Source: Candidatus Levybacteria bacterium RIFCSPHIGHO2_02_FULL_40_18 (GTDB taxonomy: Bacteria > Patescibacteriota > Microgenomatia > Levybacterales > GWA1-39-11). From it: 64,000 bases of DNA. Positions 1 to 64,000 of the stretch are shown piece by piece. The notes beneath the pieces are model-generated. The model was given only the letters and a program-made list of their open reading frames with translations. It did not search any database and was not told the DNA's origin. The translations under genes were made by a program, and so were the position numbers. The stretch covers positions 86,799 through 150,798 of the forward strand of contig MFOC01000007.1 in NCBI GenBank assembly GCA_001782235.1, given 5' to 3'. Position 1 is the first letter of the stretch, and the number at the start of each line of letters is the position of its first letter.

Positions 1-1501
1 AAACCATCTTTCGGCCCAATTCTATAACTATCTTCTCCTCTCGCATCCTGCTGGAAAACGCGCTCTCAAATATTTAATAGACGAAAGAAAATTGTCCATT
101 CCTTTGATCAAAACTTTCAATTTAGGATATGCACCCGAAAAAGACGCGCTTGTTAGGTATCTGATCGGTAAAAAGAAATACAAAGAAGACGATTTGCTCG
201 TGTCTGGATTAGCGTATCGCACGGGCCGGAATGCCTCCGGCCCTGGAGGGCCTCCGGCCCGGGGGGTTTCGGATTTCTTCCGCGATCGAATTATCTTCCC
301 AATAATTGATCAGAGAGGGAATATAATAGCCTTCTCCGGTAGGTTGCTCGAACCTACCGGCCCTGAGCTTGTCGAACGGGCAGGTGGGAAATACGTTAAT
401 ACCCGTGAAACCCCGGTTTATATTAAAGGCGACACTGTCTATGGATTGAATTTAGCGCGCGACGGGATAAAAAAAGAAGGAAAAGTAATTATTGTTGAAG
501 GGGAATTTGATGTTATAACTGCGCATAAGCAAGGCATTCCAAATATTGTTGCGGTAAAAGGGACCGCACTGACAGAAAATCAGATTAAGCTTCTTAAAAG
601 ATTTGCTCCCAAATTCGCCCTTTGCTTTGATACAGACCCTGCGGGAACCGAGGCACAGAGAAGATCAATTAAAATGATTGAGCGAGAAGGCATTACGGCA
701 ACTGTTATCAGTCTCCAGGGGACTCGTGGTGAGTCTGTCAAACCAAAAGACCCGGACGAACTACTAAATGAAAATCCGATTGCATTTAAAAAGGCGCTTG
801 TAAACGATATTAATATTTATGATTTTATAATTGATACGGCGCTTGGCGAATCGGACTCAAAAACCGCTGAGGGCAAAAAGAGAATACTTGATAGAACCCT
901 TCCTTATTTATCGAATATAGAAAATGATGTGATAAAAGAACACTATCTTAAGAAACTAGCAAATGCCATTGACGCAACTTTGGAAGCAATAATGAAACAG
1001 GCTGATAAAGCTGTGAGGCCTCGATCCGAGACTCCCAAAGCTTCCCCTCGCACGCAGCTGCCGCGCGAGGAACTCGCAGAGATCTATCTTATTTCTTTGA
1101 TTTTCCAATCGGAAAATCCTAAGCAATCTTTAAATTTTGCAAGAACGCTATTGTCAGGGGTCAAACTTTCAACGCCATCAATAGAGAAGCTTCTTTCTTT
1201 TCTTGACACCTATGCTCAAACAGGTGACTTTAATGCGCAAGATTTCTCAAAGTATTTGCCGCACGAATTGCATCTGCCTTTTGATACTTCTTATCTTGCG
1301 TCTATTCCAGAGTTTTTGGACAAAGACCATTTTTATCGCGAACTTGAAAAAGCGGCAAAACAAGTAAGAATTTTGGCAATTAAAAAAACACTTTCAAAAT
1401 TAACAACGCTTATTTCCCAAGCAGAGCAGGAACAGAATAAGGAAAATCTAAAAACTTATCAGGAAAAATTCTCAGAACTCTCAAAACTCCTAGCATCTTG
1501 A
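1..1501 (+). CDS. dnaG: DNA primase DnaG (N-terminus lies upstream of the window)
   Basis: Frame of ORF 92..1501 stays open back to nt 2 (..AQFYNYLLLSHPAGKRALKYLIDERKLS..); primase core FRDRIIFPIIDQRGNIIAFSGR; TOPRIM IIVEGEFDVITAHKQGIPNIVAVKGTAL. Confidence 0.9.
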   Translation, partial: NHLSAQFYNYLLLSHPAGKRALKYLIDERKLSIPLIKTFNLGYAPEKDALVRYLIGKKKYKEDDLLVSGLAYRTGRNASGPGGPPARGVSDFFRDRIIFPIIDQRGNIIAFSGRLLEPTGPELVERAGGKYVNTRETPVYIKGDTVYGLNLARDGIKKEGKVIIVEGEFDVITAHKQGIPNIVAVKGTALTENQIKLLKRFAPKFALCFDTDPAGTEAQRRSIKMIEREGITATVISLQGTRGESVKPKDPDELLNENPIAFKKALVNDINIYDFIIDTALGESDSKTAEGKKRILDRTLPYLSNIENDVIKEHYLKKLANAIDATLEAIMKQADKAVRPRSETPKASPRTQLPREELAEIYLISLIFQSENPKQSLNFARTLLSGVKLSTPSIEKLLSFLDTYAQTGDFNAQDFSKYLPHELHLPFDTSYLASIPEFLDKDHFYRELEKAAKQVRILAIKKTLSKLTTLISQAEQEQNKENLKTYQEKFSELSKLLAS

Positions 1502-1513
1502 AGGGTATCACGG

Positions 1514-1565
1514 GGTGACGCGAAGCAACTTTCAACGTGCGGAAACTGCGGAGCGGCAGGATCCC
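1514..1565 (+). promoter_or_regulatory. GC-rich element upstream of rpoD, homologous to the element upstream of smpB
   Basis: GGTGACGCGAAG..ACTTTCAACGTGCGGAAA..AGCGGCAGGATCC; the same blocks occur reverse-complemented at 49326-49372 and 49505-49516; followed by TTGCGT(1573-1578)-17-TAAAAT(1596-1601), 8 nt before the rpoD ATG. Confidence 0.4.
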
Positions 1566-1609
1566 ATGTGGCTTGCGTTCAGGCAGGCTTGAGAGTAAAA
1601 TAATCTCAC

Positions 1610-2716
1610 ATGATAAAAGTTGTAAAATCTAAAAAAATAAAAGTGGCCGGCTCAAAAACTGAAGAAGTGATTGCGATGGCCAAAAAACGCGGCTATATTT
1701 CTCAGGATGAAATTTTGGCCGCATTTCCAAAACCAGAGGATCACATATTAGAGCTTGATCTTCTTTACGATCAGCTACTAAAAAAGGGTGTTGATATATT
1801 TGAGACGGTTGAGGAGGAGAAGGAATCGCAAAAATCAATTGAAGATTTAGAAAGAGAACTTGAGGCCCTCAATATTATTCAAGGCGGTGCAGTAACAGAT
1901 CCTGTAAGGATGTACCTCAAGGAAATAGGCCGCATTCCGCTATTAACTTTTCCTGAAGAGGTGGATCTTGCAAAAAGAATTGAGAAAGGAGATCAAAAAG
2001 CTCGCAAGAAACTAGTCGAATCTAATCTTCGATTGGTAGTTTCAATCGCCAAAAAATATGTAGGGCGTGGAATGACGCTCCTTGATTTAATTCAAGAAGG
2101 CAACCAAGGATTAATTCGCGCGGTTGAAAAGTATGACTGGAAAAAAGGATTTAAGTTCTCGACCTATGCTACTTGGTGGATTCGCCAGGCTATAACCCGG
2201 GCAATTGCCGATCAAGCCAGAACAATTAGAATTCCTGTTCACATGGTTGAAAACATCAATCGCTTTATGAGAGTTCAAAGAAAACTCATGCAGGAATTGG
2301 GGCGCCAGCCAACGCCTGAGGAGATCTCGGAAATTTTGGAAATCGAACCCGATAAGGCTCGTGAAATTATCAAAATTTCCCAACAGCCGGCATCTTTGGA
2401 TACGCCGGTTGGGGATGAGGAGGACTCATATCTTGGCGATTTTATATACGATATCACGGCGCCAACTTTGTTTGATACTGCCGGCAGAACCATGCTTAAA
2501 GACCAACTACATCAAGTTTTGACGACTTTATCGGATCGTGAGAAAAGGGTGCTTGAAGAAAGGTTTGGTCTCCGCGACGGGAAACCAAAAACACTTGAAG
2601 AAGTAGGCCGCATGTTTGCGGTAACCCGCGAAAGAATCCGCCAAATCGAAGCCAAAGCATTAAGAAAACTCCGCCACCCCTCACGAGGCAACAAACTCCG
2701 CGATTATTTAGAATGA
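1610..2716 (+). CDS. rpoD: RNA polymerase primary sigma factor (sigma-70)
   Basis: Region 2 [30 protein letters not shown]; region 4 [29 protein letters not shown]; follows dnaG as in the classical operon. Confidence 0.95.
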
Positions 2717-2943
2717 ACCCTCCCCTTACTCCCTCTGTACGTAACGTCGCAGAAGTATTAAGTGGACTAGAGGGAAAAGAGGGATTAGAGGCAAGTGTAA
2801 ACTACATGATTGATCTCCTAACGCGCAGCGGCTATTTGCTTGATCGTCAGATGAACGCGGTTGAGGAAAAACATAGACGTGAAGGTGGATACAATGAAAA
2901 ATTACTCAAAAAGCGTTTAGATTATAAAAATTCTAGACACTAG
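2713..2943 (+). CDS. Small protein with a four-helix-bundle 'suffix domain'-like C-terminus (possible remnant of a 23S-IVS-family gene)
   Basis: ATGA overlap with the rpoD stop; ..[42 protein letters not shown] resembles the YLLdrQ..le..f..eGG..Erl..R tail seen after four-helix-bundle proteins; recognition by memory only. Confidence 0.35.
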
Positions 2944-2946
2944 TCG

Positions 2947-2986
2947 GGTTGGGAGCATGATATAACAAATGTGGCTGATTTACAAG
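2947..2986 (-). promoter_or_regulatory. Copy 1 of a conserved 40-nt promoter-like motif (orphan, points antisense into the rpoD 3' region)
   Basis: Minus strand CTTGTAAATCAGCCACATTTGTTATATCATGCTCCCAACC = TTGTAA-17-TATCAT + GCTCCCAAC; 37/40 identical to 4295-4334. Confidence 0.35.
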
Positions 2987-3004
2987 CGAAGTTTGCTTTC
3001 TGGG

Positions 3005-3628
3005 TTAGTCATTTGTCTTTGCAATTACCCTTACCGGAGCAGCGTCAGCTTGGAATTTTGCAGGAAGAGCTATCACTTCAAACTCCCCGGCATTTAATAA
3101 CTGATCAAGATTTGTTAAGTTTTCAAGAATGGTAATGTTATGTCCCAGCAGGATTTTATGAGTAAGCCAGGGCTTATCATAATCCGGCCCGAGCATATCC
3201 ATTCCAACCATTTTTACTTCTAACTCACCCATTCTCGTTGCAAAATCTTCTTTGAGTTCTGGGTAATCCTTAAAGTAATCGCTTGTTCGGTATTTGCTTC
3301 CAAAGCCTGTGAATAAAAGAACTACTGATCCCTTCTCAATTTCAATACCTTCTAATACTGACTCATCAATATTCATTTTCCCCCTAACATCAATTAGCAC
3401 GCCTTTGCCAAAAAAACGCTCTGGGGATATTTCGTCCATTTTCTTACCGCCTTCAATCATATGCAAAGGTGCGTCCATATGCGTCCCTACGTGCATTACG
3501 GAGGTAATTTTATGGTCGTTAAAGGTATCCTTCTCGATATGTGCGACTTGTTCAAGAGTTGCTTTGGGGTCTCCCGGATAAACCGGCATATCAGATGTGA
3601 ATGTGTGTGTAAGATCAATATACTTCAT
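3005..3628 (-). CDS. Cyclase-family protein (kynurenine formamidase-like)
   Basis: 207 aa; metal motif HVGTHMDAPLHM typical of the putative cyclase / arylformamidase family. Confidence 0.7.
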   Translation of the reverse strand: MKYIDLTHTFTSDMPVYPGDPKATLEQVAHIEKDTFNDHKITSVMHVGTHMDAPLHMIEGGKKMDEISPERFFGKGVLIDVRGKMNIDESVLEGIEIEKGSVVLLFTGFGSKYRTSDYFKDYPELKEDFATRMGELEVKMVGMDMLGPDYDKPWLTHKILLGHNITILENLTNLDQLLNAGEFEVIALPAKFQADAAPVRVIAKTND

Positions 3629-3662
3629 GGGGTAATTATATCAAAAGCAATTTATTTATAAG

Positions 3663-3971
3663 CTATAAGCTAATTTTCATTTTGCCTTCGGTGTAATTGT
3701 TAATAAGTAAATTTATGAGGGTTTGATATGGAATTTTGTTTCTCGCTGCTTTTGCTTTAAGTCTTATCAAGTCCTTTTTCTTAATTCTCAAAGTTATACT
3801 TTTACTATTTTCGAGATCAATGTGGCGTCTGGCTGCCTCTTCAAACATCTTTTTATTTTCCGCAAAATTCGGATCACTTACAAATTCGCCCCTTTCCAAA
3901 GCGTCTTCTATATCTTGCTCGTACTCATCAAGTACTAAATTTTCGAATGGATCAAATTTTTTCTTTTTCAT
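3663..3971 (-). CDS. BrnA-like (CopG/RHH) antitoxin
   Basis: 102 aa; LDEYEQDIEDALERGEF.. then C-terminal ..ITLRIKKKDLIRLKAKAARNKIPYQTLINLLI ribbon-helix-helix; 20-nt overlap with the upstream toxin ORF. Confidence 0.6.
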   Translation of the reverse strand: MKKKKFDPFENLVLDEYEQDIEDALERGEFVSDPNFAENKKMFEEAARRHIDLENSKSITLRIKKKDLIRLKAKAARNKIPYQTLINLLINNYTEGKMKISL

Positions 3972-4257
3972 AAGTTTTTAAATATTTCTTTGTAAGTTTT
4001 CTGCTCGGATAGAGCGTTTTTAAAAATAACACCTGTCTTTTGCGATCGATAATATATGGCACTACGTATAAATATGTTTTTATCTTTACAACAAGCAATT
4101 TTTGCCCGCGATATTTCTTTTGATTTGGATTCTTCTTATCTTCAATTAAATTCCCAGACTTAATTGCTTGTATGATATCTTCAAAATCAACACCTCTTAT
4201 TTGTCTTAAAATTTGATTCTTTTCGACAGAGAAATCAAATTTATACTTCACTGACAT
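3952..4257 (-). CDS. BrnT-like (DUF497-type) toxin
   Basis: 101 aa; FDFSVEKNQILRQIRGVDFEDI.. and C-terminal ..LKTLYPSRKLTKKY pattern; operonic with and overlapping the antitoxin. Confidence 0.5.
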   Translation of the reverse strand: MSVKYKFDFSVEKNQILRQIRGVDFEDIIQAIKSGNLIEDKKNPNQKKYRGQKLLVVKIKTYLYVVPYIIDRKRQVLFLKTLYPSRKLTKKYLKTYEKEKI

Positions 4258-4294
4258 ATTATACTACTTGTACATACTTTGTCAATACAATTTA

Positions 4295-4334
4295 GGTTGG
4301 GAGCATGATATAACAATTGAGGCTGATTTGCAAG
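4295..4334 (-). promoter_or_regulatory. Copy 2 of the 40-nt promoter-like motif, upstream of the BrnT/BrnA operon
   Basis: Minus strand CTTGCAAATCAGCCTCAATTGTTATATCATGCTCCCAACC: TTGCAA-17-TATCAT, about 40 nt upstream of the toxin ATG (4257). Confidence 0.5.
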
Positions 4335-4335
4335 G

Positions 4336-4665
4336 TTATTGTTTTTCTGCTTCTTCTTGAGGAACTATTTCTGCTTCATCAAGACCAAATGTCAAAGAAG
4401 GCATACCCTCGGGCAGCGCAAGCCTAAACCATCCAGCAGCGACAGGAGAACTTTGCTCTAGGGCGTCAAGCGCTTCTTTTGTAGGGACAAGATATCCTCC
4501 TCTATTTTGAATTGGCCGACCAGAAACAAAATCAACTTCATTTATCCTAGGTGGCATTTTATAAGCTGAGAACTCTAATCCTACCCATGCATTCCTTACA
4601 TCTTCGGGGGCTGGTCCTTCAGGAGTTTTTGTAATTCTTATTCTAAATTGTTCGGGATTCGCCAT
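4336..4665 (-). CDS. Hypothetical protein (109 aa)
   Basis: Clean ORF with its own promoter copy; no family recognised. Confidence 0.5.
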   Translation of the reverse strand: MANPEQFRIRITKTPEGPAPEDVRNAWVGLEFSAYKMPPRINEVDFVSGRPIQNRGGYLVPTKEALDALEQSSPVAAGWFRLALPEGMPSLTFGLDEAEIVPQEEAEKQ

Positions 4666-4702
4666 TTGGGAGCATGATACACCCGCAGTAATTGATTTTC
4701 AA
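4666..4702 (-). promoter_or_regulatory. Copy 3 of the TATCATGCTCCCAA motif; likely a leaderless promoter of 4336..4665
   Basis: Minus strand TTGAAA(4702-4697)-17-TATCAT(4679-4674)-GCTCCCAA-ATG(4665); only 8 nt between the -10 box and the start codon. Confidence 0.5.
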
Positions 4703-4703
4703 G

Positions 4704-5033
4704 TCAGAAGAGTTTTCCGCCAATGGGAACGTCTTTTTGGGGGACTACGAGGATTGCTTTCCCGTCCTCATCAGGAAAGCCAAGAGTTAGTGTTTCCGAA
4801 ACTTCCGAGCCCATCCGGAATAGAGGCAAATTAACAACTCCCGCCACTAACCTTCCTTCAAGTTCTTCCTTTTTATAATGTGTAAACTGACCAATTGATT
4901 GTTTAGCGCCAATTTCAGGCCCGAAATCTATTTTCATTTTGTAGGAAGGTTTGCGTGCTTCAGGATAATCCTCAACTTTAAGAATCTTGCCTACCCTGAT
5001 ATCAAGTTTGTGAAAATCATCAATTGTCGCCAT
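4704..5033 (-). CDS. csaA: tRNA-binding domain protein (CsaA/EMAP-II-like)
   Basis: 109 aa; FHKLDIRVGKILKVEDYPEARKPSYKMKIDFGPEIG..; typical CsaA length and OB-fold motif. Confidence 0.8.
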   Translation of the reverse strand: MATIDDFHKLDIRVGKILKVEDYPEARKPSYKMKIDFGPEIGAKQSIGQFTHYKKEELEGRLVAGVVNLPLFRMGSEVSETLTLGFPDEDGKAILVVPQKDVPIGGKLF

Positions 5034-5040
5034 TTGGCAA

Positions 5041-5220
5041 TTATAATTGCAAAAGCACTAATATAAACATTAGTGCAAGACCCAAAAAAAATACGCCCAT
5101 TATTCTTAATAACCATACGTAGATTCTTGATCTATATATTGCTAAAACCCATTTCGTAATCACTCCAATGATAGGAAAGTTCCCAAAATATTTTACTTGC
5201 ACTTTTGAGACCTCGACCAT
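5041..5220 (-). CDS. Small membrane protein, true start possibly upstream at a non-canonical codon
   Basis: My own translation (below the 60-aa track cut-off): MVEVSKVQVKYFGNFPIIGVITKWVLAIYRSRIYVWLLRIMGVFFLGLALMFILVLLQL. The frame stays open about 28 codons further up with a TM-like IPFIINILILTALGLSLLAKP but no ATG/GTG/TTG. Confidence 0.3.
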   Translation of the reverse strand: MVEVSKVQVKYFGNFPIIGVITKWVLAIYRSRIYVWLLRIMGVFFLGLALMFILVLLQL

Positions 5221-5403
5221 ATACCCTTGCCAAAATTTAGGTTTTGCTAGGAGGCTTAGACCTAAGGCGGTGAGAATCAGGATATTAATAATAAACGGAA
5301 TATATCTCGTATTAATTGTATTGTATCAAACTCTTTAGGATATTTTTCACGGACAGTTTTAAAAGGCCCCAATTCCCGGAATGTCGAGTGATTTTCCCAT
5401 GTA

Positions 5404-5607
5404 ATGACATTATCTCAAAACTTTTACGGATACGCCGAATTACAAACCGGCTTAACTACTGCTTTTGGGATGTGGCTTGGATTTGTGATGCCGGTCCAGA
5501 CAACAGCAACCATCTTTGGCGATAAAAAATGGGGGTTATTGGGAATTGATACAGGGTATCAACTGGTTTCGTTATTAGTGATGGCCGTTGTTATTGCCCT
5601 TTTGTAA
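5404..5607 (+). pseudogene. C-terminal half of a DUF1761-like membrane protein (truncated)
   Basis: GLTTAFGMWLGFVMPVQTTATIFGDKKWGLLGIDTGYQLVSLLVMAVVIALL resembles the C-terminus of ~130-aa DUF1761 proteins; in-frame TGA at 5389-5391 removes the N-terminal half. Confidence 0.35.
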
Positions 5608-5692
5608 CTTGATTGTCGATTATTTCTTGAAGTTTTGGGGGGATAGGCCGACAAGCACATTTTTGGGCATCACATTCTTGCGATGCCACTCT

Positions 5693-6067
5693 TCATTTAT
5701 CTTCATTGATGCGTCGGGATTTTAACAAGCCTACGGCGAGAGGGAGTATAAAAGTCAGACTGTAATAGAGATATATATCGAATTTGTAATATCCGTTTTC
5801 GGGATTAAATGCTTTAACAATAAAAAGATAGTCGCCGATTATAGCAACTAAGGTCCATGTAATTCCTATCAATAAATAATATTTTGGGGACGTGCTTTTA
5901 ATTTTTTTGATCAAAACAAAAAGAGTAATTGCTACGCCGATTGGCGTGACAAACCAGCCTATTTGCGAAGGCGGGACAAGAGTAAAAAGCATTATCCCAA
6001 GGCCGTAGCCGATCAACCAGAGTAAGAAACCCCATCCTAGTAAATCTATAAAGAGTTTTTTATTCAT
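5693..6067 (-). CDS. Integral membrane protein (4 predicted TM), unknown function
   Basis: 124 aa, four hydrophobic stretches. Confidence 0.55.
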   Translation of the reverse strand: MNKKLFIDLLGWGFLLWLIGYGLGIMLFTLVPPSQIGWFVTPIGVAITLFVLIKKIKSTSPKYYLLIGITWTLVAIIGDYLFIVKAFNPENGYYKFDIYLYYSLTFILPLAVGLLKSRRINEDK

Positions 6068-6078
6068 ATAAGCGCCAA

Positions 6079-6384
6079 CTATCTGACGGCTCCTGAAAAA
6101 AGCAAAACAAGAATAATTGCTGTAATTATAGCGAAAGCAGCTATTGTCTTAAGAGCAAGATCTAGGGCTTGCTTTTTCTTTCCATCAAAATAAAGCTGGA
6201 AAGGTTCATAACCAAAGACATATGCCATCACGGCAGCGGAAAGAGTAAAAAGAGATATAGCGGCAATTGGGCCAATAATGGAATCGACAGGACCGGAAAT
6301 TTTTGTCCCGTAAAACATGACCGACGCAACAACCGCAATATACAATATTGCGCCAATAGCATTCAAAAACGGATTTTTAGTCAC
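6079..6384 (-). CDS. Integral membrane protein (3 predicted TM), unknown function
   Basis: 101 aa, GTG start, hydrophobic throughout; immediately downstream of tRNA-Asn on the minus strand. Confidence 0.55.
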   Translation of the reverse strand: MTKNPFLNAIGAILYIAVVASVMFYGTKISGPVDSIIGPIAAISLFTLSAAVMAYVFGYEPFQLYFDGKKKQALDLALKTIAAFAIITAIILVLLFSGAVR

Positions 6385-6388
6385 GCTG

Positions 6389-6460
6389 CTCCTCCGGGAG
6401 GATTCGAACCTCCGACCAATCGCTTAACAGGCGAGTGCTCTACCACTGAGCTACAGAGGA
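6389..6460 (-). tRNA. tRNA-Asn (anticodon GTT)
   Basis: Hand-folded: TCCTCTG/CGGAGGA acceptor, GCTCAGTGGTAGAGC D-arm, CTGTTAA anticodon loop, GGAGGTTCGAATCCTCC T-arm; no encoded CCA. Confidence 0.9.
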
Positions 6461-6508
6461 ATGTATGTGAATTATATAAAATGAGCCTCTACTTGTAAAC
6501 TCCCCCGC

Positions 6509-6538
6509 TTGTCCTGAGTCATATCGAAGGACTATAAT
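6509..6538 (+). promoter_or_regulatory. Promoter of 6545..7201, probable leaderless transcript
   Basis: TTGTCC-18-TATAAT, with TATAAT ending 6 nt before the ATG and no SD sequence. Confidence 0.5.
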
Positions 6539-6544
6539 TGCCTC

Positions 6545-7201
6545 ATGAAGTTGCTTTTGACCTCATCAGGGAAGACGAACAAGTCTATAGAGAATGCGCT
6601 GTTGGAGCTTCTTGGGAAACCTTTTGAGAAGGCGAACTTAACTTTTATTCCGACTGCCGCAAACGTAGATGAGGGAAATAAAGCTTGGTTAGTCGACGAC
6701 ATGAATAACTTTAGGAAATTGAACTTTGCACTTTTCGACAGCATCGATATTTCTGCTGTACCAAAAGGAATTTGGCTTCCAAGTTTTAAAAAAGCAGATG
6801 TTTTGGTTTTTGGAGGAGGAGATACTTATTATCTTTTGAATTGGATAAAGAACTCCGGATTGGCAAAAATTCTTCCTGAATTATTAAAGACAAAAGTTTA
6901 TGTCGGAATAAGCGCAGGAAGCATGGTTACCGCCAAAAACATATCTCTTGCGACAGCTGGTATTTTATATTATGAAAAATATGGAAAATTTAAAGATAGA
7001 AAGGGTCTTTCTTTGGTTGATTTTGAAGTACGACCTCACTTAAACTCGGAATGGTTCCCAAAAGTAAGGCTGCCATATCTTAAAAAACTTGCAGAAAAGA
7101 TCCCATACAGTTTTTATGCCATTGATGACAACACCGCTATAAAAGTCGTGGACAATAAGGTTACAGTAATATCCGAAGGCGAATGGAAAAAGTTTAACTA
7201 G
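6545..7201 (+). CDS. Peptidase E-like, family S51 (class-I glutamine amidotransferase-like fold)
   Basis: MKLLLTSSG.., FIPTAA.., VLVFGGGDTYYLLNW.., nucleophile elbow VGISAGSMV. Confidence 0.75.
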   Translation: MKLLLTSSGKTNKSIENALLELLGKPFEKANLTFIPTAANVDEGNKAWLVDDMNNFRKLNFALFDSIDISAVPKGIWLPSFKKADVLVFGGGDTYYLLNWIKNSGLAKILPELLKTKVYVGISAGSMVTAKNISLATAGILYYEKYGKFKDRKGLSLVDFEVRPHLNSEWFPKVRLPYLKKLAEKIPYSFYAIDDNTAIKVVDNKVTVISEGEWKKFN

Positions 7202-7221
7202 GCCTCTGCTATAATTGCCGC

Positions 7222-7249
7222 TTGACAAAACCTCTATTTCTGTTACAAT
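7222..7249 (+). promoter_or_regulatory. Promoter of 7271..7810
   Basis: TTGACA-16-(TGt)TACAAT, extended -10; 21-nt leader without SD. Confidence 0.55.
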
Positions 7250-7270
7250 TTACGCATAGATTGTAACAAT

Positions 7271-7810
7271 ATGGATGCAAAAAGCCTTTTTACCGCACAG
7301 GAGCTTGAAGAGCTTTTGGGGAAAATGTACTTCTACAGACAGCGTATTTACAGAATGGCAGAGGACGGAAAAATATCCCCTTATCAAGTTGATGGCAAGT
7401 TTTATTTTTCAAAAGATGAGCTAATAATGGCAACCCTGAATCGATTATCCGCAAGGATAAGGCTAAGGTTCTCAAGGCTCGCCCCCTTTCTAAGGATAAG
7501 TTTTGATGAAAACAAAAATAAAGCCATAACTGTTTACGGATTCCCGGATAAAAGCATCATTACTGCAAATACTGAAAACGAAACAGAAGAAGAACTTTTA
7601 AAAAAAGTAGAAAACAAGGGGAGGGAGGTGAAAAACATGCCAGACATTCCTGTTGGACCAGGTAATCACGATCACGATCATCCACATCCACCTCACCACC
7701 CGCCACATCATCCGCCTCATGGGCATGATAATCCTCCACACGAAGAGATTTTGGAAGTTTTAAGACGGATAGAAGATAGGTTGGTAAGAATTGAGGAAAA
7801 ATTAGGATAG
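7271..7810 (+). CDS. Hypothetical protein: N-terminal excisionase-like HTH region, His/Pro-rich tract, C-terminal coiled coil
   Basis: ..FYRQRIYRMAEDGKISPYQVDGKFYFSKDEL.. ; GNHDHDHPHPPHHPPHHPPHGHDNPPH at aa ~130-155. Confidence 0.5.
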   Translation: MDAKSLFTAQELEELLGKMYFYRQRIYRMAEDGKISPYQVDGKFYFSKDELIMATLNRLSARIRLRFSRLAPFLRISFDENKNKAITVYGFPDKSIITANTENETEEELLKKVENKGREVKNMPDIPVGPGNHDHDHPHPPHHPPHHPPHGHDNPPHEEILEVLRRIEDRLVRIEEKLG

Positions 7811-7825
7811 GGTGGAAAATATATA

Positions 7826-7858
7826 GAATAGCAGTCGAGTCAAAATCGGCTGCTATTC
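7826..7858 (+). terminator. Strong hairpin after 7271..7810 (no U-tract)
   Basis: GAATAGCAGTCGA-GTCAAAA-TCGGCTGCTATTC, 13-bp stem with one G.U, 15 nt after the stop codon. Confidence 0.45.
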
Positions 7859-7999
7859 CACGTTGGCTCAGTTTGTACTAGTTTACTCCGTTTTGTCCTA
7901 GTTGACTTTTGAATCCATTTTTACTATTCTATTTTGTTTTCTTCAAAAACTTGAAATTTAGATTTGGGAAGACATAAAAGGGAAAGGGGGTGAAGAGTT

Positions 8000-8233
8000 A
8001 TGACACGCGGTAAGAGTATTACGAATAAGATAAGTTCCTCGCACGTAAGATTCGGAAGACGTACTTATTTCTTTGACGTTAATGAGAAAAACGACAGGAA
8101 ATATTTAAAGATCACTGAATCAAGATTCAACGGAGAAGGAAAAGATCGAACCTACAATTCTTTGGTTCTTTTTCCGGAAGATCTTGAAGGATTCCAACAG
8201 AATCTTTCTGAAGTTGCAGGTTATCTTGCCTAG
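8000..8233 (+). CDS. PUR-alpha-like nucleic-acid-binding protein (DUF3276)
   Basis: RFGRRTYFFDVNEKNDRKYLKITESRFNGEGKDRTYNSLVLFPEDLEGFQQNL; strong SD GGGGGTGA upstream. Confidence 0.7.
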   Translation: MTRGKSITNKISSSHVRFGRRTYFFDVNEKNDRKYLKITESRFNGEGKDRTYNSLVLFPEDLEGFQQNLSEVAGYLA

Positions 8234-8267
8234 AGTAAGATACGAGATGCCGGGCCCGGCAACAAGA

Positions 8268-8543
8268 TTATCTTCCAAATAGTTTTCTAAGCTCCGCTTT
8301 TGCTTGTTCGAGAGTTTGTTTTCTCTCCCGTTTCAAGTTTTTCCCAGCGCGGTTAATATAAAAGTTAAGCATGGACATTGCCGACTGGAATGGGGCTGCT
8401 TTTCTTCTCGTACTTTCTTCGGCCGACCGCTTAAGACTTTCGGCGATCCTTTTGGGGTCGCGCCATGTGAATACTCCTTCCTCAAGGTCAAGCGCAATAC
8501 TGTGCTTTGTAACCTCCCCCGACCAGTACTTTTTTCTTGTCAC
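8268..8543 (-). CDS. DUF3175-family protein
   Basis: ..ALDLEEGVFTWRDPKRIAESLKRSAE..SAMSMLNFYINRAGKNL.. matches the family pattern as I remember it. Confidence 0.65.
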   Translation of the reverse strand: MTRKKYWSGEVTKHSIALDLEEGVFTWRDPKRIAESLKRSAEESTRRKAAPFQSAMSMLNFYINRAGKNLKRERKQTLEQAKAELRKLFGR

Positions 8544-8761
8544 TATTTATTTTACTTCATTTTAAAAGTTTTCGAAGGGAACTATTTCAGTAACAATTTT
8601 ATTTTGATAGATATGCTCATCTTCCATTTTGTTTCGAATTTTCTCAGCGGTTTCTTTTTGGGCGGGCGAATGATAAAAAATAACCGTTCGACTCAGTCAA
8701 GCAATACTTGACTTCGGATAGGAGCAGGCTTAATACTTATTTATAAGGGGGTGAGAAAAAC

Positions 8762-8950
8762 TTGAAACAAAATGATTACATAAGAGTAACCGGAATAATA
8801 TTTCTTGTAATCGCGGTTCTTCATGTTTTAAGAATTTTTACAGGGTTTGATGTAGAAATTAATGATTACGAACTTCCGGTCTGGGTAAGCATTGTAGGCG
8901 CAGCTATTGCCGGATACCTAGCTTACAGCTCGCAAAAACTTAAAAAGTAA
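8762..8950 (+). CDS. Small two-TM membrane protein
   Basis: 62 aa, TTG start preceded by SD AAGGGGGTGA. Confidence 0.45.
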   Translation: MKQNDYIRVTGIIFLVIAVLHVLRIFTGFDVEINDYELPVWVSIVGAAIAGYLAYSSQKLKK

Positions 8951-8961
8951 GTTTCATTAAA

Positions 8962-9999
8962 TTACAGAAGGTTTTGCTGATTTTGTTTTTTCGACAACCT
9001 CGAACCAAGATGTTTATACGCTTCTCCTGTTGCGACGCGGCCGCTTTTTGTCCTTTTGAGAAACCCGATCTGAAGTAGATATGGTTCGACAATCTCTTCA
9101 ATTGTGCCGACGTCTTCTGCTAAAGATGCTGCGATTGTTTCAACTCCAACCGGTCCTCCGCCGTGCTTTTCAATAATGCTTTTAAGATAGCGCTTATCAA
9201 GCGCATCTAATCCTCGCGAATCTACCTCAATTAGCCCAAGTGCTTTTTCGACAAGGTCCAAAGTGATCTCGCCTTTTCCGTGAACCTGCGCATAGTCGCG
9301 GGCGCGTTTTAAAAGTCGAAGAGCGATTCGAGGAGTTCCACGAGCTCTCTTTGCGATTTCAGAAATTGATTTTTTATCGATTTTAACTTTAAGTTTTTTT
9401 GCAGCTTTCACAATAATTTCCTCAAGATCGGAAGGATTATAAAAAACCATCCGATGTACAACACCAAAGCGATCGCGAAGTGGACCTGAGAGCATACCGG
9501 CGCGGGTTGTTGCGCCAACAATCGTGAAGCGTGGCAGATCAAGACGAACAGTCCGAGCTGATGGTCCCTTGCCAAGAACAATATCGAGCGCATATTCTTC
9601 CATCGCTGGATAGAGCGTTTCTTCAACAACTTTATTTAACCTGTGAATTTCGTCTATAAACAGGACGTCTCCGGACTCAAGGTTCGTTAATATAGAAGCA
9701 AGGTCCCCAGCGCGCTCAATTGCGGGGCCTGATGTCACGCGAATATTTGATCCCATTTCTTTTGCAATTAGGTGAGAGAGAGTAGTTTTCCCTAAACCGG
9801 GCGGCCCATATAGTAAAATATGTTCGAGCGCCTCATTTCTTTTTTGAGCAGCATTTATGGCAATTTGAATTGACTTTTTAACAGACTCCTGCCCCACAAA
9901 ATCTCGCCATTCAGAGACCCTAAGAGATGTAAAAATTATTTCTTCTTCAGGTGTTGTTTCTTTCTCAACAATCGAGCCCTTTTGTTTAGATTTGGCCAT
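8962..9999 (-). CDS. ruvB: Holliday junction branch-migration helicase RuvB
   Basis: Walker [14 protein letters not shown], Walker [11 protein letters not shown], ..[18 protein letters not shown].. Confidence 0.95.
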
Positions 10000-10012
10000 A
10001 TTTAATAAGATA

Positions 10013-10121
10013 TTAGTTGTTAGAAATTAGAAAATGGTTATGGAAATTAGATGTTGGAAATTGGTTTTGGTTCAACTATTTTCCATTTCCCACTTTCTAT
10101 TACTATTTTCTATTCTCTAGT
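10013..10121. repeat. Heptamer-based quasi-palindromic spacer between ruvB and ruvA
   Basis: Purine-rich arm GAAATTA|GAAAATG|GTTATGG|AAATTAG|ATGTTGG|AAATTGG followed by the pyrimidine-rich arm CTATTTTCCATTTCCCACTTTCTATTACTATTTTCTATTCTCTAG. Confidence 0.7.
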
Positions 10122-10123
10122 GG

Positions 10124-10693
10124 CTATTTTCCTAAATATTTAAGTGCTGCCTTTATTTGCTCTTCAACGCTTGTAGCGCGATCAGTATTCCTTATTGCTT
10201 CATTTATTTCTTTTGTAGTAAATCCAAATGCTTTAAGGGCAGATACGAGTTCGTTTCTTTCTCCATTTGAAACTCCTGCCAAATCAAGTTCTCTACCGCC
10301 CACTTTATTTTTAAGTTCGATTATTATTTTTTGTGCATTTTTTGTCCCGAGTCTTGGAATTCCTGAGAAGAAAGTAACGTCAGCATCTATTATTGCCTTA
10401 GTAATTTCATCGCCTGTACCATTTGAAAAAATTGCAATCGCGGTCCTTGGGCCAACTCCCGGAACAGTGATAATTAATTCGAACAATTTAAGATCTGAAT
10501 ATTTTGAAAACCCGTAAAGCTCCAAGACATCCTCTCGAACATGAGTATATATGAATAATTTCAAATTCGAACCAATCGAAATAGAGGAGAGAACATCCGA
10601 GGCCGCATGAGTTTTATATCCAACTCCATTAACATCAATTATTAAATATGGATCATCCCGAATTATTGCAGAACCAGAAAGGTAACCTATCAT
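10124..10693 (-). CDS. ruvA: Holliday junction DNA-binding protein RuvA
   Basis: MIGYLSG.., HhH motifs VPGVGPRTAIAI and IPRLGTKNAQKIIIEL. Confidence 0.9.
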   Translation of the reverse strand: MIGYLSGSAIIRDDPYLIIDVNGVGYKTHAASDVLSSISIGSNLKLFIYTHVREDVLELYGFSKYSDLKLFELIITVPGVGPRTAIAIFSNGTGDEITKAIIDADVTFFSGIPRLGTKNAQKIIIELKNKVGGRELDLAGVSNGERNELVSALKAFGFTTKEINEAIRNTDRATSVEEQIKAALKYLGK

Positions 10694-10729
10694 GAAGCAA
10701 CTCGATTATACCACAGGATTTTTGTATGT

Positions 10730-11215
10730 TTATGCTGAGCGAAGTCGAAGCGAAAATGCGCAGGTAATGGCGCAGGCGAGAGCATCGACTGTATCGTCTG
10801 GTTTTGGTATCGAAGGCAAATTCAAAAGCATTTTTACCATTTTCCCCATCTGATCTTTTTGCGCCCTACCATATCCTGTTATTGCTGTTTTTACCTGGAG
10901 CGGGGTATAGGAAAAAACTTCCAGTCCCAAATCGGCTGCCGTTACTATTACAACTCCTCTTGCTTGCCCAACGATTAATGCTGTCTTTGCGTTCGTATTA
11001 AAAAACAATTCCTCAACCGAAAGCGCTTGAGGTTTGTGTTCTTTGATAATTCGAACAAGCTCCTCGCGAATTATTTGCAAACGACGCTCAATAGGTAAAT
11101 CGGCTCTTGTCTCAATACAACCAAAGCTTTTGGCTGTTAGCTTTTGGCTGTTATCTTTTTCGACGATGCCCCATCCGGTACGGGCAATCCCCGGATCCAC
11201 CCCCAAAATTATCAT
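10730..11215 (-). CDS. ruvC: Holliday junction resolvase RuvC
   Basis: IILGVDPGIARTGWGIV.., ..YTPLQVKTAITGYGRAQKDQ.., DDTVDALACAI. Confidence 0.9.
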   Translation of the reverse strand: MIILGVDPGIARTGWGIVEKDNSQKLTAKSFGCIETRADLPIERRLQIIREELVRIIKEHKPQALSVEELFFNTNAKTALIVGQARGVVIVTAADLGLEVFSYTPLQVKTAITGYGRAQKDQMGKMVKMLLNLPSIPKPDDTVDALACAITCAFSLRLRSA

Positions 11216-11249
11216 ATTGGTTATAAGATTATATACGATTGTAGATTAT

Positions 11250-11690
11250 TTAAAGTGTGTTGATTGTAATTTTTCCGATTTTTTTAGGAAGCCGCCGATC
11301 TAGAGTGATAAAAATGCCCGCACCGGATTCAAGCGCTGAAGCAAGATGAATAGCATCAGGAGTTCGAACACTTGGAAAATTTGCTCTTATCCAGGCGGCT
11401 CGGCGAGCAACGTTTCTGTCAATATCTTTAACCGTGAATAATCCTCCCCCAGTAATAAATTCTTCATAATAACCAATATCTTTTGAAAAATCATCTTTAT
11501 AAAAGTAGACCAAAAATTCCTCAAAAACCAGCGCTGAGATAAAAACCTGGGGGCTTGCCTGCTTAATTTCTTCTAAAATTCTTTGCGCTTTTTCCCCCAG
11601 TGGATTAGGTTTGGTGTATGCGTTGAATGCGGAAATAAATATATTACTATCAAGTGCTAAAATTTGCGAGGGCAAAATTCGATTACTCAT
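11250..11690 (-). CDS. PIN-domain toxin (VapC-like)
   Basis: ILALDSNIFISA.. and ..PDAIHLASALESGAGIFITLD; start moved to the ATG at 11690 (MSNRILPS), giving the typical 8-nt overlap with the antitoxin stop. Confidence 0.75.
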   Translation of the reverse strand: MSNRILPSQILALDSNIFISAFNAYTKPNPLGEKAQRILEEIKQASPQVFISALVFEEFLVYFYKDDFSKDIGYYEEFITGGGLFTVKDIDRNVARRAAWIRANFPSVRTPDAIHLASALESGAGIFITLDRRLPKKIGKITINTL

Positions 11691-11931
11691 CCCATGAACT
11701 TCTTTCTTCTTCAAGATATTTTAGAGGATCTACCCCTTTCCAGGGGTTTTTTAGCTTCTTATAGTAATCCTGGGGCCAGTTGAGTTTTTCTTCAAGGGTA
11801 GGGCGGGTTAATATAATCTGCTCTCCTGCCACGTGAACATTCATCTTCTGGCCGGGTTTAATATTGGCTTTCTTCCGTATCTCTTTTGGAATTACTATTT
11901 GATATTTTGTACTAACAAGTGTTTGATTCAT
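11683..11931 (-). CDS. AbrB/MazE/SpoVT-type antitoxin (VapB-like)
   Basis: TKYQIVIPKEIRKKANIKPGQKMNVHVAGEQIILTRP; start taken at the internal ATG (MNQTLVS). Confidence 0.7.
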   Translation of the reverse strand: MNQTLVSTKYQIVIPKEIRKKANIKPGQKMNVHVAGEQIILTRPTLEEKLNWPQDYYKKLKNPWKGVDPLKYLEEERSSWDE

Positions 11932-12003
11932 AATCGTATTACATTTTACATAATCGTAAAACAAAAGTCAACCCCAAAAATTATCATGCAGACTATTATC
12001 GCA

Positions 12004-12030
12004 ACTAGTGACTAGACACTAGCTACTAGA
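12004..12030. repeat. CTAGTGA-type heptamer array
   Basis: ACTAGTGACTAGACACTAGCTACTAGA; same word family as 17512-17546. Confidence 0.5.
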
Positions 12031-12039
12031 ATTTCTTAC

Positions 12040-12215
12040 GGCCTAAAACCTTCGCCAATTGGAGCGGAGTGCATGAGAAATGAACGAGCGTAGAGGGGGA
12101 CCCCTCACGAACTTGATGAGGAGGGGGAATGGTATCCCCCGCTAGTGAGTGAAATTTCGAAAGCACGAGTACCACTGGCGAGAGCTTTTGGTTCTTTTGT
12201 CGGCACAAAAGAATA
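12040..12215. ncRNA. Candidate structured RNA (unassigned family, strand unresolved)
   Basis: Locally GC-rich island in a divergent intergenic region. Ends pair: TCGCCA 12052-12057 with TGGCGA 12176-12181, GTGC with GCAC. Internal hairpins GAGGG-GGAC-CCCTC and GGGGGA-ATGGTA-TCCCCC with alternative pairings. 9-bp hairpin TTCTTTTGT-CGGC-ACAAAAGAA. No plausible ORF. Confidence 0.3.
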
Positions 12216-12224
12216 AGAGATAAA

Positions 12225-12252
12225 TTGACACTAAAGTATGCTATTGTATAAT
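12225..12252 (+). promoter_or_regulatory. Promoter of 12262..13359, near-leaderless
   Basis: TTGACA-16-TATAAT, 9 nt between the -10 box and the ATG. Confidence 0.55.
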
Positions 12253-12261
12253 ACTGTATAA

Positions 12262-13359
12262 ATGGAAAGACCGATACTTACGATAGCTCAGGCAGCAAAA
12301 TTATTGCAAGTTGATCCGAATACTATTTATCGCTGGGCCAGAGCGGGTAAATTTCCGGCGTCAAAGATCGGAAAAGAGTGGCGAGTACTTCGCTCTGACG
12401 TTATCAAGTTTGTAGAAAGTAAAAAATCGCGAGATCAGTTCCTGACAGAAAATCAAGAGGCTGAGCTTATTACAGCCTTAGTAGGAAGACGCGAAATTCC
12501 ATTAAAGTTCGAATATCTAGGAGAAGGGGCAGATAAATATGTTGCCATATCAGCACCAGAAATTGGGGGAGGTTCTGAAACAGAAATAATTTCAAACTAC
12601 AAAGGCCGTTTTTCAGATTTTTTAAAGAGTAAAAAATTTAACTTAGTGGACATTGGTTCAGGAGACGGGAAAAAAGCAGCGTTTGTTATTTCTCATGTTG
12701 CTAAAACCGTTTCCTCATATTCAGGGCTTGATATTTCAAAGCGGATGCTTGATCTTGCAGGGCAAACGATGCAGATTTCACACCCCGACTTAATGTATGA
12801 GAGATTCATTGAGGATTTTGAACATGGTAGTATTTCTAATGCTACCTATTATCTCAATCGGAGATATCAGAATAATAATTTAATTCTATTCTTAGGTAAT
12901 ACTATTGGAAATGTCTCCGATGCGCATCGTATTCTCATTAATCTTAGAGACGGAATGAGCGATCAGGATCTTTTATTGGTTGGGTTAGCATTCTATAACC
13001 CTCGAAATATTCCGCTTTCGACATATAACAGGAAGGTTGTCATCGATATGTTTTGGACTATTCCTGAAAAAATAGGCATAGAACGGGGAGATGCAAAAAT
13101 ATCGTGGATTTATAATGAGCATTTAAGGCAGGTAGAGTGCCAGCTTGAATTTGTACGCGGTTGGAGCAAGATTTTCGGGGGAAATCTGATTCGGTTTGGT
13201 AAAGGACAAAAGATAAGACTCGCCATCTCAAGAAGATTTACTAAAGATAATATTTTTGAACTTTTTGCCAAAGCTGGTTTTAAAATTGAGATCTTTGTTC
13301 ATGATAAAGATAATGCTTTAGTTTTATGCCGACCTCATGACTGGGAGAAAAGAATCTAA
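12262..13359 (+). CDS. Fusion: excisionase/MerR-type HTH + EgtD-like (histidine N-alpha-methyltransferase family) SAM methyltransferase
   Basis: N-term LTIAQAAKLLQVDPNTIYRWARAGKFPASKIGKEWRV; C-term LVDIGSGDGKK, YSGLDISKRML, LILFLGNTIGN, LLLVGL, ..FTKDNIFELFAKAGFKIE, colinear with EgtD-type enzymes. Confidence 0.6.
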   Translation: MERPILTIAQAAKLLQVDPNTIYRWARAGKFPASKIGKEWRVLRSDVIKFVESKKSRDQFLTENQEAELITALVGRREIPLKFEYLGEGADKYVAISAPEIGGGSETEIISNYKGRFSDFLKSKKFNLVDIGSGDGKKAAFVISHVAKTVSSYSGLDISKRMLDLAGQTMQISHPDLMYERFIEDFEHGSISNATYYLNRRYQNNNLILFLGNTIGNVSDAHRILINLRDGMSDQDLLLVGLAFYNPRNIPLSTYNRKVVIDMFWTIPEKIGIERGDAKISWIYNEHLRQVECQLEFVRGWSKIFGGNLIRFGKGQKIRLAISRRFTKDNIFELFAKAGFKIEIFVHDKDNALVLCRPHDWEKRI

Positions 13360-13988
13360 TCTGTTAGTTCGGCGAGGGAGTGGATTGTTTTTATCTTAGG
13401 ATCTGATTCGTCTGATTTCCTATTGATCCAAATAACGTCTACGAATTTTTGAAGAACCTCTACAACATCGTGTTTGTTATCTATGAACGTTGCCTCGCGA
13501 GGCAACAGTTCTATTGCCTCATCCGAAAGTTTTCTTTTGTGTATAAAAATATATTCGGGAGAAAAGTAGTCTCGTAATTCTGCCGCGTCAAGCTTTCTAT
13601 TTTGCAAATCGCGATTTCCCTGAGAAAAAATTCCAAGAATTTTTTCTCCTTTTAGTTTTTCCAGAACTTCCCGAGCCTCAGGGTAGAGTGAATTTTTATA
13701 TATATCGGTATCCTCCCAAAAAACCCGATCAAGAGGCGCCACATCTTTTCCGAATCTATCTGAAAGGTAGGCTGTTATCCCACGCGGATCAAAGTCGGTT
13801 CTTTCTGAAAGTTTCGAATAATAATCCGCATTTGCACTAATTAATTCTTCTTCAGAAATCCCCAAGATTTTTACAAATTTTGTGCGAATTAGCTTGCCGA
13901 ATTTTTCAGGATCAAAAATGACGCCATCTATGTCAAACAAAATTAACCCCGTTACAAGTTCGTTCCTAGAAGCGTAGGAGCTATCCAT
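13356..13988 (-). CDS. HAD-superfamily hydrolase
   Basis: Motif I LFDIDGVIFD; motif ..GIFSQGN..; 210 aa. Confidence 0.7.
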   Translation of the reverse strand: MDSSYASRNELVTGLILFDIDGVIFDPEKFGKLIRTKFVKILGISEEELISANADYYSKLSERTDFDPRGITAYLSDRFGKDVAPLDRVFWEDTDIYKNSLYPEAREVLEKLKGEKILGIFSQGNRDLQNRKLDAAELRDYFSPEYIFIHKRKLSDEAIELLPREATFIDNKHDVVEVLQKFVDVIWINRKSDESDPKIKTIHSLAELTD

Positions 13989-14124
13989 GGCTATATACTA
14001 TTAAAATATATTACAAACAATAAGCATATTTGTAACGGGGTTAAATTATGCATCCGAATTCATTATACTATAAGGGGAGAAGATTGCTTTAAGACGGCAA
14101 ATTATTTATAATAAACACTATAAG

Positions 14125-15102
14125 ATGAAAAGTTCTGTACTTTCCTTTTTTACGCAGAATCAAATATTAACCGCGCTTCTTATTATAGGCATAGGATGGA
14201 TAATTATTGAAATTCGAGGAGTTTTAATAGCTCTCTTTGTTTCATATATTCTTATGGCAGCAATCGCCCCTTATTCTGAGGCTTTAAAGCGTGCGAAAGC
14301 CCCTAGCGCGCTTGCGGTAATTATTCCATATTTTGTAGCCGTTATCTTTCTTATCCTAATTTTGGTTTCTCTTGTTCCGTTCCTTGTTTCGCAAGTTCAG
14401 GTTTTGCTATCGCGCTTTCCATCTTATCTTAACTCTGACGTAAGAGTGCTCGGCGTTCCACTTGGAGCAATAAAATTAGATGAGATTGCTACAAAAGAAT
14501 TTAGCAATATTGGACAAAACGCCATAGCCTTCACAAGCCAGATTCTAGGTGGAATTATATCTGCTATCAGCATATTTGCTGTATCTTTTTATCTTCTCCT
14601 TTATAGAAATACAGTGAGAGAGAATTTTGTTTCACTTTTCTCAAAGTCTTCCCAGAATAAGGTGCGAAAAATTACTTTGCTAATTGAAGAGAGGCTAGGG
14701 GGGTGGCTCCGGGGGCAACTAGTTTTGTCAGGTTTTATTGGTGTTATAACTTGGGTTGTTTTGACAATTCTTGGAATTGAATTTGCATTACCTCTTGCTG
14801 TAATTGCGGGACTACTTGAGATTGTTCCTACAATTGGACCAATAATTGCAGCTATTCCTGCAATAATAGTTGCCTTAAACATCTCTTTTCCAATGGCTAT
14901 TGTCGTTGGCGTTGCTTACTTTTTAATACAGCTTTTAGAGAATAATATTTTGGTCCCAAGAATAATGCAAAGAGCAGTCGGACTTAATCCAATTGTTATA
15001 ATCATAGGAATTATAATTGGAGGAAAACTTCTTGGTATAGCGGGTGCTCTTCTTGCGATTCCCTTTATATCGCTTCTTGTCGTTGTTTATAGAAAAATCT
15101 AA
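14125..15102 (+). CDS. AI-2E family transporter (PerM/UPF0118)
   Basis: 325 aa polytopic; GLLEIVPTIGPIIAAIPAIIVAL and QLLENNILVPRIM signatures. Confidence 0.75.
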   Translation: MKSSVLSFFTQNQILTALLIIGIGWIIIEIRGVLIALFVSYILMAAIAPYSEALKRAKAPSALAVIIPYFVAVIFLILILVSLVPFLVSQVQVLLSRFPSYLNSDVRVLGVPLGAIKLDEIATKEFSNIGQNAIAFTSQILGGIISAISIFAVSFYLLLYRNTVRENFVSLFSKSSQNKVRKITLLIEERLGGWLRGQLVLSGFIGVITWVVLTILGIEFALPLAVIAGLLEIVPTIGPIIAAIPAIIVALNISFPMAIVVGVAYFLIQLLENNILVPRIMQRAVGLNPIVIIIGIIIGGKLLGIAGALLAIPFISLLVVVYRKI

Positions 15103-17492
15103 CGAGGGGAGTTTGAAATTATAAATAGTAAGAAGATTGCTCCAAAAACAAAAGCCAGGGGCAAGAAAGCAAGACTCCCGGACATTTTTTCCGTTCTAAT
15201 TGTTGGAAAATTTAAAAATTTATCTTTATGAAGAAAAACTCTTGCAAAATAGGACGGGGCGTAGGTCAAAATTCCCAGTAGCAATCCATTTCTGTATCTC
15301 CTCCCTGAAACAAATACCAGAAAATTTATATCTACCAAAACCTTCCCGATCTCTCTTAATCTTTTTGCCAAGTCTATATCTTCACCTAGGGTTAGGGCAG
15401 TATTAAAACCTCCTATTTTTAAAAACGCAGATCTACGAACCGCCATATTAAAACCATTAAGATTCCATCCGCCCGAAAGAATTTTATCCAAAACCCAAAA
15501 TGCTTTAAAGAAGTATCTTCCTGCTGCTCGTGCCGTAACCGGTCCTGAATAGAGATTAGATAATCCACCAAACGCAGTAAGAGATTTATCGCGATCAAAT
15601 TCGGAGACTATTCTTGCAAGCCAATTCTCGGGAACTATTGTGTCTGAATCCGTTGATGCAATAATTTCTCCTTTTGCCTCAAAAAAGCCTGCTTGTCTTG
15701 CCTGTGCTACTCCCTTTTGTTTTTCAAGTATCACACGAGCTCCATATTTTTGTGCAATCTCAGAGGTTTTATCTTGCGAATTATTATCAACAACTATCAG
15801 TTCAAAATTCTTGTATGTTTGATTAACAAGACTCTTAAGAGTTGCGGGAATAAATTGCTCTTCATTGTATGCCGGAATAACAACAGTAACGCGAGGATTT
15901 GAAGGATTTATATGTTTCTGTTCCCTAAGACCTATATAAAATTGGGGAGGAATTTTCTTTTGAAATCTTGTAAATAAATAAGACATAAAGCCAAAAAGGG
16001 CGAGGAGCAATATGAGATTTGGCAGTGACCAATAGTCTTTTATATTAAGGTGCGAAGTGTTAATAAGAGCCCATGCCTCATCTACTATCCACCCAATCCC
16101 TGCTCCTACCAATACTACAGAGGCAAGTCCGATTCTTTTACTTTTAATAAACCCTGAAAGGACGAGGAGGAGGAAAGCAAGAGCAACTTGCGAATGATAA
16201 AACTCAATGCCTCCTATCATAAACTTGGGATAAAGGGATGAAGGGAACAAAAAAATTAAAAGTCTTGTTAAGAGAATGGTTATCAAAAACGACAGAAAAC
16301 CAACATAAAGTTGTTCTCCTCGTTCATTACGGCTCATTATTCTAAAAATGCTCTCCTTGTTATATTTATCTAAAAGACCGTAGTAAATAGACTCAAGTGC
16401 GTCAACGGTTTTGCCTACAGAAAAGCTTTCGGATAATTCTACAGCTTTCTCTGAAAGGCTCTTTCTAAGTTCTTTGTTTTCAAGAATTGATAAAATTTTA
16501 AGAGCAAATTCCCGTTTATCTTTGGGGACTAAAAATCCATTTTCGCCGTTTTTAATACACTCAAAAGCAGGATCATCAATTGCTACTACGGGGACTCCGG
16601 ATGCCAAAGCCTCAGGGACCACCATACCTTGGGTCTCGGTAGTTGAAGAGAATACAAAAACATCAGCGTCTTTATAAACATTTGGCATCTCGTCATTTTT
16701 TACTTCTCCTAAAAAATGTGTTTTTTTAGATACCCCAAGTCTTCTTGAGAGAGACTCCAATTTCCTTTTCTCCGGCCCGTCTCCTATTATGACAAGCTGG
16801 GATGCGCGGTTATCTTTGAGCACAAGCGCGAAGCTTCTGATTATAAAATCAACCGATTTTTCTTTCCCAAGCCTTCCGACAAAAAGAAGAATAGGATCTT
16901 TTTTAATTCCTGTGATCTTTCTTAATAAACCGCTTTTGGCATTGTAGAATTTTTCTACATCAATACCACTTGGAATAACGGTTATTGGTTTTTTAACCCC
17001 ATATGATTTAAGTTCTGCAAGAACTCGCTCTGCCGGAGCAATTAAATGATCAATCCTATTCCCAAATATTTTTGTAGCGCGTTCAATCATTTTGGGCGTG
17101 ACTTTCCCTTTCAAAAAGTAGTGAGTATATCTATTCCAAAGAGTATGATAAGTAACAACAAAGGGAATGCCTTTGAGTCTTGCTGTTTCCCATCCAATGA
17201 GCGTTATCGTTCCTCCTCCATGACCATGGATAATATCAAAGTCCATTCCAAGAACTCTCCTTAAAGATTTGTCAGGAAGATGAAGCGCCATCCGAATTTC
17301 CGGCCGTGAAAGAACTTTGAGCGAAGTGAGTCTAACAACATTGAGATCAGAATCTACATACCCCGGGTATTTTGGCGCAACAATAATAACTTCGTGCCCG
17401 CGCCGCTCAAGTTCTTTTGCTGACTCAAAAACGCTCGTCGCAACACCATTAGGCTGTGGCAAAAATCCGTCAGTAAAGAAGCCAATCCTCAT
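15099..17492 (-). CDS. Bifunctional membrane glycosyltransferase (N-terminal GT4/GT1 + TM block + C-terminal GT2)
   Basis: MRIGFFTDGFLPQPNGVATSV.., ..ETQGMVVPEALASGVPVVA.. (GT4); VTVVIPAYNEEQFI.., ..STDSDT.. (GT2); central hydrophobic region. Confidence 0.75.
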   Translation of the reverse strand: MRIGFFTDGFLPQPNGVATSVFESAKELERRGHEVIIVAPKYPGYVDSDLNVVRLTSLKVLSRPEIRMALHLPDKSLRRVLGMDFDIIHGHGGGTITLIGWETARLKGIPFVVTYHTLWNRYTHYFLKGKVTPKMIERATKIFGNRIDHLIAPAERVLAELKSYGVKKPITVIPSGIDVEKFYNAKSGLLRKITGIKKDPILLFVGRLGKEKSVDFIIRSFALVLKDNRASQLVIIGDGPEKRKLESLSRRLGVSKKTHFLGEVKNDEMPNVYKDADVFVFSSTTETQGMVVPEALASGVPVVAIDDPAFECIKNGENGFLVPKDKREFALKILSILENKELRKSLSEKAVELSESFSVGKTVDALESIYYGLLDKYNKESIFRIMSRNERGEQLYVGFLSFLITILLTRLLIFLFPSSLYPKFMIGGIEFYHSQVALAFLLLVLSGFIKSKRIGLASVVLVGAGIGWIVDEAWALINTSHLNIKDYWSLPNLILLLALFGFMSYLFTRFQKKIPPQFYIGLREQKHINPSNPRVTVVIPAYNEEQFIPATLKSLVNQTYKNFELIVVDNNSQDKTSEIAQKYGARVILEKQKGVAQARQAGFFEAKGEIIASTDSDTIVPENWLARIVSEFDRDKSLTAFGGLSNLYSGPVTARAAGRYFFKAFWVLDKILSGGWNLNGFNMAVRRSAFLKIGGFNTALTLGEDIDLAKRLREIGKVLVDINFLVFVSGRRYRNGLLLGILTYAPSYFARVFLHKDKFLNFPTIRTEKMSGSLAFLPLAFVFGAIFLLFIISNSPR

Positions 17493-17511
17493 ATGATTGT
17501 ATTATAGACAA

Positions 17512-17546
17512 CCTAGTGACTAGTTACTAGCCACTAGTGACTAGTT
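17512..17546. repeat. CTAGTGA heptamer array upstream of dnaA
   Basis: CTAGTGA|CTAGTTA|CTAGCCA|CTAGTGA|CTAGTTT. Confidence 0.6.
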
Positions 17547-17553
17547 TGATGTC

Positions 17554-17583
17554 TTGACAAAAAGTTATCCACATCTTTATACT
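17554..17583 (+). promoter_or_regulatory. dnaA promoter with a consensus DnaA box in the spacer
   Basis: TTGACA(17554-17559), TTATCCACA (17565-17573, perfect DnaA box), TATACT (17578-17583). Confidence 0.6.
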
Positions 17584-17631
17584 CAAACCCCGCGAGAATT
17601 ATTTCGCATCTTTGGGGCAACCCTATTTTTT

Positions 17632-18966
17632 ATGGAAAAGCTCTGGAAGCAAGTTTTAGAAGAAATAGAACTCGAAGTATCAAAACCAATATTTCTCACT
17701 TTTTTCAAACCTACCGTTCTTGTTTCGCTTGAAAACTCCGTAGCAACCATTAATTCTCCAACACATATAACAGCGGAGTACATTGAAAAAAGATATTATT
17801 CTTTAATAAAAAAAGCTCTAGATAAAAAAACAGGACAAAATATAAGTATTATCTTTGCTGCAGGCGGATCCTCTCAGATAAATTTTAAAAGCAATAAGGG
17901 AGTAGGCCCTCTTTTTGTTAGCGACATAGAAAAAGATTCTAAAAAAATGCGGCCTGCAAGAATTAGGCCGGATTATACTTTTGAATCTCTGGCAGTATCA
18001 GACAGCAACCAGCTCGCCTATACGGCGGCTATGACTGTTGCCTCGTCTCCTGGAACAAAATACAATCCTCTTTTTCTTTATGGAACTGTCGGAGTGGGTA
18101 AAACTCATCTTATGAATGCTATAGCGAATAAAATTTTTGACGATAAAAAGAGCTTTAAACCCCTCTATTTAACGACGGAGGAATTCACGAACGAGGTTGT
18201 AGAGGCAATAAGAGATAAAACTACGGCAAATTTGAGAAGAAAATTTAGAAATGTTGATATACTTCTTTTGGATGATATCCAGTTTCTTGCCGGAAAAGAA
18301 AAAGTACAGGAAGAACTTTTTCATACATTTAACACTCTTATTGATAAGGGAAATCAAGTAGTTTTATCTTCCGATAGCCCCCCCCAAGAGCTTAAAAAAA
18401 TAGAAAAAAGATTAGCCTCCCGGTTTGAAGGAGGGCTCTTGGTTGACATAGAACCTCCTGACTTTGAGCTAAGATGCGCTATTTTATTAATAAAAAGCAG
18501 AAAATACGGCTTAAACCTAAGTCTTGAAGCTGCAAAAATTATTGCTGAGAAAATTGAGGACACGCGCGCACTCGAGGGGTTTTTGCTAAGACTTTCCTCT
18601 GTTTCTCAAGAAACTGACGATATCGATTTTGACCATGTTCTCTCTATTCTTAAGAAGAATAAAACATCCCCAGTTGTCTTTCATCCAGACACGATTGTTT
18701 CTACCGTCTGTTCTTTTTATAATATAAAACCAACACAGTTAAAAGGGGCAAAAAGAGATTCTTTTTTGGTAAGGCCAAGACATATTTGCATGTATCTTCT
18801 TAAAGAGGAGGCGGGCCTCACTTATGTTGAGATTGGAAATCTTCTTGGGGGTCGCGACCATTCAACCGTAATACATGCTGTGGAAAAGATTGGGAAACTT
18901 GCCTCTTCGTCTGATAAGACCCGTGAGGAAATTATGTTTATAAAAGGAAAAATAAAAGAATTTTAA
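17632..18966 (+). CDS. dnaA: Chromosomal replication initiator DnaA
   Basis: Start taken at ATG 17632 (MEKLWKQVLEEIE..); Walker A GTVGVGKTHLMNAI, LLLDDIQFLAGK, C-terminal DNA-binding ..GGRDHSTVIHAVEKI. Confidence 0.95.
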   Translation: MEKLWKQVLEEIELEVSKPIFLTFFKPTVLVSLENSVATINSPTHITAEYIEKRYYSLIKKALDKKTGQNISIIFAAGGSSQINFKSNKGVGPLFVSDIEKDSKKMRPARIRPDYTFESLAVSDSNQLAYTAAMTVASSPGTKYNPLFLYGTVGVGKTHLMNAIANKIFDDKKSFKPLYLTTEEFTNEVVEAIRDKTTANLRRKFRNVDILLLDDIQFLAGKEKVQEELFHTFNTLIDKGNQVVLSSDSPPQELKKIEKRLASRFEGGLLVDIEPPDFELRCAILLIKSRKYGLNLSLEAAKIIAEKIEDTRALEGFLLRLSSVSQETDDIDFDHVLSILKKNKTSPVVFHPDTIVSTVCSFYNIKPTQLKGAKRDSFLVRPRHICMYLLKEEAGLTYVEIGNLLGGRDHSTVIHAVEKIGKLASSSDKTREEIMFIKGKIKEF

Positions 18967-19151
18967 TTTTATTAACAAAACATGCACATGTTTATCTACA
19001 AAATATGCACAAAAAAATACGCATTGCCTTGTGGTTTTTTCCAGATATCAACACCCCCTACTACTAATACTAATATAATTATATTGCTGCATTGTTCAAT
19101 TGTTTTTATTGTTATACATATATTAATAAAGCCGTATAATAATATAATTTT
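18967..19151. other. Candidate oriC (dnaA-dnaN intergenic region)
   Basis: DnaA-box-like TTATCTACA (18992-19000), repeated ATGCACA words, then a very AT-rich stretch 19060-19150 (possible unwinding element). Confidence 0.5.
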
Positions 19152-20249
19152 ATGAAAGTCGAATTTTTAATAGAAAATATTGAAAAATTTTTACCCCTAG
19201 TTTCTAAAATTATTCCTATTCATTCACAAATTCCTATTCTTTCAAATATTCTTCTTGAGGCAACAAAGCAAGGATTTTATATAAGCGTTACAAACCTAGA
19301 AATAGGAGCAAGAATTAAAATACCGGCAAAAATTGAAGAGATGGGAGCAACAACAGTTCCAGGAAGACAGTTCGTTGAAACACTCTCATCATTACCGAAA
19401 GACAAAGCATTATTGTTTCTAGAAAAAGATGCTTTAAAAATAAAATGCAGAGGCAATAATATTACTTTTCAAACAATTACAAGAGACGAGTTCCCAAATG
19501 TTCTTGATGAGAAGGGAGAAAAAAAACGTACCTTTTCAGAAGAAGAGATGAGGAGTATATTTGAAAAGTTAATAATAGCAGTCTCGCAAGATGACTCAAG
19601 GCCAGAGCTTACGGGAATATTGTTTTCTCAAAGAGATGGAAAAACAGATTTTGTTGCAACTGACGGATTTCGTCTCTCGTTAAAGAAGATGAAGAAAGAG
19701 AAAATGCTTTTAGGTCAGGAGTCAATAATTCTCCCCGCAAGATTAATTCTGGAGGCTATGGGCCTTCCTGGAGAAACATCTTTATATATTTACAAAAAAG
19801 GCAACCAGGTAGTTTTGGAAAACGATGAAACCCTTCTTATCGGGAGACTAATAAATGGCGAGTTCCCAAACTATGAAAGGGTAATTCCAACGTCTTTTAA
19901 AACAAGTATAACTTTAGATGTCCAAGAGCTTTTGCAAAAGTTAAGACTCGCATCCGTTTTTGCAAGAGACGCGGCAAATATTATCAGGTTAATAATATCA
20001 GAGGGTAAAGTGAAAATAACAGCCCGGGCAAGTGGTATAGGTGAGGGCGAGGCAATTATTGAGGGAGAACAGGAAGGAGAAGATAATGAAATAGCCTTTA
20101 ATATAAAGTTTTTAATAGATCTTTTGAAAAACACTCAGGAAAAGACATTGGTGATGGAACTTTCAAGCCCTGTTGAGCCGGCGACATTCAAGATCCCCGA
20201 GGACCCCGACTTTTTGCACATTATAATGCCCGTGCGTGTCCAAGAATAA
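19152..20249 (+). CDS. dnaN: DNA polymerase III beta sliding clamp
   Basis: 365 aa directly after dnaA; ..SRPELTGILF.., ..FVATDGFRLS.., ..GEFPNYERVIP.. Confidence 0.9.
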   Translation: MKVEFLIENIEKFLPLVSKIIPIHSQIPILSNILLEATKQGFYISVTNLEIGARIKIPAKIEEMGATTVPGRQFVETLSSLPKDKALLFLEKDALKIKCRGNNITFQTITRDEFPNVLDEKGEKKRTFSEEEMRSIFEKLIIAVSQDDSRPELTGILFSQRDGKTDFVATDGFRLSLKKMKKEKMLLGQESIILPARLILEAMGLPGETSLYIYKKGNQVVLENDETLLIGRLINGEFPNYERVIPTSFKTSITLDVQELLQKLRLASVFARDAANIIRLIISEGKVKITARASGIGEGEAIIEGEQEGEDNEIAFNIKFLIDLLKNTQEKTLVMELSSPVEPATFKIPEDPDFLHIIMPVRVQE

Positions 20250-20251
20250 AT

Positions 20252-20755
20252 TTAATAAGTTTCCCCCTCTTCAGCGTCAGGAATAGGGGGGGAAGATGTA
20301 TTAAGCTCATAAATAAATGGAGGATATAGGGCTGATCCTTCTGTTGATTTTGTTTCTTGCGTAACTGTGATTTTTGTCCTTCCTTCCGCCCAAGAGATAG
20401 CAGGGGTGATTATCAATGAGTTTGGAACAGTGCCTTGCCGGACAGATGTTTTAACAAAAGGTTCAACAGTGTACTTTAAGTTTTCTGGGATTACAACACC
20501 ACTAAACAAAAATTCTACTGGTTGAAAAGTTAAGTAGAAAAGATCAGAGGATTGACGAGGTGAAGATCTAATAACTTGAAAAGTTTTTACCTGCGGCCCA
20601 AGTGTTGGGGAAGAGGTTATTTCTCTGGTTGGTTCGGGTGTGGTTTCGGTCCGGGGCACATAGGGTCTCAAAATTAAAGACAAAAGCAGGAAAAAAACGG
20701 GTATTACGATAATAAATAAAACAATGAATAAGTATATGGTTTTTATTTTTTTCAT
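20252..20755 (-). CDS. Membrane-anchored exported protein, last gene of the T4SS-like minus-strand block
   Basis: 167 aa, N-terminal TM IYLFIVLFIIVIPVFFLLLSLIL, P/T/S-rich linker, beta-rich C-terminus. Confidence 0.5.
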   Translation of the reverse strand: MKKIKTIYLFIVLFIIVIPVFFLLLSLILRPYVPRTETTPEPTREITSSPTLGPQVKTFQVIRSSPRQSSDLFYLTFQPVEFLFSGVVIPENLKYTVEPFVKTSVRQGTVPNSLIITPAISWAEGRTKITVTQETKSTEGSALYPPFIYELNTSSPPIPDAEEGETY

Positions 20756-20764
20756 TTTATAAAT

Positions 20765-22981
20765 TTATAAACAAAAATTTGCCGCAGTATCAATAGGTTT
20801 TCTTCCTCCTGTTCCGAGAGAGGCAAACTCAAAATGAACATGATTACAATTGGGATTGTTTGTACAAATTTTGGCCCCAACATCCCCTGATTTTCCCTCT
20901 GAAGTGCCGCTTCCCTGGTCTACATGATGGAATCTAAGCCAGTAGAGCTTACTGGAAGGGCTTGTTCCTCTATACTCTATTATATAACCGACGCCGCTAT
21001 TAGTCCTATCTTCGGAAAGTAGTATCCAGTCAAGAATCTCCCCATCAATTTTTGGAAAATACACATTTTGCCCAGGAGGGCCGGGTATGTCTTCTGCGTA
21101 GTGTATATCTTCATATATGCATAGTTCGGGCGCAGGATAGTTGAGGCCGCAATGCCCGCATTCGCTTCTTGGTGTGAACTCGCTTCCGCAGGAAACAGTA
21201 GATGCAGTTGCTCCCGGAATCGGGCATGTAGCTGAAAACAATGGCCCTGAGGGTGGTGCAACTTCGATCAGCGCGCCATAAGACCCTGCCGGAACAAGTT
21301 TTTCATACCAAAATCTTATATTCGGAGGGAAGTTTGGATTTTGTGCGAATGTACAAGGCGCATCATGCCCGTCACTGTACCTACACATAAAATCAGCAAA
21401 TCTATCATTTGATAAAAAACCGAAACTAATAAAAACACAAGCGAGGCTTTTATTAATATCATCATTTTGCTGACCCGGTGCGCACCCAAGTGGGTCTGCG
21501 GCAGGCACCCCTTGCGCCCCCGACTCCTCAATCCATAGAGCAAGAAGAAACGCAGGATTCCATCCGTTTGCAACTGCCTGCGACACAATGGTATCCCAAT
21601 TGCCAATCTTTGCATCGGGCCAGTTAGCAGTGATTTGTCCGCGAATATCTTGCGGGATTACGTTTGGGTCACGAAAGGGTATAGAGTAGTTAAGTCCTGC
21701 CGCCTGTTGTCCTCCATCTCCAGGGCCGGTCCCCTGACCCCCTCCTCCCCCGCCTCCAAGACCAAGGCTGGGAGCAAAATTGCCTGGGTTAAATATAATA
21801 ATGAATAATGCAAGAGCAAAAATTACAAGAAGACCAATTCCTGCCCATCCGATAGGCGTGAGTTTTGCGAAAAAGCCAAGCGGCTGTGTTGCTGTTTGTT
21901 CAACTATTCGTCCCGCTGTTTGGACATTGCTTAACAAAGATGGGAGTTTGTTAATCCGATCCACTAAGCCCCTTCCAAGCCTTGATCCCGGAGCGCTTCT
22001 TATAGGCGTAGTGCCTATAGGTTTCTCAAGCGGAATATATAATTTATGGGGAGGGACAGCAGGTTTTATGGCTTCAAGTCTTTTTGTTGCTTCCGAAACC
22101 GATATTTTTGGAGCCTCGCGCTTAGCCTTTTCTACGTACTTTATTTCTTTCCCCGTGCTCTCTTGGAAAGACCGAAGACTTCTTTGAATACTCTCTCTTT
22201 CGACGGTTCTCCGTATATCATTATTGCTTGCTTGGTAAGCGCTAGATTTAGTAGGGTATTGCTTTGCAAACCTATCCCACTCCCGACTCTTGATCTTCTT
22301 TTCAATCTCGTCCCAATTCTCTTCGAGCTTTCCCGCTTCAAAAAGAGCTTTTCTTGCCTTAATGTGCTCGTCTATATTGCTCTTCGCTCGATTAACAGCG
22401 GGATCTTCATCAAGGGTTTTATAAATCTTTTTTGCGCGCTCGTCATAATATGCTGCCCGGCTTTTGTTTTTTTCGCGAAATTGTCTCTCGGCATCGCTAC
22501 GAAGCGTTGGAGCATCTGGGTTGTCCAAATTGCCATAGCGATAATCTAACCATTCGTGGCTCTCAGAGGTCTTCCCGGGATTATTTTTCTGCCACTCTTT
22601 TGCTAAATTCTCCTCTATTTTTTTAAACTTAGGGTCATCCTCCAATAGATCTGGCCGCCGCCGGATAAAGAAAAGAGGAGACGCTAGAAGTCCTGCAAAA
22701 TTTGCAAAACCCCCCTGCCCTCGAGCGGTTTCTTGTGGAGCTTCAGGTTCTTGCGTGGGTATTGTTGAAATAGCCTCAAGGATTTGACTTCCTATCCAAA
22801 TACGTTCTAGTTTGTTTGGATCAACGCTCAGGTCATTTGCGCGAAGATATGCCGCCAGTTCTGCGCGAGTTTTAAAAGGAGGTACGCGGTTTTCTTTTAG
22901 ATACTCATTTGTTTCTATTGCATAGCTTTGAGCGCGCTCACGGTTATTCTTTATAAATTTTGAAATATTGTCCATTGGCAA
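20765..22981 (-). CDS. Bitopic cell-wall hydrolase candidate (VirB1/PrgK analogue): long N-terminal domain, TM, poly-Gly linker, lysozyme/SLT-like + M23-like C-terminal region
   Basis: TM IGWAGIGLLVIFALALFIIIF, GLGGGGGGGQGTGPGDGG linker, ..NGWNPAFLLALWIEESGAQG.. (glycosidase-like E-S), Cys-rich region, terminal ..NCNHVHFEF (HxH). Confidence 0.5.
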   Translation of the reverse strand: MPMDNISKFIKNNRERAQSYAIETNEYLKENRVPPFKTRAELAAYLRANDLSVDPNKLERIWIGSQILEAISTIPTQEPEAPQETARGQGGFANFAGLLASPLFFIRRRPDLLEDDPKFKKIEENLAKEWQKNNPGKTSESHEWLDYRYGNLDNPDAPTLRSDAERQFREKNKSRAAYYDERAKKIYKTLDEDPAVNRAKSNIDEHIKARKALFEAGKLEENWDEIEKKIKSREWDRFAKQYPTKSSAYQASNNDIRRTVERESIQRSLRSFQESTGKEIKYVEKAKREAPKISVSEATKRLEAIKPAVPPHKLYIPLEKPIGTTPIRSAPGSRLGRGLVDRINKLPSLLSNVQTAGRIVEQTATQPLGFFAKLTPIGWAGIGLLVIFALALFIIIFNPGNFAPSLGLGGGGGGGQGTGPGDGGQQAAGLNYSIPFRDPNVIPQDIRGQITANWPDAKIGNWDTIVSQAVANGWNPAFLLALWIEESGAQGVPAADPLGCAPGQQNDDINKSLACVFISFGFLSNDRFADFMCRYSDGHDAPCTFAQNPNFPPNIRFWYEKLVPAGSYGALIEVAPPSGPLFSATCPIPGATASTVSCGSEFTPRSECGHCGLNYPAPELCIYEDIHYAEDIPGPPGQNVYFPKIDGEILDWILLSEDRTNSGVGYIIEYRGTSPSSKLYWLRFHHVDQGSGTSEGKSGDVGAKICTNNPNCNHVHFEFASLGTGGRKPIDTAANFCL

Positions 22982-22991
22982 GACAAGCTAT

Positions 22992-25049
22992 CTATGAAGA
23001 AACTATTTTTATTCCTTGAGAGCTTTCATCTAGGTTGGCTTGCGAAATTTTTTCTTGCTCTTGAACGGGAGACGTGTTAGCAGGGGGGGCTGTCATATCT
23101 TGCGCCTGTGTCTCTGGTTGCTCTCCGGGAGCGGATTGAGCGTCAGCGATGGAGGCATCCTCGCTGACAGGCGTGGGCGACGTAGCGGTGGCTGCCTCTT
23201 CTTCATGGGCAAGAATATCTTGAGGTTTTGAGGTGATCAGATCATATTCATATTGTGACGCTATGAACTGCGCGGTTACATGGTTTTGTCCTGCAAAAAG
23301 AAGTCCTTCCCCAACCTGGGCGGTTACTAAAAATTGTTTCTCTCCTTCTGATAAAAATAACGTTTTTGCCAAAACTTCAACTTCTGACGAGTTCTGTTTC
23401 AAGAGAATTTGGACTGAGGAGTTTGAAAGAATAGACTTTCCATAGTCGCTTGACAGGAAATCTTCAATATCCTGAGTAAGGGTTGTCACGCCAAGAAAAT
23501 ATTTTCTTGCGCGCTTTGCTATCCCTTGCAAAAAGGAGGCAGAATCAGGATGCTTCATAAGATACCATGCCTCATCAACCACCAAAATTCTTTTCTTAAG
23601 TTTTGTTCTGACGCGATTCCAAATAAAATCTAAAACCACGTGCATTGCAATTGGACGCAAAACATCCTCGAGCTGTTTAAGAGAAAAGACGGTTAATTGA
23701 TTTTTTATGTTGTAATTCGTCTGCTGATTAAATAGCCCAGAGAATCCACCTTTTACATATTTTTCAAGACGGAAAGAGAGATCCCTTGCCTCCGGCTCCT
23801 CCATATTAAGTAAGGTTTTATAAAGGTCCTCCAAGATCGGCGGCTCGTTTTTGTAGGTTGCAGGATCCGGCGTTATTCCCTTTTGCTTGTAACAAAGAAC
23901 AATCGCTCTATCTAAAATTGCCTCTTGTGTTGGAGACATCTCCCCAAGCATTGTTTTTAGGAGTCCGTGAAGAGATAATATTTTTATTCCAAGCTGGGCA
24001 TCTGTCATGTCTTCTTGGAGAAGGGCAAACGGGTTAATTTTTACCTCAGAACTTTTTGAGAAGTTTATATATTCGCCATCCAAAGCATGACATAAGGTTT
24101 TGTATTCATCTTCGGGATCTATTATTAAAATCTCGGCGTCAAACATCATTTGCCGCAAAATTTCAAGCTTTACCAAAAAAGATTTTCCGGCGCCCGATTT
24201 TCCAAAGACCACTTCATTTGCATTCTCAAAAGAAAAGCGGTCAACAATCGCAAGCGAATTATTTATGGTATTCACGCCATATAGAATTCCGTTTGGATGG
24301 GAAATTTCATAAGACGTAAATGGAAAAGTTGAAGCCAAAGACGTTGTGTCCATATTGCGGGTTATAAATAGCTTGTCGATTCCTGCTGGAAGACAGGTTT
24401 TGAATCCGTCTTCCATCTGAAGCGTTGCGGGTTTTACAACCAAAAGGTTTGAGGAAAGCAAAGACTGAAGTTCTTTGGTTTTTATATCTAAATTCTCAAC
24501 TGAATCTGCTGCCAGGGTTATATATAGACCAAATTGGAAAAACCGTTCAAGACCTCGCGCTAGCTCTTCTCGGAGCGCTATAGCATCTTCAAGCCCCGCC
24601 TGAATTTTAGGATCCGGCTCAAGCCCCTGTTCCGCATCTGACTGAAGTGTTGCCTCCATCTCGGAGATTTTCCTTCGCAGGTTTCCCAAAACATCCTTGC
24701 TTTCAACCGGATATACAAACATTGATATGTTCATTGTTTCTTTATAGTCAATAAGAATTGAGAGCCAGTTTGGAGAAACCTGACGAGGGTAATCTACAAC
24801 AAAAAACGTTCTGAAAAACTTATCGCCAACTCTTATATTTTTAAAATCTACCTCAACTGAGGAGGGGGATATAAGGTCAACAACAGAAACCGAGCCTGAC
24901 TTGAGAGCATTATATCCTTGCGAGGAGGCGCGTTTTTGAGCAGGCCCCGCACCGTCCCGGTGCGGGGCAGGGACTTTCTGGATCTGAGCGTTAGCGGCGG
25001 TTGGATCCGATATAGCCTGTGTCTGTTGTTTTTTATCTTCATCAAACAT
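22992..25049 (-). CDS. virB4: VirB4/TraC-family type IV secretion ATPase
   Basis: 685 aa; Walker A VVFGKSGAGKSF, Walker B KRILVVDEAWYL, ..FLGVTTLTQD..; N-terminal VirB4-type domain (..FFRTFFVVDYPRQVSPNWL..). Confidence 0.85.
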   Translation of the reverse strand: MFDEDKKQQTQAISDPTAANAQIQKVPAPHRDGAGPAQKRASSQGYNALKSGSVSVVDLISPSSVEVDFKNIRVGDKFFRTFFVVDYPRQVSPNWLSILIDYKETMNISMFVYPVESKDVLGNLRRKISEMEATLQSDAEQGLEPDPKIQAGLEDAIALREELARGLERFFQFGLYITLAADSVENLDIKTKELQSLLSSNLLVVKPATLQMEDGFKTCLPAGIDKLFITRNMDTTSLASTFPFTSYEISHPNGILYGVNTINNSLAIVDRFSFENANEVVFGKSGAGKSFLVKLEILRQMMFDAEILIIDPEDEYKTLCHALDGEYINFSKSSEVKINPFALLQEDMTDAQLGIKILSLHGLLKTMLGEMSPTQEAILDRAIVLCYKQKGITPDPATYKNEPPILEDLYKTLLNMEEPEARDLSFRLEKYVKGGFSGLFNQQTNYNIKNQLTVFSLKQLEDVLRPIAMHVVLDFIWNRVRTKLKKRILVVDEAWYLMKHPDSASFLQGIAKRARKYFLGVTTLTQDIEDFLSSDYGKSILSNSSVQILLKQNSSEVEVLAKTLFLSEGEKQFLVTAQVGEGLLFAGQNHVTAQFIASQYEYDLITSKPQDILAHEEEAATATSPTPVSEDASIADAQSAPGEQPETQAQDMTAPPANTSPVQEQEKISQANLDESSQGIKIVSS

Positions 25050-25057
25050 AATTTATT

Positions 25058-25170
25058 TAATTCAAAACTCAAAAGTCAAAAGTTAAAAATTAAAGTTAAA
25101 ATTTAAAAGTGTTTTTAATACTTTTTACTTTTGAATTGCAATTTTGAATTTTGCATTTTGACTTTTAACT
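25058..25170. repeat. Heptamer-based quasi-palindromic spacer (CAAAAGT word family)
   Basis: CAAAACT|CAAAAGT|CAAAAGT|TAAAAAT|TAAAGT.. then the complementary ..ACTTTTG|AATTGCA|ATTTTGA|ATTTTGC|ATTTTGA|CTTTTAA; fills the whole VirB4 / upstream-gene gap. Confidence 0.7.
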
Positions 25171-25812
25171 TTACAATATTACATTCTTAATATCATTCGA
25201 ATCAAAATCCAAAGTAATAAACTCCTGATTGAATAGTTCATAGTAAAGCTTTATAAGCTCATTAGTTGAAAGTGGTCGAGCAGAGAGTCCCATTCTCTCA
25301 ACTTGCGTAGTAACATTGTTTCTTTTTGAAATAAGCGCTGATTTTACCCTCTCATTTAATGCCAGGTTTTTTTTGTCCGTTGTTTTCGCTTGTGCAGCAG
25401 AGGCTACCCCAAGCTCCAGTTGAGAAAACGGGATTACAATATAAATCTTTTTGTCTAAAAGTCCCTCACCCTTTATCAGATCTTTTATAAAATCTCTATA
25501 TAATGTTAATTGTTCCTTGACCTTAGGGTTTTGGATTCCTGCTATTTTATCCTCGATTAGTTTTATGTAACTGACAAGATCTACGCGCCGTGAGACAATC
25601 AATATTTGAATAGATGAAGAGAGAGAATTAAGAAGAGACATGTAGCCATAGATTCTTGCGTTTTGTTCATCTTGTGAGAGAAGGAAAAAATTAACGGACG
25701 AAACTTCCATAATCATACAAGCATTGCCGCCTTTTAAGAAGACAATATCGTCCTGGATGTCAACAATCTCAGTAAAATCTTGCGTGCTTGAGTGAATCTT
25801 TGACTTAGCCAT
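25171..25812 (-). CDS. Stand-alone protein resembling the N-terminal domain of Gram-positive VirB4/TraC-type ATPases
   Basis: STQDFTEIVDIQDDIVFLKGGNACMIMEVSSVNFFLLSQDEQNARIYGYMSLLNSLSSSIQILIVSRRVDL..; start moved to ATG 25812 because the first 11 track codons read through repeat words. Confidence 0.45.
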   Translation of the reverse strand: MAKSKIHSSTQDFTEIVDIQDDIVFLKGGNACMIMEVSSVNFFLLSQDEQNARIYGYMSLLNSLSSSIQILIVSRRVDLVSYIKLIEDKIAGIQNPKVKEQLTLYRDFIKDLIKGEGLLDKKIYIVIPFSQLELGVASAAQAKTTDKKNLALNERVKSALISKRNNVTTQVERMGLSARPLSTNELIKLYYELFNQEFITLDFDSNDIKNVIL

Positions 25813-25880
25813 AATCGATATAGAAATTGGTTGTAGGATTTCCATTACTAATTTCCATTTTCCAATAACTATTTTCTAGT

Positions 25881-26954
25881 CTATGCTGTTGCTTGGACTC
25901 CGCCGAATAGTTCGCGTCTTAGTTTCTCACGTGCGTCGATTGACGTAGTTTCTAGTGGATTAAAAATCTCGCCGTTCAAAGTAATTTCCGTTGCTTCAAA
26001 TTCATGATTTTTCTGTGGGTCCTCAAAATAGATTTTATAGGTGCCGTTTTGAAGCTGAGTAGCAGAGGCAAATTGTCCAAGAGCATTTGTTTTAAAGGCC
26101 CTAACCGGAATGCCGTTTGAGTCAATTACCTCAACTAAAATATTAGGCAAGGTTTTACCTCGTGCATCACGGATAATTCCAAGCACTACATTGGGGACAT
26201 CGGGTAGAGTTGGAAAGCCTCCGGTAAGGCTTGGATTTGCACGCACAGGGGTTGGCTGTGGCAGAGTTGTTTCTTTTGGAATTTCATGCCGAGTTTCCTT
26301 CATTGAAAATTCAGCGTCCCCAGCCTCTTTTTTGGGGACAGGCGGGGGGCGTTGAGCTTCCTTTGCGATTTCATCAAGTCTTTTTTTGTTCAGCTCCGAA
26401 GCCGTGTTTTCTTGATTTACCACCATAGGACTTCCTAAAACCGGCGGAGTAGAGACCGCACTTGATCCGTTTGTAAAATAGCTATTGATGGTGTCCAATA
26501 TGCGAGTTTCTGATTGATCCGGACGGAAAGGAGAATTTCTGAGTCTGCTTAATAAAACTGCTCTTTTTTCATCTTGTGGATTCGCAACCTTTGCTATCCC
26601 GCCTTGGCGGGGGGCACCTTGCTTTTTGGGAAGCTCGCCAAACACTTGAAACGTTGCCAGATTTGCACCCCTTTTTCTATATAGATAGCGATTTTCAGAA
26701 GGAATTGCTTTTGCAAAGTTGACGAGCATTACATCCATTGGTCTTCCTTCAATTGGAACAAATGCAAGAGCAACTCCTACAAGCGCAAAAGCCGCCATAG
26801 TTGGAGCTTTAATTAAAATATTGATTGGAAGTACAAAAGCAACAGTTGTTAAAATTCCAAATCCGAGAAGATATAAAAATTGCTTTACAGTAATGCTTCC
26901 AATGAGTTTAAACTTGAAACCCGTAACATCTTGCGGAATAGGGTGATTTTCCAT
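25881..26954 (-). CDS. PrgI-family (VirB3-like) membrane protein fused to a C-terminal carboxypeptidase-regulatory-like beta-sandwich
   Basis: N-term HPIPQDVTGFKFKLIGSITVKQFLYLLGFGILTTVAFVLP..ALAFVPIEGRPMDVMLVNFAKAI (PrgI pattern, 2 TM); C-term VLGIIRDARGKTLPNILVEVIDSNGIPVRAFKTNALGQFA..GTYKIYF. Confidence 0.6.
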   Translation of the reverse strand: MENHPIPQDVTGFKFKLIGSITVKQFLYLLGFGILTTVAFVLPINILIKAPTMAAFALVGVALAFVPIEGRPMDVMLVNFAKAIPSENRYLYRKRGANLATFQVFGELPKKQGAPRQGGIAKVANPQDEKRAVLLSRLRNSPFRPDQSETRILDTINSYFTNGSSAVSTPPVLGSPMVVNQENTASELNKKRLDEIAKEAQRPPPVPKKEAGDAEFSMKETRHEIPKETTLPQPTPVRANPSLTGGFPTLPDVPNVVLGIIRDARGKTLPNILVEVIDSNGIPVRAFKTNALGQFASATQLQNGTYKIYFEDPQKNHEFEATEITLNGEIFNPLETTSIDAREKLRRELFGGVQATA

Positions 26955-27143
26955 AATAACGATTTTCGCTGATTTTTTAGCTGATTTACGCCGATCTGCG
27001 GCAATCCGCCATTAATCCGCGAGAATCCTATAGCTGATAGATCAAAATGACCAATAGGTCTATCTATTAGTTATTAAGACTCTTCCGTATAAACAGGTTA
27101 CTATGTGAAAATTCTGAATGCAAGATTATCAAAATATGTCAGA

Positions 27144-27160
27144 ACCGCGTCAGACGCGGT
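27144..27160 (-). terminator. Hairpin downstream of 27196..28479
   Basis: Minus strand ACCGCG-TCTGA-CGCGGT then TCTGACATATTTTG; nearly the same CCGCGT..ACGCGG hairpin follows ssrA at 48487-48501. Confidence 0.4.
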
Positions 27161-27195
27161 CAGACTAGAGGAAAATTAAAGCTTTCTCGTGAAAA

Positions 27196-28479
27196 CTATT
27201 TCTGAGAGGCCATGTCCATACCCATATCCGCCACAGCCATAAGAAGAAACAGAAGACCTAGCAGTCCTATCCCGCCAATTGTTTTTGCCTTTTTGATGGC
27301 GGCTTCTCTCTTTAATTTTTTTTCAGCTTTTTGTTCCGGAGAATCTTTAGGATCATCCTGCAATTCATGAAAAATAGCATTTACAGCTGTTTCAAGATTA
27401 CCGCTTTTTAATGCATTTTTTACTTCTCTTGCGGTTTTAGTGTCTACTTGTGCAGTGCGGACCTTTTCAAGATAAATTTGCATGCCCTGGTCCTGCCTTA
27501 GGTAGTCTGAAGCTTTTTCATAAAAAGATACATATTCTCTTTCCAATGCAAGCTCTCGTTCTAACTGTTTTCTCGTTTCTCCATCAAGATTTCCACTATT
27601 TAAGCTCTTCTGAATTTCTTGTACTCTACTTGAAGCTCTTGTAGAGAGCGTATCAAGATCCAAGTTCTGCATAATTTTTGCAGCGGTTTCTGGGTCAAGC
27701 AAATTTCTACCTGCGAGCGAATCTAAAAACTCTTGTTTTTGAGCTGGATCTTCAATAGTGCGTTCAGCAAACCCCCGCATGTCTTCTGTGGTTATAATTT
27801 CTGTTTCATCCGCAGCTTTTTTGCTGAGAGCATTTATATTATTTGAGTCTTTTCCTTCAAGCGCTTGTTCTCCTCCTTGGAGCACATCTATATGCAACTG
27901 GAGTAGCTCCCTTTGCCCGGGGGGCATGCGTGCCATTATTACAGAAGCAGCATCCGGGTTAGAAGTTAAAATTGATTGTTGGATTTGCTCTCGCGTTAAA
28001 GTTTCTGGGACTTGTACATTTTCATTTTCAGGATCCTGCAAGAAACAGGAAAATTTTCCATCTGCAGTTACCTCAAGGCTTTTTACAGTCATTACCTTAC
28101 CGTCTTTTGTATATTTCAAAGGGTCACTGGATTTAAATGTTAGTGCCTCACCTGTATGAGTGCCATCGCTCAAGGTTTCTATTTGCCACATTCCAAAGAG
28201 TAGATTTTTACCCTTATCAGTTTCGAGCAAATTGATTCTTTCCTGCTCTGTCAAGCCCTCGACTTCTTGAGCTGCTTGCCTCATTTCCCTGTAGACCGAG
28301 CGGCTTCCCACAGTCCCTATCTCTCTTATTTGAGTTTGCCTGGAGACTTCTCTTTCTGAAGTTCTTGATTCCTCTTGTTCAAGAGATGAGTCCTGGCGAG
28401 AAGGAGTATCTCGCTGCACTGGTGGCGGCACTACAGCTGTTGCTTCAGGGGTCGCACCTTCTATTGCGTCTGGTCCCAT
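27196..28479 (-). CDS. Tail-anchored coiled-coil protein, unknown family
   Basis: Start taken at M21 (MGPDAIEG..) to avoid overlap with the divergent gene; E/Q/K-rich helical body; C-terminal TM IGGIGLLGLLFLLMAVADMGM. Confidence 0.5.
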   Translation of the reverse strand: MGPDAIEGATPEATAVVPPPVQRDTPSRQDSSLEQEESRTSEREVSRQTQIREIGTVGSRSVYREMRQAAQEVEGLTEQERINLLETDKGKNLLFGMWQIETLSDGTHTGEALTFKSSDPLKYTKDGKVMTVKSLEVTADGKFSCFLQDPENENVQVPETLTREQIQQSILTSNPDAASVIMARMPPGQRELLQLHIDVLQGGEQALEGKDSNNINALSKKAADETEIITTEDMRGFAERTIEDPAQKQEFLDSLAGRNLLDPETAAKIMQNLDLDTLSTRASSRVQEIQKSLNSGNLDGETRKQLERELALEREYVSFYEKASDYLRQDQGMQIYLEKVRTAQVDTKTAREVKNALKSGNLETAVNAIFHELQDDPKDSPEQKAEKKLKREAAIKKAKTIGGIGLLGLLFLLMAVADMGMDMASQK

Positions 28480-28530
28480 AAACTTATCATACTTGAAAAA
28501 ACAAGCTGCTTCAAGTAATAATAGTGATAT

Positions 28531-31500
28531 ATGGTTCAATTCAATTCACATGAATTGGCAGTAGCAGGTCCTGCCACAAGACAACCGCGACAAGGGCGGA
28601 AAGAAGAGCAAGCACCCCCAGGATCGGAAACTGTTTTAAAAGTTCGGAAAAGCGCATTCTTAAGAGAAGAAACATCAGGTACTCGTGTAAGAAGCATTAG
28701 AGGACGAGAACGCGGAATCCAGTCAGAGTGGGTTTCTTTAGATGAACATATAAAAGAAGAGTATCGAATTTTTCTAAAAGACCATGCTGAAGGTTTATTA
28801 AGGCTTTACAACAACCACCAAGAAATCCTCCAAAGCGAACCTCACAGACACGATGAGGAATTATTCAACATGTTTACATCTGAGAGAAGAAACGCAGACG
28901 GTACCATTAAGAAAATAATAGATGAACAAAAAATTGAGGGCTTCTTAAAAAAACCGGAAGGATGGATGGTAACAACGCAATTACTTGAGCATCAAACCGC
29001 AATGCAATTGTTTGCGTTAGGGTTGCACGCAGCTGCTAATCCTCAGGGAGAAAGAAATGCTTTGGGTGGTAAGGTAACTATTCCACTTGGAATAGATCAG
29101 GGTATTTTAAACAGGCTTGGGAGGGAAGTGGTAGAAGGTTTAAGACTTAATGAGTTTGCTGCTACCTTTGGAGGAAGAAGAGGGGAGGCAAGAATTTTGG
29201 GCTTAATTAGGGCTCCCTGGGCAGATAATTTAAGGCGATGGCATGTAGCAGGAATAACGGGCGGTGCATCCGCTTTGGGAATAGCAGGCACCGCAATGCT
29301 TGGACCGGAGGCAATGATTGGAGCAGGTATTGCCCCATGGGCATTTCAATGGCTCCAAGCCTCAATTGGCACTGGTGTTCAGGTTGACATGAGGCAGTGT
29401 AGCGCAGCTTTTCAGGCAATAAGAACGAATCCCACAGAGGTTGAATATGTAAAAGAAGTTTTTGGAGTAGATATGCGAGATTTTGTCGATCTTGGCTATA
29501 ATCAAATCGGCCTAGCACCACATAGAGCGGTGGGAGGCAATCTTGAAACCTATACAGACGTAAACAATCTGAGAAATAATGCCGTAGGAAATATAATTAC
29601 GCGCATGGAATTCTACACCAAAATTGGTGTTCCGCTTGAGAAGCTTGATGCCTTACCCGAGCAATTTCTATATTTATATACTAACCAACAGGAGCAAACC
29701 GGAACCGAATGGCAGAGAAGAATTCAAGAAGTCTTCCTTCCGAATGCCGGAGGCATCAGAGACATAAATGGTAATAACATTGAAACTGCTCCCGGAGTTC
29801 CCAATCCGGCTTTTGACGCCAACAATTTGGATTTTGCCGGAAACATCTCAAGATACATGGATGCAAGAAGACAGATAATGGTAGGAATGGTACGGGATAT
29901 GATTCAAGAAGAAAGAAGTGCGGCGGCTTCTTTAGATCAATCAAAGCAAGCAATTACCCAAATGATAACAGAGAGAAGATCTGAAGGTTATAGACAAAGA
30001 AGAACAGAAAGACTGGGTCAAGAAAGAACAAGACTCGAAGCCTATAGAAATATTTTAGATGGGCAGACAGGTGCATTCACTATATATAACCAAACAATAA
30101 CGGAGCTTAATGAAGAGAGAACAAATCTTGCGACCGAACTTTCAAGGACTTTTGCAGGAGCATTTGGAGGAGATGTTGATGCTGCTTTAACCTCGGCCAG
30201 AAGTATTTTATCGACGCCTGGAACTACCATAACTATTAATGGAAATGTAATTGCTTCTACTCGTCAGAGATTTACAGATCTTGATGCCTGGAGGTCAACA
30301 GAGATAGCCGATATAAAAAATCACAGACCAGCACATTTAGACCCGACAGACGATGAGTATCCAGTATGGGTTCAATCAGAGAGAGAAAGAATACTTAGCG
30401 ATTATCAGAACCAGAAAGCTGATATTCAAGCAGATGTAAATATAATCAACCAGCAGATTGAAAATCTTGAGGGGTTTAGAACTAGAGTTACAGTAGCTGA
30501 AAGGCGGCTTGAGAACAACGAAGAGGGACAGCCATCAAGGATTCTCATTCAACAACTCGAGGGTTGGGAGAGGGATCGCGCTCAAATTACTGGTTGGGGC
30601 ACGCCTGCTAATGTTTTGGATAATGCGTTTTTAGCTAGCGGCGATATAGATGCGATTATGGCAAGAATTAACACTGCTAATGCTGCTACTCCCGCAAACG
30701 GTTGGCCGGAGGCAAGAAATAATGATCCGGCTTATAGAACTCGAGTTTTTCAAGCAGTTCTTGAGTCAAGAGCTCAAGTAGCAGAAGCAGCTGACACAAC
30801 AAGAGCAGCAAGACTTCCTGATTATGTCATTATAACTAACCCTGCAGTATGGAATATTAGTCAGAATGAGTTAAGACACATGACTCCTGCCGATTTAACA
30901 GCCGCACTAACAGCAAGGGCCCCGGCATTAGGGGGAATACCAATTCCAAATCCAGCTCAAATTGAAAACGCTATTCGTGAAGCACAAAATAGAATTCAAG
31001 TTAGATTAGGAGCTATCACAGAGCAAACAAGAATTACTGACGAAGCGATAGAAAACAGAAGGTTCCAAATAGAAGGCGTTAACTTTGATGATGAGATCAG
31101 ACAACTTGAAACAGCATTAACTTTGCTTAATCGACAGCCGGATATTATTGCAGGACGCCCGACTCGTGAGAATCGTGCTACATTTACCGACAGGACTGTT
31201 ATGGCAGGAGATACAACATATTCACAATCTGAAAGAGACGTAGGTTCTGTCAGGGGCTATTATGAATTTATGAATCTCCTCTTTAATTATAGAGAAAGAG
31301 GCGTAGTTGAGGGAGTGGACCGCGACGAATATTTTAGAAGAATTTCTCAAGTTTTACCACCAGCAAGATTAGGGCAATTACTAAATGAAGCTTTGGGATT
31401 GGGAGGTTCCGGAATAAATCTCAATACTGTCTTAGCAAGACTTGATGCAAGACTTGCCTCAGGACAAATAAACGACAGAGATATGGTAAGGGTTTTATTC

Positions 31501-31545
31501 AATGTAATAGAAAGAAATAGACTTGAGGCTCTTGCCCTAAGTTAA
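28531..31545 (+). CDS. Large (1004 aa) orphan protein with a Gly/Ala-rich hydrophobic hairpin and a long R/E/Q-rich helical region
   Basis: Uninterrupted 3-kb ORF; hydrophobic ITGGASALGIAGTAMLGPEAMIGAGIAPWAFQWLQASIGTG at aa ~240-285; no family recognised. Confidence 0.6.
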   Translation: MVQFNSHELAVAGPATRQPRQGRKEEQAPPGSETVLKVRKSAFLREETSGTRVRSIRGRERGIQSEWVSLDEHIKEEYRIFLKDHAEGLLRLYNNHQEILQSEPHRHDEELFNMFTSERRNADGTIKKIIDEQKIEGFLKKPEGWMVTTQLLEHQTAMQLFALGLHAAANPQGERNALGGKVTIPLGIDQGILNRLGREVVEGLRLNEFAATFGGRRGEARILGLIRAPWADNLRRWHVAGITGGASALGIAGTAMLGPEAMIGAGIAPWAFQWLQASIGTGVQVDMRQCSAAFQAIRTNPTEVEYVKEVFGVDMRDFVDLGYNQIGLAPHRAVGGNLETYTDVNNLRNNAVGNIITRMEFYTKIGVPLEKLDALPEQFLYLYTNQQEQTGTEWQRRIQEVFLPNAGGIRDINGNNIETAPGVPNPAFDANNLDFAGNISRYMDARRQIMVGMVRDMIQEERSAAASLDQSKQAITQMITERRSEGYRQRRTERLGQERTRLEAYRNILDGQTGAFTIYNQTITELNEERTNLATELSRTFAGAFGGDVDAALTSARSILSTPGTTITINGNVIASTRQRFTDLDAWRSTEIADIKNHRPAHLDPTDDEYPVWVQSERERILSDYQNQKADIQADVNIINQQIENLEGFRTRVTVAERRLENNEEGQPSRILIQQLEGWERDRAQITGWGTPANVLDNAFLASGDIDAIMARINTANAATPANGWPEARNNDPAYRTRVFQAVLESRAQVAEAADTTRAARLPDYVIITNPAVWNISQNELRHMTPADLTAALTARAPALGGIPIPNPAQIENAIREAQNRIQVRLGAITEQTRITDEAIENRRFQIEGVNFDDEIRQLETALTLLNRQPDIIAGRPTRENRATFTDRTVMAGDTTYSQSERDVGSVRGYYEFMNLLFNYRERGVVEGVDRDEYFRRISQVLPPARLGQLLNEALGLGGSGINLNTVLARLDARLASGQINDRDMVRVLFNVIERNRLEALALS

Positions 31546-31553
31546 AGTATTAT

Positions 31554-31901
31554 ATGAGTCTACAGACTAAAGATTTAATAAAAATATTACCCTTTGACGA
31601 GGCTTTTAAGAAAGAGCTTGGTGATTCCTTCGATAGCTTAGACACTGACAAAAGAAATAGTATTGAAAAGCTGCTTTGGGGAACATATTTTGCTCTTTAT
31701 GACTTTAAATTAAATGAGAACCTTTCAATTGCTCTTGCGGAAGCAAAAAAAAACAGAGAAAAGCTAGATGAGAATTTTTATTGGAGAGTGAAAGAATTGA
31801 CGGATCGGGAGATAGAACATGTAAGCGCTGAAGATATAAAAACAGCCGATTTAGAAGAAGCAAGAGATAAACTCGCAGAAATTGTAAGCCCTGATAAATG
31901 A
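31554..31901 (+). CDS. Hypothetical helical protein (115 aa), co-oriented with the 1004-aa gene
   Basis: 8-nt gap after the preceding stop; acidic, helical. Confidence 0.45.
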   Translation: MSLQTKDLIKILPFDEAFKKELGDSFDSLDTDKRNSIEKLLWGTYFALYDFKLNENLSIALAEAKKNREKLDENFYWRVKELTDREIEHVSAEDIKTADLEEARDKLAEIVSPDK

Positions 31902-32210
31902 CTATCTTGGGGCGAGCTGCCCTACGCCCGTGATTTGGGATATGGCGTTAAGGAAGAAAAATGAGAGAAAGATAAATATCAGACCAGCAAGCGCATAGAC
32001 TAAAGTTTTCCTAGCGCTTGATATCTTTTCAGGATCCCCTTCTGACATAACATATTTATATCCTGCATAAATTATCATAAAAACCGATACAATACCCGCA
32101 ATTACAATAAGGGCATTGATGATATTTTGAAGAACCACAGGGATACACGAAAGAGTTGCGACGCCCTCAGGGCTAACACAACTTCCCCAATCAGAAATAA
32201 TATCAAACAT
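31902..32210 (-). CDS. VirB2/TrbC-type T4SS pilin paralogue 1
   Basis: 102 aa, two TM; motif YAGYKYVMSEGDPEKISSARKTLVYALAGLIF. Confidence 0.65.
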   Translation of the reverse strand: MFDIISDWGSCVSPEGVATLSCIPVVLQNIINALIVIAGIVSVFMIIYAGYKYVMSEGDPEKISSARKTLVYALAGLIFIFLSFFFLNAISQITGVGQLAPR

Positions 32211-32260
32211 ATATATATTTTATAGATAACCTAATCTTAAAATCAATAAAGAAGGTTTTG

Positions 32261-32659
32261 TTATTTGAATTCAGGGAGGGTGAGGATCTTGAGATTTCTT
32301 AGGTCTCCAAGTCCAAGAGCCTGAAGCACAACATTTATAATGACAAAAGAAAGAGCTATTATAATAAGACCTATTACTGCGGCAATTATATGATTTCTTG
32401 CATCTGCAACTTTTTGTTTGTCTCCGCCTGATGTGATCCACTGAAATGCCCCAATGACTATAAAAAGAAGTGCCGCCAAAAAGGCTATAACTATTATAAA
32501 GGCAACCAAAAACCCTACCACTTGGCCAATGGTTGTTTCAGGAGGAATAACAGTTGCGCCCGCGGGAGTTTTGACTCCGGCATCTATCGCGGCAAAAGCA
32601 GGTGCGGCAAGTGAGGAATAAGAAATTAGAGCGAAGGCACCTGATAATATCTTTCTCAT
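32261..32659 (-). CDS. VirB2/TrbC-type T4SS pilin paralogue 2
   Basis: 132 aa; signal peptide ..SSLAAPAFA; GAFQWITSGGDKQKVADARNHIIAAVIGLII. Confidence 0.7.
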   Translation of the reverse strand: MRKILSGAFALISYSSLAAPAFAAIDAGVKTPAGATVIPPETTIGQVVGFLVAFIIVIAFLAALLFIVIGAFQWITSGGDKQKVADARNHIIAAVIGLIIIALSFVIINVVLQALGLGDLRNLKILTLPEFK

Positions 32660-32698
32660 AAATTAATTAGAGCATGTTTCAAACCCTTTGTCAATAGT

Positions 32699-33034
32699 CT
32701 ATGGATTAACAACTGTTTTAACACCAAACGCGCCTGCTACGAGATTTACAAAGACAAGCGCCAATGACATAACTATTAATCCAAATATCGCATAGATAAC
32801 TATTCTTCTTGCTTTATCCCATTTTTGCTTGTCCCCGGACGCTTGTAGCCAATAAAAACCCCCATAAACAATATAGAATAGAGAAAGAAAAATTCCAATA
32901 ATTAGCGCTAGTTGAATGAAAAAAGATGCAATATTGCCTATTGTAAATTGAGGTCCGGTAGGAATACCGGGAGGCGCCTCAATATCAACTTGGCCTCCGC
33001 CTGAACCCGGTACTTTTAATGATAAATATCTCAT
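32699..33034 (-). CDS. VirB2/TrbC-type T4SS pilin paralogue 3
   Basis: 111 aa; GGFYWLQASGDKQKWDKARRIVIYAIFGLIV. Confidence 0.65.
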   Translation of the reverse strand: MRYLSLKVPGSGGGQVDIEAPPGIPTGPQFTIGNIASFFIQLALIIGIFLSLFYIVYGGFYWLQASGDKQKWDKARRIVIYAIFGLIVMSLALVFVNLVAGAFGVKTVVNP

Positions 33035-33168
33035 ATTAGAAATTGGTTATTAATAATTAGAAAATAGTTCAGAAATTAGAAATTAGAAATTGGTTCTTGA
33101 TTTTTAACTATTTTCTATTCTCTATTTTCCATTACCATTTTCCATTCTCCTATAACTATTTTCTAATA
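33035..33168. repeat. Quasi-palindromic heptamer spacer (GAAATTA/GAAAATA family), orientation A
   Basis: Arms of about 62 nt, about 70% complementary; core 33084-33135 is the perfect reverse complement of 34625-34676. Confidence 0.8.
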
Positions 33169-33171
33169 TAT

Positions 33172-34530
33172 TTAGCGGGTGATTCCTGGTATTTTCAAAA
33201 TATCAACTCCTATTATCTCAAGTATAACAATTGAGAAAATGATGAACAACAATCCTACGACTGCAGAAGTTATCGTTTCCCTTGCTCCTGCGATTTTCTC
33301 TTTATCCCCTCCTGACGTTATTAATATATAGCCTGAGTAGATTATTATTATGATTGCCCCAAATCCCGCAATTGTTAATATAAATCTAAAAATTGTCTCA
33401 ATGAATCCTTTTGGAGTGACATTAATTGGTCCGATTGCCGAATTTATGGTTTTACAGTCACCAGGGCGAAGATTAATATCACCTTCCCCACTTCCACAAG
33501 GCAGTATTGCACCGGGAGCAACCTTATTTAACGCCGCAAGGTCTTTAAGAAAGGTACGATACTCCTCGCCTTTGGGATCTTGTCTATAATGCAGGGGATC
33601 ATCACATGTTCCACCTTCCTTATTATTAGCTGATGTGATTATGCATGTTGCTTCATAATATGTAAATCCACCTTTACAACCAGGTGGGTTTGGAACTGAA
33701 GGAAATACGCTGACGCTTACCCAAGCCCATGCGGTTGGGTTATCATCATCAACCTGTTCTCTTACAGTTATTGTGTATTTTCCAGCGGAAAGTTTTTGAA
33801 ACTCAATTCTTTTTCCACTCTCATTCTCGCTCGTAAAGGCAAGACATCCTCCCTGTCGGTAACCATTGTTTCCAATCATCAAAATTTGGTAGTTATTCCT
33901 TCTCCACCCTCCAGGCCTGAACGAATTATTAATGGCATTGCCTAGATTTACGGTGATTGTTGCGCCAGGTCTCAAGTCTGTACCAGGATAGATTGATAGA
34001 GAAGGATAAGTTCTATGAACATAAAAACCTCCTATTTTAATTGGTTTGTAATAGGCATCTTTTATTAGGGTTCCGATACTCAGCGCATAGACATTCCCAC
34101 CATGAAAATAGACAGTGCCACCACAGTCAGTTTTGACCTTGCTACTTCCTGCTCCGCATACCCCCTTAACAGTTACATTGCCTTTGCTATCTGATTTTAG
34201 CCCTAAGATAAAATTGTCCAATATATCTGGGCCGTTTATCCCAGGTACAAATCCTTCTTCTCTAAGACATGCGCTGTCTCCCGTACAAATTATATAACCA
34301 GACTTATCACTCTCAAGTCCATAAAAAGTAATATCAATTATTTTATCTGCTTCATCAAGACATTCAGGTCGCTCGCTTGTTGAAAATTCAACGTCTGTTC
34401 CCTCAAGAATTGTCTCAGTGGGAGAAGGACTTGTCTGACATGGATCAAGCTGGGCAAAAGCAGGAGTTTTGAAAAGTAAAAATATCGCGGCGAAGAGGAA
34501 GGACGCGGTTAATATAAGAAGCTTCTTCAT
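33172..34530 (-). CDS. Secreted Cys-rich protein with a C-terminal T4SS-pilin domain (candidate pilus adhesin)
   Basis: Start taken at MKKLLILTASFLFAAIFLLF (signal peptide). About 380-aa domain with >14 Cys. C-terminus IIIIIYSGYILITSGGDKEKIAGARETITSAVVGLLFIIF has the same motif as the three short pilins. Confidence 0.65.
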   Translation of the reverse strand: MKKLLILTASFLFAAIFLLFKTPAFAQLDPCQTSPSPTETILEGTDVEFSTSERPECLDEADKIIDITFYGLESDKSGYIICTGDSACLREEGFVPGINGPDILDNFILGLKSDSKGNVTVKGVCGAGSSKVKTDCGGTVYFHGGNVYALSIGTLIKDAYYKPIKIGGFYVHRTYPSLSIYPGTDLRPGATITVNLGNAINNSFRPGGWRRNNYQILMIGNNGYRQGGCLAFTSENESGKRIEFQKLSAGKYTITVREQVDDDNPTAWAWVSVSVFPSVPNPPGCKGGFTYYEATCIITSANNKEGGTCDDPLHYRQDPKGEEYRTFLKDLAALNKVAPGAILPCGSGEGDINLRPGDCKTINSAIGPINVTPKGFIETIFRFILTIAGFGAIIIIIYSGYILITSGGDKEKIAGARETITSAVVGLLFIIFSIVILEIIGVDILKIPGITR

Positions 34531-34572
34531 ATATTTATGATAGGCAGAAGGAGTAGGGGAAGTCAACATCCG

Positions 34573-34722
34573 CTAGAAATTAGTTATTAATAATTAGAAA
34601 ATAGTTGTTGGAAAATGGAAATTAGTAATGGAAAATAGAGAATAGAAAATAGTTAAAAATCAAGAACCAATTTCTAGTTTCTAATTTCCGAACCATTCTC
34701 TAATTTCCCATAACTACTTTCT
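34573..34722. repeat. Quasi-palindromic heptamer spacer, orientation B (inverted relative to 33035-33168)
   Basis: 34625-34676 is the exact reverse complement of 33084-33135; right arm 34666-34698 is the reverse complement of 36073-36105 (1 mismatch). Confidence 0.8.
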
Positions 34723-34723
34723 G

Positions 34724-36040
34724 CTACTCTGTGAGTTTGTAGCCGCGGCCTTTTATGGTTTGGATAGAATTAGGATTATTGGGATCATCTTCTATTTTCT
34801 TTCGTAAGCGATAAATTATTTGATCAAGGGCTTGGTCTGTTACACCTTCTTGAGTTTTAGTGTCTTTCCAGACATTTGAGATTATTTCGTCTTTTTCACA
34901 TACCCGCCCTTGGTTTTGAAGCAAAAATCTAAGTAGTCTAAACTCCTGCGGAGAAAGAATTTCGGTTAAGTTTTGATCTCCCTTGAGGATCTCATTGCGC
35001 TCCTGATCATAAGACAATCTTGGGGAGGTGGGGGTTAAAGTTTTTAGGTATGTGTCGAACAATGGAATAACGAGTTTGCCATCACGGGTTAGTCCTGCCT
35101 TTTCTAAAAATTCATTTTTATTATTTGCTTTTATATCCTTCTTTTCTTCCGGTGTCAGGAAATTCCATATCTCTGAAAGCGCGCTCCTAACCTGTGGTTT
35201 TAACAGTAAGACTTCGGATAATCGGCTGTTGGCTGTTGGCTGTTGGCTATTGGCCAGGGTAGCTTCATAACAAATTCGTGCGAGTTTTCCGTGGCCGCCG
35301 GTCAGTTTTATAATTTCACTTTTAATTCTTTCATCAGCCGACTTTCCCGAAATTTCTTCAAGATGCTTGAATCGAAATTCTAGTCCCACCTTATCATAAA
35401 GCGAAAGATATACTATGTTACCGATTAAAAACTCAGAGAATTCGGCATAAATAGAAGATTCTAAAACCTCCTCGATTGGACGCGTTATGCCAAAAACAGC
35501 AGTAAATCTATACTTTGCGCGGTTTCGAAGAATCTTTAAGTTAAGAAAAAAGGAAGAGTCAATATTTTGTACATATTCCTCAAAACGGTCCAGCAGAAAA
35601 ACAATATTTAATTCGCATTCATTTGCAAGATAGTCTATAGCTTTTTTTAAGTTTTGAGAAAAGACCATCTCATCGGAGAATTTAAGAGCGTCTGAGAGAA
35701 ATTTATTAACAACCGACTCTTCTTCTTTTAATCTTCTTTCGCCAAAAGAGGAAGCAATAGAGATTAAGATAAATTTTAATATGTCGGAAAGGGACCTTTT
35801 GGCTACTTCTGAGAAGTCCATATAAACAAAATGATAAGAAGATTCCCTTTTACCTAAGTGGAGCTCCCGGACCGTTCTATTATAAGGAAGTAAACGAAGC
35901 GCGTTGCTTTTCCCTGTGCCCGGTAGCCCAATTACCTGACAGGATTTGCCCGATGATACGAATTCGATAATTTTGGCGATCTCAGCCTTTCTTGTTTCTT
36001 TTGGGTATAGGCTCTCAAAATGAGAAGGCTCGATAATCAT
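34724..36040 (-). CDS. AAA/P-loop ATPase fused to an OmpR/PhoB-type winged-helix DNA-binding domain
   Basis: Walker A VIGLPGTGKSNAL, Walker B-like IVFLLDRFEEY; C-term LSPQEFRLLRFLLQNQGRVCEKDEIISNVW..ALDQIIYRLRKKIEDDP..IQTIKGRGYKL. Confidence 0.7.
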   Translation of the reverse strand: MIIEPSHFESLYPKETRKAEIAKIIEFVSSGKSCQVIGLPGTGKSNALRLLPYNRTVRELHLGKRESSYHFVYMDFSEVAKRSLSDILKFILISIASSFGERRLKEEESVVNKFLSDALKFSDEMVFSQNLKKAIDYLANECELNIVFLLDRFEEYVQNIDSSFFLNLKILRNRAKYRFTAVFGITRPIEEVLESSIYAEFSEFLIGNIVYLSLYDKVGLEFRFKHLEEISGKSADERIKSEIIKLTGGHGKLARICYEATLANSQQPTANSRLSEVLLLKPQVRSALSEIWNFLTPEEKKDIKANNKNEFLEKAGLTRDGKLVIPLFDTYLKTLTPTSPRLSYDQERNEILKGDQNLTEILSPQEFRLLRFLLQNQGRVCEKDEIISNVWKDTKTQEGVTDQALDQIIYRLRKKIEDDPNNPNSIQTIKGRGYKLTE

Positions 36041-36103
36041 AGAAAATAGAAAATAGTTATTAGAAAATAGACAATGGTTCGGAAATTAGAAAATAGAAAT
36101 TGG
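36041..36103. repeat. Purine-rich arm flanking the four-helix-bundle gene
   Basis: AGAAAATAGAAAATAGTTATTAGAAAATAGACAATGGTTCGGAAATTAGAAAATAGAAATTGG; complementary in composition and words to 36490-36552. Confidence 0.7.
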
Positions 36104-36505
36104 TTAACGATCATGGTAATTCTTCCAAGATTTCTTAAGATTCGTTAGTTGCTTACAGGAGATTATATATAAATTTATGACTTCGTTGCAAAGTTTAGGA
36201 TCGACGTATTTACTATAAACATCTATGCATACTGATAAATGATTTATCATTTCGTAACATTCACCTATCGTATCATCTATATATTTACTCCATGCTTTTT
36301 TCTGATATCTTTTGGCAAACCCCTCAGCAAGTATGGCTGGTCCTGCTTTGCAACTACGTCTCATTTGATCAACAAGATCAAACTTCTCTTCCTTCGGTAG
36401 ATTAGTAATTATTTCCTTCAATACTGTGACCATTGCCTTATATAAATTTTGGTACACCTCAAGATCTTGAAAAGTTCTGATTGGCTTTTTCTTTCTATTT
36501 TCCAT
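36104..36505 (-). CDS. Four-helix-bundle protein (23S rRNA intervening-sequence protein family)
   Basis: ..IRTFQDLEVYQNLYKAMVTVLKEIITNLPKEEKFDLVDQMRRSCKAGPAILAEGFAKRYQKKAWSKYIDDTIGECYEM.. fits the family pattern; start moved to ATG 36505 because upstream codons are repeat words. Confidence 0.75.
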   Translation of the reverse strand: MENRKKKPIRTFQDLEVYQNLYKAMVTVLKEIITNLPKEEKFDLVDQMRRSCKAGPAILAEGFAKRYQKKAWSKYIDDTIGECYEMINHLSVCIDVYSKYVDPKLCNEVINLYIISCKQLTNLKKSWKNYHDR

Positions 36506-43168: not shown

Positions 43169-45673
43169 ATGAAATTACAAGGACTTTCGCAAAAAGTATT
43201 TTTGGATCGCTATTCTTTAAAAGATAAGAAGGGGAAGGCTCTCGAAAAAACCCCTGACCGCATGTGGAGGAGAGTGGCCGCGGCTGTTGCCGGTGTTGAG
43301 ACAACTTCCCAAAATAAGAAGCGCTGGGAAAAGGAATTTTATTCTGCGATGCAGGATTTTAAATATGTTCCCGGAGGAAGAATTTTGGCAGGCGCTGGGA
43401 CCGGTTTTGAAGTTACCTACTATAATTGCTTTGTAATTCCATCCCCCAAAGACTCACGTGAAGGGATTCTTGAAACCCTCAAGCAAATGGTAGAGATTAT
43501 GGCTCGCGGTGGGGGAGTCGGAATAAATCTTTCTTCCTTGCGACCGCGCGGGTTTCGCGTTGAAAAAGTAAACGGCTTCTCTTCAGGTCCCTGCAATTGG
43601 GCAGAACTTTTCTCCGTTGCAACAAAAGACATTATTCAACAGGGAGGTAGTCGCCGAGGGGCATTAATGCTTATGCTCTGGGATTGGCATCCTGATATTG
43701 AAGAATTTATTACTGTTAAACAAGATCTTTCCCGTATAAATGGCGCAAACCTTTCTGTCTGTGTTTCAGATTCTTTCATGGAGCAGGTTGAGCGCGATGG
43801 AGATTGGGACCTTGTCTTTCCGGACAGAAGAGATCCCGAGTATGATACAAAATGGGACGGAGATATATACACATGGCGTGCAATGGGCAAAAAGGTTGTA
43901 AAACATAAGACTATCAAAGCGCGCTACATGTGGGATCTAATTGCCGAGGCCGCCTGGAGATCTGCAGAGCCGGGAGTTGTCTTCATGGAACGATACAATA
44001 AACTGCACAATAATTGGTATTGGAACCGAATTAACTGCGTAAATCCATGCGGAGAGGAGGGCTTGCCGCCGTGGGGAGTTTGCAATCTTGGATCAATTAA
44101 TCTTTCAGCTCTTGTTCACGGCGATAATATTGACAAGAAGGGAAAGTTTGATTTTTCTCTACTTAAGAAAGTCACTCGGGCCGCTGTCCGATTTCAAGAC
44201 AATGTTATTGAAATGGATCCTTATATTTTTGATGGGATCAAAAAGACCCAATATGAAGGAGAAAGAAGAATAGGTCTTGGGACAATGGGTCTTGGAGATG
44301 CTTTGATTAAGCTTCATTTAAGATATGGGTCACCTGAATCCCTTCAGTTTATCGATCGCGTTTATAGAATTATAAGAGACGAGGCGTATAGGACCTCAGT
44401 TGAAATTGGCGCTGAGAAAGGATCTTTTGGAAAGTTTGACAAAAAACTTTATCCTCAGGGCAAGTTCATACAACTGTTGCCTGCTGATATTCAGAATGGA
44501 ATTAAGAAAAAAGGCATTAGAAATTCCATACTTCTTATGCAAGCGCCAACCGGGTCAACATCTCTTCTTGTTAATACAACCTCTGGAATTGAGCCGGTTT
44601 TTGAATTCGAATTTGTGAGGCGCGATAGAATAGGCGAGCATGTTGTCCGCCACTACTTATATGAACAATGGTATAAAAAACACGGCAAGGATATTGAGGC
44701 AGGCAAAATTGAGCGGCCCGATTTCTTTGTGTCGGCGAATGATCTGACGCCAGAAGATCATGTCAGGGCTCAGGCAATAATTCAAAAATATGTTGATGCA
44801 TCTATTTCAAAAACAGTTAATGCGCCTAATGCCCACACAGTTGAAGAAGTAAAAAAGCTTTACAACATGGCATACAAACTTGGTTGCAAAGGCGTTACAT
44901 ATATGAGAGAAGGATCCCGCGCAGGGGTCTTGGAACGCATAGATGATAAGAAGAAGGAAGAAGCTCCAAAGGTTGAAGTAAAAGCCCCACCGGTTACAAA
45001 GAGGCCGCCTGTTATGTATGGCTTGACTTACAAAACCCAAACGCCACTTGGAGACGCATTCATTACTATCAATAAAGATGAAGGAGGAAATCCCTTTGAA
45101 GCCTTTATAACCATTGGCAAATCAGGTTCTGATGTTGCTGCCATGACTGATGCTTTGGGCCGAATGATTTCCCTGACTCTTCGCCTTCAGAGTCCTATAC
45201 CGGCACGAGAACGCGTCAGACAGATTGTCGCACAGCTTTCGGGAATCGGCGGCATGAGAACAATCGGATTTGGAGAAAACAGGGTTCGGTCTGTGCCTGA
45301 TGCTGTAGCAAAAGTTTTAGCAGAGGAATTTGGATTTTCAGTCAACGGGATAGTTCGTGATCTAAAGACTTCGGAAAATACCGTAACAAACGGCCAGGTA
45401 GTTTCGGTATCGAATGGCGCAAACGGAAACGGAATTGTGGCAAAAACAAATGGCATCGTCACAAGTGCCAATGGTATAGCAAGTCCTGCGACTGCGCTAA
45501 ATGAATCGCAAAGCGAGGCGGCAGAGCAGACAGTTGTTATGGAACAATTAAGTATTGGGAGTGAGACCTCGACGCATAGCGCATTTGATTTTTGTCCCTC
45601 ATGCGGAGCAGCAACGCTCGCGCATGAAGAGGGATGCAAAAAATGCTATAGCTGCGGCTATAGTGAATGTTAA
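43169..45673 (+). CDS. nrdJ: Class II (adenosylcobalamin-dependent) ribonucleotide reductase
   Basis: 834 aa; ..GGGVGINLSSLRPRG.., ..NPCGEEGLPPWGVCNLGSINL.., ..APTGSTSLL..; C-terminal Cys4 finger CPSCG..CKKCYSCG. Confidence 0.9.
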   Translation: MKLQGLSQKVFLDRYSLKDKKGKALEKTPDRMWRRVAAAVAGVETTSQNKKRWEKEFYSAMQDFKYVPGGRILAGAGTGFEVTYYNCFVIPSPKDSREGILETLKQMVEIMARGGGVGINLSSLRPRGFRVEKVNGFSSGPCNWAELFSVATKDIIQQGGSRRGALMLMLWDWHPDIEEFITVKQDLSRINGANLSVCVSDSFMEQVERDGDWDLVFPDRRDPEYDTKWDGDIYTWRAMGKKVVKHKTIKARYMWDLIAEAAWRSAEPGVVFMERYNKLHNNWYWNRINCVNPCGEEGLPPWGVCNLGSINLSALVHGDNIDKKGKFDFSLLKKVTRAAVRFQDNVIEMDPYIFDGIKKTQYEGERRIGLGTMGLGDALIKLHLRYGSPESLQFIDRVYRIIRDEAYRTSVEIGAEKGSFGKFDKKLYPQGKFIQLLPADIQNGIKKKGIRNSILLMQAPTGSTSLLVNTTSGIEPVFEFEFVRRDRIGEHVVRHYLYEQWYKKHGKDIEAGKIERPDFFVSANDLTPEDHVRAQAIIQKYVDASISKTVNAPNAHTVEEVKKLYNMAYKLGCKGVTYMREGSRAGVLERIDDKKKEEAPKVEVKAPPVTKRPPVMYGLTYKTQTPLGDAFITINKDEGGNPFEAFITIGKSGSDVAAMTDALGRMISLTLRLQSPIPARERVRQIVAQLSGIGGMRTIGFGENRVRSVPDAVAKVLAEEFGFSVNGIVRDLKTSENTVTNGQVVSVSNGANGNGIVAKTNGIVTSANGIASPATALNESQSEAAEQTVVMEQLSIGSETSTHSAFDFCPSCGAATLAHEEGCKKCYSCGYSEC

Positions 45674-45699
45674 GTTAGCAATTAGCAATTAGTTTCAAA

Positions 45700-45838
45700 T
45701 AAGAGTATATATTTGGTAATCGCCGTGAAAGTCGGCGGAACTGCCGGTACTGTAATATCCAGAAAACAATATATACTTTCATCCCCGAGCAGGGTTAAGC
45801 GAAGAAGAATTCCTCTCGGGTTATCGAGAGGTTTTTTT
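45700..45838 (+). promoter_or_regulatory. Candidate cis-regulatory RNA leader (cobalamin-riboswitch-like core + terminator/antiterminator) ahead of the adenosyltransferase gene
   Basis: Closing helix AGTATATATT(45703-12)/AATATATACT(45768-77). Inside, CGCCG-UGAAAGU-CGGCG and ..CUGCCGGUACUGUAA resemble the GGUG..AA.UCC hairpin and CCCGCCACUGUAA core of B12 elements. CCCGAG (45784-89) can pair with CUCGGG in the terminator. Confidence 0.3.
45812..45838 (+). terminator. Intrinsic terminator
   Basis: CCTCTCG-GGTTAT-CGAGAGG followed by TTTTTTT. Confidence 0.75.
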
Positions 45839-45856
45839 GTGAGCAATAGTTGAACT

Positions 45857-46408
45857 ATGCCTATATATACAAAGACAGGGGATCGCGGAAAAACATCGCT
45901 CTTTTCAGGAAAAAGAGTCTGGAAGCATGATCTCCGTGTCGAAGCATACGGAACCGTTGACGAGCTAAATACTATTTTGGGGCTAGCGCTTGCAGCGCTT
46001 CCTCACAAGAAAAATAAACAAATAGCATATCTTCGTGACTTAATTTTAGAGGTCCAAAAATCCCTTTTTTACATTGGTTCTTATTTTGCCGACCTTCCTG
46101 ACACTCTCGAAGAGATAGATTTGATAGGTAAAACTAATCGGTTCGAAAAAGAAATCGATCTAATGACGAACAAGATGCCAAAGCTTGCGAACTTTATTTT
46201 TCTTGATGGCGGATTGGCCGGGAGTTTTCTCCAGAATGCCCGGGCAATTGCCAGACGGGCAGAAAGGCAAATTGTGAAACTTTCTAAAAAAGAGAAGATA
46301 GATGTGAGACTACTTAAATATATAAACAGGCTCTCCGATTTGTTTTTCACTATGGCGCGTTACGCAAATCATATTGAAGGGAAAAAAGAAAGGATTTGGG
46401 AAAGATAA
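45857..46408 (+). CDS. pduO: ATP:cob(I)alamin adenosyltransferase, PduO type
   Basis: MPIYTKTGDRGKTSLFSGKRV.KHDLRVEAYGTVDELN..; 183 aa. Confidence 0.9.
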   Translation: MPIYTKTGDRGKTSLFSGKRVWKHDLRVEAYGTVDELNTILGLALAALPHKKNKQIAYLRDLILEVQKSLFYIGSYFADLPDTLEEIDLIGKTNRFEKEIDLMTNKMPKLANFIFLDGGLAGSFLQNARAIARRAERQIVKLSKKEKIDVRLLKYINRLSDLFFTMARYANHIEGKKERIWER

Positions 46409-46409
46409 T

Positions 46410-47471
46410 ATGCCAGCAGTTGCCGAAAGAGAAAGGTACGAAATAGTTGGATCTAATGCTTTTAATTTAGAGTACCAAGAAGGTTTACATTCAGAGTCCT
46501 CGATTAAAGAAGATATAATTTCATACTTAGGTGAATATCGTTTTGAAATTCCTAAATACGAATATAGCTTGTTTTTCTCAAGGAATCATAGTGGGACTTC
46601 AATCTTCACCTCTGATGGCGAGACGATGCTTGAAAAATCTCGCAGGGCAATAGCAAAGAAAAAATTACGGCAAGACCCAACGCATCGGGAAGAAAACGAA
46701 ACATTAGGATTAGTAAACCTTGAGAGTCAATTAAAACAGGCAAAAGAAGGCGATACTATTTTCTGGGGGAGTCCGCCTGGGCCAGAAGATGAGGGATATG
46801 GAAACTATGGATTTATTTATAAAGGAAGAATACAGAGTGGGAAAATTCTGATGGCGGCATTGAGAGTCGATAATCCAACAATAGAACAATATAATCGGGC
46901 AATGACCACTTTGACCGGAGCAAGATTTGATCTTCAACATGCCGATGATTTTTTAAGATCCCCGCGCGTTGTAAATAGAGAAGTCTCTGATTCATATATA
47001 GAGCACGTTCTAAAGCAAGGGTTCTCTTATTCTCCAAATCCTGAAAAACAGAAGGATTTTGAGGGGGCCATAAGAATACTTGGGCCTCTTATTGATCGTA
47101 CTATTTTTGCAATACAAAATGGAACCCGCGAAGAAAAACAAAGAACTTTTTATGCTCTTGAAAATTCTGCAATAGAGCTTTGCAACAGTGGTCATGGAAC
47201 TCTTCTTCGCGGGGGATTAGATTATATTATTTTAACACGCAGTTTCGAGCCACCAGTAGCCCGGGGTAGCTGCGGTTCAACCGCAAGTAACATGCTCTTT
47301 TCAGGAGAATCGAGTATAAACGGTATATTAATGCCTGATAAATATGGAGATCGCGAGTTTGAATGTCCTAATTGTCACCAGATAAATGTTCGTCCTATGG
47401 ATCAGCTTCTTGAAAAGTGCCAGCATTGTGGGAGCAGCGCAGTTAGCTGTGAGAGCGATGAATCTTCTTGA
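46410..47471 (+). CDS. Hypothetical protein with a C-terminal zinc ribbon
   Basis: Start taken at ATG 46410, 1 nt after the pduO stop; C-term FECPNCHQINV..CQHCGSS; no family recognised. Confidence 0.5.
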   Translation: MPAVAERERYEIVGSNAFNLEYQEGLHSESSIKEDIISYLGEYRFEIPKYEYSLFFSRNHSGTSIFTSDGETMLEKSRRAIAKKKLRQDPTHREENETLGLVNLESQLKQAKEGDTIFWGSPPGPEDEGYGNYGFIYKGRIQSGKILMAALRVDNPTIEQYNRAMTTLTGARFDLQHADDFLRSPRVVNREVSDSYIEHVLKQGFSYSPNPEKQKDFEGAIRILGPLIDRTIFAIQNGTREEKQRTFYALENSAIELCNSGHGTLLRGGLDYIILTRSFEPPVARGSCGSTASNMLFSGESSINGILMPDKYGDREFECPNCHQINVRPMDQLLEKCQHCGSSAVSCESDESS

Positions 47472-48141
47472 TATTCTTTTTCCTAAGAAATGTATAAATT
47501 GTAAAAAATTTGGGGATTTTTTGTGTGCGGACTGTTTTGCCAAGATTAAATACAATGAATCATTTGAGCCAGTTTCAGGCGAATTAGATGGTGTGATATC
47601 GGCAGTTATTTATAATTCGATAATTCGAAAGTTAATCCGCCAATTCAAGTATAAACCGTACGTCTCAAAGCTTGCAGAAATAATTTCCGAGATTATGAAT
47701 GAGGGACTAGCACAAAATGAAGCTTTTTATAATTTCATCGAACAATTCGAGTCGGTTATTATCCCGATTCCATTAAGCCCAAGGCGCCTGCGCGAGCGCG
47801 GGTATAATCATGCGGAAATCCTAGCATCTTTTGTCGCAAAGTATTTCGATTTAAAAATAGAGCCTAAGATTTTAGTTCGCATTAAAGAAACAAAACCTCA
47901 GTTTAGATTAAATAAAGAGGAACGGAAGAAAAACGTCGAAGATGCGTTCTCGGTTCGCAAAGATCCTAAAACCCCCCTTCTGGGCCAGAGGCCCACCGGT
48001 CCGGCGGCAAACATCCCTAAAGCCGTAGTAATCATAGACGATCTTGCAACAAGTCTTGCGACTCTCAAAGAAGCCGCAAAAGTATTAAAAAGCGCAGGGG
48101 CAAAAAAAGTCCTCGGTGTCACCTTCGCGAGAGAGGTTTAA
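47458..48141 (+). CDS. comF: ComF-family phosphoribosyltransferase-like protein
   Basis: Start at MNLLDILFPKKCINCKKFGDFLCADC (Zn finger); PRT motif VVIIDDLATSLATL. Confidence 0.8.
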   Translation: MNLLDILFPKKCINCKKFGDFLCADCFAKIKYNESFEPVSGELDGVISAVIYNSIIRKLIRQFKYKPYVSKLAEIISEIMNEGLAQNEAFYNFIEQFESVIIPIPLSPRRLRERGYNHAEILASFVAKYFDLKIEPKILVRIKETKPQFRLNKEERKKNVEDAFSVRKDPKTPLLGQRPTGPAANIPKAVVIIDDLATSLATLKEAAKVLKSAGAKKVLGVTFAREV

Positions 48142-48422
48142 AGCATCGATAATGTCCTTTTTAAAGCTTCTTTAAATTGTCTTCTTCCAAAGCCGCTTTT
48201 GAGAAATTCTTCGCGGGCTTTAGCATCCTCTTCATTTATAAAATATTCGTAATAAATGAGCTTTACAGGTAGCCTGAATTTTGTAGCTTTAATTTCTCCT
48301 CTTGCATGTTTTGTTAATCTATTCTTTAGACTTGTCGTAAAGCCAATATATAAACCTTTATCTTTAAGGCTATGGAGGATATATACGTAGTATCTTTTTG
48401 AAACGTCAAACGTTTCTGACAT
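48138..48422 (-). CDS. GIY-YIG nuclease-family protein
   Basis: YYVYILHSLKDKGLYIGFTTSLKNRLTKH..; start at internal ATG (MSETFDV). Confidence 0.75.
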   Translation of the reverse strand: MSETFDVSKRYYVYILHSLKDKGLYIGFTTSLKNRLTKHARGEIKATKFRLPVKLIYYEYFINEEDAKAREEFLKSGFGRRQFKEALKRTLSML

Positions 48423-48486
48423 AAAAATATATCTTTTGAGTGTCGCGTCCAACGCGATCACCTTACAAACGCTGCTTCGTGCGAAG

Positions 48487-48501
48487 CCGCGTTTGACGCG
48501 G
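48487..48501 (-). terminator. Hairpin immediately after ssrA
   Basis: Minus strand CCGCGT-CAA-ACGCGG, followed by a second palindrome GCTTCG-CA-CGAAGC. Confidence 0.4.
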
Positions 48502-48854
48502 TGGAGATGGGGGGCTTTGAGCCCCCGTCCAAAAAAGCATCTATAAAAACATCTACAAGCTTATTCAATTATTTATTGTCATCATGCAAACTCCAATTGA
48601 AAGGATTGAACATGACTAAGATTTAAATTGTTCGAACAAAATCTAAATCGGAACTTTGTCTATATCCAAACTTTGTTTATGCCCATATCTGATCGTTTGG
48701 AAAAATCTAGATATGAACACCAGTTTAAGCTACTGCGTAGCTGTAGGCCGGACTAACATTTCTGTTAGCATTTATTTTTGATACATTTTTACGATTAGTA
48801 TCATTATCGGCTTGCAGTTTTTAAAGAGCAATTCTGTCGATGCAATGCATCCCC
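48500..48854 (-). ncRNA. ssrA: tmRNA (SsrA)
   Basis: 5' GGGGATGCATTGC.., 3' ..GGACGGGGGCTCAAAGCCCCCCATCTCCACC; internal tag frame GCT AAC AGA AAT GTT AGT CCG GCC TAC AGC TAC GCA GTA GCT TAA = ANRNVSPAYSYAVA*. Confidence 0.9.
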
Positions 48855-48874
48855 AATGAGGCTATTATAGCACA

Positions 48875-49312
48875 CTAGAGGATGGTTTTCAACTCGCGCT
48901 CCTGTTCGCGCTCGATGGCCTCTCGACGCTTGTCGCGGCGCTTCTCGCGCTTGTTTTTGCTCTCAACTAAGGCCAGTTCAAGCTTAAAATTGCCGTCCTT
49001 AAGATATATTGACAAAGGAACAATCGTGAATTTTCCCTGGTCGAGCTTTGATTTTAAGGCCAGAATTTCCTTTTTGTGAAGCAAAAGTTTTCGTGTTCGG
49101 TCTTCTTGATAACCTTCAATCCGAGAAAATTCATAAGGGAAAATTTTTGCATTGATTAAGTTTGCTTCGCTTCCTGAAATTCGAACATAAGCCCCAGTGA
49201 TGTCGGCATGGCTAGCGCGAAGTGCTTTTACTTCGCTCCCGAGCAAAACAATCCCAGCCTCAATCTTTTCAAGAGGTTTATATGATTTTATAAAACGATT
49301 AACAATTCTCAT
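48875..49312 (-). CDS. smpB: SsrA-binding protein SmpB
   Basis: ..GIVLLGSEVKALR.., ..RTRKLLLHKKEI.., basic C-tail; ATG 49312 lies 6 nt after TATAAT (49324-49319). Confidence 0.9.
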   Translation of the reverse strand: MRIVNRFIKSYKPLEKIEAGIVLLGSEVKALRASHADITGAYVRISGSEANLINAKIFPYEFSRIEGYQEDRTRKLLLHKKEILALKSKLDQGKFTIVPLSIYLKDGNFKLELALVESKNKREKRRDKRREAIEREQERELKTIL

Positions 49313-49325
49313 CAATCCATTATAT

Positions 49326-49516
49326 CATCGGGTCCTGCCGCTTCGTGATTTTCGCACGTTGAAAGTGACGCTCAGCTTCCTTTAGTTGAAATATTCCATA
49401 TCGTTATCTCGTTCTTCGCTATGTGAACGCAAGTATATGTAAGTTTTATGTAGTTCGAAAATATATTTAAACTTGCATTCGAATCACTTTCAAGTGAAAA
49501 ATCACTTCGCGTCACC
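49326..49516 (-). promoter_or_regulatory. smpB upstream region: conserved element shared with rpoD plus a long-range inverted repeat
   Basis: GTGATTTTCGCACGTTGAAAGTGA (49345-49368) against TCACTTTCAAGTGAAAAATCAC (49484-49505), about 115 nt apart. Reverse complement of 49353-49366 equals 1528-1541 exactly; reverse complement of 49505-49516 equals 1514-1525 exactly. Confidence 0.4.
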
Positions 49517-49525
49517 CAATGGAGT

Positions 49526-51295
49526 TTATAAATCGAAGGAGTAAAGCTTGTTTCCGGTCACGACGTAGGCTGTTTCGCTCTCCTCATCAATTGCAAGAGA
49601 GGAGGCTTTCGACAGATCTTTCCATGAATACTGATTTTTGAGTTCGCCAGTCTTTGAAATAGAAATAATTCTTGCGTTTGTGCGATCCAGAATATAAATA
49701 TTGTCATAATCAACGTCTGTAAAGATCAGCGAATCGGACGATAGATTTTTTGCCAGGCCCGAAATTGTAAACGTGTCTTCCTTTCCTCTTGTGAACTTTC
49801 TTACCTTGCCGCCATCGATAATCCAAATAGAAGCATCAATACTCATGCTTGCGGGATTGCTAAGCGTTATGTCTTCGGTAAAATAATCCGATCTTGCAAA
49901 AGAGGACCCGGAATATTTATCTACAGTTTTGTTAGATGTGCTAAGCCCATACAGGCTTGATCCAAATGTATCAAGGGCAACTGTTGTATCAGGATCTTCT
50001 ACAATTGTTTGAGTTTGTCCCGAGCTTTTTGTTGTTCTTGTAATGCCTTCTGTCCCAAGCAAAAATACAGAATCTTTATTGGCGGCAATTGCCTTAACAT
50101 CTTTATTCTCAGAGTCGATTTCTTTCTCCGATTCCCCATCTTTTGAAAGAAGAGCAATTTTGCCATCTTCGCGAGTTGCAACAAGAGCGCCATCGCGAAC
50201 TATTACCAAATCAACATTTTCAAAAACTACTTTCTGATTAGCAATTGTTGCGCCCGCTCCTAGTTCGCCTATTTTACTTTCTACCTTTCCTATAAACTCA
50301 TCAAGTTTCTTTCTCTCAGAAGTGTTGGACGCAAATTTGTCCCGCGATTCTTCTAGAGTGGTTTTTAATGTGTCAAATTCTTCAAGCGCAAGCCCTTTAT
50401 TTAAACTGATTAGAGCCTCTGCTTCGTCAAATTTTTCTTGCGCGGGTGTCAAAATCTCGGCTAGAAGCTCTCGCCGGCTTGCACTTTCTTGCCTTTGTCT
50501 TTCAAACAAAACGCTTACTATCAACAACAAGCTTAGGAGAATTATTCCCAGTATTATTAATCTTTTTTTACCCACATTGAAAAGATCCAAGCTTATTGTT
50601 GGAATTTTGATTTGGGGAAGCCTGATTTTCCCGCCTTCGCGTTCATGTCCAAGTTCTTCAATGGATTCGTCTTCTTGCGGCGCAGGACCCTGCGTTTCGC
50701 GAGAGGCAGGTTCCTCAATGCCTTTGTACGTAAGAACAATTGCCGCTTCTGACCCTTCCGATTTTTCATGAATTAGGGGGGCCAGGTGTTCTGAGATTTC
50801 CGAGACTTCCCGGTCATCCAAAATACCTGATAATTTGTTAAGAGGGACCTTTTTTGAAAATCCTCCTGTCTCAAGCACAACAATATCATCAGATTTTATA
50901 TTCCCAGAGTAGGCTACAATATTGTCCGCATCACCCCTTGCGATCACGCCAATTTTCCCGTCTCTTTTAAGAATTATCTCTCCCTCGTTTGCAATAACAA
51001 GATAAAGAACATTATCCTTCACTGTTGCAAGGACAATAGAGATAGAATTTTTGTTAATACCTTCAAGTGATTTGTCTAATGCCCCTTTTATATTTGTGAT
51101 GTTTTTGTCATCAAGCGAGAAATATTCTCGCTGAATTTTTTCAAGCAATTCTTTACCTGACGTTACTATGCCAGCCTCGGCATCTTCGGACCTTATGGAA
51201 AGAACTATGTAGAGATTTAAGGTGGAATAAGCCTGAGCCCATGTTGTATCAGTAGGATTTGCAACGACTTTTGATAAGAGAATATTTTGATCCAT
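49526..51295 (-). CDS. Bitopic protein: N-terminal cytoplasmic domain, one TM, C-terminal beta-rich extracellular domain; unknown family
   Basis: 589 aa; TM LIILGIILLSLLLIVSVLF near aa 245. Confidence 0.5.
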   Translation of the reverse strand: MDQNILLSKVVANPTDTTWAQAYSTLNLYIVLSIRSEDAEAGIVTSGKELLEKIQREYFSLDDKNITNIKGALDKSLEGINKNSISIVLATVKDNVLYLVIANEGEIILKRDGKIGVIARGDADNIVAYSGNIKSDDIVVLETGGFSKKVPLNKLSGILDDREVSEISEHLAPLIHEKSEGSEAAIVLTYKGIEEPASRETQGPAPQEDESIEELGHEREGGKIRLPQIKIPTISLDLFNVGKKRLIILGIILLSLLLIVSVLFERQRQESASRRELLAEILTPAQEKFDEAEALISLNKGLALEEFDTLKTTLEESRDKFASNTSERKKLDEFIGKVESKIGELGAGATIANQKVVFENVDLVIVRDGALVATREDGKIALLSKDGESEKEIDSENKDVKAIAANKDSVFLLGTEGITRTTKSSGQTQTIVEDPDTTVALDTFGSSLYGLSTSNKTVDKYSGSSFARSDYFTEDITLSNPASMSIDASIWIIDGGKVRKFTRGKEDTFTISGLAKNLSSDSLIFTDVDYDNIYILDRTNARIISISKTGELKNQYSWKDLSKASSLAIDEESETAYVVTGNKLYSFDL

Positions 51296-51298
51296 GCT

Positions 51299-51535
51299 CT
51301 ATAAGAATAGCACCGCAAAGAATAATAACGCAACTGTTGCCAGAAGATGTACGAGCGTAAAAACAATAAAGATGGGTGAGAATGTTATTTGATTTATAAT
51401 TCTGTTTAAATTCCTAATCTGTAAAAAAAGAATTAGTGCAAAAAGGCCGTATATAGAGATCAATATAATCAGAATGATTCTGAAAAGAGCATCCTGATTG
51501 GAAAAGATCTTAAGAAAAAAATTAAATATTTCCAT
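51299..51535 (-). CDS. Small two-TM membrane protein
   Basis: 78 aa, hydrophobic. Confidence 0.45.
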   Translation of the reverse strand: MEIFNFFLKIFSNQDALFRIILIILISIYGLFALILFLQIRNLNRIINQITFSPIFIVFTLVHLLATVALLFFAVLFL

Positions 51536-51581
51536 AAATTAGAGATCCCGATTTTCATCGGGGTGATCTCATTTCGCCCGG

Positions 51582-52217
51582 TTACTTTAGTGGCTTTCTT
51601 CCTATCATCTCGGCAATAATTTGAACAATTCTGGCCGGTTCCGGCGCGCGGTCAAACTCAAAGTTTGCTTGAGTCGCCGCGGTTTGTACTAACACGTCCC
51701 CATAATTAAATACTGATCTTACAGCTCCGACTTGTGAGTAAGAAACGTCCTCGATAAGATTAATTTTTGTTTCACTGGCGTGCTTAAAAAGAATACCTGA
51801 AACATCAAGATCAATGATTCTTTTGTTAGTTACAAGACCTACATTAAAATACCAAATAGTAAACTCAACCAAAATGAATCCGGCCACAACAAGATAATAA
51901 AAAAGGACCGAAACTACTTGAGTTTGTATGGCAATCTGGAAAAAGGGAGAAAACAAATCGTTGAAAAGAAAAAGGAGCGGAGGAATAAAGATTAATATCA
52001 GAGCGGTAAGAATCCAAGGGACATTGGTTATGAGATCTCGTCTTACGAGAAGCATTATTTCTTCATCTCCCTCCTGATTTTCAAACACTACATTATCGGG
52101 ATTGATTCCAAGCGAGGAATAAAAGTGGACGGATTTTTTGTGGGAAGGTTCTGGTGTACCTTGCGGTATCCGTTCTGAAATAACGAATTCACCACTAAGA
52201 CCATTTTCCCCTGGCAT
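51582..52217 (-). CDS. Membrane protein with a bacterial PH-like (YdbS/T-type) domain; paralogue of 59153..59938
   Basis: Two TM then ..FTIWYFNVGLVTNKRIIDLDVSG..YGDVLVQTA..FEFDRAPEPARI. Confidence 0.5.
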   Translation of the reverse strand: MPGENGLSGEFVISERIPQGTPEPSHKKSVHFYSSLGINPDNVVFENQEGDEEIMLLVRRDLITNVPWILTALILIFIPPLLFLFNDLFSPFFQIAIQTQVVSVLFYYLVVAGFILVEFTIWYFNVGLVTNKRIIDLDVSGILFKHASETKINLIEDVSYSQVGAVRSVFNYGDVLVQTAATQANFEFDRAPEPARIVQIIAEMIGRKPLK

Positions 52218-52234
52218 AATGAGATTATTATATC

Positions 52235-52322
52235 AGAAATAGAATAGCTAAATGGCTATAATGGTTAAAATAGTTCTGGCTCGAAAAACTATTCTAGCTT
52301 ATTCTAACTATTCAACTATTTG
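52235..52322. repeat. Quasi-palindromic word-repeat spacer (ATAGAAT/ATAGCTA family)
   Basis: AGAAATAGAATAGCTAAATGGCTATAATGGTTAAAATAGTTCTGG / CTCGAAAAACTATTCTAGCTTATTCTAACTATTCAACTATTTG. Confidence 0.55.
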
Positions 52323-52328
52323 ATCTTT

Positions 52329-54053
52329 TTATTGGCGTTCTACATTGAATAGTGGACCGACGATTTGAATATTTGCCGGGGCTCTGAGATTAAACCAGTT
52401 TTTAAATTCATCACCTGAAAAACTTTGTGATCCGCCGTCCCCCAAGATACCTACAGAAGTTGTTCGGCCAGCCGAAAAATCTGCTCCAATAGAAACGTCT
52501 GAGATATTTGAAAAAGGAGTTACTCCTCGATTTGAGAGCTCTTGCCGAACGCGAGCTTCATCCCATGTATCGGTACCCGCAGGATTTGGCTTATCAGTTT
52601 GATAAAGATGCTCTCCAGCGGATGAGTCAGCTTTTGCAAGCAAGATCACATTCATAATGTCTGCTACTTCAGAAGATTTAAGCCAGGCGGTTTTATTATA
52701 CTCTGATCGAGACCCCCAATCGCAATAAAACCACGGAGATTCGCGATCATAGGCATTTGAAAAAAGATCAGAGAATCCCGAGGCCGCGCCTGTTGTTGTA
52801 TCTATTGCATGTTTTGTCCAAGAGGTCGCGCTCCAGCCTGGAAGTTCTGACGTCGATAAAATATATCCGCCGTGAGTTGAAGAGTACCAAGCCTTAATTG
52901 GCGATCCGCCCTGAACCATGACCCAGCCGCGCGTGCTGTTCACTGCCTCTTCCCATGCGCCGCCTTTAGGTTCGGGTTTAAAGACCTGACAGGATTGAGT
53001 GGTGCAAATAGATCCCGCTCCATTGTTTGTATAAGAAAGAGCATAGGAGCGAGCGGCCACAGCCTGAGCTTTTAAGGCTTCCATTGCAAATGATGAAGGC
53101 ATTTCATAAATTCTTTTTACGTACTCCTCGATATTATAAGAGCCGTATCCCTCAACATTAATATTTATATCTTGGGAGTAATCTTTTTTCAGTTCGTAAT
53201 TTACATAATATGCTTCAAGGATTTGTTCTGCAGACTGTCCGGCGCGGGCTCTTCCGTCCGCTCCATATTGATTAAGACCGGTTCTGTTTGGGACGCCGTA
53301 GGTGAAGAAGGCGATTCTGGGAGAAAATCCCGGATCGCGGGTTCTATCATCAACACAGGCAGGAGCCGCGGTCGCGGCAGATCTTGGAATGTTTAATGCG
53401 GCAAGCCTTTGACCTAAAATTTCTTTTTGGCGGGCAGATAACTTTGCAATTTCACTTGACAATGTTGCTTGATATGCTTTTGCGCCCTTTACAACTTTTT
53501 CGATTTCTCCCTTTTCCTGTGCAAGCCTTTCTTTAATGCTCGCAAATTTTATTTCTTCCTCTTCAAGTTTTGCTTTTCGCGTTTCAAGATCAACAATCTT
53601 TAATGCAATGGAGGTTATCGTTTCTTTATCGCGGTCAGCATCTCTTTTTTGATAAATAATGATTCGAGTCATTTCAGCAGCATCTGCCTGGGAAATAAAG
53701 ACGAGAAGAGGGGAGAGAAAATAGCTTTTTATGTAGTAGTCGCGGACGGTTTTATTAAAAATAATTTTACTCTCTTCAAGCTCTTGATAGCCTTGTTCAA
53801 TGAATTTCTTCTTTTCTGCCAAATCGCGCTCAATTGCGGCAACCTGATTTTCTATACCTGTAAGTTGTTTTTGCAAGCTATTAAGTTGTGATTCAAGGGG
53901 TGCCGTTGCTTTTTGAGAGGCAGAAAGCGCTGCCTGAAGTTCGGTCAGTTTTTTATTGATATCGTCAAGCTCATCAGAGAAAACTTGAGGAACAACAAAA
54001 AGTTTGAACGCGAACAAAATACCCACAAGGAGGAGCAAGAAAAATCTTCCCAT
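52329..54053 (-). CDS. SpoIID/LytB-domain protein with an N-terminal coiled coil
   Basis: ..EALKAQAVAARSYALSYT..CTTQSCQVF.. ..AWYSSTHGGY..; signal/TM + about 200-aa coiled coil. Confidence 0.75.
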   Translation of the reverse strand: MGRFFLLLLVGILFAFKLFVVPQVFSDELDDINKKLTELQAALSASQKATAPLESQLNSLQKQLTGIENQVAAIERDLAEKKKFIEQGYQELEESKIIFNKTVRDYYIKSYFLSPLLVFISQADAAEMTRIIIYQKRDADRDKETITSIALKIVDLETRKAKLEEEEIKFASIKERLAQEKGEIEKVVKGAKAYQATLSSEIAKLSARQKEILGQRLAALNIPRSAATAAPACVDDRTRDPGFSPRIAFFTYGVPNRTGLNQYGADGRARAGQSAEQILEAYYVNYELKKDYSQDININVEGYGSYNIEEYVKRIYEMPSSFAMEALKAQAVAARSYALSYTNNGAGSICTTQSCQVFKPEPKGGAWEEAVNSTRGWVMVQGGSPIKAWYSSTHGGYILSTSELPGWSATSWTKHAIDTTTGAASGFSDLFSNAYDRESPWFYCDWGSRSEYNKTAWLKSSEVADIMNVILLAKADSSAGEHLYQTDKPNPAGTDTWDEARVRQELSNRGVTPFSNISDVSIGADFSAGRTTSVGILGDGGSQSFSGDEFKNWFNLRAPANIQIVGPLFNVERQ

Positions 54054-54096
54054 CGGAAATTCTATTATAGCAGATGTTATAGGTGCGAGAGAATTA

Positions 54097-54190
54097 TGGG
54101 TGCGCTTGGATTCGAACCCCGTACAAAACTTACTTGTTCCCGAGGCTTACAGCCTCGCGTCACAAGAGCGTTTCTACGGGGCAAGCCAAA
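54097..54190 (-). other. tRNA-like remnant / structured element (not a foldable canonical tRNA)
   Basis: Contains CGAGG-CTGTAAG-CCTCG (GTA anticodon-like hairpin) and GGGGTTCGAATCC, but the T-stem has two G.A mismatches, there is no GG D-loop and no acceptor pairing. Instead CCCCGTA(5')/TACGGGG(3') pair. Confidence 0.3.
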
Positions 54191-54198
54191 GACATCTG

Positions 54199-54269
54199 TA
54201 GGCCCGGAAGGAGTCGGACCTTCGTGTCGACTTTATAAGAGTCGTGTCCTACCGTTGAACGACGGGCCT
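54199..54269 (-). tRNA. tRNA-Ile (anticodon TAT), atypical
   Basis: AGGCCCG/CGGGCCT acceptor (A1:U72), D-arm GTTC-AACGGTA-GGAC, CGACT-CTTATAA-AGTCG, 4-nt variable loop, T-arm GAAGG-TCCGACT-CCTTC (C at position 55). Confidence 0.65.
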
Positions 54270-54335
54270 AAAAATTTCTAAAACGCTTGCTTATTATACC
54301 AATACTGGGGTTAAACTTGAAGCCGACAAGTGGTT

Positions 54336-54371
54336 ATACCTTAATACTTTATACTTGATACTGAATACTTA
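54336..54371. repeat. ATACTTN heptamer array abutting the stop of 54372..56789
   Basis: ATACCTT|AATACTT|TATACTT|GATACTG|AATACTT. Confidence 0.55.
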
Positions 54372-56789
54372 CTAAATGGAGCCGCCAGGTCCGAGCCTTC
54401 CTTCTGGGCCTTTGTCAACGCTTGATTGAATATCGCCAAGCACTTCGTATAATCGCGATCTCTTAGCAATTTCTGCCTCAACCAATTCTTTTTGTTTTCC
54501 GTATTTGAGTCTTGATAATTCTCTAATTAATTCTGCGACTCTTGGATTTTCAAGCTTTTTCTCGGCAACCAAATCTCGAGTTAAGTCCAATGAAAATGGC
54601 GTGGTAGGCTCAGAATTAATCAGAGTTTTTACGTATGCATGGAATCTTTCAACATTAATTAAATCCGCTTCGTTAAACACCGGTTGAAATTCATGTTGCA
54701 GGTAATTTGCATCAGAAACTCCTACCCGAAATGAAATTAATGTTCCGACATTTCCAAAGATTGCGTTTTTAACATCCTCCTCAATTTGACCGATAAACTG
54801 GTTCGCAACCGTTAGGTTTAATCTATATTTTCGGGCCTCTGACAAAATTTGTCCAAAATCGGGAGTCGCAAAATTCTGAAACTCATCAACGTAAAGATAG
54901 AAATCCCTACGTTGGTCTTGCGGCACATCTTGCCTTGACATTGCTGCGGCAAGAATTTTTGGAACCAAAATTAAACCCAAGAAGGAGGAATTATCTTCTC
55001 CAATTTTTCCTTTGGCAAGAGAGATAAGTAAAATCTTTCCCTGGTCCATAACTTCTCGCAGTGAAAATGCGCTTTTTGATTGCCCTATGATATTTCTCAT
55101 CATGCGGTTTGTGACAAAGCGGCCGAATTTTGAAACTATATAATCCAACACCTCAGACTTATGAAAATCTGAGGTTTGCGCAATCTGATCAGTCCAGTAG
55201 CGGCGAACAATTGGATCTTGAACTTTCGGCAAGAGCTCCTGCACAAAGGAAGAATCGGTTAGGACTCGGACAACCTCAACAAAAGTATTCCCCGGCTCTG
55301 ACATAACAGTGTACATGGCATTTCTTATAGCATGCTCAAAACGCGGTCCAATAATGCCAGTTTTATTAGGATCATATAATTTGTACATAAGTCCTATTAT
55401 TGACGTAATTATTAGGTCTTTTTGCTCTTCGGTTTGAACGTCCAACATGTTTAGTCCCATTGGGCGTTCCGTGTCTCCCGGATCAAAAAGAATTACGTCT
55501 TCTGCGCGCTCCGGAGGAATGAGAGGCAAGAGCATATCGATTGTGTCATGAGGATCAATAAAACAAACTCCATATCCAGCGCGAATGTCTTGTAAGATCA
55601 TGTCTTTTAAAAATTCTGATTTTCCTACGCCTGTCTTACCTATAATATACATATGACGGCGTCTGTCATCCTCCCCGATATAAACAGGCCGCGAGATCCC
55701 GCGATAAATGCTTTTCCCAGTGTATAATCCGGCGGAAGGAATATTTGCGGGTGCAGGCGCGACTCGGGCACCTAGCCAATGGATAGCAGGTGTCTCAACC
55801 GTTTTATTTGGAAAATGAAAAATTGTTGCAAGTTCATCTGTTGTTAAAACTCCGGGGTTGTTTGGCACAAGCGGAAGTTGACGATAGATAAAATCAATCA
55901 TTGCCATTCCCTTAAACAATCTATGCTTCACTTTTTCAAAGGAGTTAAAAGAAGAGAACTGTGAGAATGAGCCCACAATATTTGTAAGATGTGCTTCTGC
56001 GGATTCCTTTGTTGAAGAAGCAGTAAGGATTCTAACATGCGTTTCAAATCCGGGCTTTGTAATCTTTTGCTCAATTGCCTCAAGTTCTTTTTGATCAACC
56101 GAGTATTTTGCAGTTTCAGGATTCGCCTCTCTCTTTTTAGTGGTTGTAATGTATGATCGGCCGCTTTTTTTCCAAGCGTCGCCGGTAAGGGTTATCAAAA
56201 TTTGTAAAGCCGCAGCTTCTCCTTCCTGCATTTTTCCTAATGTGCTTGTAATTGATGAAAGAGGATCAACCGGAAGATCCTTATAGGTTTTTATTGGAAG
56301 ATAATGAGCTTTTGAGAGCTTTAGTTGTGCGTAGGCGATTTTACCTGGATTTTCAAAAAGATTATATTCTTCAACCTGAAGAATCTGCGCGTCTGGATAG
56401 CTTCCATGAATCTGCTTTTCAACCATGTCGCGAAGCCTATTTGGCACGCCAACATAAAATCTTATATCTTGAGGTTTTGCGACTATTTCAAAAGATATAA
56501 TGTCGGGAACTTTAAGAAATCCAAAAATTCCCTTAGTTCCTGCGATTGAAGTAAGACCTGAGAATAATTGATCTGCAGCGTCTATTTTTATCTCGTTTTC
56601 GCGTGGGAGTGATACCTCAAGAAGAGATGAGTCAAGAGCCTTCTCGTGTCTTTCTTGGGATTTTCGCCAAAACCCTAATGCCAAAAAAATCCCTAACAGG
56701 CACGCAATAACTACGGATGCCATTAAAAAGGCTAGGAGAAAAACAAAGACTAGATTAATAATGGCTTGCGAAAAAGCATCAAGCTGCAC
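54372..56789 (-). CDS. Type IV coupling-protein-like ATPase (VirD4/TraD/TraG family)
   Basis: 805 aa; N-terminal TM pair; Walker A HMYIIGKTGVGKSEFL, Walker B FYLYVDEFQNFAT, ..RKYRLNLTVANQ.. Confidence 0.6.
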   Translation of the reverse strand: MQLDAFSQAIINLVFVFLLAFLMASVVIACLLGIFLALGFWRKSQERHEKALDSSLLEVSLPRENEIKIDAADQLFSGLTSIAGTKGIFGFLKVPDIISFEIVAKPQDIRFYVGVPNRLRDMVEKQIHGSYPDAQILQVEEYNLFENPGKIAYAQLKLSKAHYLPIKTYKDLPVDPLSSITSTLGKMQEGEAAALQILITLTGDAWKKSGRSYITTTKKREANPETAKYSVDQKELEAIEQKITKPGFETHVRILTASSTKESAEAHLTNIVGSFSQFSSFNSFEKVKHRLFKGMAMIDFIYRQLPLVPNNPGVLTTDELATIFHFPNKTVETPAIHWLGARVAPAPANIPSAGLYTGKSIYRGISRPVYIGEDDRRRHMYIIGKTGVGKSEFLKDMILQDIRAGYGVCFIDPHDTIDMLLPLIPPERAEDVILFDPGDTERPMGLNMLDVQTEEQKDLIITSIIGLMYKLYDPNKTGIIGPRFEHAIRNAMYTVMSEPGNTFVEVVRVLTDSSFVQELLPKVQDPIVRRYWTDQIAQTSDFHKSEVLDYIVSKFGRFVTNRMMRNIIGQSKSAFSLREVMDQGKILLISLAKGKIGEDNSSFLGLILVPKILAAAMSRQDVPQDQRRDFYLYVDEFQNFATPDFGQILSEARKYRLNLTVANQFIGQIEEDVKNAIFGNVGTLISFRVGVSDANYLQHEFQPVFNEADLINVERFHAYVKTLINSEPTTPFSLDLTRDLVAEKKLENPRVAELIRELSRLKYGKQKELVEAEIAKRSRLYEVLGDIQSSVDKGPEGRLGPGGSI

Positions 56790-57114
56790 GTTCTCTCCTT
56801 TCCTGTTGTTTTCTCATAAATATTGAGCCCCAAAAAGAAGGATCATCAAATTTCCCAGGTCCCTGTGCTCTAGGGGGTTTAACTGTAGCCTCTGATTTTA
56901 TTTCGAACTGTGAGGAATCAAGAGCTTGAGGCTCTGTTGAAACTTGCGTAAGTTCTCCCCTTGTCTCCACACCGTGCGATGAAAGCTCTGAATGAATTCT
57001 TGCTAAATGTTCCATATCGCTTACTGTTTCGACATGAGGCGAAACTTCAGGAGGAACAAAAGGCGTAACCGCTTCAGCGCTTGGTTTTACAATTTCTTTT
57101 GTGCTGTCTGGCAT
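56779..57114 (-). CDS. Hypothetical protein (111 aa) translationally coupled to the coupling-protein-like gene
   Basis: Start moved to ATG 57114 because the track N-terminus overlaps tRNA-Ser; 11-nt overlap with the downstream gene. Confidence 0.4.
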   Translation of the reverse strand: MPDSTKEIVKPSAEAVTPFVPPEVSPHVETVSDMEHLARIHSELSSHGVETRGELTQVSTEPQALDSSQFEIKSEATVKPPRAQGPGKFDDPSFWGSIFMRKQQERRERAA

Positions 57115-57197
57115 GGATACATGATAGCACAAGAGCCGTTCGGCGGCAACCAAACCAGCCTCATAAAAAGGTAACAAAAAGGCAACAAAAATGAGGG

Positions 57198-57281
57198 CGG
57201 AGGGTGTGGGAGTCGAACCCACTAGCCCCTTGCGGGGCGTGGTTTAGCAAACCACTCTCGTGACCGTCTGAGTCACCCTCC
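57198..57281 (-). tRNA. tRNA-Ser (anticodon GCT)
   Basis: GGAGGGT/ACCCTCC acceptor, GTGGT-TTGCTAA-ACCAC, long variable arm GCCCCGCAAGGGGC, GTGGG-TTCGACT-CCCAC. Confidence 0.9.
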
Positions 57282-57300
57282 AAAACTAGAACGGAGTGTG

Positions 57301-57385
57301 CGGAGGGTACAGGATTCGAACCTGTGAAGGGATTGCTCCCTCGAGTTTTCAAGACTCGCGCAATTGGCCTCTATGCGAACCCTCC
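57301..57385 (-). tRNA. tRNA-Ser (anticodon TGA)
   Basis: GGAGGGT/ACCCTCC acceptor, CGAGT-CTTGAAA-ACTCG, variable arm GGGAGCAATCCC, ACAGG-TTCGAAT-CCTGT. Confidence 0.9.
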
Positions 57386-57438
57386 ATTTGACCTCAATAT
57401 TATATCCGATTACGCTCTACCGAACAAGCTCGCGGGGC

Positions 57439-57467
57439 TTGACCAAGAATTAATATATTGATACGAT
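57439..57467 (+). promoter_or_regulatory. Promoter of 57474..57956, probable leaderless transcript
   Basis: TTGACC-17-TACGAT, 6 nt before the ATG. Confidence 0.5.
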
Positions 57468-57473
57468 GACTTT

Positions 57474-57956
57474 ATGGACGTATTCGGTTTTCTTTTAAGT
57501 AAGCCTGTTTTAATAGGTCTTCATCTTGGGTTTGCGATTGTTGGAATTGATGCATTTTTATGGCTTTTTGGTGAGCTGAAAAACAGAACTTGGAACACAA
57601 GACACATTCGCATAACCGCAGTTATCGGCGTTGTGGGATTTGTTTTAAGTTGGATCTTTGGAGGATACTACTATGTGGCATATTACGGCTCTTTGGTTAA
57701 GCCTGTGATTAAAAGCGGTCTTGCGCCTTGGGCACACAACATCATTATGGAAACAAAAGAGCATATCTTCCTCTTCATCGTACCCCTTGCTATAACTGCT
57801 ATTACAATTGCTTTTCTTAATCAGGATGAATTTCAAAAGTTAAATATTCGTCGTTCAACATTCTTATTGGTAGGTTTTGTTGCCGTTTTGGGACTTACAG
57901 TCGGTCTTATGGGCTTTATTATCTCATCGGCCGCACGCTGGGGAGCGCTGCAATAA
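57474..57956 (+). CDS. Integral membrane protein (4-5 TM), unknown function
   Basis: 160 aa hydrophobic. Confidence 0.5.
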   Translation: MDVFGFLLSKPVLIGLHLGFAIVGIDAFLWLFGELKNRTWNTRHIRITAVIGVVGFVLSWIFGGYYYVAYYGSLVKPVIKSGLAPWAHNIIMETKEHIFLFIVPLAITAITIAFLNQDEFQKLNIRRSTFLLVGFVAVLGLTVGLMGFIISSAARWGALQ

Positions 57957-57958
57957 AA

Positions 57959-58279
57959 ATGAAAAAATCTCGTGTTATTTATGCTTCATCAATTGCTGCT
58001 TTTATAAATGCTGTTTTTGTGACGGCAATTACCATATCTGCAGAGCTTAGCGTGGCATTTAAGAGTTGGCTACAAGAGATATCGGGCCATCACTGGGTCT
58101 CAAAAAGCATACTCGCGATGGCGCTTTACACAATAATATTGCTTCTCGTATATACGATTTCCCAAGATGTAAGTTCAAAAAAAGTAAGAAATGCAGTATA
58201 TTTTGCTACCTGGTCAGCCTTCGCCGGGGCAATTGTGATTTTTGCCTTCTTCGCTGGTCATCACCTCAAGTTGTATTAA
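57959..58279 (+). CDS. Integral membrane protein (3 TM), unknown function
   Basis: 106 aa; 2-nt gap after the previous gene. Confidence 0.5.
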   Translation: MKKSRVIYASSIAAFINAVFVTAITISAELSVAFKSWLQEISGHHWVSKSILAMALYTIILLLVYTISQDVSSKKVRNAVYFATWSAFAGAIVIFAFFAGHHLKLY

Positions 58280-58290
58280 AAATATTACGG

Positions 58291-58851
58291 TTAGAGTTTT
58301 ATGAATCGAGAGGCCAGGAGTACAAGAATTACACCTGAGACATTTAGAATAAATGAAAGAAGTAAAAAGGTTCTGGTCTTCATTTTTGAGATTCCCATGA
58401 GCGTCACGCCCACCTCATCGGGAAGTGGCGATGCAATCACTATTGCCCCAAAAACCGGAAACATCCAGCGGAAATGTTTTGTATGAAGAAGTTTTATTAA
58501 GTGGTGGTTGTGATCCATGCTGTCATAAATAGGTTTTATTTCAGTGACGAGCCTATCCTTAACAAATCGAAATAGCATAAAATCTCCAAAAACTCCACCG
58601 GCGCCTGCAATTATTCCTATCAGTGGAAGACTCAATTTTTCTGCTAAAATCAAAAGAGTTACGACACCCGTAGAAAAACCAAAAGTTGACACAAAGAGCA
58701 TTCCGGCAAAGAAGGCTCCTGCATATCCGTAATTGCCTAGATTTAGGAGAAGTTGATGGAACGGTTCAAATCTTCCTAAGAAAAAGGCAAAGGTTAGAGA
58801 AACAAAAAGAAAAGTAAGGTTTTTATATTTCCAGGATTGCCAAAAGCTCAT
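58291..58851 (-). CDS. DedA/VTT-like membrane protein
   Basis: 186 aa polytopic; ..FGAIVIASPLPDEVGV.. resembles the VTT-domain loop. Confidence 0.4.
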   Translation of the reverse strand: MSFWQSWKYKNLTFLFVSLTFAFFLGRFEPFHQLLLNLGNYGYAGAFFAGMLFVSTFGFSTGVVTLLILAEKLSLPLIGIIAGAGGVFGDFMLFRFVKDRLVTEIKPIYDSMDHNHHLIKLLHTKHFRWMFPVFGAIVIASPLPDEVGVTLMGISKMKTRTFLLLSFILNVSGVILVLLASRFIKL

Positions 58852-58922
58852 TTTATTCTTAAGTATAACAAAAAGGAAGTATAGTCAATTTGTCTTTCGA
58901 CAAATTAACCAAACGAAGACGA

Positions 58923-59165
58923 TTACAGGATGGCCGGAATTCTTATAGATGCAAGCGTATTTGCGAGCACTAGCGCTATTATGACCGCTACGGTAAATGC
59001 AATTAATACATTTATTTCAAGCGCTCTTTTTAAAAATCGAGGCATGCTAAATCCCAGCCTGTAATTTGCGCTGTATATCCTAAAAGAATAGAGAACATTA
59101 AACATTACCAAGAATACGGCAGTCGCAAAAAACAGAGAATACACGATAAGTTTCACAAATTCCAA
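58923..59165 (-). CDS. Small two-TM membrane protein
   Basis: 80 aa; 13-nt overlap with the upstream gene. Confidence 0.4.
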   Translation of the reverse strand: MEFVKLIVYSLFFATAVFLVMFNVLYSFRIYSANYRLGFSMPRFLKRALEINVLIAFTVAVIIALVLANTLASIRIPAIL

Positions 59166-59938
59166 ATTGTTTCACCTCCCTCCGGGCCAGAGGTCCTCAA
59201 GGGCGGGTGGCTTTTCTGTCCGTTAAAACCCTGATTCTTAATTTCTTCTACGTATTTCCATTTCCCCTCTTGATCCTTATCTTTTAAATACCAAGCATTA
59301 GCATCTTTTACCTGGCTATTTACATAAGGGTTAGTGGGGCTCAAAGTTCTATGTAGATGGGATTCTATTTTTTTGGGATTGGGAATAGAGGTAAAGACGA
59401 ATTCCACTTGGTGGGTGGGTCTATCGAAAGTTATTATTACGTCTCCAACGTCCAATAACTCATTAATAATCCCCTCAATCCTCGTATCAATTTCCGTGCA
59501 TCTGACTTGGTCAAGAAGGACCTCATTAACATGGCGAGCCGAAAGAGGCCTGTAGGCTACCTCGGTGATTTTTCTGTTTGTTACAATATACAAATTGAAG
59601 TACCAATCTACTATGGATTTGAGCACCATGGTGAATGTAAATATGAATATCAATGAGAACGCGATGATAATAAGCGGCAGAAGACTTGGGAAAAAGGGAT
59701 ATAGAACAAGGAATATAATGAAGGAAAGAAGTACAATAGCAACTGCGAATAGGGAGGGGAATACAAATATTGACCAATGCTTTCTCTGGACAAGAATGAG
59801 TTCTTCTCCTGGGAGGGTAAGGAATTTTGATTTAATCGCTCTGGCAGCGCGAATTTCTTTTTCAGGCATATCTTTCCTCCTTTCTTTCGAAATGCCTATT
59901 CTAGTTGTTATCCTCCGTCCATAAGTTTGAAAAAGCAC
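59153..59938 (-). CDS. Membrane protein with a bacterial PH-like domain; paralogue of 51582..52217
   Basis: ..EELILVQRKHWSIFVFP.., ..VDWYFNLYIVTNRKITEVAYRPL..VGDVIITFDRP..FVFTSIPNPKKI. Confidence 0.5.
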   Translation of the reverse strand: MLFQTYGRRITTRIGISKERRKDMPEKEIRAARAIKSKFLTLPGEELILVQRKHWSIFVFPSLFAVAIVLLSFIIFLVLYPFFPSLLPLIIIAFSLIFIFTFTMVLKSIVDWYFNLYIVTNRKITEVAYRPLSARHVNEVLLDQVRCTEIDTRIEGIINELLDVGDVIITFDRPTHQVEFVFTSIPNPKKIESHLHRTLSPTNPYVNSQVKDANAWYLKDKDQEGKWKYVEEIKNQGFNGQKSHPPLRTSGPEGGETIWNL

Positions 59939-60019
59939 CTTGTTTATACTCTATGAAAAATATTCATTCAGTAAACAACATTACCCATAAATTGTAATCT
60001 TACTTACATTTTAGGCATG

Positions 60020-60028
60020 TGATATAAT
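60020..60028 (+). promoter_or_regulatory. Extended -10 box of the Crp/Fnr-family gene, probable leaderless transcript
   Basis: TGaTATAAT ending 6 nt before ATG 60035. Confidence 0.5.
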
Positions 60029-60034
60029 TGCTTT

Positions 60035-64000: not shown

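Follow-up and report, generated by a model that had tools for sequence, protein, structure and literature searches.

Heptamer-built palindromes between genes of a Candidatus Levybacteria bacterium: probable copies of a selfish element resembling rRNA intervening sequences

Introduction

The intervening sequences (IVSs) found in 23S rRNA genes of Coxiella burnetii and Leptospira are inverted-repeat stems with a PF05635 ORF in the loop; short ORF-less forms exist and the sequences are regarded as selfish (PMC4990558). In Coxiella, terminal inverted repeats bound the IVS, the S23p ORF starts just after purine-rich tandem heptameric repeats, and RNase III cleaves the IVS (PMC4990558). The rRNA genes of the candidate phyla radiation (CPR) likewise contain PF05635 ORFs and short insertions of the IVS type (PMC11270868). 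In Haemophilus influenzae, RNase III was shown experimentally to cut a heptamer-repeat hairpin in a 5′ UTR: the (ATCTTTC)n array of hmw1A pairs with a complementary purine-rich arm, and the leader hairpin controls expression (PMC12721329).

Heptamer repeats are known from other settings. Between hupS and hupL, cyanobacterial STRR heptamers are reported to fold into hairpins, for which a role in transcript stability or translational coupling was proposed (PMC2670836). The TAACTGA repeats of Beggiatoaceae, cyanobacteria and Bacteroidetes are almost all direct (169 direct sets versus one indirect), without paired arms and with no associated ORF reported (PMC4679880). TIGR arrays are built of ∼36-nt units in which edge and loop repeats of 8–12 nt alternate, separated by 9-nt spacers, and lie beside a Tas gene with a Nop domain (PMC12045711).

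A family of heptamer-built hairpins

The window analysed here is a 64,000-nt stretch of a metagenome-assembled genome (MAG) of Candidatus Levybacteria, a groundwater CPR bacterium and not a cyanobacterium; with DNA from outside the window, 82 kb of this genome were covered. Hairpin units of one plan occupy 7–8 gene junctions of the window: 7-nt words (TRGWWAW) make up a purine-rich array, after which come a short loop and a complementary pyrimidine arm. The units are AT-rich and 110–150 nt long, mostly ∼125–130 nt. With all word types counted, the 82 kb contain ∼14 heptamer-array elements, five of which (three of the TRGAAAW family, one CAAAAGT hairpin and one small ATGGTTA hairpin) lie in the 18 kb beyond the window. 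A sequence-only reading of the window had seen a concentration in a T4SS-like locus, but five of ∼14 elements in 13.5 of 82 kb is not significant.

The heptamer arrays and their inverted complements described in that reading are real, since both periodicity and folding exceed shuffled controls. Of the three outcomes that the reading had named as refuting it, none was observed. TRF reports period-7 arrays at 25062–25166, 33035–33150, 34611–34688, 36039–36079, 36492–36537, 41371–41412, 42567–42688, 17513–17545 and 54334–54371. A lag-7 autocorrelation scan gave 50 positive windows versus none in each of five shuffles, and three TRGWWAW words in a row occur 12 times where none is expected. Whichever strand is folded, the units at 10013, 33035, 34573 and 42566 give long, imperfect hairpins, with z between −4.3 and −7.5 and 0 of 200 shuffles equally good. 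For 33035–33168 the MFE structure has 42 pairs, close to the 44 of 62 positions counted previously. The unit at 25058 folds with z −4.6 (+) and −1.45 (−), that at 41351 with z −2.6 and −3.8 on the two strands. Compensatory changes among ORF-less copies were not above shuffled controls and so give no sign of selection on the pairing itself.

The spacer units belong to a single repeat family that includes recent copies. Members of the dispersed family are 85–90% identical and lie in both orientations. Alignment of 13 copies gives a mean column identity of 75% and conserved ends, AGAAAWTAGTT...AACTAWTTTCT. The pairs E33/rcE34, E41/rcX6265 and E42/X744 (rc, reverse-complemented) keep an identical, irregular order of word variants across 110–130 nt; E33 and reverse-complemented E34 agree at 115 of 130 positions. 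nhmmer finds seven full-length and four partial copies, the partial ones being both arms of a split cassette (see below), a single arm at 25846–25880 and L136:2390-2492. Full-length relatives were detected by nhmmer in L108, L072, L036, L101 and L107, and other Patescibacteria MAGs hold related copies. A 22-mer said to be shared by three units is indeed present at 34631 (+) and 41388 (+); the third copy starts at 33108 (−), not at 33106. The description of the spacers as a MITE-like family holds in the sense that hairpin-forming heptamer arrays act as a dispersed repeat family.

Five full-length copies lie in the window. E10 (10008–10131; fold z −5.3, −4.3; nhmmer 98.9 bits, model positions 3–129) fills the spacer between the ruvA stop and the ruvB start, genes assigned by Pfam. 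E33 (33035–33168; fold, nhmmer), an inverted copy of E34, separates a gene for a 465-aa pilin-like protein from a 111-aa T4SS pilin gene. E34 (34573–34722; fold, nhmmer), between a Trans_reg_C gene and the 465-aa gene, comprises a full-length copy at 34596–34723 and a 23-nt extra palindromic end. E41 (41351–41478; fold, nhmmer) lies in the likely 5′ UTR of a 537-aa gene (39722–41335, minus strand), and E42 (42566–42690; fold z −7.5, −7.1; nhmmer) in that of nrdR. E41 is ∼87% identical to a copy at L136:6265-6383 and E42 ∼88% identical to one at L136:744-888. Upstream of both, a promoter scan found promoter-like sites, TTGACA-18-CATACT for E41 (41520–41491, minus) and TTGACA-17-TACTAT for E42 (42483–42511, plus). 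The units at 41351 and 42566 are exceptions to the filling from stop codon to next start and cover only part of their 370–380-nt spacers.

A lone purine arm of five TRGWWAW words (25846–25880, minus strand) in the PrgI-like/TraC-like spacer was recognized by pattern matches and has no fold (z +0.5). Membership of a weak, short hairpin of AATAGTT-type words in the SpoIID/bPH_2 spacer (52235–52322; z −2.4 and −3.8) is doubtful; it has no TRF period-7 array and is missed by nhmmer. A second word family, CAAAAGT/ACTTTTG, forms a hairpin from the TraC-like stop to the VirB4-like start (25058–25170), identified by TRF and by a 51-nt inverted repeat that is 75% complementary, as well as by its plus-strand fold; a second copy lies at L136:7914-8062. 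Spacers of this kind had been said to create spurious ORF starts. One such start, given as a 16-residue peptide, belongs to a spurious TTG ORF (10017–10517), and another, MENGNRYLK, is a GTG-start extension of ORF 36104–36532.

A PF05635 gene inside the stem

Two apparently separate units at 36041 and 36490 are one element whose loop is replaced by a PF05635 gene. This gene (36104–36505, minus strand; 133 aa) encodes a four-helix-bundle protein of the 23S_rRNA_IVP (S23p) family (Pfam E 3e-15) and matches PDB 2GSC (E 5e-4); its dN/dS against L128 is 0.04. The 5′ arm (36463–36552), purine-rich on the minus strand, matches nhmmer model positions 5–87 (36548→36463), and the start ATG sits within its last purine words. 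The 3′ arm (36041–36111), pyrimidine-rich on the minus strand, matches model positions 65–130 (36111→36047) and spans from the IVP stop codon to the ATG of the Trans_reg_C gene. A further promoter-like site (36581–36552, minus) precedes the 5′ arm. Only one of the ∼14 elements carries a PF05635 ORF.

The arms accompany the gene elsewhere. Of the close IVP homologues inspected, which lie in varied gene contexts, all 16 are preceded by a purine arm and followed by a pyrimidine arm, and a 29%-identical paralogue (L276) has arms of other words, TAGCGTC/GACGCTA. From cassette to cassette, the words of the arms vary together (rho 0.47, p 0.002). Significant complementary arms flank 7 of 11 PF05635 genes of cyanobacterial plasmids; in 50 kb of the N. 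punctiforme plasmid pNPUN01, with 33 CDS, they are confined to the two PF05635 genes (z 8.2 and 15.1, all other CDS ≤ 1.7). Stems of this architecture are found specifically around PF05635 genes, in CPR bacteria as well as in cyanobacteria. In the reverse direction, 120 loci matched by pattern in other genomes show no enrichment of PF05635 genes near the arrays.

Junctions in relatives

Seven junctions were compared with those of L128, L130 and L132, in which gene order is conserved. The orthologous junctions measure 1–53 nt and have no hairpin, whereas those of the window measure 137–154 nt. The E33 junction corresponds to spacers of 3, 1 and 2 nt in the relatives, the E34 junction to hairpin-free spacers of 53, 34 and 40 nt, and the lone arm to spacers of 14 and 10 nt. 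Conversely, L128 has a hairpin at its nrdJ–nrdR junction, where the window spacer is 12 nt. The E42 site is also occupied in L128, by a hairpin built from different words. Since the hairpins are absent from the junctions of syntenic relatives, the elements are lineage-specific insertions and not conserved regulators. Their exact gene-to-gene fit arises because they inserted into spacers of 1–50 nt.

Origin and spread of the elements

We consider it probable (roughly 0.6) that the spacers are copies of an IVS-like selfish palindromic element, one of them with a PF05635 gene in its loop. Such elements would have spread, in either orientation, into very short spacers and 5′ UTRs of the Levybacteria chromosome, which would produce the apparent filling from stop to start. 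They would be co-transcribed with the flanking genes and the transcript would fold into a long, regularly mismatched stem. RNase III may cut this stem, as it does in rRNA IVSs and the H. influenzae hmw leader, separating the cistrons and freeing the IVP mRNA. Such processing of the element hairpins is plausible by analogy. The host would tolerate the elements rather than need them. As a partner in copying, the sole candidate seen is the PF05635 protein. No target-site duplication was found, the element ends are fuzzy, and the called genes of the 82 kb include no transposase gene.

It is unlikely that the arrays instead grew in place, as non-mobile by-products of slippage that expands 7-nt words and of intrastrand template switching that makes the inverted complement. 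Such growth would account for the strict 7-nt periodicity, the many unrelated word families, the fuzzy ends and missing target-site duplication, and single-arm arrays are common elsewhere. Both arms switch word together across cassettes, which arm-to-arm copying could explain. At two junctions, window and L128 both hold hairpins of differing word families, and here in-place turnover fits as well as repeated insertion. However, the identical order of irregular word variants in unlinked copies (E33/rcE34) and the full-length homologues in other MAGs argue against independent growth. So does the stability of the loci: among overlapping loci of at least six distinct assemblies/samples there are no copy-number differences, and element loci are 99.99–100% identical (one indel and two mismatches, positions unmapped).

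Host regulatory RNA hairpins, selected at operon junctions for processing, attenuation, stabilization or translational coupling, are an improbable explanation. The transcribed positions immediately before start codons and the stable folds would suit this role, as would the precedents of STRR (PMC2670836) and the hmw leader (PMC12721329). Against it, the same junctions lack hairpins in relatives with conserved gene order, the copies show no covariation, either orientation is found inside one operon, and the neighbours have no function in common (ruv, nrd, pilins, sugar metabolism). The first two of these points leave the earlier proposal of attenuators or insulators, taken as conserved devices, unsupported. 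Elements contain no terminator-like sites; intrinsic terminators (a G+C-rich stem with a T tract) were rejected because none of four terminator-like sites in 32600–43200 falls within an element.

Ordinary MITEs, deletion derivatives of an IS moved by a transposase that binds terminal inverted repeats, are very improbable: the conserved ends, dispersal in both orientations, presence or absence among relatives and a TA on both sides of E33 would fit, but E10, E34, E41 and E42 have no consistent target-site duplication, the 82 kb hold no transposase gene, the sole ORF-bearing form encodes a 133-aa four-helix-bundle protein, and repeats build the whole element rather than its ends alone.

Relation to described repeat classes

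An IVS-like selfish element agrees with the rRNA IVSs in its enclosing inverted-repeat stem (arms 36463–36552 and 36041–36111 around the ORF; z −4 to −7.5), its loop ORF of the S23p/PF05635 family after purine-rich heptamers (E 3e-15; 16/16 homologues armed) and its short ORF-less forms. Unlike rRNA IVSs, the elements occupy 5′ UTRs or the spacers that separate protein-coding genes, their heptamer words form the entire stem and there are many copies per genome. None lies in a 23S or 16S rRNA helix, the DNA examined containing no rRNA gene, and they are therefore not IVSs in the strict sense. RNase III cleavage was shown for the Coxiella IVS (PMC4990558); for the Levybacteria elements we propose it by analogy. 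The hmw1A array is likewise a 5′-UTR heptamer array with a complementary arm (PMC12721329), but it is a single, phase-variable, pyrimidine-first locus whose repeat number changes, whereas the Levybacteria elements are dispersed, purine-first and invariant across the at least six assemblies/samples.

The earlier comparison with STRR is apt. Both consist of tandem 7-bp intergenic units (here by TRF and autocorrelation) with hairpin potential between co-transcribed genes, and both are very variable among close relatives (PMC2670836); Nostoc PF05635 genes have similar arms. STRR have characteristic units and belong to filamentous cyanobacteria, a different phylum, whereas the Levybacteria copies use TRGWWAW words and are a ∼130-nt sequence family with defined ends. 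In the literature searched we found no link between STRR arms and PF05635 genes, which is visible here in Nostoc plasmids. The PF05635-enclosing stem of CPR bacteria and Nostoc links these spacers both to cyanobacterial heptamer repeats and to rRNA intervening sequences.

Like the present elements, MITEs and REP/BIME repeats (Correia, Nezha, REPIN) are small non-coding sequences that form hairpins, lie between genes in multiple copies and vary among relatives. Terminal inverted repeats (AGAAAWTAGTT/AACTAWTTTCT, 13 copies) and presence or absence at orthologous sites (seven junctions versus L128, L130 and L132) are MITE-like, but no fixed-length target-site duplication was found in the flanks of E10, E33, E34, E41 and E42, of which only E33 is TA-flanked. 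REP/REPIN sequences are short (20–40 nt) GC-rich palindromes that often occur as doublets, in genomes that also carry a RAYT gene. The Levybacteria elements are AT-rich and ∼125 nt (range 110–150 nt) with internal 7-nt periodicity, their ORF-bearing form encodes PF05635 and no RAYT gene was seen in the 82 kb. TAACTGA repeats share arrays right before start codons, stop codons in all frames and a patchy phylogenetic distribution (PMC4679880), but differ in lacking paired arms. A TIGR array was rejected, as the Levybacteria hairpins are dispersed, single structures with a 7-nt period and no gene with a Nop domain is present.

Direct arrays of other words

Other word sets had been listed with the hairpins; CAAAAGT at 25058 is a hairpin, but ATACTTN is a direct heptamer array (54334–54371, TRF) and was rejected as a family member as it has no fold (z +1.3, +1.2). 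The CTAGTGA words at 12004 and 17512 form direct arrays, the word being nearly self-complementary. That at 17513–17545 (TRF), a different word family, lies upstream of dnaA, where 17505–17552 forms a 13-bp stem (z −3.5). Its words resemble the arm words TAGCGTC/GACGCTA of the L276 paralogue.

Paired heptamer arrays in the window

The sequence-only reading described intergenic arrays of degenerate heptamers followed by their inverted complement, and such paired structures are indeed present as judged by period-7 arrays, autocorrelation and folding. Tandem Repeats Finder (TRF) detects period-7 arrays in both arms of 25058-25170, 33035-33168, 34573-34722 and 42566-42690, and single arrays at 17513-17545, 36039-36079, 36492-36537, 41371-41412 and 54334-54371. 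The 7-nt periodicity lies above background (50 positive windows by lag-7 autocorrelation versus 0 in 5 shuffles). The purine words have the consensus TRGWWAW, and runs of three such words in phase number 12 in the window and 0 in 100 shuffles. When both strands were folded, 10013-10121, 33035-33168, 34573-34722 and 42566-42690 formed long imperfect hairpins (z -4.3 to -7.5, equalled by 0 shuffles). The units 25058-25170 and 41351-41478 fold more weakly, and 52235-52322 is marginal. Heptamer arrays do exist at 54336 and at the CTAGTGA sites, but both are direct: the first forms no hairpin, whereas the CTAGTGA word is nearly self-complementary. The 22-mer reported as shared recurs at 34631 and 41388, but its reverse-strand copy lies at 33108, not 33106. 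The elements occupy ~1.6% of the window and match no Rfam family at gathering or E-value thresholds; TIGR arrays were considered as a class for them and rejected.

The peptides flagged as spurious ORF starts correspond to a GTG extension of ORF 36104-36532 and to a TTG ORF at 10017-10517. For annotation, the arms generate false starts and false ORFs (36532 GTG, 36481 TTG and 10017 TTG). Heptamer or 14-mer arrays are also found within ORFs: GGCTGTT in the Trans_reg_C gene (35224-35254), AGCTTTTGGCTGTT inside ruvC (11125-11159) and AATAAAG at the 5' end of a 537-aa ORF (41282-41317).

A single family of palindromic repeats

The TRGAAAW units are a single sequence family, more than look-alike arrays. 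Seven full-length copies align across ~130 nt, with conserved ends (AGAAAWTAGTT...AACTAWTTTCT), a central GTAAT / ATTAC and a variable loop. Element 33035-33168 is an inverted copy of 34573-34722 (115/130 identical), and 41351-41478 (E41) and 42566-42690 (E42) match two different copies beyond the window ends, E41 in reverse complement. Copies of both orientations are therefore found in a single operon. The 18 kb of same-genome DNA beyond the window ends (loci L136 and L133) contain five further elements, namely three of the TRGAAAW family (L136:744-888, 2390-2491 and 6265-6383), a CAAAAGT-family hairpin (L136:7914-8062) and a small ATGGTTA hairpin (L133:16993-17055), which brings the total to ~14 elements in 82 kb, a local density of ~1 per 6 kb that, if it held genome-wide, would imply on the order of a hundred copies or more. 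Five of these ~14 lie in the 13.5-kb T4SS-like stretch, and the concentration proposed for this locus is not significant. Copies of the region from several assemblies, recovered by exact-protein look-up, are 99.99-100% identical to the window, elements included, and are thus uninformative on repeat dynamics.

In the natural register 85% of cells are paired, versus 24-54% in slid registers. The RNAalifold consensus picked a shifted register, showing that more than one pairing register is open to the repeats. Covariation was instead counted in the natural register and showed no excess over shuffles, because word position 2 (A/G versus T/C) varies independently between the arms. All hairpins of this genome and its closest relative are purine-first. 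A rule that the purine arm is always 5' on the mRNA strand was dropped, since a purine-loop-pyrimidine palindrome reads alike on both strands; the purine-first bias remains.

The arrays could have arisen in place, by slippage and template switching, which accounts for the periodicity, the fuzzy ends and the joint change of both arms. However, near-identical copies at unlinked sites are left unexplained, and we consider this origin unlikely.

Orthologous junctions in related genomes

Three syntenic Levybacteria were compared, with Trans_reg_C orthologues 78% (L128) and 62% and 63% (L130 / L132) identical. The junction between Trans_reg_C and the 465-aa gene spans 154 nt in the window versus 53 nt in L128, 34 nt in L130 and 40 nt in L132, all without hairpin; that between the 465-aa gene and the pilin gene spans 137 nt versus 3, 1 and 2 nt, respectively. 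The nrdR 5' UTR carries a TRGAAAW hairpin in the window, a CAAAGTT hairpin in L128 and no heptamer array in L130 or L132. Between TraC and VirB4 the window has a CAAAAGT hairpin, L128 a GCACGAA hairpin and L132 2 nt, and at the nrdJ-nrdR junction (12 nt in the window) L128 has an extra hairpin. TRF found no period-7, -14 or -21 arrays in 21 kb each of L130 and L132. The hairpins differ or are missing at orthologous junctions, and the elements are therefore specific to this lineage. They fit from gene to gene because the spacers in which they sit were once only a few bases long.

Hairpins serving host regulation would be expected neither to be missing in relatives nor to lack covariation, which makes this interpretation improbable. 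An ordinary transposase-driven MITE is less probable still, as the elements have no consistent target-site duplication and no transposase was seen in the 82 kb. Together the elements form a family of palindromic repeats that is dispersed, was copied recently and is specific to this lineage.

A PF05635 gene enclosed by element arms

The 'split' unit 36041/36490 on the minus strand is a family member with a gene in place of the loop. Its 5' part (36548->36463) matches model positions 5-87 and its 3' part (36111->36047) model positions 65-130; the enclosed ORF encodes a 133-aa PF05635 protein, starts with an ATG within the final purine words and has a stop codon that abuts the pyrimidine arm. The cassette is kept in the closest relative and is missing, arms included, in the two more distant ones. 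With a dN/dS of 0.04 at saturated synonymous sites, the protein is under strong purifying selection.

Sixteen close homologues (62-85% identity) were collected from metagenomes and MAGs, in unrelated gene contexts. In all 16, a purine heptamer arm precedes the gene and a pyrimidine arm follows it. Word choice varies by locus (TCGAAAA, TCAGAAA, TGGAAAC) yet agrees between both arms of each locus. Word counts were used here, as own-arm versus foreign-arm alignment scores discriminate weakly because all word sets cross-pair. A paralogue only 29% identical (L276) has TAGCGTC / GACGCTA arms. L276 contains two PF05635 cassettes with different arm words (665-1033 and 2501-2905) in one Microgenomates T4SS-pilin operon; the cassettes lie among pilin genes, as in the window.

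PLSDB matches of the protein come from cyanobacterial plasmids only (22 records). Complementary purine/pyrimidine heptamer arms are significant in 7 of 11 inspected plasmid genes; of the other four, two are flanked on each side by direct arrays, one shows a partial arrangement and one lacks arms. As a control, the 33 complete CDS of a 50-kb stretch of Nostoc punctiforme pNPUN01 were each scored, and such arms occur at only the two annotated four-helix-bundle genes (z 8.2 and 15.1; other genes <=1.7). On a Pseudanabaena galeata plasmid (L286:1-933), a PF05635 gene between cas6 and cas4 is flanked by direct arrays that are not inverted (AAAAGCT x14 upstream, AAAAGCC x10 downstream).

Arrays in other genomes

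A degenerate 24-nt pattern matches at least 120 loci in species-representative genomes. Among the matches listed, ~35 are Patescibacteria, the remainder being mostly Bacteroidota, Acidobacteriota, Planctomycetota and Chloroflexota, and the arrays are mostly single-armed. Full-length homologues (64-79 bits; L108, L101, L036, L107 and L072) carry the MAG labels Saccharibacteria, Patescibacteria, Levybacteria, TA06 and 'Gammaproteobacteria', and Acidobacteriota and Bacteroidales contain paired forms that are weaker. IMG/VR contigs among the matches listed have short versions of the element, some in tandem; one spacer (L154:3540-3765) holds three short TGGAAAT/ATTTCTA hairpins, each repeating a CTCCTT junction that adjoins a gene start. 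In a Clostridia MAG (L127:2255-2560, reverse strand), a pyrimidine-first TGGAAAA-type hairpin is nested in an outer GGGGCGA-heptamer hairpin. Across the 120 foreign loci listed, array strand versus gene strand gave no signal with crude ORF calls, and an iterative HMM search for PF05635 enrichment yielded one gene, far from its array. PF05635 genes thus predict arms, whereas arms do not predict PF05635 genes.

Nature and spread of the elements

The Coxiella 23S rRNA intervening sequence (IVS) is a selfish element bounded by terminal inverted repeats, which pair into a stem that RNase III cuts. An S23p (PF05635) ORF occupies the loop, and 2-3 heptameric repeats, variable between strains, immediately precede its start codon in the 5' part of the element (PMC4990558). 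The rRNA genes of the candidate phyla radiation (CPR) also contain PF05635 ORFs, along with short insertions of the IVS type (PMC11270868). In several cyanobacteria, hairpin-capable STRR heptamers of unknown function lie between hupS and hupL (PMC2670836), and an (ATCTTTC)n array in the Haemophilus influenzae hmw1A 5' UTR forms a long hairpin cleaved by RNase III (PMC12721329). Among the papers searched, we found none linking PF05635 genes outside rRNA to heptamer arms, although a prior description is possible, and full-text search with the word strings returned none.

The same architecture specifically encloses PF05635 genes in both phyla as well as in an rRNA IVS. The element is a variant of known IVS, STRR and MITE-like palindromic repeats, and we favour, with a probability of roughly 0.6, IVS-like selfish palindromes that mostly lack an ORF. 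The original observation is confirmed; its interpretation is supported only in part. The elements would be co-transcribed with flanking genes and their RNA would fold into a regularly mismatched stem of ~50 bp; cleavage by RNase III would then separate the cistrons and release the PF05635 mRNA, the host tolerating the elements rather than needing them. Some heptamer-repeat stems bear a PF05635 gene, and in a CPR genome such stems have settled in the spacers of mRNA rather than in rRNA.

Cyanobacterial STRR heptamer repeats have been known since 1990. To our knowledge, these, the rRNA intervening sequences and the large PF05635 'IVS protein' family have long stood without explanation; our data suggest that they are facets of one element kind. 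The PF05635 link is the part of the finding most worth following. We speculate, with low confidence, that PF05635 (IVS / four-helix-bundle / S23p) proteins are dedicated partners of heptamer-repeat hairpins. The gene would ride in the stem loop, the protein would act on the stems by binding them, shielding them or assisting their copying, and the abundant ORF-less hairpins, cyanobacterial STRRs and these CPR spacers among them, would be its non-autonomous derivatives. If so, rRNA IVSs, CPR operons and Nostoc plasmids would all harbour one widespread class of mobile elements that has no transposase.

Genomic and transcriptional context

The window is not cyanobacterial: exact-protein look-ups assign it to the chromosome of a Rifle-aquifer Candidatus Levybacteria MAG (GCA_001782635.1 and sister assemblies; source MAGs GCA_001782635.1, GCA_001782715.1 and GCA_001784035.1). 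It contains ruvCAB, dnaA-dnaN, nrdR with a class II ribonucleotide reductase, DUF5667 and tmRNA (48499-48854, minus), together with T4SS-like genes (four PF18895 T4SS pilins, VirB4-like and VirD4-like ATPases). Promoter-like sites precede E41 (41520-41491, minus), E42 (42483-42511, plus) and the PF05635 cassette (36581-36552, minus); the other elements are intercistronic. Within elements, promoters reach weak 9/12 matches only. A Shine-Dalgarno-like motif precedes just 5 of the 63 called genes (gene starts of the window, L001, L004, L133 and L136), and many have a TATAAT box 6-12 nt 5' of the ATG, which suggests that initiation is mostly leaderless or Shine-Dalgarno-independent. For CPR biology, the elements break up closely coupled genes in a bacterium that scarcely uses Shine-Dalgarno motifs, and transcript processing would therefore bear on the expression of core genes such as ruvAB, nrdR and the pilins.

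The nrdR promoter regions of the four Levybacteria (window 42466-42540; L128, L130, L132) share conserved ACACTAWAT-type palindromes that resemble NrdR boxes. An AdoCbl-II riboswitch (45704-45777, plus) lies directly 3' of the class II ribonucleotide reductase gene, which has no intein in the window and contains one (LAGLIDADG_3 domain) in L128:1-3208. Two GC-rich segments within divergent spacers, 12042-12190 and 41525-41670, reach a fold z of about -4 on either strand and match no Rfam family even at E<=1; in three relatives the orthologous spacer is shorter and lacks the 41525-41670 segment. They may be small RNAs of no known family or another small inserted element. Window ~1-6500 is a strain-variable island adjoining tRNA-Asn: other assemblies of the same population (L005, L137, L138) have different genes there (P4 cII-like, Beta_protein, HigB/HTH toxin-antitoxin).

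Follow-up and report, generated by a model that had tools for sequence, protein, structure and literature searches.

Patescibacteria, which live attached to the cells of their hosts, make up much of bacterial diversity. Tandem arrays of VirB2-like genes are already known from their T4SS loci: 441 arrays of 2–11 genes have been described in 383 Patescibacteria assemblies, especially of Microgenomatia (Quinonero-Coronel et al. 2025, PMC12102498), and Southlakia epibionticum, the only species tested so far, needs both its T4SS and the six-pilin array that goes with it, SEML1_0014-0019 (Wang et al. 2023, PMC10633639). Neither a VirB5 nor a PrgB-type adhesin was found in Patescibacteria T4SS loci (PMC10633639, PMC12102498, PMC12857230), and a pilus made by these systems has never been observed, being called 'potential' (PMC12857230). 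In Bartonella, the Trw system has multiple variable VirB2 and VirB5 copies and mediates host-specific erythrocyte binding (PMC12857230). Against this published record, the remark in the first-pass annotation of the present locus that several pilins are unusual for T4SS loci is outdated.

We analyzed an array of this kind in Candidatus Levybacteria, an ultra-small bacterium from groundwater, within a stretch of 64,000 nucleotides (the window). The array itself belongs to a published class; new here are a fixed four-gene cassette and the hypervariable ectodomain on its first member, pos1. The explanation we favor, and consider reasonably likely, combines a T4SS pilin module, specialized paralogues, and a host-recognition ectodomain on pos1, in what would be a chromosomal monoderm-type, MPF-FATA-related T4SS. 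The genes of the locus are listed below, with array members numbered pos1 to pos4 from the regulator side.

39722..41335, minus strand: polytopic membrane protein, 537 aa, ∼8 TM helices (hydropathy)
34724..36040, minus strand: P-loop NTPase-like protein with OmpR/PhoB-type winged-helix regulator, 438 aa (Trans_reg_C 80.5 bits)
33172..34530, minus strand: pos1, fusion pilin, 452 aa from M14 (ORF, PF18895, homologues, AF2)
32699..33034, minus strand: pos2, pilin-like, 111 aa (PF18895 33.3 bits; positional orthologues in 47/49 loci)
32261..32659, minus strand: pos3, pilin-like, 132 aa (PF18895 36.7 bits; positional orthologues in 49/49 loci)
31902..32210, minus strand: pos4, pilin-like, 102 aa (PF18895 41.2 bits; positional orthologues in 47/49 loci)
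25881..26954, minus strand: PrgI/VirB3-like protein with C-terminal beta-sandwich, 357 aa (PF12666 PrgI 30.5 bits)
25171..25845, minus strand: TrsD/TraD-like protein similar to the N-terminal part of VirB4, 224 aa (NCBIfam TrsD, below threshold at E 6e-8)
22992..25049, minus strand: VirB4-family T4SS ATPase, 685 aa (TraG P-loop 117.5 bits; CagE_TrbE_VirB 21.3 bits)

The minus strand holds four array ORFs at 31902-32210, 32261-32659, 32699-33034, and 33172-34569 (102, 132, 111, and 465 aa), and the motif string reported for them in the first-pass annotation occurs in each, flanked by two hydrophobic helices according to sequence and hydropathy. Across the 64-kb window, a custom HMM matched these four ORFs and no others (E 5e-39 to 3e-21), so that ORFs, motifs, and HMM agree with the earlier description of four consecutive minus-strand genes with a common motif between two TM helices. 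Searches against Pfam T4SS_pilin (PF18895, gathering cut-off 26.6 bits) place the motif in this family: all three small proteins score above the cut-off, and the pos1 C-terminus (residues 387–451) falls slightly under it, at 24.7 bits (E 2.5e-5). Orthologues of pos1 in other genomes (up to 76% identity) pass at 28–44.6 bits, and the family is listed in the database precomputation for a protein identical to pos1. The two helices and short polar/basic loop characteristic of PF18895 are seen by hydropathy and in the AF2 helices of pos1 and pos4. We thus confirm that the four minus-strand genes at 31902-34530 each encode a two-helix T4SS_pilin module. Their modules are mutually divergent (23–33% identity to the pos1 module); at the sequence level, the likeness among the four proteins is far beyond chance. 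In its four tandem PF18895 genes and their location near VirB4, PrgI/VirB3, and TrsD, the locus matches the Patescibacteria pilin arrays.

The three small proteins differ in build. Pos2 lacks a signal peptide and has a Pro/Gly-rich N-tail, TM helices at residues 38–56 and 78–96 (hydropathy), and the loop SGDKQKWDKARR. Pos3, in which VirB2-like architecture is the strongest of the four, has a cleavable signal peptide (cleaved between AFA and A) followed by two TM helices (hydropathy). Pos4 lacks a signal peptide and carries a conserved N-tail Cys pair, W..C....GVATL.C; its AF2 model is a helical hairpin (pLDDT 83.8, helices 22–55 and 60–94). Helical hairpins are structurally non-specific.

The earlier reading of a VirB2/TrbC-like pilin pattern holds for T4SS_pilin but is not established as direct membership of TrbC/VirB2 (PF04956, gathering cut-off 27.9 bits), which none of the four proteins reaches: pos4 scores best at 21.7 bits (E 2.3e-4), pos1 scores 13.6 bits, and pos2 and pos3 have no match to this profile. 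In hhalign, our A2 and A3 profiles align in register across TM1, loop, and TM2 with a reference profile (A4) at E 0.02–0.045 and a probability of 1–2%, A4 being narrow and built from eight annotated VirB2/TrbC proteins of Alphaproteobacteria only. A profile search of PDB sequences for solved pilins returned chance matches only, and Foldseek with a small pilin gave no significant match. Direct homology to canonical VirB2/TrbC is marginal on these comparisons. The basic loop of VirB2/TraA is said, after the 2016 work of Costa et al., to be cytoplasmic when membrane-inserted and to line the lumen after polymerization. A cytoplasmic motif, once proposed as grounds for refuting the pilin assignment, is an ill-posed test, since the motif loop is expected to be cytoplasmic in the membrane-inserted form.

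The same comparisons bear on a different reading, in which the array encodes parts of a membrane channel and no pilus: the two-TM proteins would stay around VirB6/VirB3/VirB4 in an ancestral monoderm conjugation-type T4SS, and pos1 would be a membrane-anchored surface protein, its ectodomain reaching through the wall, that is never polymerized. All four proteins match the Mycoplasma-ICE family NF045849 (NCBIfam, Mbov_0395 family pilin-like conjugal transfer protein) at E 2.7e-9 to 7e-4, but their scores (36.6 bits for pos4, then 32.7, 19.2, and 23.0) are all below its curated cut-off of 40 bits, and array scores are likewise below the cut-off of NF045848. The sole annotated-feature plasmid match in tblastn is such a gene, which precedes a CD1110-type VirB4 by ∼4 kb on a plasmid from a Bacillota genus (Pontibacillus), indicating that pilus-less Gram-positive systems carry such proteins, but this match has an E of 0.03 and covers 42% of the query. 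The MPF-FATA-like character of the locus (PrgI, TrsD; PMC12102498) and the weak link to true VirB2 in hhalign and Foldseek also suit a channel, whereas a strictly conserved set of four paralogues, one of them with a hypervariable outward domain (see below), suits an exposed structure better than a buried one, and for the Saccharibacteria homologues TrbC/VirB2 was nearest in fold when annotation was based on structure (supplement of PMC10633639). We consider a channel without a pilus rather unlikely, and favor specialized pilin subunits.

That the genes belong to a T4SS locus, as the first-pass annotation held, is borne out by the VirB4, TrsD, and PrgI/VirB3 homologues on the same strand. VirB4 lies 6.9 kb from pos4, and the intervening gap contains an insertion absent from most relatives, where the cassette is nearer PrgI-TrsD-VirB4 and often abuts it. 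The PrgI/VirB3 gene in relatives is downstream of the cassette, in many adjoining pos4; TrsD is downstream in 44 loci, and VirB4 is downstream of the pilins on the same strand in 41. The regulator is directly upstream of pos1, and 49 related loci have a homologue of it ∼1.3–2.8 kb upstream of pos1, in most cases with shared orientation. Further upstream, the 537-aa membrane protein has no Pfam match and a same-strand homologue 5.9–8.9 kb upstream in 54 loci; that it is a VirB6 analogue is a guess. No relaxase or coupling protein was found among the ORFs scanned at 15–46 kb (part of the window's ORFs), and Rfam revealed no known RNA family in or beside the cassette. Two ∼1000-aa orphan proteins with no relationship to each other flank the cassette.

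This arrangement is conserved. In at least 49 related loci, the regulator is followed by the fusion pilin, proteins of ∼110, ∼135, and ∼100 aa, PrgI/VirB3, TrsD, and VirB4, and the wider order, running from the 537-aa membrane protein through the 438-aa regulator and pos1–4 to PrgI, TrsD, and VirB4, recurs in 41–54 related loci. The best inter-genome match of an array protein is the protein at the same position in 49/49, 47/49, 49/49, and 47/49 loci for pos1 to pos4, respectively, and among top-10 matches the same position accounts for 490, 376, 478, and 470 of 490. Traits of the consensus are equally position-specific, with signal peptides only in pos1 and pos3, the Cys pair in pos4, and the Pro/Gly tail in pos2. 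The pos1 pilin module is shown to be the most conserved of the four in a sample retrieved by a peptide pattern within that same module, which inflates its apparent conservation and limits the sample to pos1-bearing genomes. Orthology that strictly follows gene position argues against redundant tandem copies, and the pattern shows the four array members to be anciently diverged, apparently non-interchangeable paralogues in fixed order.

These data also weigh on the idea that tandem amplification produced redundant, antigenically variable major pilins, each an alternative version of one subunit; Bartonella Trw and Anaplasma have been offered as analogies for array variation (PMC12102498). The identities of 23–33% to the pos1 module are in line with the ∼25% average of that study, and some relatives have 6–10 array copies, but orthologues are matched position by position over 49 genomes, sizes and N-terminal features differ by position, and the small pilins show moderate conservation from one genome to another (38–47% median identity) while variability is concentrated in the pos1 ectodomain. 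Together, positional orthology, position-specific features, and ectodomain-centered variability indicate specialized subunits and not interchangeable variants, and we judge redundant amplification to be improbable.

The specialized subunit of greatest interest is pos1. Its ORF reaches 34569; the start at M14 (34530) was judged from homologues and matches the end coordinate of the first-pass annotation. A TTGACT-18-TATCAT site at 34566-34537 is weakly suggestive of translation from 34530, the promoter scan having given no signal above shuffle expectation. The parts of the protein are as follows.

34453-34530, minus strand: signal peptide, cleaved between AFA and Q (hydropathy, sequence)
33415-34452, minus strand: Cys-rich ectodomain, predicted beta-sandwich (Cys count, AF2 model)
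33175-33414, minus strand: T4SS_pilin two-helix module and conserved IIGVDIL.IPG tail (PF18895)
33172-33174, minus strand: stop codon (ORF)

Sequence, hydropathy, and AF2 agree with the earlier description of a signal peptide, a beta-rich, Cys-rich domain, and a pilin module. The exported domain, put at ∼380 aa, is indeed Cys-rich (12 Cys) but measures only ∼345 aa once the signal peptide is removed. Eight of the 12 Cys are conserved, in about 90–100% of the family. The AF2 model (pLDDT 85.3) has strands at 49–310 and helices at 373–405 and 410–444, and Foldseek returns tandem FN3-like matches for the ectodomain, which is predicted to consist of two FN3/Ig-like beta-sandwiches and a small neck. 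There is no Pfam match for it, nor any VirB5/TraC homology in sequence or fold. VirB5 is a helical protein, and the ectodomain model consists entirely of beta-sandwiches, so any equivalence to VirB5 would be functional only. Pos1 has about 230 homologues, the full-length ones being 27–47% identical, and the ectodomain family is restricted, with just 72 representatives among 1.84 billion proteins; almost all are 380–600 aa long, which leaves room for a C-terminal pilin module as in pilin-fused homologues. The modeled FN3/Ig-like fold indicates a surface protein, generically so: it belongs to no recognized lectin or adhesin family, and no ligand-binding site was identified in it. The architecture expected of a pilus tip or shaft adhesin is present, and the adhesin role that the first-pass annotation attached to it is an inference from a generic fold.

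In our alignments, no other part of the locus evolves nearly as fast as the ectodomain. Relative to the closest relative (L075), identity is 88% for VirB4, 87% for TrsD, 72–83% for pos2–4, and 74% for the pos1 pilin module, compared to 37% for the pos1 ectodomain. Genome pairs with VirB4 ≥ 85% identical have a median ectodomain identity of 35% versus 60–72% for the pilin modules, and at 65–75% VirB4 identity the ectodomain is alignable in only 24 of 152 pairs. In many relatives it has been swapped for unrelated Cys-rich domains with the pilin anchor kept; the 49 loci fall into 18 unrelated ectodomain clusters, all Cys-rich, with one PKD match and one weak lectin-like match. The 24 public contigs carrying the locus collapse to two places and are identical to the window except for one indel in one assembly.

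Two further possibilities were considered and rejected. An Avd-like gene (PF05635) at 36104-36532 prompted the idea of DGR-driven diversification, but the 27–42 kb region holds no repeat of pos1 parts beyond a 30-nt chance match, hence no template/variable repeat, and no reverse transcriptase is present among the scanned ORFs. Inverted repeats of 130 nt (88% complementary) bracket pos1 as if it were invertible, but each is a copy of a palindromic intergenic element dispersed over eight sites in the window, one beside ruvB, and two compared contigs have the same orientation as the window.

An ectodomain acting as an enzyme or secreted effector (a cell-wall hydrolase replacing VirB1, or a toxin), with the hairpin a mere membrane anchor, is very improbable: VirB1 is absent from most Patescibacteria T4SS loci (PMC12102498) and transglutaminase 2 is among the Foldseek matches, but those matches are limited to its beta-sandwich domains (target-normalized TM-score 0.17–0.19), no enzyme fold, housekeeping or other, appears in Pfam, NCBIfam, PDB-sequence, or Foldseek comparisons, no catalytic-type residues stand out among conserved ones other than Cys, Gly, and Pro, and a swap for unrelated domains is atypical of a required enzyme.

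We return to the favored explanation of specialized pilin subunits with a host-recognition ectodomain. All four proteins would insert N-out/C-out with the basic S-G-G-D-K-x-K...A-R loop in the cytoplasm, as VirB2/TraA do, and the T4SS would pull them out of the membrane to form a heteromeric filament at the surface, or else a short conduit. In this assembly the fusion subunit would display its variable ectodomain outward as an element for host-cell recognition or attachment, functionally standing in for the missing VirB5-type tip adhesin and helping to set the host specificity of the episymbiont. Pos1 is most likely a surface or pilus-borne host-recognition subunit, and its large domain probably attaches to the host cell.

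In a VirB2-type helical lattice there would be too little space for an N-terminal domain of ∼38 kDa on each subunit, which counts against a pilus model and would restrict pos1 to being a minor subunit or one at the tip.

More tentatively, Levybacteria and related Microgenomatia might have a heteromeric T4SS filament in which four VirB2-like paralogues are dedicated subunits. One of these would be a modular 'adhesin-pilin', fitted into the filament by its conserved hairpin and recognizing the host through a rapidly exchanged, Cys-rich ectodomain. If so, it would be the first case of an adhesin fused covalently to a VirB2 protein and, for monoderms, the first T4SS pilus made of multiple pilins; in function the ectodomain would correspond to VirB5 or to the receptor-binding protein of a phage, and from its type one could predict which hosts uncultivated CPR episymbionts can use. 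The cassette raises the hypothesis that array subunits are specialized and not redundant, and makes the question of why there are many pilins testable because a single subunit bears the locus's only hypervariable outward-facing domain. That ectodomain is a candidate host-specificity determinant readable from metagenomes and, for lineages not yet in culture, an entry point for work with antibodies or binding assays.

Among other surface machines, the complexes that minor pilins form at the tip in type IV pili and T2SS (such as GspH-I-J-K; PilVWX with PilY1) also comprise about four divergent paralogues encoded together, the largest of which has an extra domain, sits at the tip, and primes assembly or mediates adhesion. 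The pilin fold (type IV pilin versus two-TM hairpin) and assembly machine are unrelated, so this is an organizational analogy only. Archaeal Ced/Ted conjugation-like pili (A. pernix CedA1-type pilin, PDB 8dfu) count among the closest known systems. Proteins of the Mbov_0395 and MMCAP2_0565-0566 type from Mycoplasma ICEs and Bacillota elements (NF045849, NF045848) share a two-TM module near VirB4 in monoderm T4SS loci, and those of NF045848 combine it with a larger extra region as pos1 does, although their module is N-proximal (profile 55–122 of 322) and that of pos1 C-terminal.

Like VirB2/TrbC of Gram-negative MPF-T systems, the array members are small two-helix proteins with a short basic loop, encoded beside VirB3 and VirB4, and signal peptides (pos1, pos3) extend the likeness. 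The alignment to Agrobacterium-type VirB2 is in register but has a probability of only 1–2%, so that the sequence relationship is marginal. VirB5 acts there as a separate surface-exposed target-contact subunit (PMC12857230), whose putative counterpart here is pos1. The Levybacteria host differs from MPF-T bearers in being a monoderm without an outer-membrane core complex, with four paralogues in place of one and no VirB5 homologue. Unlike VirB5, the putative contact domain is covalently fused to a pilin module, an arrangement that we know from no characterized T4SS. Bartonella Trw resembles the locus in having multiple pilin genes and no coupling protein (for Levybacteria, among the ORFs scanned at 15–46 kb), and in its repurposing for adhesion and variability tied to host specificity (PMC12857230), both of which are proposed for Levybacteria, but its copies are recent tandem duplicates of one subunit, whereas those of Levybacteria are ancient and position-specific, with variability in one fused ectodomain.

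Closest are the Patescibacteria arrays, with which the locus shares tandem PF18895 genes of low mutual identity, encoded together with VirB4, PrgI/VirB3, and TrsD of a CPR bacterium's chromosomal, MPF-FATA-like T4SS. Microgenomatia, in which such arrays are described as especially abundant, is the class to which Levybacteria belong. We found no mention of pilin-ectodomain fusions in the literature searched. The six Southlakia pilins are all small (∼125–190 aa), in contrast to the first Levybacteria gene with its ∼345-aa Cys-rich ectodomain, and whereas published arrays have been treated as variable amplifications (PMC10633639, PMC12102498), that of Levybacteria has four genes in fixed order, orthology that follows position, and a dedicated regulator upstream.

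The four minus-strand ORFs proposed by the first-pass annotation are all present in the window, between 31902 and 34569, and are numbered here in operon order, with a regulator upstream and further T4SS genes on the same strand.

Pilin-like genes and T4SS neighbours in the window
22992–25049, minus, VirB4 ATPase
25171–25845, minus, TrsD-like protein
25881–26954, minus, PrgI/VirB3-like protein, 357 aa
31902–32210, minus, pos4, 102 aa
32261–32659, minus, pos3, 132 aa
32699–33034, minus, pos2, 111 aa
33172–34569, minus, pos1 (the fusion pilin), 465 aa
34724–36040, directly upstream of pos1, regulator with a P-loop-like region and an OmpR-type winged helix

Homologues ('MKK') place the start of pos1 at M14 (34530), and a weak promoter-like sequence falls within the longer reading frame. 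In 4/4 proteins the proposed shared motif is the loop S-G-(G)-D-K/P-x-K...A-R, with a strongly hydrophobic helix on either side by hydropathy. All four match the Pfam family PF18895 (T4SS_pilin), and three pass its gathering cut-off of 26.6 bits; the module of pos1, at 24.7 bits, falls just short of a value that pos1 orthologues in other genomes clear (28–44.6 bits). Across the 64-kb window, an HMM built from the family matched these four ORFs and no others, and the other modules there are only 23–33% identical to that of pos1. Membership in the T4SS pilin-like module family is near certain.

Topology was assessed from hydropathy and inspection. Signal peptides and the disulfide-rich ectodomain place pos1 and pos3 with their N-termini outside, so that the motif loop would be cytoplasmic and the C-tail external; a conserved N-tail Cys pair suggests that pos4 is oriented likewise. 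This N-out/C-out arrangement with a cytoplasmic loop is the one that Costa and colleagues are said to have described in 2016 for VirB2/TraA, so the earlier expectation that a cytoplasmic motif would speak against a pilin does not apply.

The proposed VirB2/TrbC pattern holds for PF18895 but not for PF04956 (TrbC/VirB2), whose sole match, pos4, stays below threshold (21.7 bits vs a cut-off of 27.9). The family profile found no pilin among all PDB sequences, and the AF2 model of pos4, a clean hairpin (pLDDT 83.8), gave no significant Foldseek match. Against eight annotated plasmid VirB2/TrbC proteins, hhalign aligned in register at E 0.02–0.045 and a probability of 1–2%. Canonical VirB2 is a plausible homologue, though these tests do not prove it. 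A further resemblance of all four proteins, below threshold throughout, is to the 'Mbov_0395 pilin-like conjugal transfer protein' of Mycoplasma ICEs. For Saccharibacteria homologues, VirB2 homology is backed by dual PF18895/PF04956 matches and structure-based annotation (PMC10633639 supplement).

Scanning a single genome for each species gave 80 related loci, mostly from Levybacteria and also from Curtiss-, Davies- and Pacebacteria. The four-gene cassette recurs with the same order and sizes in 49 loci (a large fusion, then ~105–115, ~131–150 and ~98–110 aa); the regulator lies upstream in 49, and PrgI (33 loci), TrsD (44) and VirB4 (41) follow downstream on the same strand. The best inter-genome match of a pilin module falls at the same position for pos1 in 49/49, pos2 in 47/49, pos3 in 49/49 and pos4 in 47/49. 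Only pos1 and pos3 carry a signal peptide; pos1 is also marked by the tail IIGVDIL.IPG, pos2 by a Pro/Gly-rich one and pos4 by a conserved W..C....GVATL.C pair. A regulator and four-pilin module is conserved and embedded in a T4SS operon, and pos1–pos4 are four ancient, specialised and non-interchangeable paralogues.

L002, L004, L008, L012 and L019 have a ~1.5-kb opposite-strand gene inserted between pos2 and pos3, encoding in L002 a 492-aa polytopic membrane protein. Many of the 80 records are TPA MAGs titled 'uncultured Gammaproteobacteria bacterium', others are assigned to Nitrospirota, Actinomycetota and Pseudomonadales, and two protein matches carry Pacearchaeota and Nanoarchaeota labels; these non-Patescibacteria labels are probably placeholders or wrong taxonomy.

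About 230 homologues of pos1 are in the databases, those of full length (400–600 aa) at 27–47% identity; many others match in the pilin module only (50–69% identity), preceded by unrelated N-terminal regions of 200–650 aa. Its AF2 model (pLDDT 85.3, pTM 0.74, 68-sequence alignment) shows a signal helix, a low-confidence linker, beta structure at 49–310, a helix at 322–337, a small hairpin and long helices at 373–405 and 410–444. The ectodomain matches no Pfam family, and eight of its 12 Cys are conserved at 90–100%. Nothing in it looks enzymatic, and matches to transglutaminase cover only the beta-sandwich domains of that enzyme. The ectodomain family comprises only 72 cluster representatives in 1.84 billion proteins, nearly all of 380–600 aa, which leaves room for a C-terminal pilin module.

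Identity to the closest relative, L075
VirB4, 88%
TrsD, 87%
pos3, 83%
pos4, 78%
pos1 pilin module, 74%
pos2, 72%
pos1 ectodomain, 37%

For pairs whose VirB4 identity is 85% or more, the median is 35% for the ectodomain vs 60–72% for pilin modules, the pos1 module's conservation being biased upward because the loci were retrieved by a peptide pattern within it, which leaves pos2–pos4, VirB4 and the ectodomain unaffected. Where VirB4 is 65–75% identical, the ectodomain is still alignable in only 24/152 pairs. The 49 loci fall into 18 mutually unalignable ectodomain clusters, all Cys-rich (4–36 Cys); within the family, conservation climbs from 19% distally to 32% in the neck and 78% in TM2. The pos1 ectodomain is an exported, disulfide-rich and hypervariable domain, FN3/Ig-like on the structural model, and it sits on a conserved pilin anchor.

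We lean towards a mechanism in which the T4SS would extract the four subunits from the membrane into a heteromeric filament or short conduit, with pos1 presenting its ectodomain to the host surface. Steric constraint would make pos1 a minor or terminal subunit; it would stand in for absent VirB5/PrgB-type adhesins, and fast ectodomain turnover would track the diversity of host surfaces. The chances that the ectodomain acts as an adhesin are roughly balanced. A less probable reading, which nevertheless deserves weight, is that the proteins are membrane-resident channel parts, with pos1 a wall-spanning anchor protein: a Pontibacillus sp. ALD_SL1 plasmid (NZ_CP062975.1, 351801–358115) carries an annotated Mbov_0395 family gene ~4 kb upstream of a CD1110-type VirB4, so pilus-less monoderm systems have related small proteins and the channel reading stays alive. 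That the four are redundant antigenic variants is improbable, their modules pairing by position across genomes, and an enzyme or effector role for the ectodomain, in which no enzyme fold appears, is more improbable still. Two-TM pilin-like proteins occur in Gram-positive conjugation loci, as on this Bacillota megaplasmid (L083), though reviews describe VirB2 as absent there.

The window is chromosomal, since it carries tmRNA, tRNAs, RuvB and ribonucleotide reductase. A protein of 'Candidatus Levybacteria bacterium RIFCSPHIGHO2_02_FULL...' matches pos4 at 100% identity. The 12.3 kb around the cassette are identical to ENA and NCBI contigs, apart from one single-base indel in MFPG01000011.1 (GCA_001782635.1), probably an assembly error or frameshift variant, that breaks the PrgI/VirB3-like protein into 217 + 140 aa. 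That protein (L082, 11257–12309) has a C-terminal CarboxypepD_reg/SdrD-B-like beta-sandwich. The ~6-kb segment between pos4 and PrgI, with two genes on the opposite strand, is missing from most relatives.

Other genes and elements around the cassette
20765–22981, minus, 738-aa protein, 12 Cys, one TM helix, directly downstream of VirB4; no Pfam match
27196–31901, three proteins, none in a Pfam family: 115 aa and 1004 aa (both on the opposite strand) and 447 aa (C-terminal TM helix)
36104–36532, minus, adjoining the regulator, PF05635 '23S rRNA intervening-sequence protein', a four-helix-bundle relative of the DGR Avd proteins
36481–39702, plus, 1073-aa orphan, C-terminal TM helix, divergent from the regulator; no Pfam match
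39722–41335, minus, 537-aa ~8-TM protein; no Pfam match
43169–45673, ribonucleotide reductase gene, with TSCPD domain
45704–45777, plus, AdoCbl-II (B12) riboswitch, immediately 3' of the reductase gene and 5' of ORF 45857–46408

Homologues of the 1004-aa protein occur in only 2/80 loci, and it may be an insertion or a T4SS substrate. It shows no relationship to the 1073-aa orphan, which 11 related loci also have on the upstream side of the cassette. PF05635 homologues lie in or near the cassette, at varying positions, in 14; beside the window copy neither a reverse transcriptase nor a template repeat was seen. The 537-aa protein lies upstream of the cassette in 54 loci, and it and the 738-aa protein are candidates for 'missing' VirB6/VirB8-type components, which are scarce in Microgenomatia (PMC12102498).

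Intergenic palindromes of ~130 nt form an AT-rich family in which GAAAATAG/TAGAAAT motifs recur periodically; it has eight window copies, six within the T4SS region, and one in L075 (8631–8762).

Palindromic elements in the window
10005–10139
25839–25884
33035–33171
34574–34722
36044–36113
36495–36556
41344–41479
42567–42688

All four copies tested fold as long hairpins with imperfect pairing (z -4 to -5 vs shuffles), and pos1 lies between two copies in opposite orientation that are 88% complementary. The elements match no Rfam family; they could be terminator-like or REP-like, or could serve the neighbouring winged-helix regulator as operator arrays.

The first-pass annotation called such an array unusual; it is instead a documented feature of the phylum. 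In the Saccharibacterium Southlakia epibionticum, a run of predicted pilins encoded in the T4SS cluster proved essential (Wang et al. 2023, PMC10633639). A PF18895 + PF04956 search of 3,035 Patescibacteria genomes (Quinonero-Coronel et al. 2025, PMC12102498) found 441 arrays of 2–11 pilin genes in 383 assemblies, notably in Microgenomatia and Saccharimonadia, with a mean identity within arrays of ~25%; its authors compared them with Bartonella and Anaplasma, where VirB2 is amplified in tandem. A possible pilus of monoderm Patescibacteria T4SSs is an open question in a 2025 review (PMC12857230). The literature searched contained no covalent ectodomain–pilin fusion, strict four-gene positional orthology or variability concentrated in one ectodomain. 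The window array is a further case of the published kind, and its pos1 differs from the Southlakia array, which is without an ectodomain fusion.

What the first reader, a model, noticed from the sequence alone, without database searches (positions are those of the whole stretch)
45700..45838. Possible cobalamin-type regulatory leader between the B12-dependent RNR and the cob(I)alamin adenosyltransferase
The 183-nt gap contains four elements:
- A 10-bp closing helix, 45703-45712 with 45768-45777.
- A hairpin CGCCG-UGAAAGU-CGGCG that resembles the conserved GGUG.(A)AA.UCC hairpin of cobalamin riboswitches.
- The string CUGCCGGUACUGUAA, which resembles CCCGCCACUGUAA.
- A clean intrinsic terminator (45812-45838) whose 5' arm can instead pair with CCCGAG at 45784-45789, giving an antiterminator.
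The genomic context is apt, with B12-using nrdJ upstream and pduO downstream.
Two caveats apply. The core is much shorter than a full cobalamin aptamer, and I see no convincing B12 box. It may simply be the nrdJ terminator region.
Basis: partly seen in the sequence, partly recalled or inferred. Interest (0 to 1): 0.5.

Follow-up and report, generated by a model that had tools for sequence, protein, structure and literature searches.

The report
Class-II cobalamin riboswitch before pduO
The spacer between the B12-dependent ribonucleotide reductase gene and the B12 adenosyltransferase gene of this Levybacteria (CPR) genome holds a genuine vitamin-B12-sensing RNA switch of an already known class, which most likely stops transcription before the adenosyltransferase gene when B12 is plentiful.

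Summary
Rfam's AdoCbl-II model (RF01689) matches window 45704-45777 end to end at 39.8 bits, above its gathering score of 36.5 (E 5e-6 for the whole window). A model built here finds the aptamer and a downstream hairpin in 29 matches, all in Levybacteria-type loci. Covariation supports P1/P3, P4, P5 and P13: 95.9% of cells pair, against 28-39% when partner columns are slid.

The expression platform is resolved. A weak hairpin, P13 (45783-45794), carries an invariant loop, CGAGCA. That loop is complementary, with one bulged A, to aptamer loop L5 (UGCCG, 45742-45746), as in the known cobalamin kissing loop. The same P13 nucleotides can instead pair with the terminator's 5' arm (45784-94 with 45811-20). 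This antiterminator covaries across genomes. The terminator is 45812-45831 plus U7.

Most likely logic: cobalamin locks the kissing loop and P13, the terminator forms, and pduO and the next gene are switched off. The aptamer starts about 28 nt after the nrdJ stop codon, so it is probably operon-internal.

The aptamer lacks the J1/3 T-loop of Cbl-IIa. It resembles the AdoCbl-binding Cbl-IIb type, so AdoCbl is the predicted ligand, which is untested. Verdict: a new member of a known kind, of modest interest. The more novel lead is an uncharacterised co-regulated protein with no PDB fold match.

The parts
45702..45715 (+). P1/P3 5' strand. A continuous helix with bulged U45712. The J1/3 internal loop of the Rfam consensus is deleted.
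   Evidence: Rfam alignment, model positions 10-15 deleted. All 9 modelled pairs show double changes in 25 relatives.
45716..45720 (+). J3/4 (GUAAU), junction strand of the four-way junction.
   Evidence: Matches the consensus GGGAAAu region. GG.AA is invariant in the type A relatives.
45721..45737 (+). P4 (CGCCG/CGGCG) with the L4 T-loop (UGAAAGU).
   Evidence: 4 of 5 pairs covary, 99.2% of cells paired.
45740..45748 (+). P5 (A45740-U45748, C45741-G45747) with L5 UGCCG (45742-45746), the aptamer half of the kissing loop.
   Evidence: Both P5 pairs covary (AC/GU, UG/CA, GG/CC, AG/CU, UA/UA). L5 is invariant apart from AGCCG in one lineage.
45750..45762 (+). P6 (CUG/CAG) with L6 (UAAUAUC). There is no hairpin extension.
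   Evidence: Some relatives carry a hairpin insertion here (L002, L091, most type B copies).
45763..45766 (+). J6/3 (AAAA). CAGAAAAC is invariant in type A copies.
   Evidence: It differs from the Rfam consensus GAGcGCC.
45767..45779 (+). P3/P1 3' strand.
45780..45782 (+). J1/13 linker. It is 5 nt if counted from the Rfam P1 end at 45777.
   Evidence: The linker is similarly short in most relatives and carries a 36-nt insertion in L081. The wild-type env8HyCbl linker is 7 nt and its length matters for function (PMC5028336).
45783..45794 (+). P13 hairpin: stem CCC/GGG (45783-85 with 45792-94) and loop L13 CGAGCA (45786-91). Proposed kissing loop: U45742-A45791, G45743-C45790, C45744-G45789, A45788 bulged, C45745-G45787, G45746-C45786.
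   Evidence: The P13 stem covaries at 3 of 3 pairs (CCC/GGG, UCC/GGA, GCU/AGC, CUU/AAG, UUC/GAA). L13 is invariant while the stems change. There is one compensatory U-A to A-U change in the kissing loop, in L086, L090 and L006.
45784..45794 (+). 5' strand of the antiterminator. It uses the same nucleotides as P13/L13: CCCGAG(C)AGGG.
   Evidence: This is the MFE fold of transcripts ending at 45820-45826, at -13.4 to -14.1 kcal/mol, against P13 alone at -2.9 to -4.2.
45811..45820 (+). 3' strand of the antiterminator (UCCUCUCGGG). It overlaps the terminator's 5' arm.
   Evidence: Covarying classes are CCCGAG:CUCGGG, UCCGAG:CUCGGA, UUCGAG:CUCGAA, CUCGAG:CUCGAG and CCGGG:CCCGG. Cognate duplexes average -8.2 kcal/mol against -3.1 for shuffled partners. 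Cognate beats non-cognate pairing, with 0 of 20,000 permutations as good.
45812..45838 (+). Intrinsic terminator: stem 45812-19 with 45824-31, loop GUUA, then U7 at 45832-38.
   Evidence: An equivalent terminator is present in 23 of 25 related instances.
43169..45673 (+). nrdJ (AdoCbl-dependent ribonucleotide reductase). It is the upstream gene, and its stop codon lies about 28 nt before P1.
45857..46408 (+). PduO-type ATP:cob(I)alamin adenosyltransferase, the first regulated gene.
   Evidence: The N-terminus MPIYTK.GD.G is conserved.
46374..47471 (+). Uncharacterised protein with SPPG and GSCG motifs and a C-terminal zinc ribbon. It is the second gene under the switch. The annotated start in P0121 is 12 codons later.
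   Evidence: In other genomes it has its own cobalamin riboswitch.

Best explanation
Window 45702-45838 is a complete class-II cobalamin riboswitch (Rfam AdoCbl-II, RF01689) of a lineage found here only in Candidatus Levybacteria-type (CPR) loci. It most likely works as a transcription-terminating OFF switch.

Aptamer (shown by model match and covariation): 45702-45779 is a four-way junction of P3-P6 closed by a long P1/P3 helix.

Bound state (inferred): when a cobalamin is bound, aptamer loop L5 (UGCCG) forms a kissing loop with the loop of the downstream hairpin P13 (CGAGCA, one bulged A). This locks an otherwise weak 3-bp hairpin. Its nucleotides are then unavailable, so the terminator at 45812-45838 forms and RNA polymerase stops before pduO.

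Unbound state (inferred): without ligand, the P13 nucleotides (45784-94) pair with the terminator's 5' arm (45811-20) as soon as that arm is transcribed. This antiterminator lets transcription continue into pduO and the unknown gene that follows.

Operon position (inferred): P1 begins about 28 nt after the nrdJ stop codon, and 0-11 nt after it in several relatives. The switch therefore probably sits inside an nrdR-nrdJ-pduO transcript. The B12-activating enzyme would then be made only when the gene for its client enzyme is transcribed and cofactor is short.

Ligand (inferred from architecture and physiology only): probably adenosylcobalamin, because the aptamer lacks the J1/3 T-loop.
For: Family membership:
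- Rfam hit 39.8 bits against a gathering score of 36.5, model positions 1-81 of 81, E 5.3e-6 for the window and 2.9e-8 locally.
- The same family hits relatives at 37-57 bits in the same position.
- Custom model R1 (aptamer plus P13) finds 29 matches, all in Levybacteria-type loci.

Covariation:
- 95.9% of 633 cells pair, against 28-39% when slid, and 0 of 500 shuffles reach the observed values.
- Pairs with double changes: P1/P3 9 of 9, P4 4 of 5, P5 2 of 2, P13 3 of 3.

Kissing loop:
- L5 and L13 are invariant while the adjacent stems vary.
- All five pairs form in 18 of 18 curated rows.
- There is one compensatory U-A to A-U change.
- A bulged nucleotide on the L13 side fits the rule reported for cobalamin kissing loops (PMC5028336).
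- The same L5 and L13 sequences recur in a platform with no terminator, where P13 abuts the AUG (L172).

Antiterminator and terminator:
- The antiterminator is 89% paired against 29-53% when slid. The two P13-derived pairs covary.
- Cognate duplexes beat non-cognate ones in a permutation test, and average -8.2 against -3.1 kcal/mol for shuffled partners.
- The energy order P13 (-2.9 to -4.2), then antiterminator (-7.5 for 6 bp, -13.4 to -14.1 extended), then P13 plus terminator (-15.2 to -15.9) fits the published requirement that the antiterminator be more stable than P13 without the kissing loop (PMC10653944).
- Terminators are present in 23 of 25 instances.

Context:
- nrdJ lies upstream and pduO downstream.
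- In L005 the same switch precedes DUF4430-DUF6580-pduO.
- 16 of 17 type A copies follow an nrdJ stop codon, six of them within about 28 nt.
Against: - The Rfam score is only 3.3 bits above the threshold, and two model pairs plus J1/3 are deleted.
- Four of the five kissing-loop pairs never vary. The single compensatory change occurs in one lineage (L086, L090, L006), so the kissing loop rests mainly on invariance, complementarity and analogy.
- The A4 alignment was fitted to the model's nested structure, which inflates the paired percentages for those helices. The kissing loop and antiterminator were not in the model.
- The curated alignment A6 left out atypical instances: L002-A and L086-A use other antiterminator registers, while L164 and L006-A lack a clear terminator.
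- No promoter was located, so co-transcription with nrdJ is inferred. L091 shows the switch can also sit behind a different upstream region.
- In the window the pduO AUG lies 19 nt beyond the U-tract with no evident SD, so translation control is unclear.
- No binding, probing or RNA-seq data exist, and ligand identity is inferred from architecture only.
Confidence: 0.8

Rival explanations
1. The region is only the intrinsic terminator of nrdJ, and the aptamer-like features are a chance resemblance in AT-rich spacer DNA.
For: The Rfam score is close to the threshold. The P1 helix is a low-complexity AU repeat. Some relatives (L004, L083, L088, L096) have nrdJ-pduO spacers with no aptamer.
Against: The match is full-length at E 5e-6. 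Homologous copies exist in more than 20 loci with compensatory changes in every helix. The loop sequences are invariant.
Confidence: 0.02
2. The riboswitch is real but is selective for hydroxocobalamin or methylcobalamin, like the crystallised class-IIa env8HyCbl RNA, or it is promiscuous. It would then not be AdoCbl-selective.
For: The best Rfam family is AdoCbl-II, whose structurally characterised member binds HyCbl (PMC5028336). P6 in the window has only a loop, as in Cbl-IIa, not the short hairpin described for Cbl-IIb (PMC7367189). Class-II members span a broad selectivity spectrum (PMC6158498).
Against: The J1/3 T-loop that buttresses the pocket in Cbl-IIa is deleted here. J1/3-less or paired members are described as the AdoCbl-binding Cbl-IIb type. 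Repressing the adenosyltransferase with its end product AdoCbl, the cofactor of the adjacent NrdJ, is the simpler regulatory logic (inference).
Confidence: 0.3
3. The switch is a normal 5' leader with its own promoter inside the 3' end of nrdJ, and is not operon-internal.
For: Promoters of CPR bacteria are poorly defined, and the consensus scan could miss one. In L091 the same switch is not preceded by nrdJ, and several relatives have spacers of 70-215 nt before the aptamer.
Against: No sigma-70-like site was found on the + strand after 42969. The gap from stop codon to P1 is about 28 nt here and about 0-11 nt in L005, L170, L081 and L002. No terminator lies between nrdJ and the aptamer.
Confidence: 0.25
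4. The switch activates expression (ON) or acts mainly on translation rather than by termination.
For: An activating corrinoid riboswitch is known (PMC10653944). In many relatives the purine-rich 3' arm of the terminator lies 7-8 U before the AUG and could double as the SD. In L172 the P13 hairpin abuts the AUG with no terminator.
Against: In the window P13 (45783-94) does not overlap the terminator (45812-31). It overlaps the antiterminator, which is the repressing topology. The window's AUG is 25 nt from the GAGAGG arm, too far for that arm to serve as an SD.
Confidence: 0.05

Closest known systems
AdoCbl-II / AdoCbl-variant riboswitch family (Rfam RF01689; class Cbl-IIa, env8HyCbl, PDB 4FRN)
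   Same: Four-way junction P3-P6, L4 T-loop GUGAAA.UC, a small P6, no P2 arm, a short J1/13 linker, and an L5-L13 kissing loop with an unpaired purine on the L13 side. It scores above the family's gathering threshold (PMC5028336).
   Different: The J1/3 T-loop is deleted. J6/3 is AAAA instead of the GcGCC consensus. The kissing loop has one bulged A and five Watson-Crick pairs, whereas the AdoCbl-variant alignment is reported to strictly conserve two unpaired purines. L13 is not the ribosome-binding site, and the output is a terminator rather than RBS occlusion. The host is a CPR bacterium rather than a marine one.
Cbl-IIb riboswitches (J1/3-less class II; the Enterococcus faecalis eut riboswitch is the example cited in PMC6158498)
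   Same: A class-II core with a paired or mismatched J1/3 segment. From my own knowledge, the E. faecalis element also lies between genes of a B12-dependent pathway, next to an adenosyltransferase gene.
   Different: The window's P6 carries only a 7-nt loop, not the short hairpin extension described for Cbl-IIb. Several relatives do have one. AdoCbl selectivity has not been measured here. No Cbl-IIb structure is available for comparison.
Priestia megaterium metE corrinoid riboswitch (transcriptional, repressing; PMC10653944)
   Same: The logic is the same: the kissing loop stabilises P13, P13 formation frees the terminator, and in the unbound state P13 nucleotides pair with the terminator's 5' arm as an antiterminator that is more stable than P13 alone.
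   Different: There the antiterminator uses the 3' side of the P13 stem and L5 is UCCCG. Here the antiterminator uses the 5' strand, four loop nucleotides and the 3' strand of P13, so the kissing loop and the antiterminator compete for the same loop bases. The position here is after a coding gene rather than in a 5' leader.

Membership tests
Rfam AdoCbl-II (RF01689), cobalamin clan CL00101 | Covariance-model score at or above the curated gathering score, over the full model | tested here: met
   39.8 bits against 36.5, model positions 1-81 of 81, E 5.3e-6.
Rfam AdoCbl-II (RF01689), cobalamin clan CL00101 | Four-way junction helices P3, P4, P5 and P6 maintained by compensatory changes | tested here: met
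   Pairs with double changes: P1/P3 9 of 9, P4 4 of 5, P5 2 of 2, P6 1 of 3. Overall 95.9% paired against 28-39% when slid.
Rfam AdoCbl-II (RF01689), cobalamin clan CL00101 | L4 T-loop consensus GUGAAAUUC | tested here: met
   GUGAAAGUC at 45725-45733 aligns to the consensus with posterior marks '*'.
Class-II cobalamin riboswitch (as opposed to class I) | No P2 loop-stem-loop arm and no large P6 extension (PMC7367189) | tested here: met
   The aptamer is 78 nt. P1 runs directly into P3, and L6 is a 7-nt loop.
All cobalamin riboswitches | L5-L13 kissing loop presented on a stem-loop, with at least one unpaired nucleotide (PMC5028336) | tested here: met
   UGCCG pairs with CG(A)GCA. All five pairs form in 18 of 18 curated rows, with one compensatory change. 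The P13 stem covaries at 3 of 3 pairs. Four of the five kissing-loop pairs are invariant, so the support is mostly conservation.
All cobalamin riboswitches | Binds a cobalamin | not testable with these tools
   Needs in-line probing, ITC or a reporter assay.
Cbl-IIa (env8HyCbl type, HyCbl/MeCbl-selective) | Bulged J1/3 T-loop that contacts J6/3 and buttresses the pocket | tested here: not met
   Model positions 10-15 are deleted. Only a single bulged U remains between P1 and P3.
Cbl-IIa (env8HyCbl type, HyCbl/MeCbl-selective) | Two unpaired purines in L13 at a fixed position | tested here: not met
   The proposed pairing leaves one unpaired A (A45788).
Cbl-IIb (AdoCbl-selective class II) | Short mismatched or paired J1/3 segment | tested here: met
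   Continuous P1-P3 helix with one bulged U.
Cbl-IIb (AdoCbl-selective class II) | Small hairpin extension of P6 | tested here: not met
   The window has only a 7-nt L6. L002, L091 and most type B copies do carry a hairpin there.
Cbl-IIb (AdoCbl-selective class II) | Selectivity for adenosylcobalamin | not testable with these tools
   Inferred only from the architecture and from the NrdJ/PduO context.
Kissing-loop-controlled transcriptional OFF platform (P. megaterium metE type) | The terminator does not overlap P13. The antiterminator is built from P13 nucleotides plus the terminator's 5' arm and is more stable than P13 alone. | tested here: met
   P13 is 45783-94, the antiterminator 45784-94 with 45811-20, and the terminator 45812-38. 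Energies are -2.9 to -4.2 for P13, -7.5 to -14.1 for the antiterminator and -15.2 to -15.9 for P13 plus terminator.

The most novel reading that the evidence does not exclude
The riboswitch marks a CPR-specific B12 salvage regulon. Its second member is the uncharacterised protein of about 365 aa encoded after pduO (W-x-SPPG, GYG.YG and GSCG motifs, C-terminal zinc ribbon; 579 representative clusters; confident AF2 model with no PDB fold match). That protein could be a new cobalamin-processing or trafficking factor, for example the reductase or dealkylase that hands cob(I)alamin to PduO.

In addition, the two paralogous J1/3-less class-II aptamers found together in several Levybacteria genomes could discriminate between different corrinoid forms. 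Type A, with invariant J6/3 AGAAAAC, precedes pduO. Type B, with GGGUGAA..CCCC, precedes the unknown gene.
Probability: 0.25. Interest if true: 0.6.

Novelty: new member of a known kind. Interest (0 to 1): 0.3.

Why it matters
- It confirms that ultra-small CPR bacteria (Levybacteria) use a cobalamin riboswitch to ration the enzyme that activates the vitamin for their only ribonucleotide reductase visible in this window. From general knowledge these bacteria depend on scavenged B12.
- It gives a compact, phylogenetically well-supported example of a class-II cobalamin switch with a transcriptional output. The kissing loop and the antiterminator compete for the same loop nucleotides. PMC10653944 notes that how the kissing loop relates to terminator formation had been little studied.
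- Its position directly after the nrdJ stop codon suggests an operon-internal attenuator that couples cofactor activation to expression of the client enzyme.
- Practically, it flags an uncharacterised protein family as B12-related. That family is controlled by three different cobalamin riboswitch architectures.
- None of this changes how the riboswitch class itself is understood.

Tried and rejected
- A single-protein search for close PduO relatives in the genome collection found nothing. An alignment-based search was needed.
- Most of the 160 pduO loci fetched that way were from other phyla. They carried no match to model R1. Rfam also found no cobalamin riboswitch in L007-L019 and L035.
- P0003's contig could not be read because the sample file was too large.
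- The model-guided alignment A4 misplaced P13 in L081 (36-nt linker insertion), L092 and L004, and aligned type B P1 and J6/3 poorly. I therefore built the fixed-register alignment A6 for the switching elements.
- My automatic terminator definition mis-set the 5' arm for L005, L092, L170 and L090. This weakens their cognate duplex energies, so that test is conservative.
- A sigma-70 promoter between nrdJ and the aptamer was considered. None was found by the scan or by eye: TTAGCA at 45682-87 is 20 nt from the best -10-like TATATT, which lies inside P1.
- An in-frame GUG at 45839 was considered as an alternative pduO start and rejected, because a UGA follows four codons later.
- Literature searches for riboswitches in Patescibacteria/CPR returned nothing relevant.
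Full report
**The observation**

The 183-nt spacer (45674-45856) lies between two + strand ORFs. The upstream ORF (43169-45673) is an AdoCbl-dependent ribonucleotide reductase (TIGR02504, 560 bits). It is preceded by nrdR (42707-43156). The downstream ORF (45857-46408) is a PduO-type ATP:cob(I)alamin adenosyltransferase (TIGR00636, 158.9 bits).

- The closing helix is real. The perfect register is 45704-45713 with 45768-45777, one base off from the coordinates given. It extends to 45702-45779.
- The hairpin CGCCG-UGAAAGU-CGGCG is at 45721-45737.
- CUGCCGGUACUGUAA is at 45741-45755.
- The terminator is 45812-45831 plus U7.
- CCCGAG at 45784-89 is complementary to CUCGGG at 45815-20.

The spacer folds better than shuffles (z = -3.29).

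**What it is**

A scan of the whole window against Rfam 15 at gathering thresholds gives one riboswitch hit. It is AdoCbl-II (RF01689) at 45704-45777 on the + strand, at 39.8 bits against a gathering score of 36.5, covering model positions 1-81 of 81, with E = 5.3e-6.

It also shows what is unusual. Model positions 10-15, the J1/3 internal loop, are deleted. Two P3 pairs are lost. J6/3 reads AAAA instead of GcGCC. It is a class-II aptamer, and a minimal one.

**Relatives**

The closest PduO homologs are from Candidatus Levybacteria. The protein encoded after pduO is 100% identical to one from a Levybacteria MAG of the RIFCSPHIGHO2 set.

I fetched loci in two ways: through an alignment of PduO homologs, from both genomes and metagenomes, and through exact-protein look-ups. 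The gene order DUF5667 - nrdR - nrdJ - spacer - pduO - unknown - comF-like - tmRNA/smpB is conserved.

Rfam's AdoCbl-II model hits the same spacer in L001, L003, L081, L082, L086 and L093 at 39-57 bits.

I built a covariance model, R1, from 12 aptamers plus the hairpin that follows them. It finds 29 matches, all in Levybacteria-type loci and none in the other pduO loci fetched.

Two kinds of copy emerge:
- Type A, as in the window, sits before pduO and has an invariant CAGAAAAC.
- Type B, with GGGUGAA...CCCC, sits after pduO in front of the unknown gene.

Some relatives (L004, L083, L088, L096) have no type A copy.

**Covariation**

I counted pairs on the 25-row model-guided alignment, with the kissing loop written as a pseudoknot.
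- 95.9% of 633 cells form standard pairs, against 28-39% when the 3' partners are slid by 1-3 columns.
- No shuffle out of 500 reaches any of the five measures.
- Pairs with changes on both sides: P1/P3 9 of 9, P4 4 of 5, P5 2 of 2, P6 1 of 3, P13 3 of 3.

The nested helices were part of the model, so their paired percentages lean towards it. The slid controls and the variety of pair types (for example AC/GU, UG/CA, GG/CC, AG/CU and UA/UA for P5) make the conclusion safe.

**The expression platform**

A few nucleotides after P1, every copy has the motif yCC-CGAGCA-GGr. L081 has a 36-nt insertion before it. The motif is a 3-4 bp hairpin whose stem covaries (CCC/GGG, UCC/GGA, GCU/AGC, CUU/AAG, UUC/GAA) while its loop CGAGCA is invariant. 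In the window it is 45783-45794.

The loop is complementary to L5: 5'-UGCCG-3' pairs with 5'-CG(A)GCA-3', giving five Watson-Crick pairs and one bulged A. In the window the pairs are U45742-A45791, G45743-C45790, C45744-G45789, C45745-G45787 and G45746-C45786.

This is the L5-L13 kissing loop common to cobalamin riboswitches. Published work on env8HyCbl reports three things (PMC5028336):
- L13 must be presented on a stem-loop.
- At least one unpaired nucleotide on the L13 side is always present.
- The J1/13 linker is short, 7 nt in the wild type.

All three hold here.

The direct comparative evidence for the kissing loop is thinner than for the helices. Four pairs never vary. One shows a compensatory change, L5 AGCCG with L13 CGAGCU, in L086, L090 and L006, which form a single lineage. 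Supporting it, the same L5 and L13 sequences recur in a Roizmanbacteria leader (L172) whose P13 abuts the AUG with no terminator.

**The alternative pairing**

For nascent transcripts ending at 45820-45826, the minimum-free-energy fold pairs CCCGAG(C)AGGG (45784-94) with UCCUCUCGGG (45811-20), at -13.4 to -14.1 kcal/mol. That uses both strands and four loop bases of P13.

P13 alone is worth only -2.9 to -4.2 kcal/mol. Once the terminator's 3' arm is made, P13 plus terminator (-15.2 to -15.9) narrowly wins. This ordering is what the dissected P. megaterium metE switch requires: the antiterminator must be more stable than P13 unless the kissing loop locks P13 (PMC10653944).

Across genomes the antiterminator covaries: CCCGAG:CUCGGG, UCCGAG:CUCGGA, UUCGAG:CUCGAA (L085, L087), CUCGAG:CUCGAG (L167) and CCGGG:CCCGG (L092). 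In a fixed-register alignment of 18 copies the antiterminator is 89% paired, against 29-53% when slid. The two pairs that involve the P13 5' strand switch between C-G and U-A.

The same strand also covaries with the P13 3' strand. The bound state is 100% paired, against 32-54% when slid.

Cognate antiterminator duplexes average -8.2 kcal/mol, against -3.1 ± 2.2 for shuffled partners. They also beat non-cognate combinations, with 0 of 20,000 permutations as good. A terminator hairpin with a U-run is present in 23 of 25 copies.

**Mechanism and what is inferred**

Shown: family membership by model score, the secondary structure by covariation, and two mutually exclusive pairings of the P13 nucleotides by covariation.

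Inferred:
- Cobalamin binding stabilises the kissing loop and P13, so the terminator forms and pduO is switched off.
- The switch is transcribed from upstream through nrdJ.

On the second point, 16 of 17 type A copies follow an nrdJ stop codon. The gap to P1 is about 28 nt in the window and L082, and about 0-11 nt in L005, L170, L081 and L002. No sigma-70-like site or terminator intervenes. A promoter inside nrdJ cannot be excluded.

If the switch is operon-internal, the arrangement acts as an AND gate. The adenosyltransferase is made only when nrdR-nrdJ is transcribed and cofactor is short, and the riboswitch terminator doubles as the nrdJ terminator when B12 is replete.

**Ligand**

The classification summarised in PMC7367189 describes two class-II subtypes. 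Cbl-IIa has a bulged J1/3 T-loop and is selective for HyCbl or MeCbl. Cbl-IIb has a short mismatched or paired J1/3 and is selective for AdoCbl. PMC6158498 notes class-II members that lack J1/3, with the E. faecalis riboswitch as the example.

The window's aptamer has no J1/3, so it is not Cbl-IIa. It lacks the small P6 hairpin of Cbl-IIb, although some relatives have one. With NrdJ needing AdoCbl and PduO making it, product feedback by AdoCbl is the simplest reading. This is an inference, at roughly 0.55.

**What the switch controls**

Beyond pduO, the next gene (46374-47471) belongs to a family with invariant W-x-SPPG, GYG.YG and GSCG motifs and a C-terminal CxxC...CxxC ribbon. The family has 579 representative clusters and no Pfam or NCBIfam model.

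Different leaders precede it in different genomes:
- In the window it shares the type A switch with pduO.
- In L002, L004, L006, L083, L085, L086, L089 and L092 it has its own type B switch.
- In L171 it is preceded by a classical Cobalamin riboswitch (RF00174, 60.4 bits).
- In Roizmanbacteria it follows DUF4430-DUF6580 behind a Cbl-like leader.

DUF4430 is the domain found at the C-terminus of transcobalamins (PMC4350170). In L005 the type A switch itself precedes DUF4430-DUF6580-pduO.

**Verdict**

It is a new member of a known riboswitch class that a standard Rfam scan detects, so the novelty is modest.

Its particular features are a J1/3-less minimal class-II aptamer, a transcriptional platform in which the kissing loop and the antiterminator compete for the same loop bases, a position directly behind nrdJ, and a CPR host. 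These are variations on published themes. The most promising new lead is the uncharacterised protein family in its regulon.

Noticed in passing
window 46374-47471 (+); homologs in L081-L086, L164-L173: An uncharacterised protein family (about 350-430 aa; W-x-SPPG, GYG.YG and GSCG motifs; C-terminal zinc ribbon) always lies next to pduO or to DUF4430-DUF6580. Depending on the genome it is preceded by an AdoCbl-II riboswitch, a classical Cobalamin riboswitch, or a Cbl-like leader. It has 579 representative clusters and a confident AF2 model with no PDB fold match.
   Followed up: partly
L002 4033-4143, L004 4043-4129, L006 4037-4154, L083 2997-3120, L085 748-842, L086 4415-4537, L089 1260-1421, L092 3546-3656: A second, paralogous 'type B' class-II cobalamin riboswitch (GGGUGAA...CCCC core, often with a P6 hairpin extension) sits after pduO in many Levybacteria. 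It co-resides with the type A copy in L002, L006 and L086. The window has only type A.
   Followed up: partly
L164 2612-2760, L165 2625-2810, L167 2727-2850: The spacers between nrdJ and the riboswitch contain one to three extra degenerate copies of the DNA that encodes the nrdJ C-terminal tail (..CGYSEC*-like: TGCGG.TA....GA.TG.TAA). They look like tandem duplications of the gene's 3' end. The cause is unknown.
   Followed up: no
L083 about 3150-3175, L085 about 870-895, L091 about 800-830 and after the terminators of L091 and L006: A roughly 22-nt element (CCTTCGACAGCGGCTCAGGATAA and variants) is inserted in the loops of riboswitch terminators. It also appears as the hairpin GGCCGTTCGACAGGCTCAGGCC just downstream. 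It may be a small mobile or repeated element.
   Followed up: no
L001, L164, L167, L090, L006, L091 and type B copies, directly 3' of P13: A run of 6-7 U follows the P13 hairpin in many relatives but not in the window. It could be a pause site that gives time for kissing-loop docking, or it could make the locked P13 a first weak terminator. L164 has this run and no downstream terminator.
   Followed up: no
L003, L005, L086, L089, L090, L093 and others: terminator 3' arm to AUG: In many relatives the purine-rich 3' arm of the terminator (GGAG, GAAGGA) lies 7-8 U before the AUG. The terminator hairpin would then also hide the Shine-Dalgarno sequence, giving dual control. In the window the AUG is 19 nt beyond the U-tract and no SD is evident.
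   Followed up: partly
L005 2248-3529: In this relative the type A riboswitch controls DUF4430 (the domain found at the C-terminus of transcobalamins) and DUF6580 genes ahead of pduO. This may be a B12 uptake and binding module in CPR bacteria. The same pair sits next to the unknown gene in Roizmanbacteria (L172, L173).
   Followed up: partly
window 48499-48854 (-), 6389-6460 (-), 54199-54269 (-), 57301-57385 (-): A tmRNA (130 bits) lies close downstream of the operon, as in the related loci, and there are three tRNA genes.
   Followed up: no
window 42483-42511 (+): The best sigma-70-like promoter match in the neighbourhood (TTGACA-17-TACTAT, 10 of 12) lies about 200 nt upstream of nrdR. It is a candidate start of the nrdR-nrdJ(-pduO) transcript.
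   Followed up: no

Follow-up and report, generated by a model that had tools for sequence, protein, structure and literature searches.

The gene described here probably encodes a functional tRNA-Ile with an encoded UAU anticodon, which would read the AUA codons of Levybacteria and would belong to a family replacing both tRNA-Ile2(CAU) and TilS; the C found at its position 55 would be a tolerated variant, and the gene would have displaced an older copy of itself. To decode AUA as isoleucine and yet not misread AUG is a classic problem, to which the usual bacterial answer is lysidine, made by the essential enzyme TilS. The gene lies in a stretch of 64,000 nucleotides of a Candidatus Levybacteria genome, the whole of which was analysed and is called the window below. 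The features discussed are collected in Table 1.

Table 1. Features at and around the tRNA-Ile(UAU) gene, in window coordinates
Feature	Positions	Strand	Evidence or remark
tRNA-Ile(UAU) gene, 71 nt	54199..54269	minus	ARAGORN, Rfam RF00005, cloverleaf minimum free energy fold
Candidate promoter	54293..54321	minus	Read from the sequence; putative
VirD4-like coupling-protein homologue (DUF8128, TraG-D_C)	54372..56723	minus	Pfam matches; directly upstream of tRNA-Ile(UAU)
Spacer, 72 nt, from the tRNA to the relic	54127..54198	minus	Predicted long hairpin together with the 5' edge of the relic
Decayed 3' relic of an older tRNA-Ile(UAU)	54097..54126	minus	nhmmer with a profile of the 3' half, E=0.0012

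A preliminary description of the window had announced a tRNA-Ile with an encoded UAU anticodon, and two independent programs agree with it. ARAGORN reports a tRNA-Ile with the anticodon tat at 54198-54269 on the minus strand, calling neither a pseudogene nor another identity, and the Rfam model RF00005 matches 54199-54269 on the same strand along its full length (model positions 1-71 of 71) with 57.7 bits and E=7.5e-10, for a gathering score of 29. The 5' part of the transcript strand reads AGGCCCG UC GUUC AACGGUA GGAC A CGACU CUUAUAA AGUCG, and the 3' part continues with ACAC GAAGG UCCGACU CCUUC CGGGCCU A. The acceptor stem has 7 bp with A1:U72, the discriminator is A73, and CCA is not encoded. 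The D-loop, of 7 nt, contains G18 and G19; the anticodon arm consists of a 5-bp stem and of the loop CUUAUAA, with U33, the anticodon UAU and A37; the variable loop has 4 nt and the T-stem 5 bp, and the T-loop UCCGACU places a C at position 55. All the structural traits listed in the preliminary description (7-bp acceptor, A1:U72, GG, 4-nt variable loop, 5-bp T-stem, C55) are found here; the strand, which it did not give, is the minus one. The 21 stem pairs are all intact (20 Watson-Crick pairs and one G-U), the unconstrained minimum free energy fold is the cloverleaf itself, at -25.1 kcal/mol, and the invariant nucleotides U8, A14, G18, G19, U33, G53, U54, C56, A58 and C61 are present, U55 being replaced by C. 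ARAGORN finds three tRNAs in the window (Ile, Asn and Ser). The last two have the canonical T-arm GGTTCGAATCC, which means that, within the window, C55 is specific to tRNA-Ile(UAU).

Upstream of the gene one can read a candidate promoter, made of TTCAAG (54321-54316), a 17-nt spacer and an extended -10 element, TGgTATAAT (54301-54293), which ends 23 nt upstream of tRNA position 1. It is absent from the output of the consensus scan because its -35 hexamer matches at only 3 of 6 positions. The identity set of the E. coli IleRS comprises A73, A35, U36, A37, A38, C4:G69, U12:A23 and C29:G41. The window tRNA has the first six of these elements and differs at the last two, with U12-G23 for U12:A23 and A29:U41 for C29:G41. 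We propose that the gene would be transcribed from its own extended -10 promoter, that CCA would be added after transcription and that IleRS would charge the product through A73, A35, U36, A37, A38 and C4:G69. U34 would then pair with the A of AUA, and misreading of AUG might be avoided either by a modification of U34 or by a tuning of the ribosome and of IleRS, as in Mycoplasma mobile.

We searched 185,579 species, each represented by one genome, for the pattern GGTA-N10-CTTATAA-N12/13-GGTCCGANTCC, which describes a tRNA with a UAU anticodon and a C55 T-arm. The complete listing contains 78 loci, nearly all of them from Patescibacteria. The Microgenomates are represented by Levy-, Roizman-, Gottesman-, Woese-, Ames- and Curtissbacteria, the Parcubacteria by Magasanik-, Falkow-, Azam-, Nealson- and Spechtbacteria, and Saccharibacteria are also present; Levybacteria belong to the Microgenomates, which we take to be equivalent to the GTDB class Microgenomatia. 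About 30 of the 78 matches are labelled "uncultured Gammaproteobacteria" in public records. We took these labels as wrong: at least nine of the matches have the VirD4-like gene of the radiation beside the tRNA, at 60-76% identity, and the tRNAs of further ones are identical to those of named Roizman- or Gottesmanbacteria MAGs.

ARAGORN recovers 76 tRNAs from the 78 loci. All their stems are highly divergent and yet remain paired, and A73 is found in 76 of 76. When all sets are pooled, there are 108 distinct tRNA-Ile(UAU) sequences; over their 21 stem positions, 99.5% of the pairs are canonical, a given position shows up to five pair types, and compensatory changes are many. Divergent stems which stay paired indicate purifying selection on the structure, which is not what a pseudogene would display. 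The 4-nt variable loop is common to a whole subfamily. The tRNA-Ile(UAU) family is probably vertically inherited, and occurs in Microgenomates, in many Parcubacteria and in some Saccharibacteria. The preliminary description had called an encoded UAU anticodon rare; this holds for bacteria in general, but in this lineage such a tRNA is the rule.

The gene is chromosomal and is a core gene. The window also carries dnaG, rpoD, ruvABC, dnaA, dnaN, smpB and the tmRNA gene, a type IV secretion-like cluster and, behind a cobalamin riboswitch, a B12-dependent ribonucleotide reductase. Four of its proteins have exact counterparts, or partners in the same 90% cluster, among the proteins of Candidatus Levybacteria MAGs (OGH15955, OGH15964, OGH15965 and others), and the same locus was seen again in at least 23 metagenome contigs. 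Of the 78 genome loci, at least 37 have the VirD4-like gene next to the tRNA, with 44-76% amino-acid identity, and this synteny spans Microgenomates and Saccharibacteria-like genomes. A gene order shared across the phylum at such protein identities means that the tRNA and its VirD4-like neighbour are both core genes. We also used two unbiased samples. The first one consists of 80 metagenome loci picked by alignment of the VirD4-like protein alone, blind to the tRNA: 39 of them have a tRNA-Ile(UAU), 34 with U55 and 5 with C55. The second one consists of 4 Parcubacteria loci picked only via FtsH, all four of which have the order S1-ftsH-tRNA-Ile(UAU)-tRNA-Val, one of them with C55, and no tilS. 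As a separate observation, 49 loci have both the tRNA and a conserved tyrosine recombinase, and in most of them the two are no more than about 1 kb apart; this is not so in the window.

AUA is abundant in the window (26.8 per 1000 codons and 33% of the isoleucine codons, over 39 ORFs), which means that an efficient AUA reader is needed. The choice of this reader in the phylum was examined with Table S2 of Nakagawa et al. 2026 (PMC13011429), which gives ARAGORN counts by anticodon for 95 complete Patescibacteria genomes and which we parsed. In these counts, a second tRNA with an Ile anticodon and a third CAU tRNA almost exclude each other (Fisher p = 7e-16); the table does not separate UAU from GAU, and the second "Ile" tRNA is taken here to be the UAU one, as is likely from our loci. 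At least two Ile-anticodon tRNAs with at most two CAU tRNAs are counted in 39 of the 95 genomes, at most one Ile-anticodon tRNA with at least three CAU tRNAs in 45, at least two of the former with at least three of the latter in 10, and at most one with at most two in a single genome. The 12 complete Microgenomatia all have at least two Ile-anticodon tRNAs and at most two CAU tRNAs, a third CAU tRNA being found in none of them, while 29 of the 36 Saccharimonadia have at most one Ile-anticodon tRNA with at least three CAU tRNAs. The counts of the UAU type extend to Dojkabacteria, to many Paceibacteria and to others, and represent about 40% of the 95 genomes with Microgenomatia included. These counts lend indirect support to the view that tRNA-Ile(UAU) and the pair formed by tRNA-Ile2(CAU) and TilS are alternative AUA systems within the phylum, Levybacteria being on the UAU side; the genome of the window would presumably follow the pattern of its class.

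The neighbourhood of ftsH points in the same direction. In the saccharibacterium Southlakia epibionticum, which has one annotated tRNA-Ile, an annotated tilS stands directly upstream of ftsH. By comparison, tilS is upstream of ftsH in none of nine ftsH loci from genomes with tRNA-Ile(UAU), five of which were selected by the pattern and four by ftsH. The gene found at this place is that of an S1 protein in 7 of the 9, and, in the remaining two, an aminoacyl-tRNA synthetase with a tRNA-binding protein or an IS200-like ORF. These neighbourhoods are suggestive of TilS independence. A search with the SGGxDS PP-loop motif and with tblastn of the E. coli TilS, which covered the window and 1.32 Mb of related loci (loci and not whole genomes), found nothing resembling TilS.

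It could be objected that the UAU tRNA is only a redundant or accessory reader of AUA, working beside a normal TilS and its tRNA-Ile2(CAU), as in Lactobacillus plantarum and L. casei, which have both systems (PMC3575796). The 10 genomes out of 95 which combine at least two Ile-anticodon tRNAs with at least three CAU tRNAs suggest that both systems can coexist in Patescibacteria, at least one member of the phylum, Southlakia, has TilS, and our view of the present genome covers about 64 kb of it. Nevertheless, the third CAU tRNA which such an arrangement calls for is found in 0 of 12 complete Microgenomatia, nothing like TilS turned up in 1.32 Mb of related DNA, and the conservation and synteny of the tRNA across classes of strongly reduced genomes would be unexpected for a dispensable duplicate. 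We therefore regard this explanation as unlikely. The suggestion of TilS-independent AUA decoding, put forward from the letters of the window, has strong but indirect support for the lineage from a conserved syntenic tRNA and from 12 of 12 Microgenomatia of the UAU type; for this particular genome it would extend from the class.

Let us now turn to the other unusual positions. The preliminary description had counted A1:U72, the 4-nt variable loop and C55 as non-canonical; they are indeed present, but it read too much into them. A1:U72 is ordinary for a tRNA-Ile, as it also occurs in E. coli ileV (which starts with AGGCUUG and ends with CAGGCCUA), the short variable loop is that of a whole subfamily, and C55 is recurrent. 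In the unbiased samples (loci selected by the VirD4-like protein and by FtsH), C55 occurs in 6 of the 43 tRNA-Ile(UAU) genes (14%) and in 16 of the 178 other tRNAs (about 9%). Otherwise normal Met, Gly, Val and Arg tRNAs of these genomes also have C55. With such frequencies, C55 had to be rejected as a hallmark of the AUA decoder. G55 occurs in 17 of the 178 other tRNAs, mostly Cys, Leu(UAA) and a reduced initiator tRNA. The closest relative of the window tRNA, in locus L116, has the same A1:U72 and the same 4-nt variable loop, yet it has U55. C55 switches between close relatives and is a recurrent U-to-C minority variant, probably a tolerated one. Position 55 is held less strictly in these genomes than in other bacteria.

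A tRNA with C at position 55 cannot carry pseudouridine 55, and C55 might lower the stability or the function of the molecule through the contact between G18 and U55. Hence the idea of a decaying or crippled pseudogene, in which C55 would break this elbow contact and the other odd positions would be further signs of decay. U55 is described as conserved and contacts G18 in the canonical tRNA elbow, pseudouridine 55 is given as the tRNA modification whose conservation is most universal (PMC7912444), the gene has a true tRNA relic immediately beside it, and the Rfam score of 57.7 is below the 70.7 of the tRNA-Asn of the same window. But the gene has kept its 21 stem pairs and every invariant position except U55, its sequence shows no difference among five independent assemblies, C55 is kept in 76 very divergent species with fully compensated stems, and the same change occurs in normal tRNAs of these genomes. 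A pseudogene is very improbable. With C or G at position 55 in about one fifth of the sampled tRNAs, the universality of the U55 or pseudouridine-55 elbow contact is called into question.

The relic mentioned above consists of the T-loop, the 3' strand of the T-stem, the 3' strand of the acceptor and A73 of a tRNA-Ile(UAU) of the commoner Microgenomates type. It has U55, as can be read in its 22-mer ...GGTTCGAATCCAAGCGCACCCA (54097-54118, minus strand), and the intact tRNA of the window does not match the acceptor strand of the relic. This 22-mer occurs once in the window, for 0.01 occurrences expected. Outside this species, we found 16 matches with at most 3 mismatches: 14 of them are 3' ends of annotated tRNA-Ile(UAU) genes, one belongs to a tRNA-Val and one to an end-truncated, unannotated tRNA-Ile(UAU). 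The relic is identical across five independent assemblies (L001-L005). The 145-nt region 54054-54198, read on the minus strand, folds at -46.9 kcal/mol (z = -3.55, none of 200 shuffles being as good), and comparable hairpins exist beside the inserted tRNA cassettes of L030, L117, L074 and L032, which are described below. The window copy appears to have displaced an earlier tRNA-Ile(UAU), leaving this 3' relic 72 nt downstream.

A displaced relic on one side and a VirD4-like coupling-protein homologue on the other could also suggest that the tRNA was brought by a phage, a prophage or a conjugative element and serves the codon usage of that element, all the more as phage tRNA arrays of IMG/VR include a C55 tRNA-Ile(UAU) in 7 contigs. 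This is scarcely credible: the phage C55 genes are not close in sequence, phage contigs match the U55 form at least 120 times against 7 for C55, phage genes are absent nearby, the tRNA and its VirD4-like neighbour are syntenic across the phylum at 44-76% protein identity, VirD4 homologues abound in these genomes, for the most part at a distance from the type IV secretion cluster (bioRxiv 10.1101/2025.01.22.634366), and the adjacent relic speaks for the replacement of a gene, at a scale of some 100 nt, and not for an island.

Using profiles of the 3' and 5' halves of the tRNA-Ile(UAU) family, we found arrangements in which one tRNA gene is nested within another. They consist of an old 5' half, ending with CTTA, a short spacer, a complete tRNA-Ile(UAU), a second short spacer and a 3' half, starting with TAA. 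In-silico excision of 113 nt from L045, of 104 nt from L139 and of 121 nt from L030 restores a tRNA-Ile(tat) accepted by ARAGORN. The junction of these three loci is unambiguous, CTTA^TAA, that is, between anticodon positions 35 and 36, and this site would also suit two other loci, L117 (116 nt) and L074 (123 nt, on CP066686.1, a closed chromosome of Woesebacteria). A second 5' relic, an outer one, is present in L030; L080 represents a duplication. Partial or decayed relics are seen in L127, L110, L032, L036 and the window, and an elongator tRNA-Met(CAU) of L110 is nested twice. The outer tRNAs of nested genes are not reported by the intron mode of ARAGORN.

The two outer halves form pairs with one another but none with the inner tRNA, and the junctions are CTTA and TAA, with no duplicated core. 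We had considered these arrangements as integrase products (attL/attR) and rejected this origin: there is neither a chimera of host and element nor a duplicated core, and an inner tRNA and outer halves which each pair with themselves exclude a simple formation of attL and attR. Inverted repeats of at least 7 bp extending the acceptor exist in 3 of 8 nested genes, against 0 of 107 non-nested tRNA-Ile genes, which also leads us to reject such repeats as a general feature of the tRNA genes of these genomes. The predicted fold of the nested genes is one long helix, which connects the anticodon stem of the outer tRNA with the acceptor stem of the inner one. Some cassette ends are found in more than one genome: L045 and L139 have GCGGCGGGCAGG, and TGACA is common to L117, L074 and the Met gene of L110. 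The models of group I introns gave no match in 18 VirD4-like loci without a nearby tRNA-Ile, a set which does not include the nested loci. We found no description of nested tRNA genes in the literature, only work on tRNA disruption in archaea.

We tentatively propose, as a possibility which is less likely than not, that very small cassettes, some 100-125 nt long and in many cases bounded by terminal inverted repeats, carry tRNA-Ile(UAU) and at least one elongator tRNA-Met(CAU) in bacteria of the candidate phyla radiation, and that they insert exactly between anticodon positions 35 and 36 of a resident gene of the same tRNA, which is split, killed and replaced by the same event, sometimes with double nesting; the tRNA of the window would be such an invader, and the relic at 54097-54126 the remainder of its victim. 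The C55 alleles might have spread in this way, which is a subsidiary possibility. The insertion could proceed by homing after a cut at the palindromic TTA^TAA, by a hairpin-dependent (IS200-like) transposase or by a route at the RNA level. Should this be true, these cassettes would be a new kind of self-replacing tRNA-gene element, which may share its 35/36 preference with the group I introns of the phylum, and nested tRNAs, if confirmed to be mobile, would represent a new way of replacing an essential RNA gene.

A functional tRNA-Ile(UAU) would have several consequences. The evidence to which this gene leads indicates that, in the candidate phyla radiation, entire classes have the UAU solution as their standard one. 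This radiation represents a large share of bacterial diversity. TilS would then be less universal, both as a drug target and as a phylogenetic marker, than has been assumed, and automated annotation should expect a tRNA-Ile(UAU) in these genomes. The same genomes offer a large natural sample for studying how U34 tells A from G, be it through modification, IleRS or the ribosome. Our literature searches turned up no paper in which the candidate phyla radiation is connected with lysidine, TilS or the decoding of AUA, and Nakagawa et al. 2026 (PMC13011429) do not mention the subject.

Finally, these results must be compared with known systems. Within the phylum, the tRNA-Ile2(CAU) and TilS of Southlakia do the same work, reading AUA as isoleucine. 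However, such a system depends on lysidine at C34 as well as on a third CAU tRNA, whereas in the published counts Microgenomatia have at most two CAU tRNAs and two tRNAs with an Ile anticodon. The nested cassettes recall the group I introns found at anticodon positions 35/36 of the tRNA-Asn and tRNA-Asp of Patescibacteria (Nakagawa et al. 2026, PMC13011429), as both occupy the same unusual site in the same phylum; but the nested inserts, of 104-123 nt, are a complete tRNA gene with short flanks and not a ribozyme, and their length falls far below what a group I intron requires.

The closest parallel is the tRNA-Ile2(UAU) of Mycoplasma mobile, which reads AUA without lysidine in a small genome without tilS (Taniguchi et al. 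2013, PMC3575796). Both tRNAs have an encoded UAU anticodon and take the place of tRNA-Ile2(CAU), in M. mobile as a known fact and in the window by inference. They differ in that the tRNA of M. mobile carries pseudouridine 55 while that of the window has C55; furthermore, M. mobile is known to leave U34 unmodified and to have adapted an arginine of IleRS and the ribosome (PMC3575796). A replacement of lysidine by tRNA-Ile(UAU) has also been inferred in Bifidobacterium, in Neorickettsia and in a few archaea (PMC3575796, PMC8450103): Bifidobacterium and Neorickettsia (both with an IleRS of eukaryote type), Nanoarchaeum and Korarchaeum have all lost the enzyme which modifies C34 and have a UAU tRNA-Ile, in lineages unrelated to Levybacteria. 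The cases of UAU anticodons known in 2013 amounted to nine species in three clades (PMC3575796), and those known in 2021 to 17 bacterial genomes (PMC8450103), against whole classes of Patescibacteria here. The replacement of lysidine by a tRNA-Ile with a UAU anticodon was thus already known; what is new is its phylogenetic scale, together with the tolerated C55.

An older tRNA-Ile(UAU) gene is split by a complete tRNA-Ile(UAU) gene inserted into it, and its two halves are retained on both sides of the insert. The best examples are listed in the table, together with the other features considered here (L-numbers designate related loci from other genomes or metagenome contigs). The insertion point is precisely the junction of anticodon positions 35 and 36 in the older gene (CTTA^TAA), and the insert, which consists of the complete tRNA-Ile(UAU) with short flanks, measures 104-123 nt in all. 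A valid tRNA is regained once the insert is deleted in silico. Of eight inserts, three are bounded by inverted terminal repeats that measure 7 bp or more. In the window, the sole remnant of the older gene is its decayed 3' relic.

Nesting is also found for an elongator tRNA-Met(CAU), at the locus L110, where the halves of an older copy, the 5' one ending in TTCAT and the 3' one beginning with CATAA, flank an intact gene (6157-6231) and are themselves enclosed by fragments of a yet older copy. Therefore nesting extends beyond the TTATAA palindrome of tRNA-Ile(UAU).

Coordinates of the nested tRNA genes and of the other features described in the text
Feature	Locus	Positions	Strand	Remark
Nested tRNA-Ile(UAU)	L045	1104-1288	-	
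Nested tRNA-Ile(UAU)	L139	3601-3778	+	
Nested tRNA-Ile(UAU)	L030	4413-4639	-	nested twice
Nested tRNA-Ile(UAU)	L117	6329-6516	+	
Nested tRNA-Ile(UAU)	L074	2738-2931	-	
3' relic of older tRNA-Ile(UAU)	window	54097-54126	-	
Nested elongator tRNA-Met(CAU)	L110	6060-6360	+	
Tyrosine recombinase near tRNA-Ile(UAU)	L152	6187-7086	-	
Tyrosine recombinase near tRNA-Ile(UAU)	L081	3037-3942	-	
233-aa ORF adjoining ftsH-tRNA-Ile(UAU) pair	L044	6117-6818	+	
AdoCbl-II riboswitch	window	45704-45777	+	
Gene neighbouring the riboswitch	window	43169-45673	+	
Reduced initiator tRNA-Met	L015	2204-2274		
Reduced initiator tRNA-Met	L030	963-1033		
Reduced initiator tRNA-Met	L034	644-714		
Reduced initiator tRNA-Met	L058	3803-3872		
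Reduced initiator tRNA-Met	L083	104-173		
Reduced initiator tRNA-Met	L093	8253-8322		

The C55 of the window's tRNA-Ile(UAU) belongs to a position which is loosely conserved in general in the tRNAs of these genomes (L017, L175-L178 and other Parcubacteria-type loci): among the sampled non-Ile tRNAs, about 9% have C55 and about 10% have G55, as in the T-loop UGCAAGU of tRNA-Cys and tRNA-Leu(UAA). The big phage tRNA arrays of the IMG/VR contigs L006-L012, with up to 24 tRNAs, contain C55 tRNA-Ile(UAU) genes and a few further tRNAs with C55 (Phe, Asn, Val).

Separately, we observed that Microgenomates initiator tRNA-Met genes, at the tabulated loci and at others, are shortened to 69-71 nt: the D-stem has 3 bp, the D-loop lacks G18 and G19, the anticodon stem is 6 bp long, the variable loop comprises 3 nt, and the T-loop reads, for example, CGCGACU or CGCAACU instead of UUCGAAU. 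Some of these genes are wholly undetected by ARAGORN.

Near tRNA-Ile(UAU), 49 loci encode a tyrosine recombinase that is about 300 aa long and shares 44-84% identity with the query throughout the phylum; its gene is within about 1 kb of the tRNA in most of them and usually in convergent orientation. In six further loci it is present while tRNA-Ile was undetected (the set comprises L152, L081 and 53 other loci). This proximity defines a conserved order: VirD4-like coupling-protein gene, tRNA-Ile(UAU), recombinase. At the corresponding position of the window there is no tyrosine recombinase and a SpoIID-like gene is found instead. Elsewhere in the window, the genes of a class II (B12-dependent) ribonucleotide reductase and of a cobalamin adenosyltransferase flank an AdoCbl-II riboswitch (39.8 bits).

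In Parcubacteria-type and some Saccharibacteria-labelled genomes (L018, L021, L025, L044, L050, L017, L175-L178), ftsH is directly upstream of tRNA-Ile(UAU), and in the Saccharibacterium Southlakia tilS is directly upstream of ftsH. At L044, the adjoining 233-aa ORF weakly matches the IS200-like Y1 transposases (PF01797, E=5e-4, under the Pfam cut-off). This match is worth noting because enzymes of this type insert DNA beside hairpins without target duplication.
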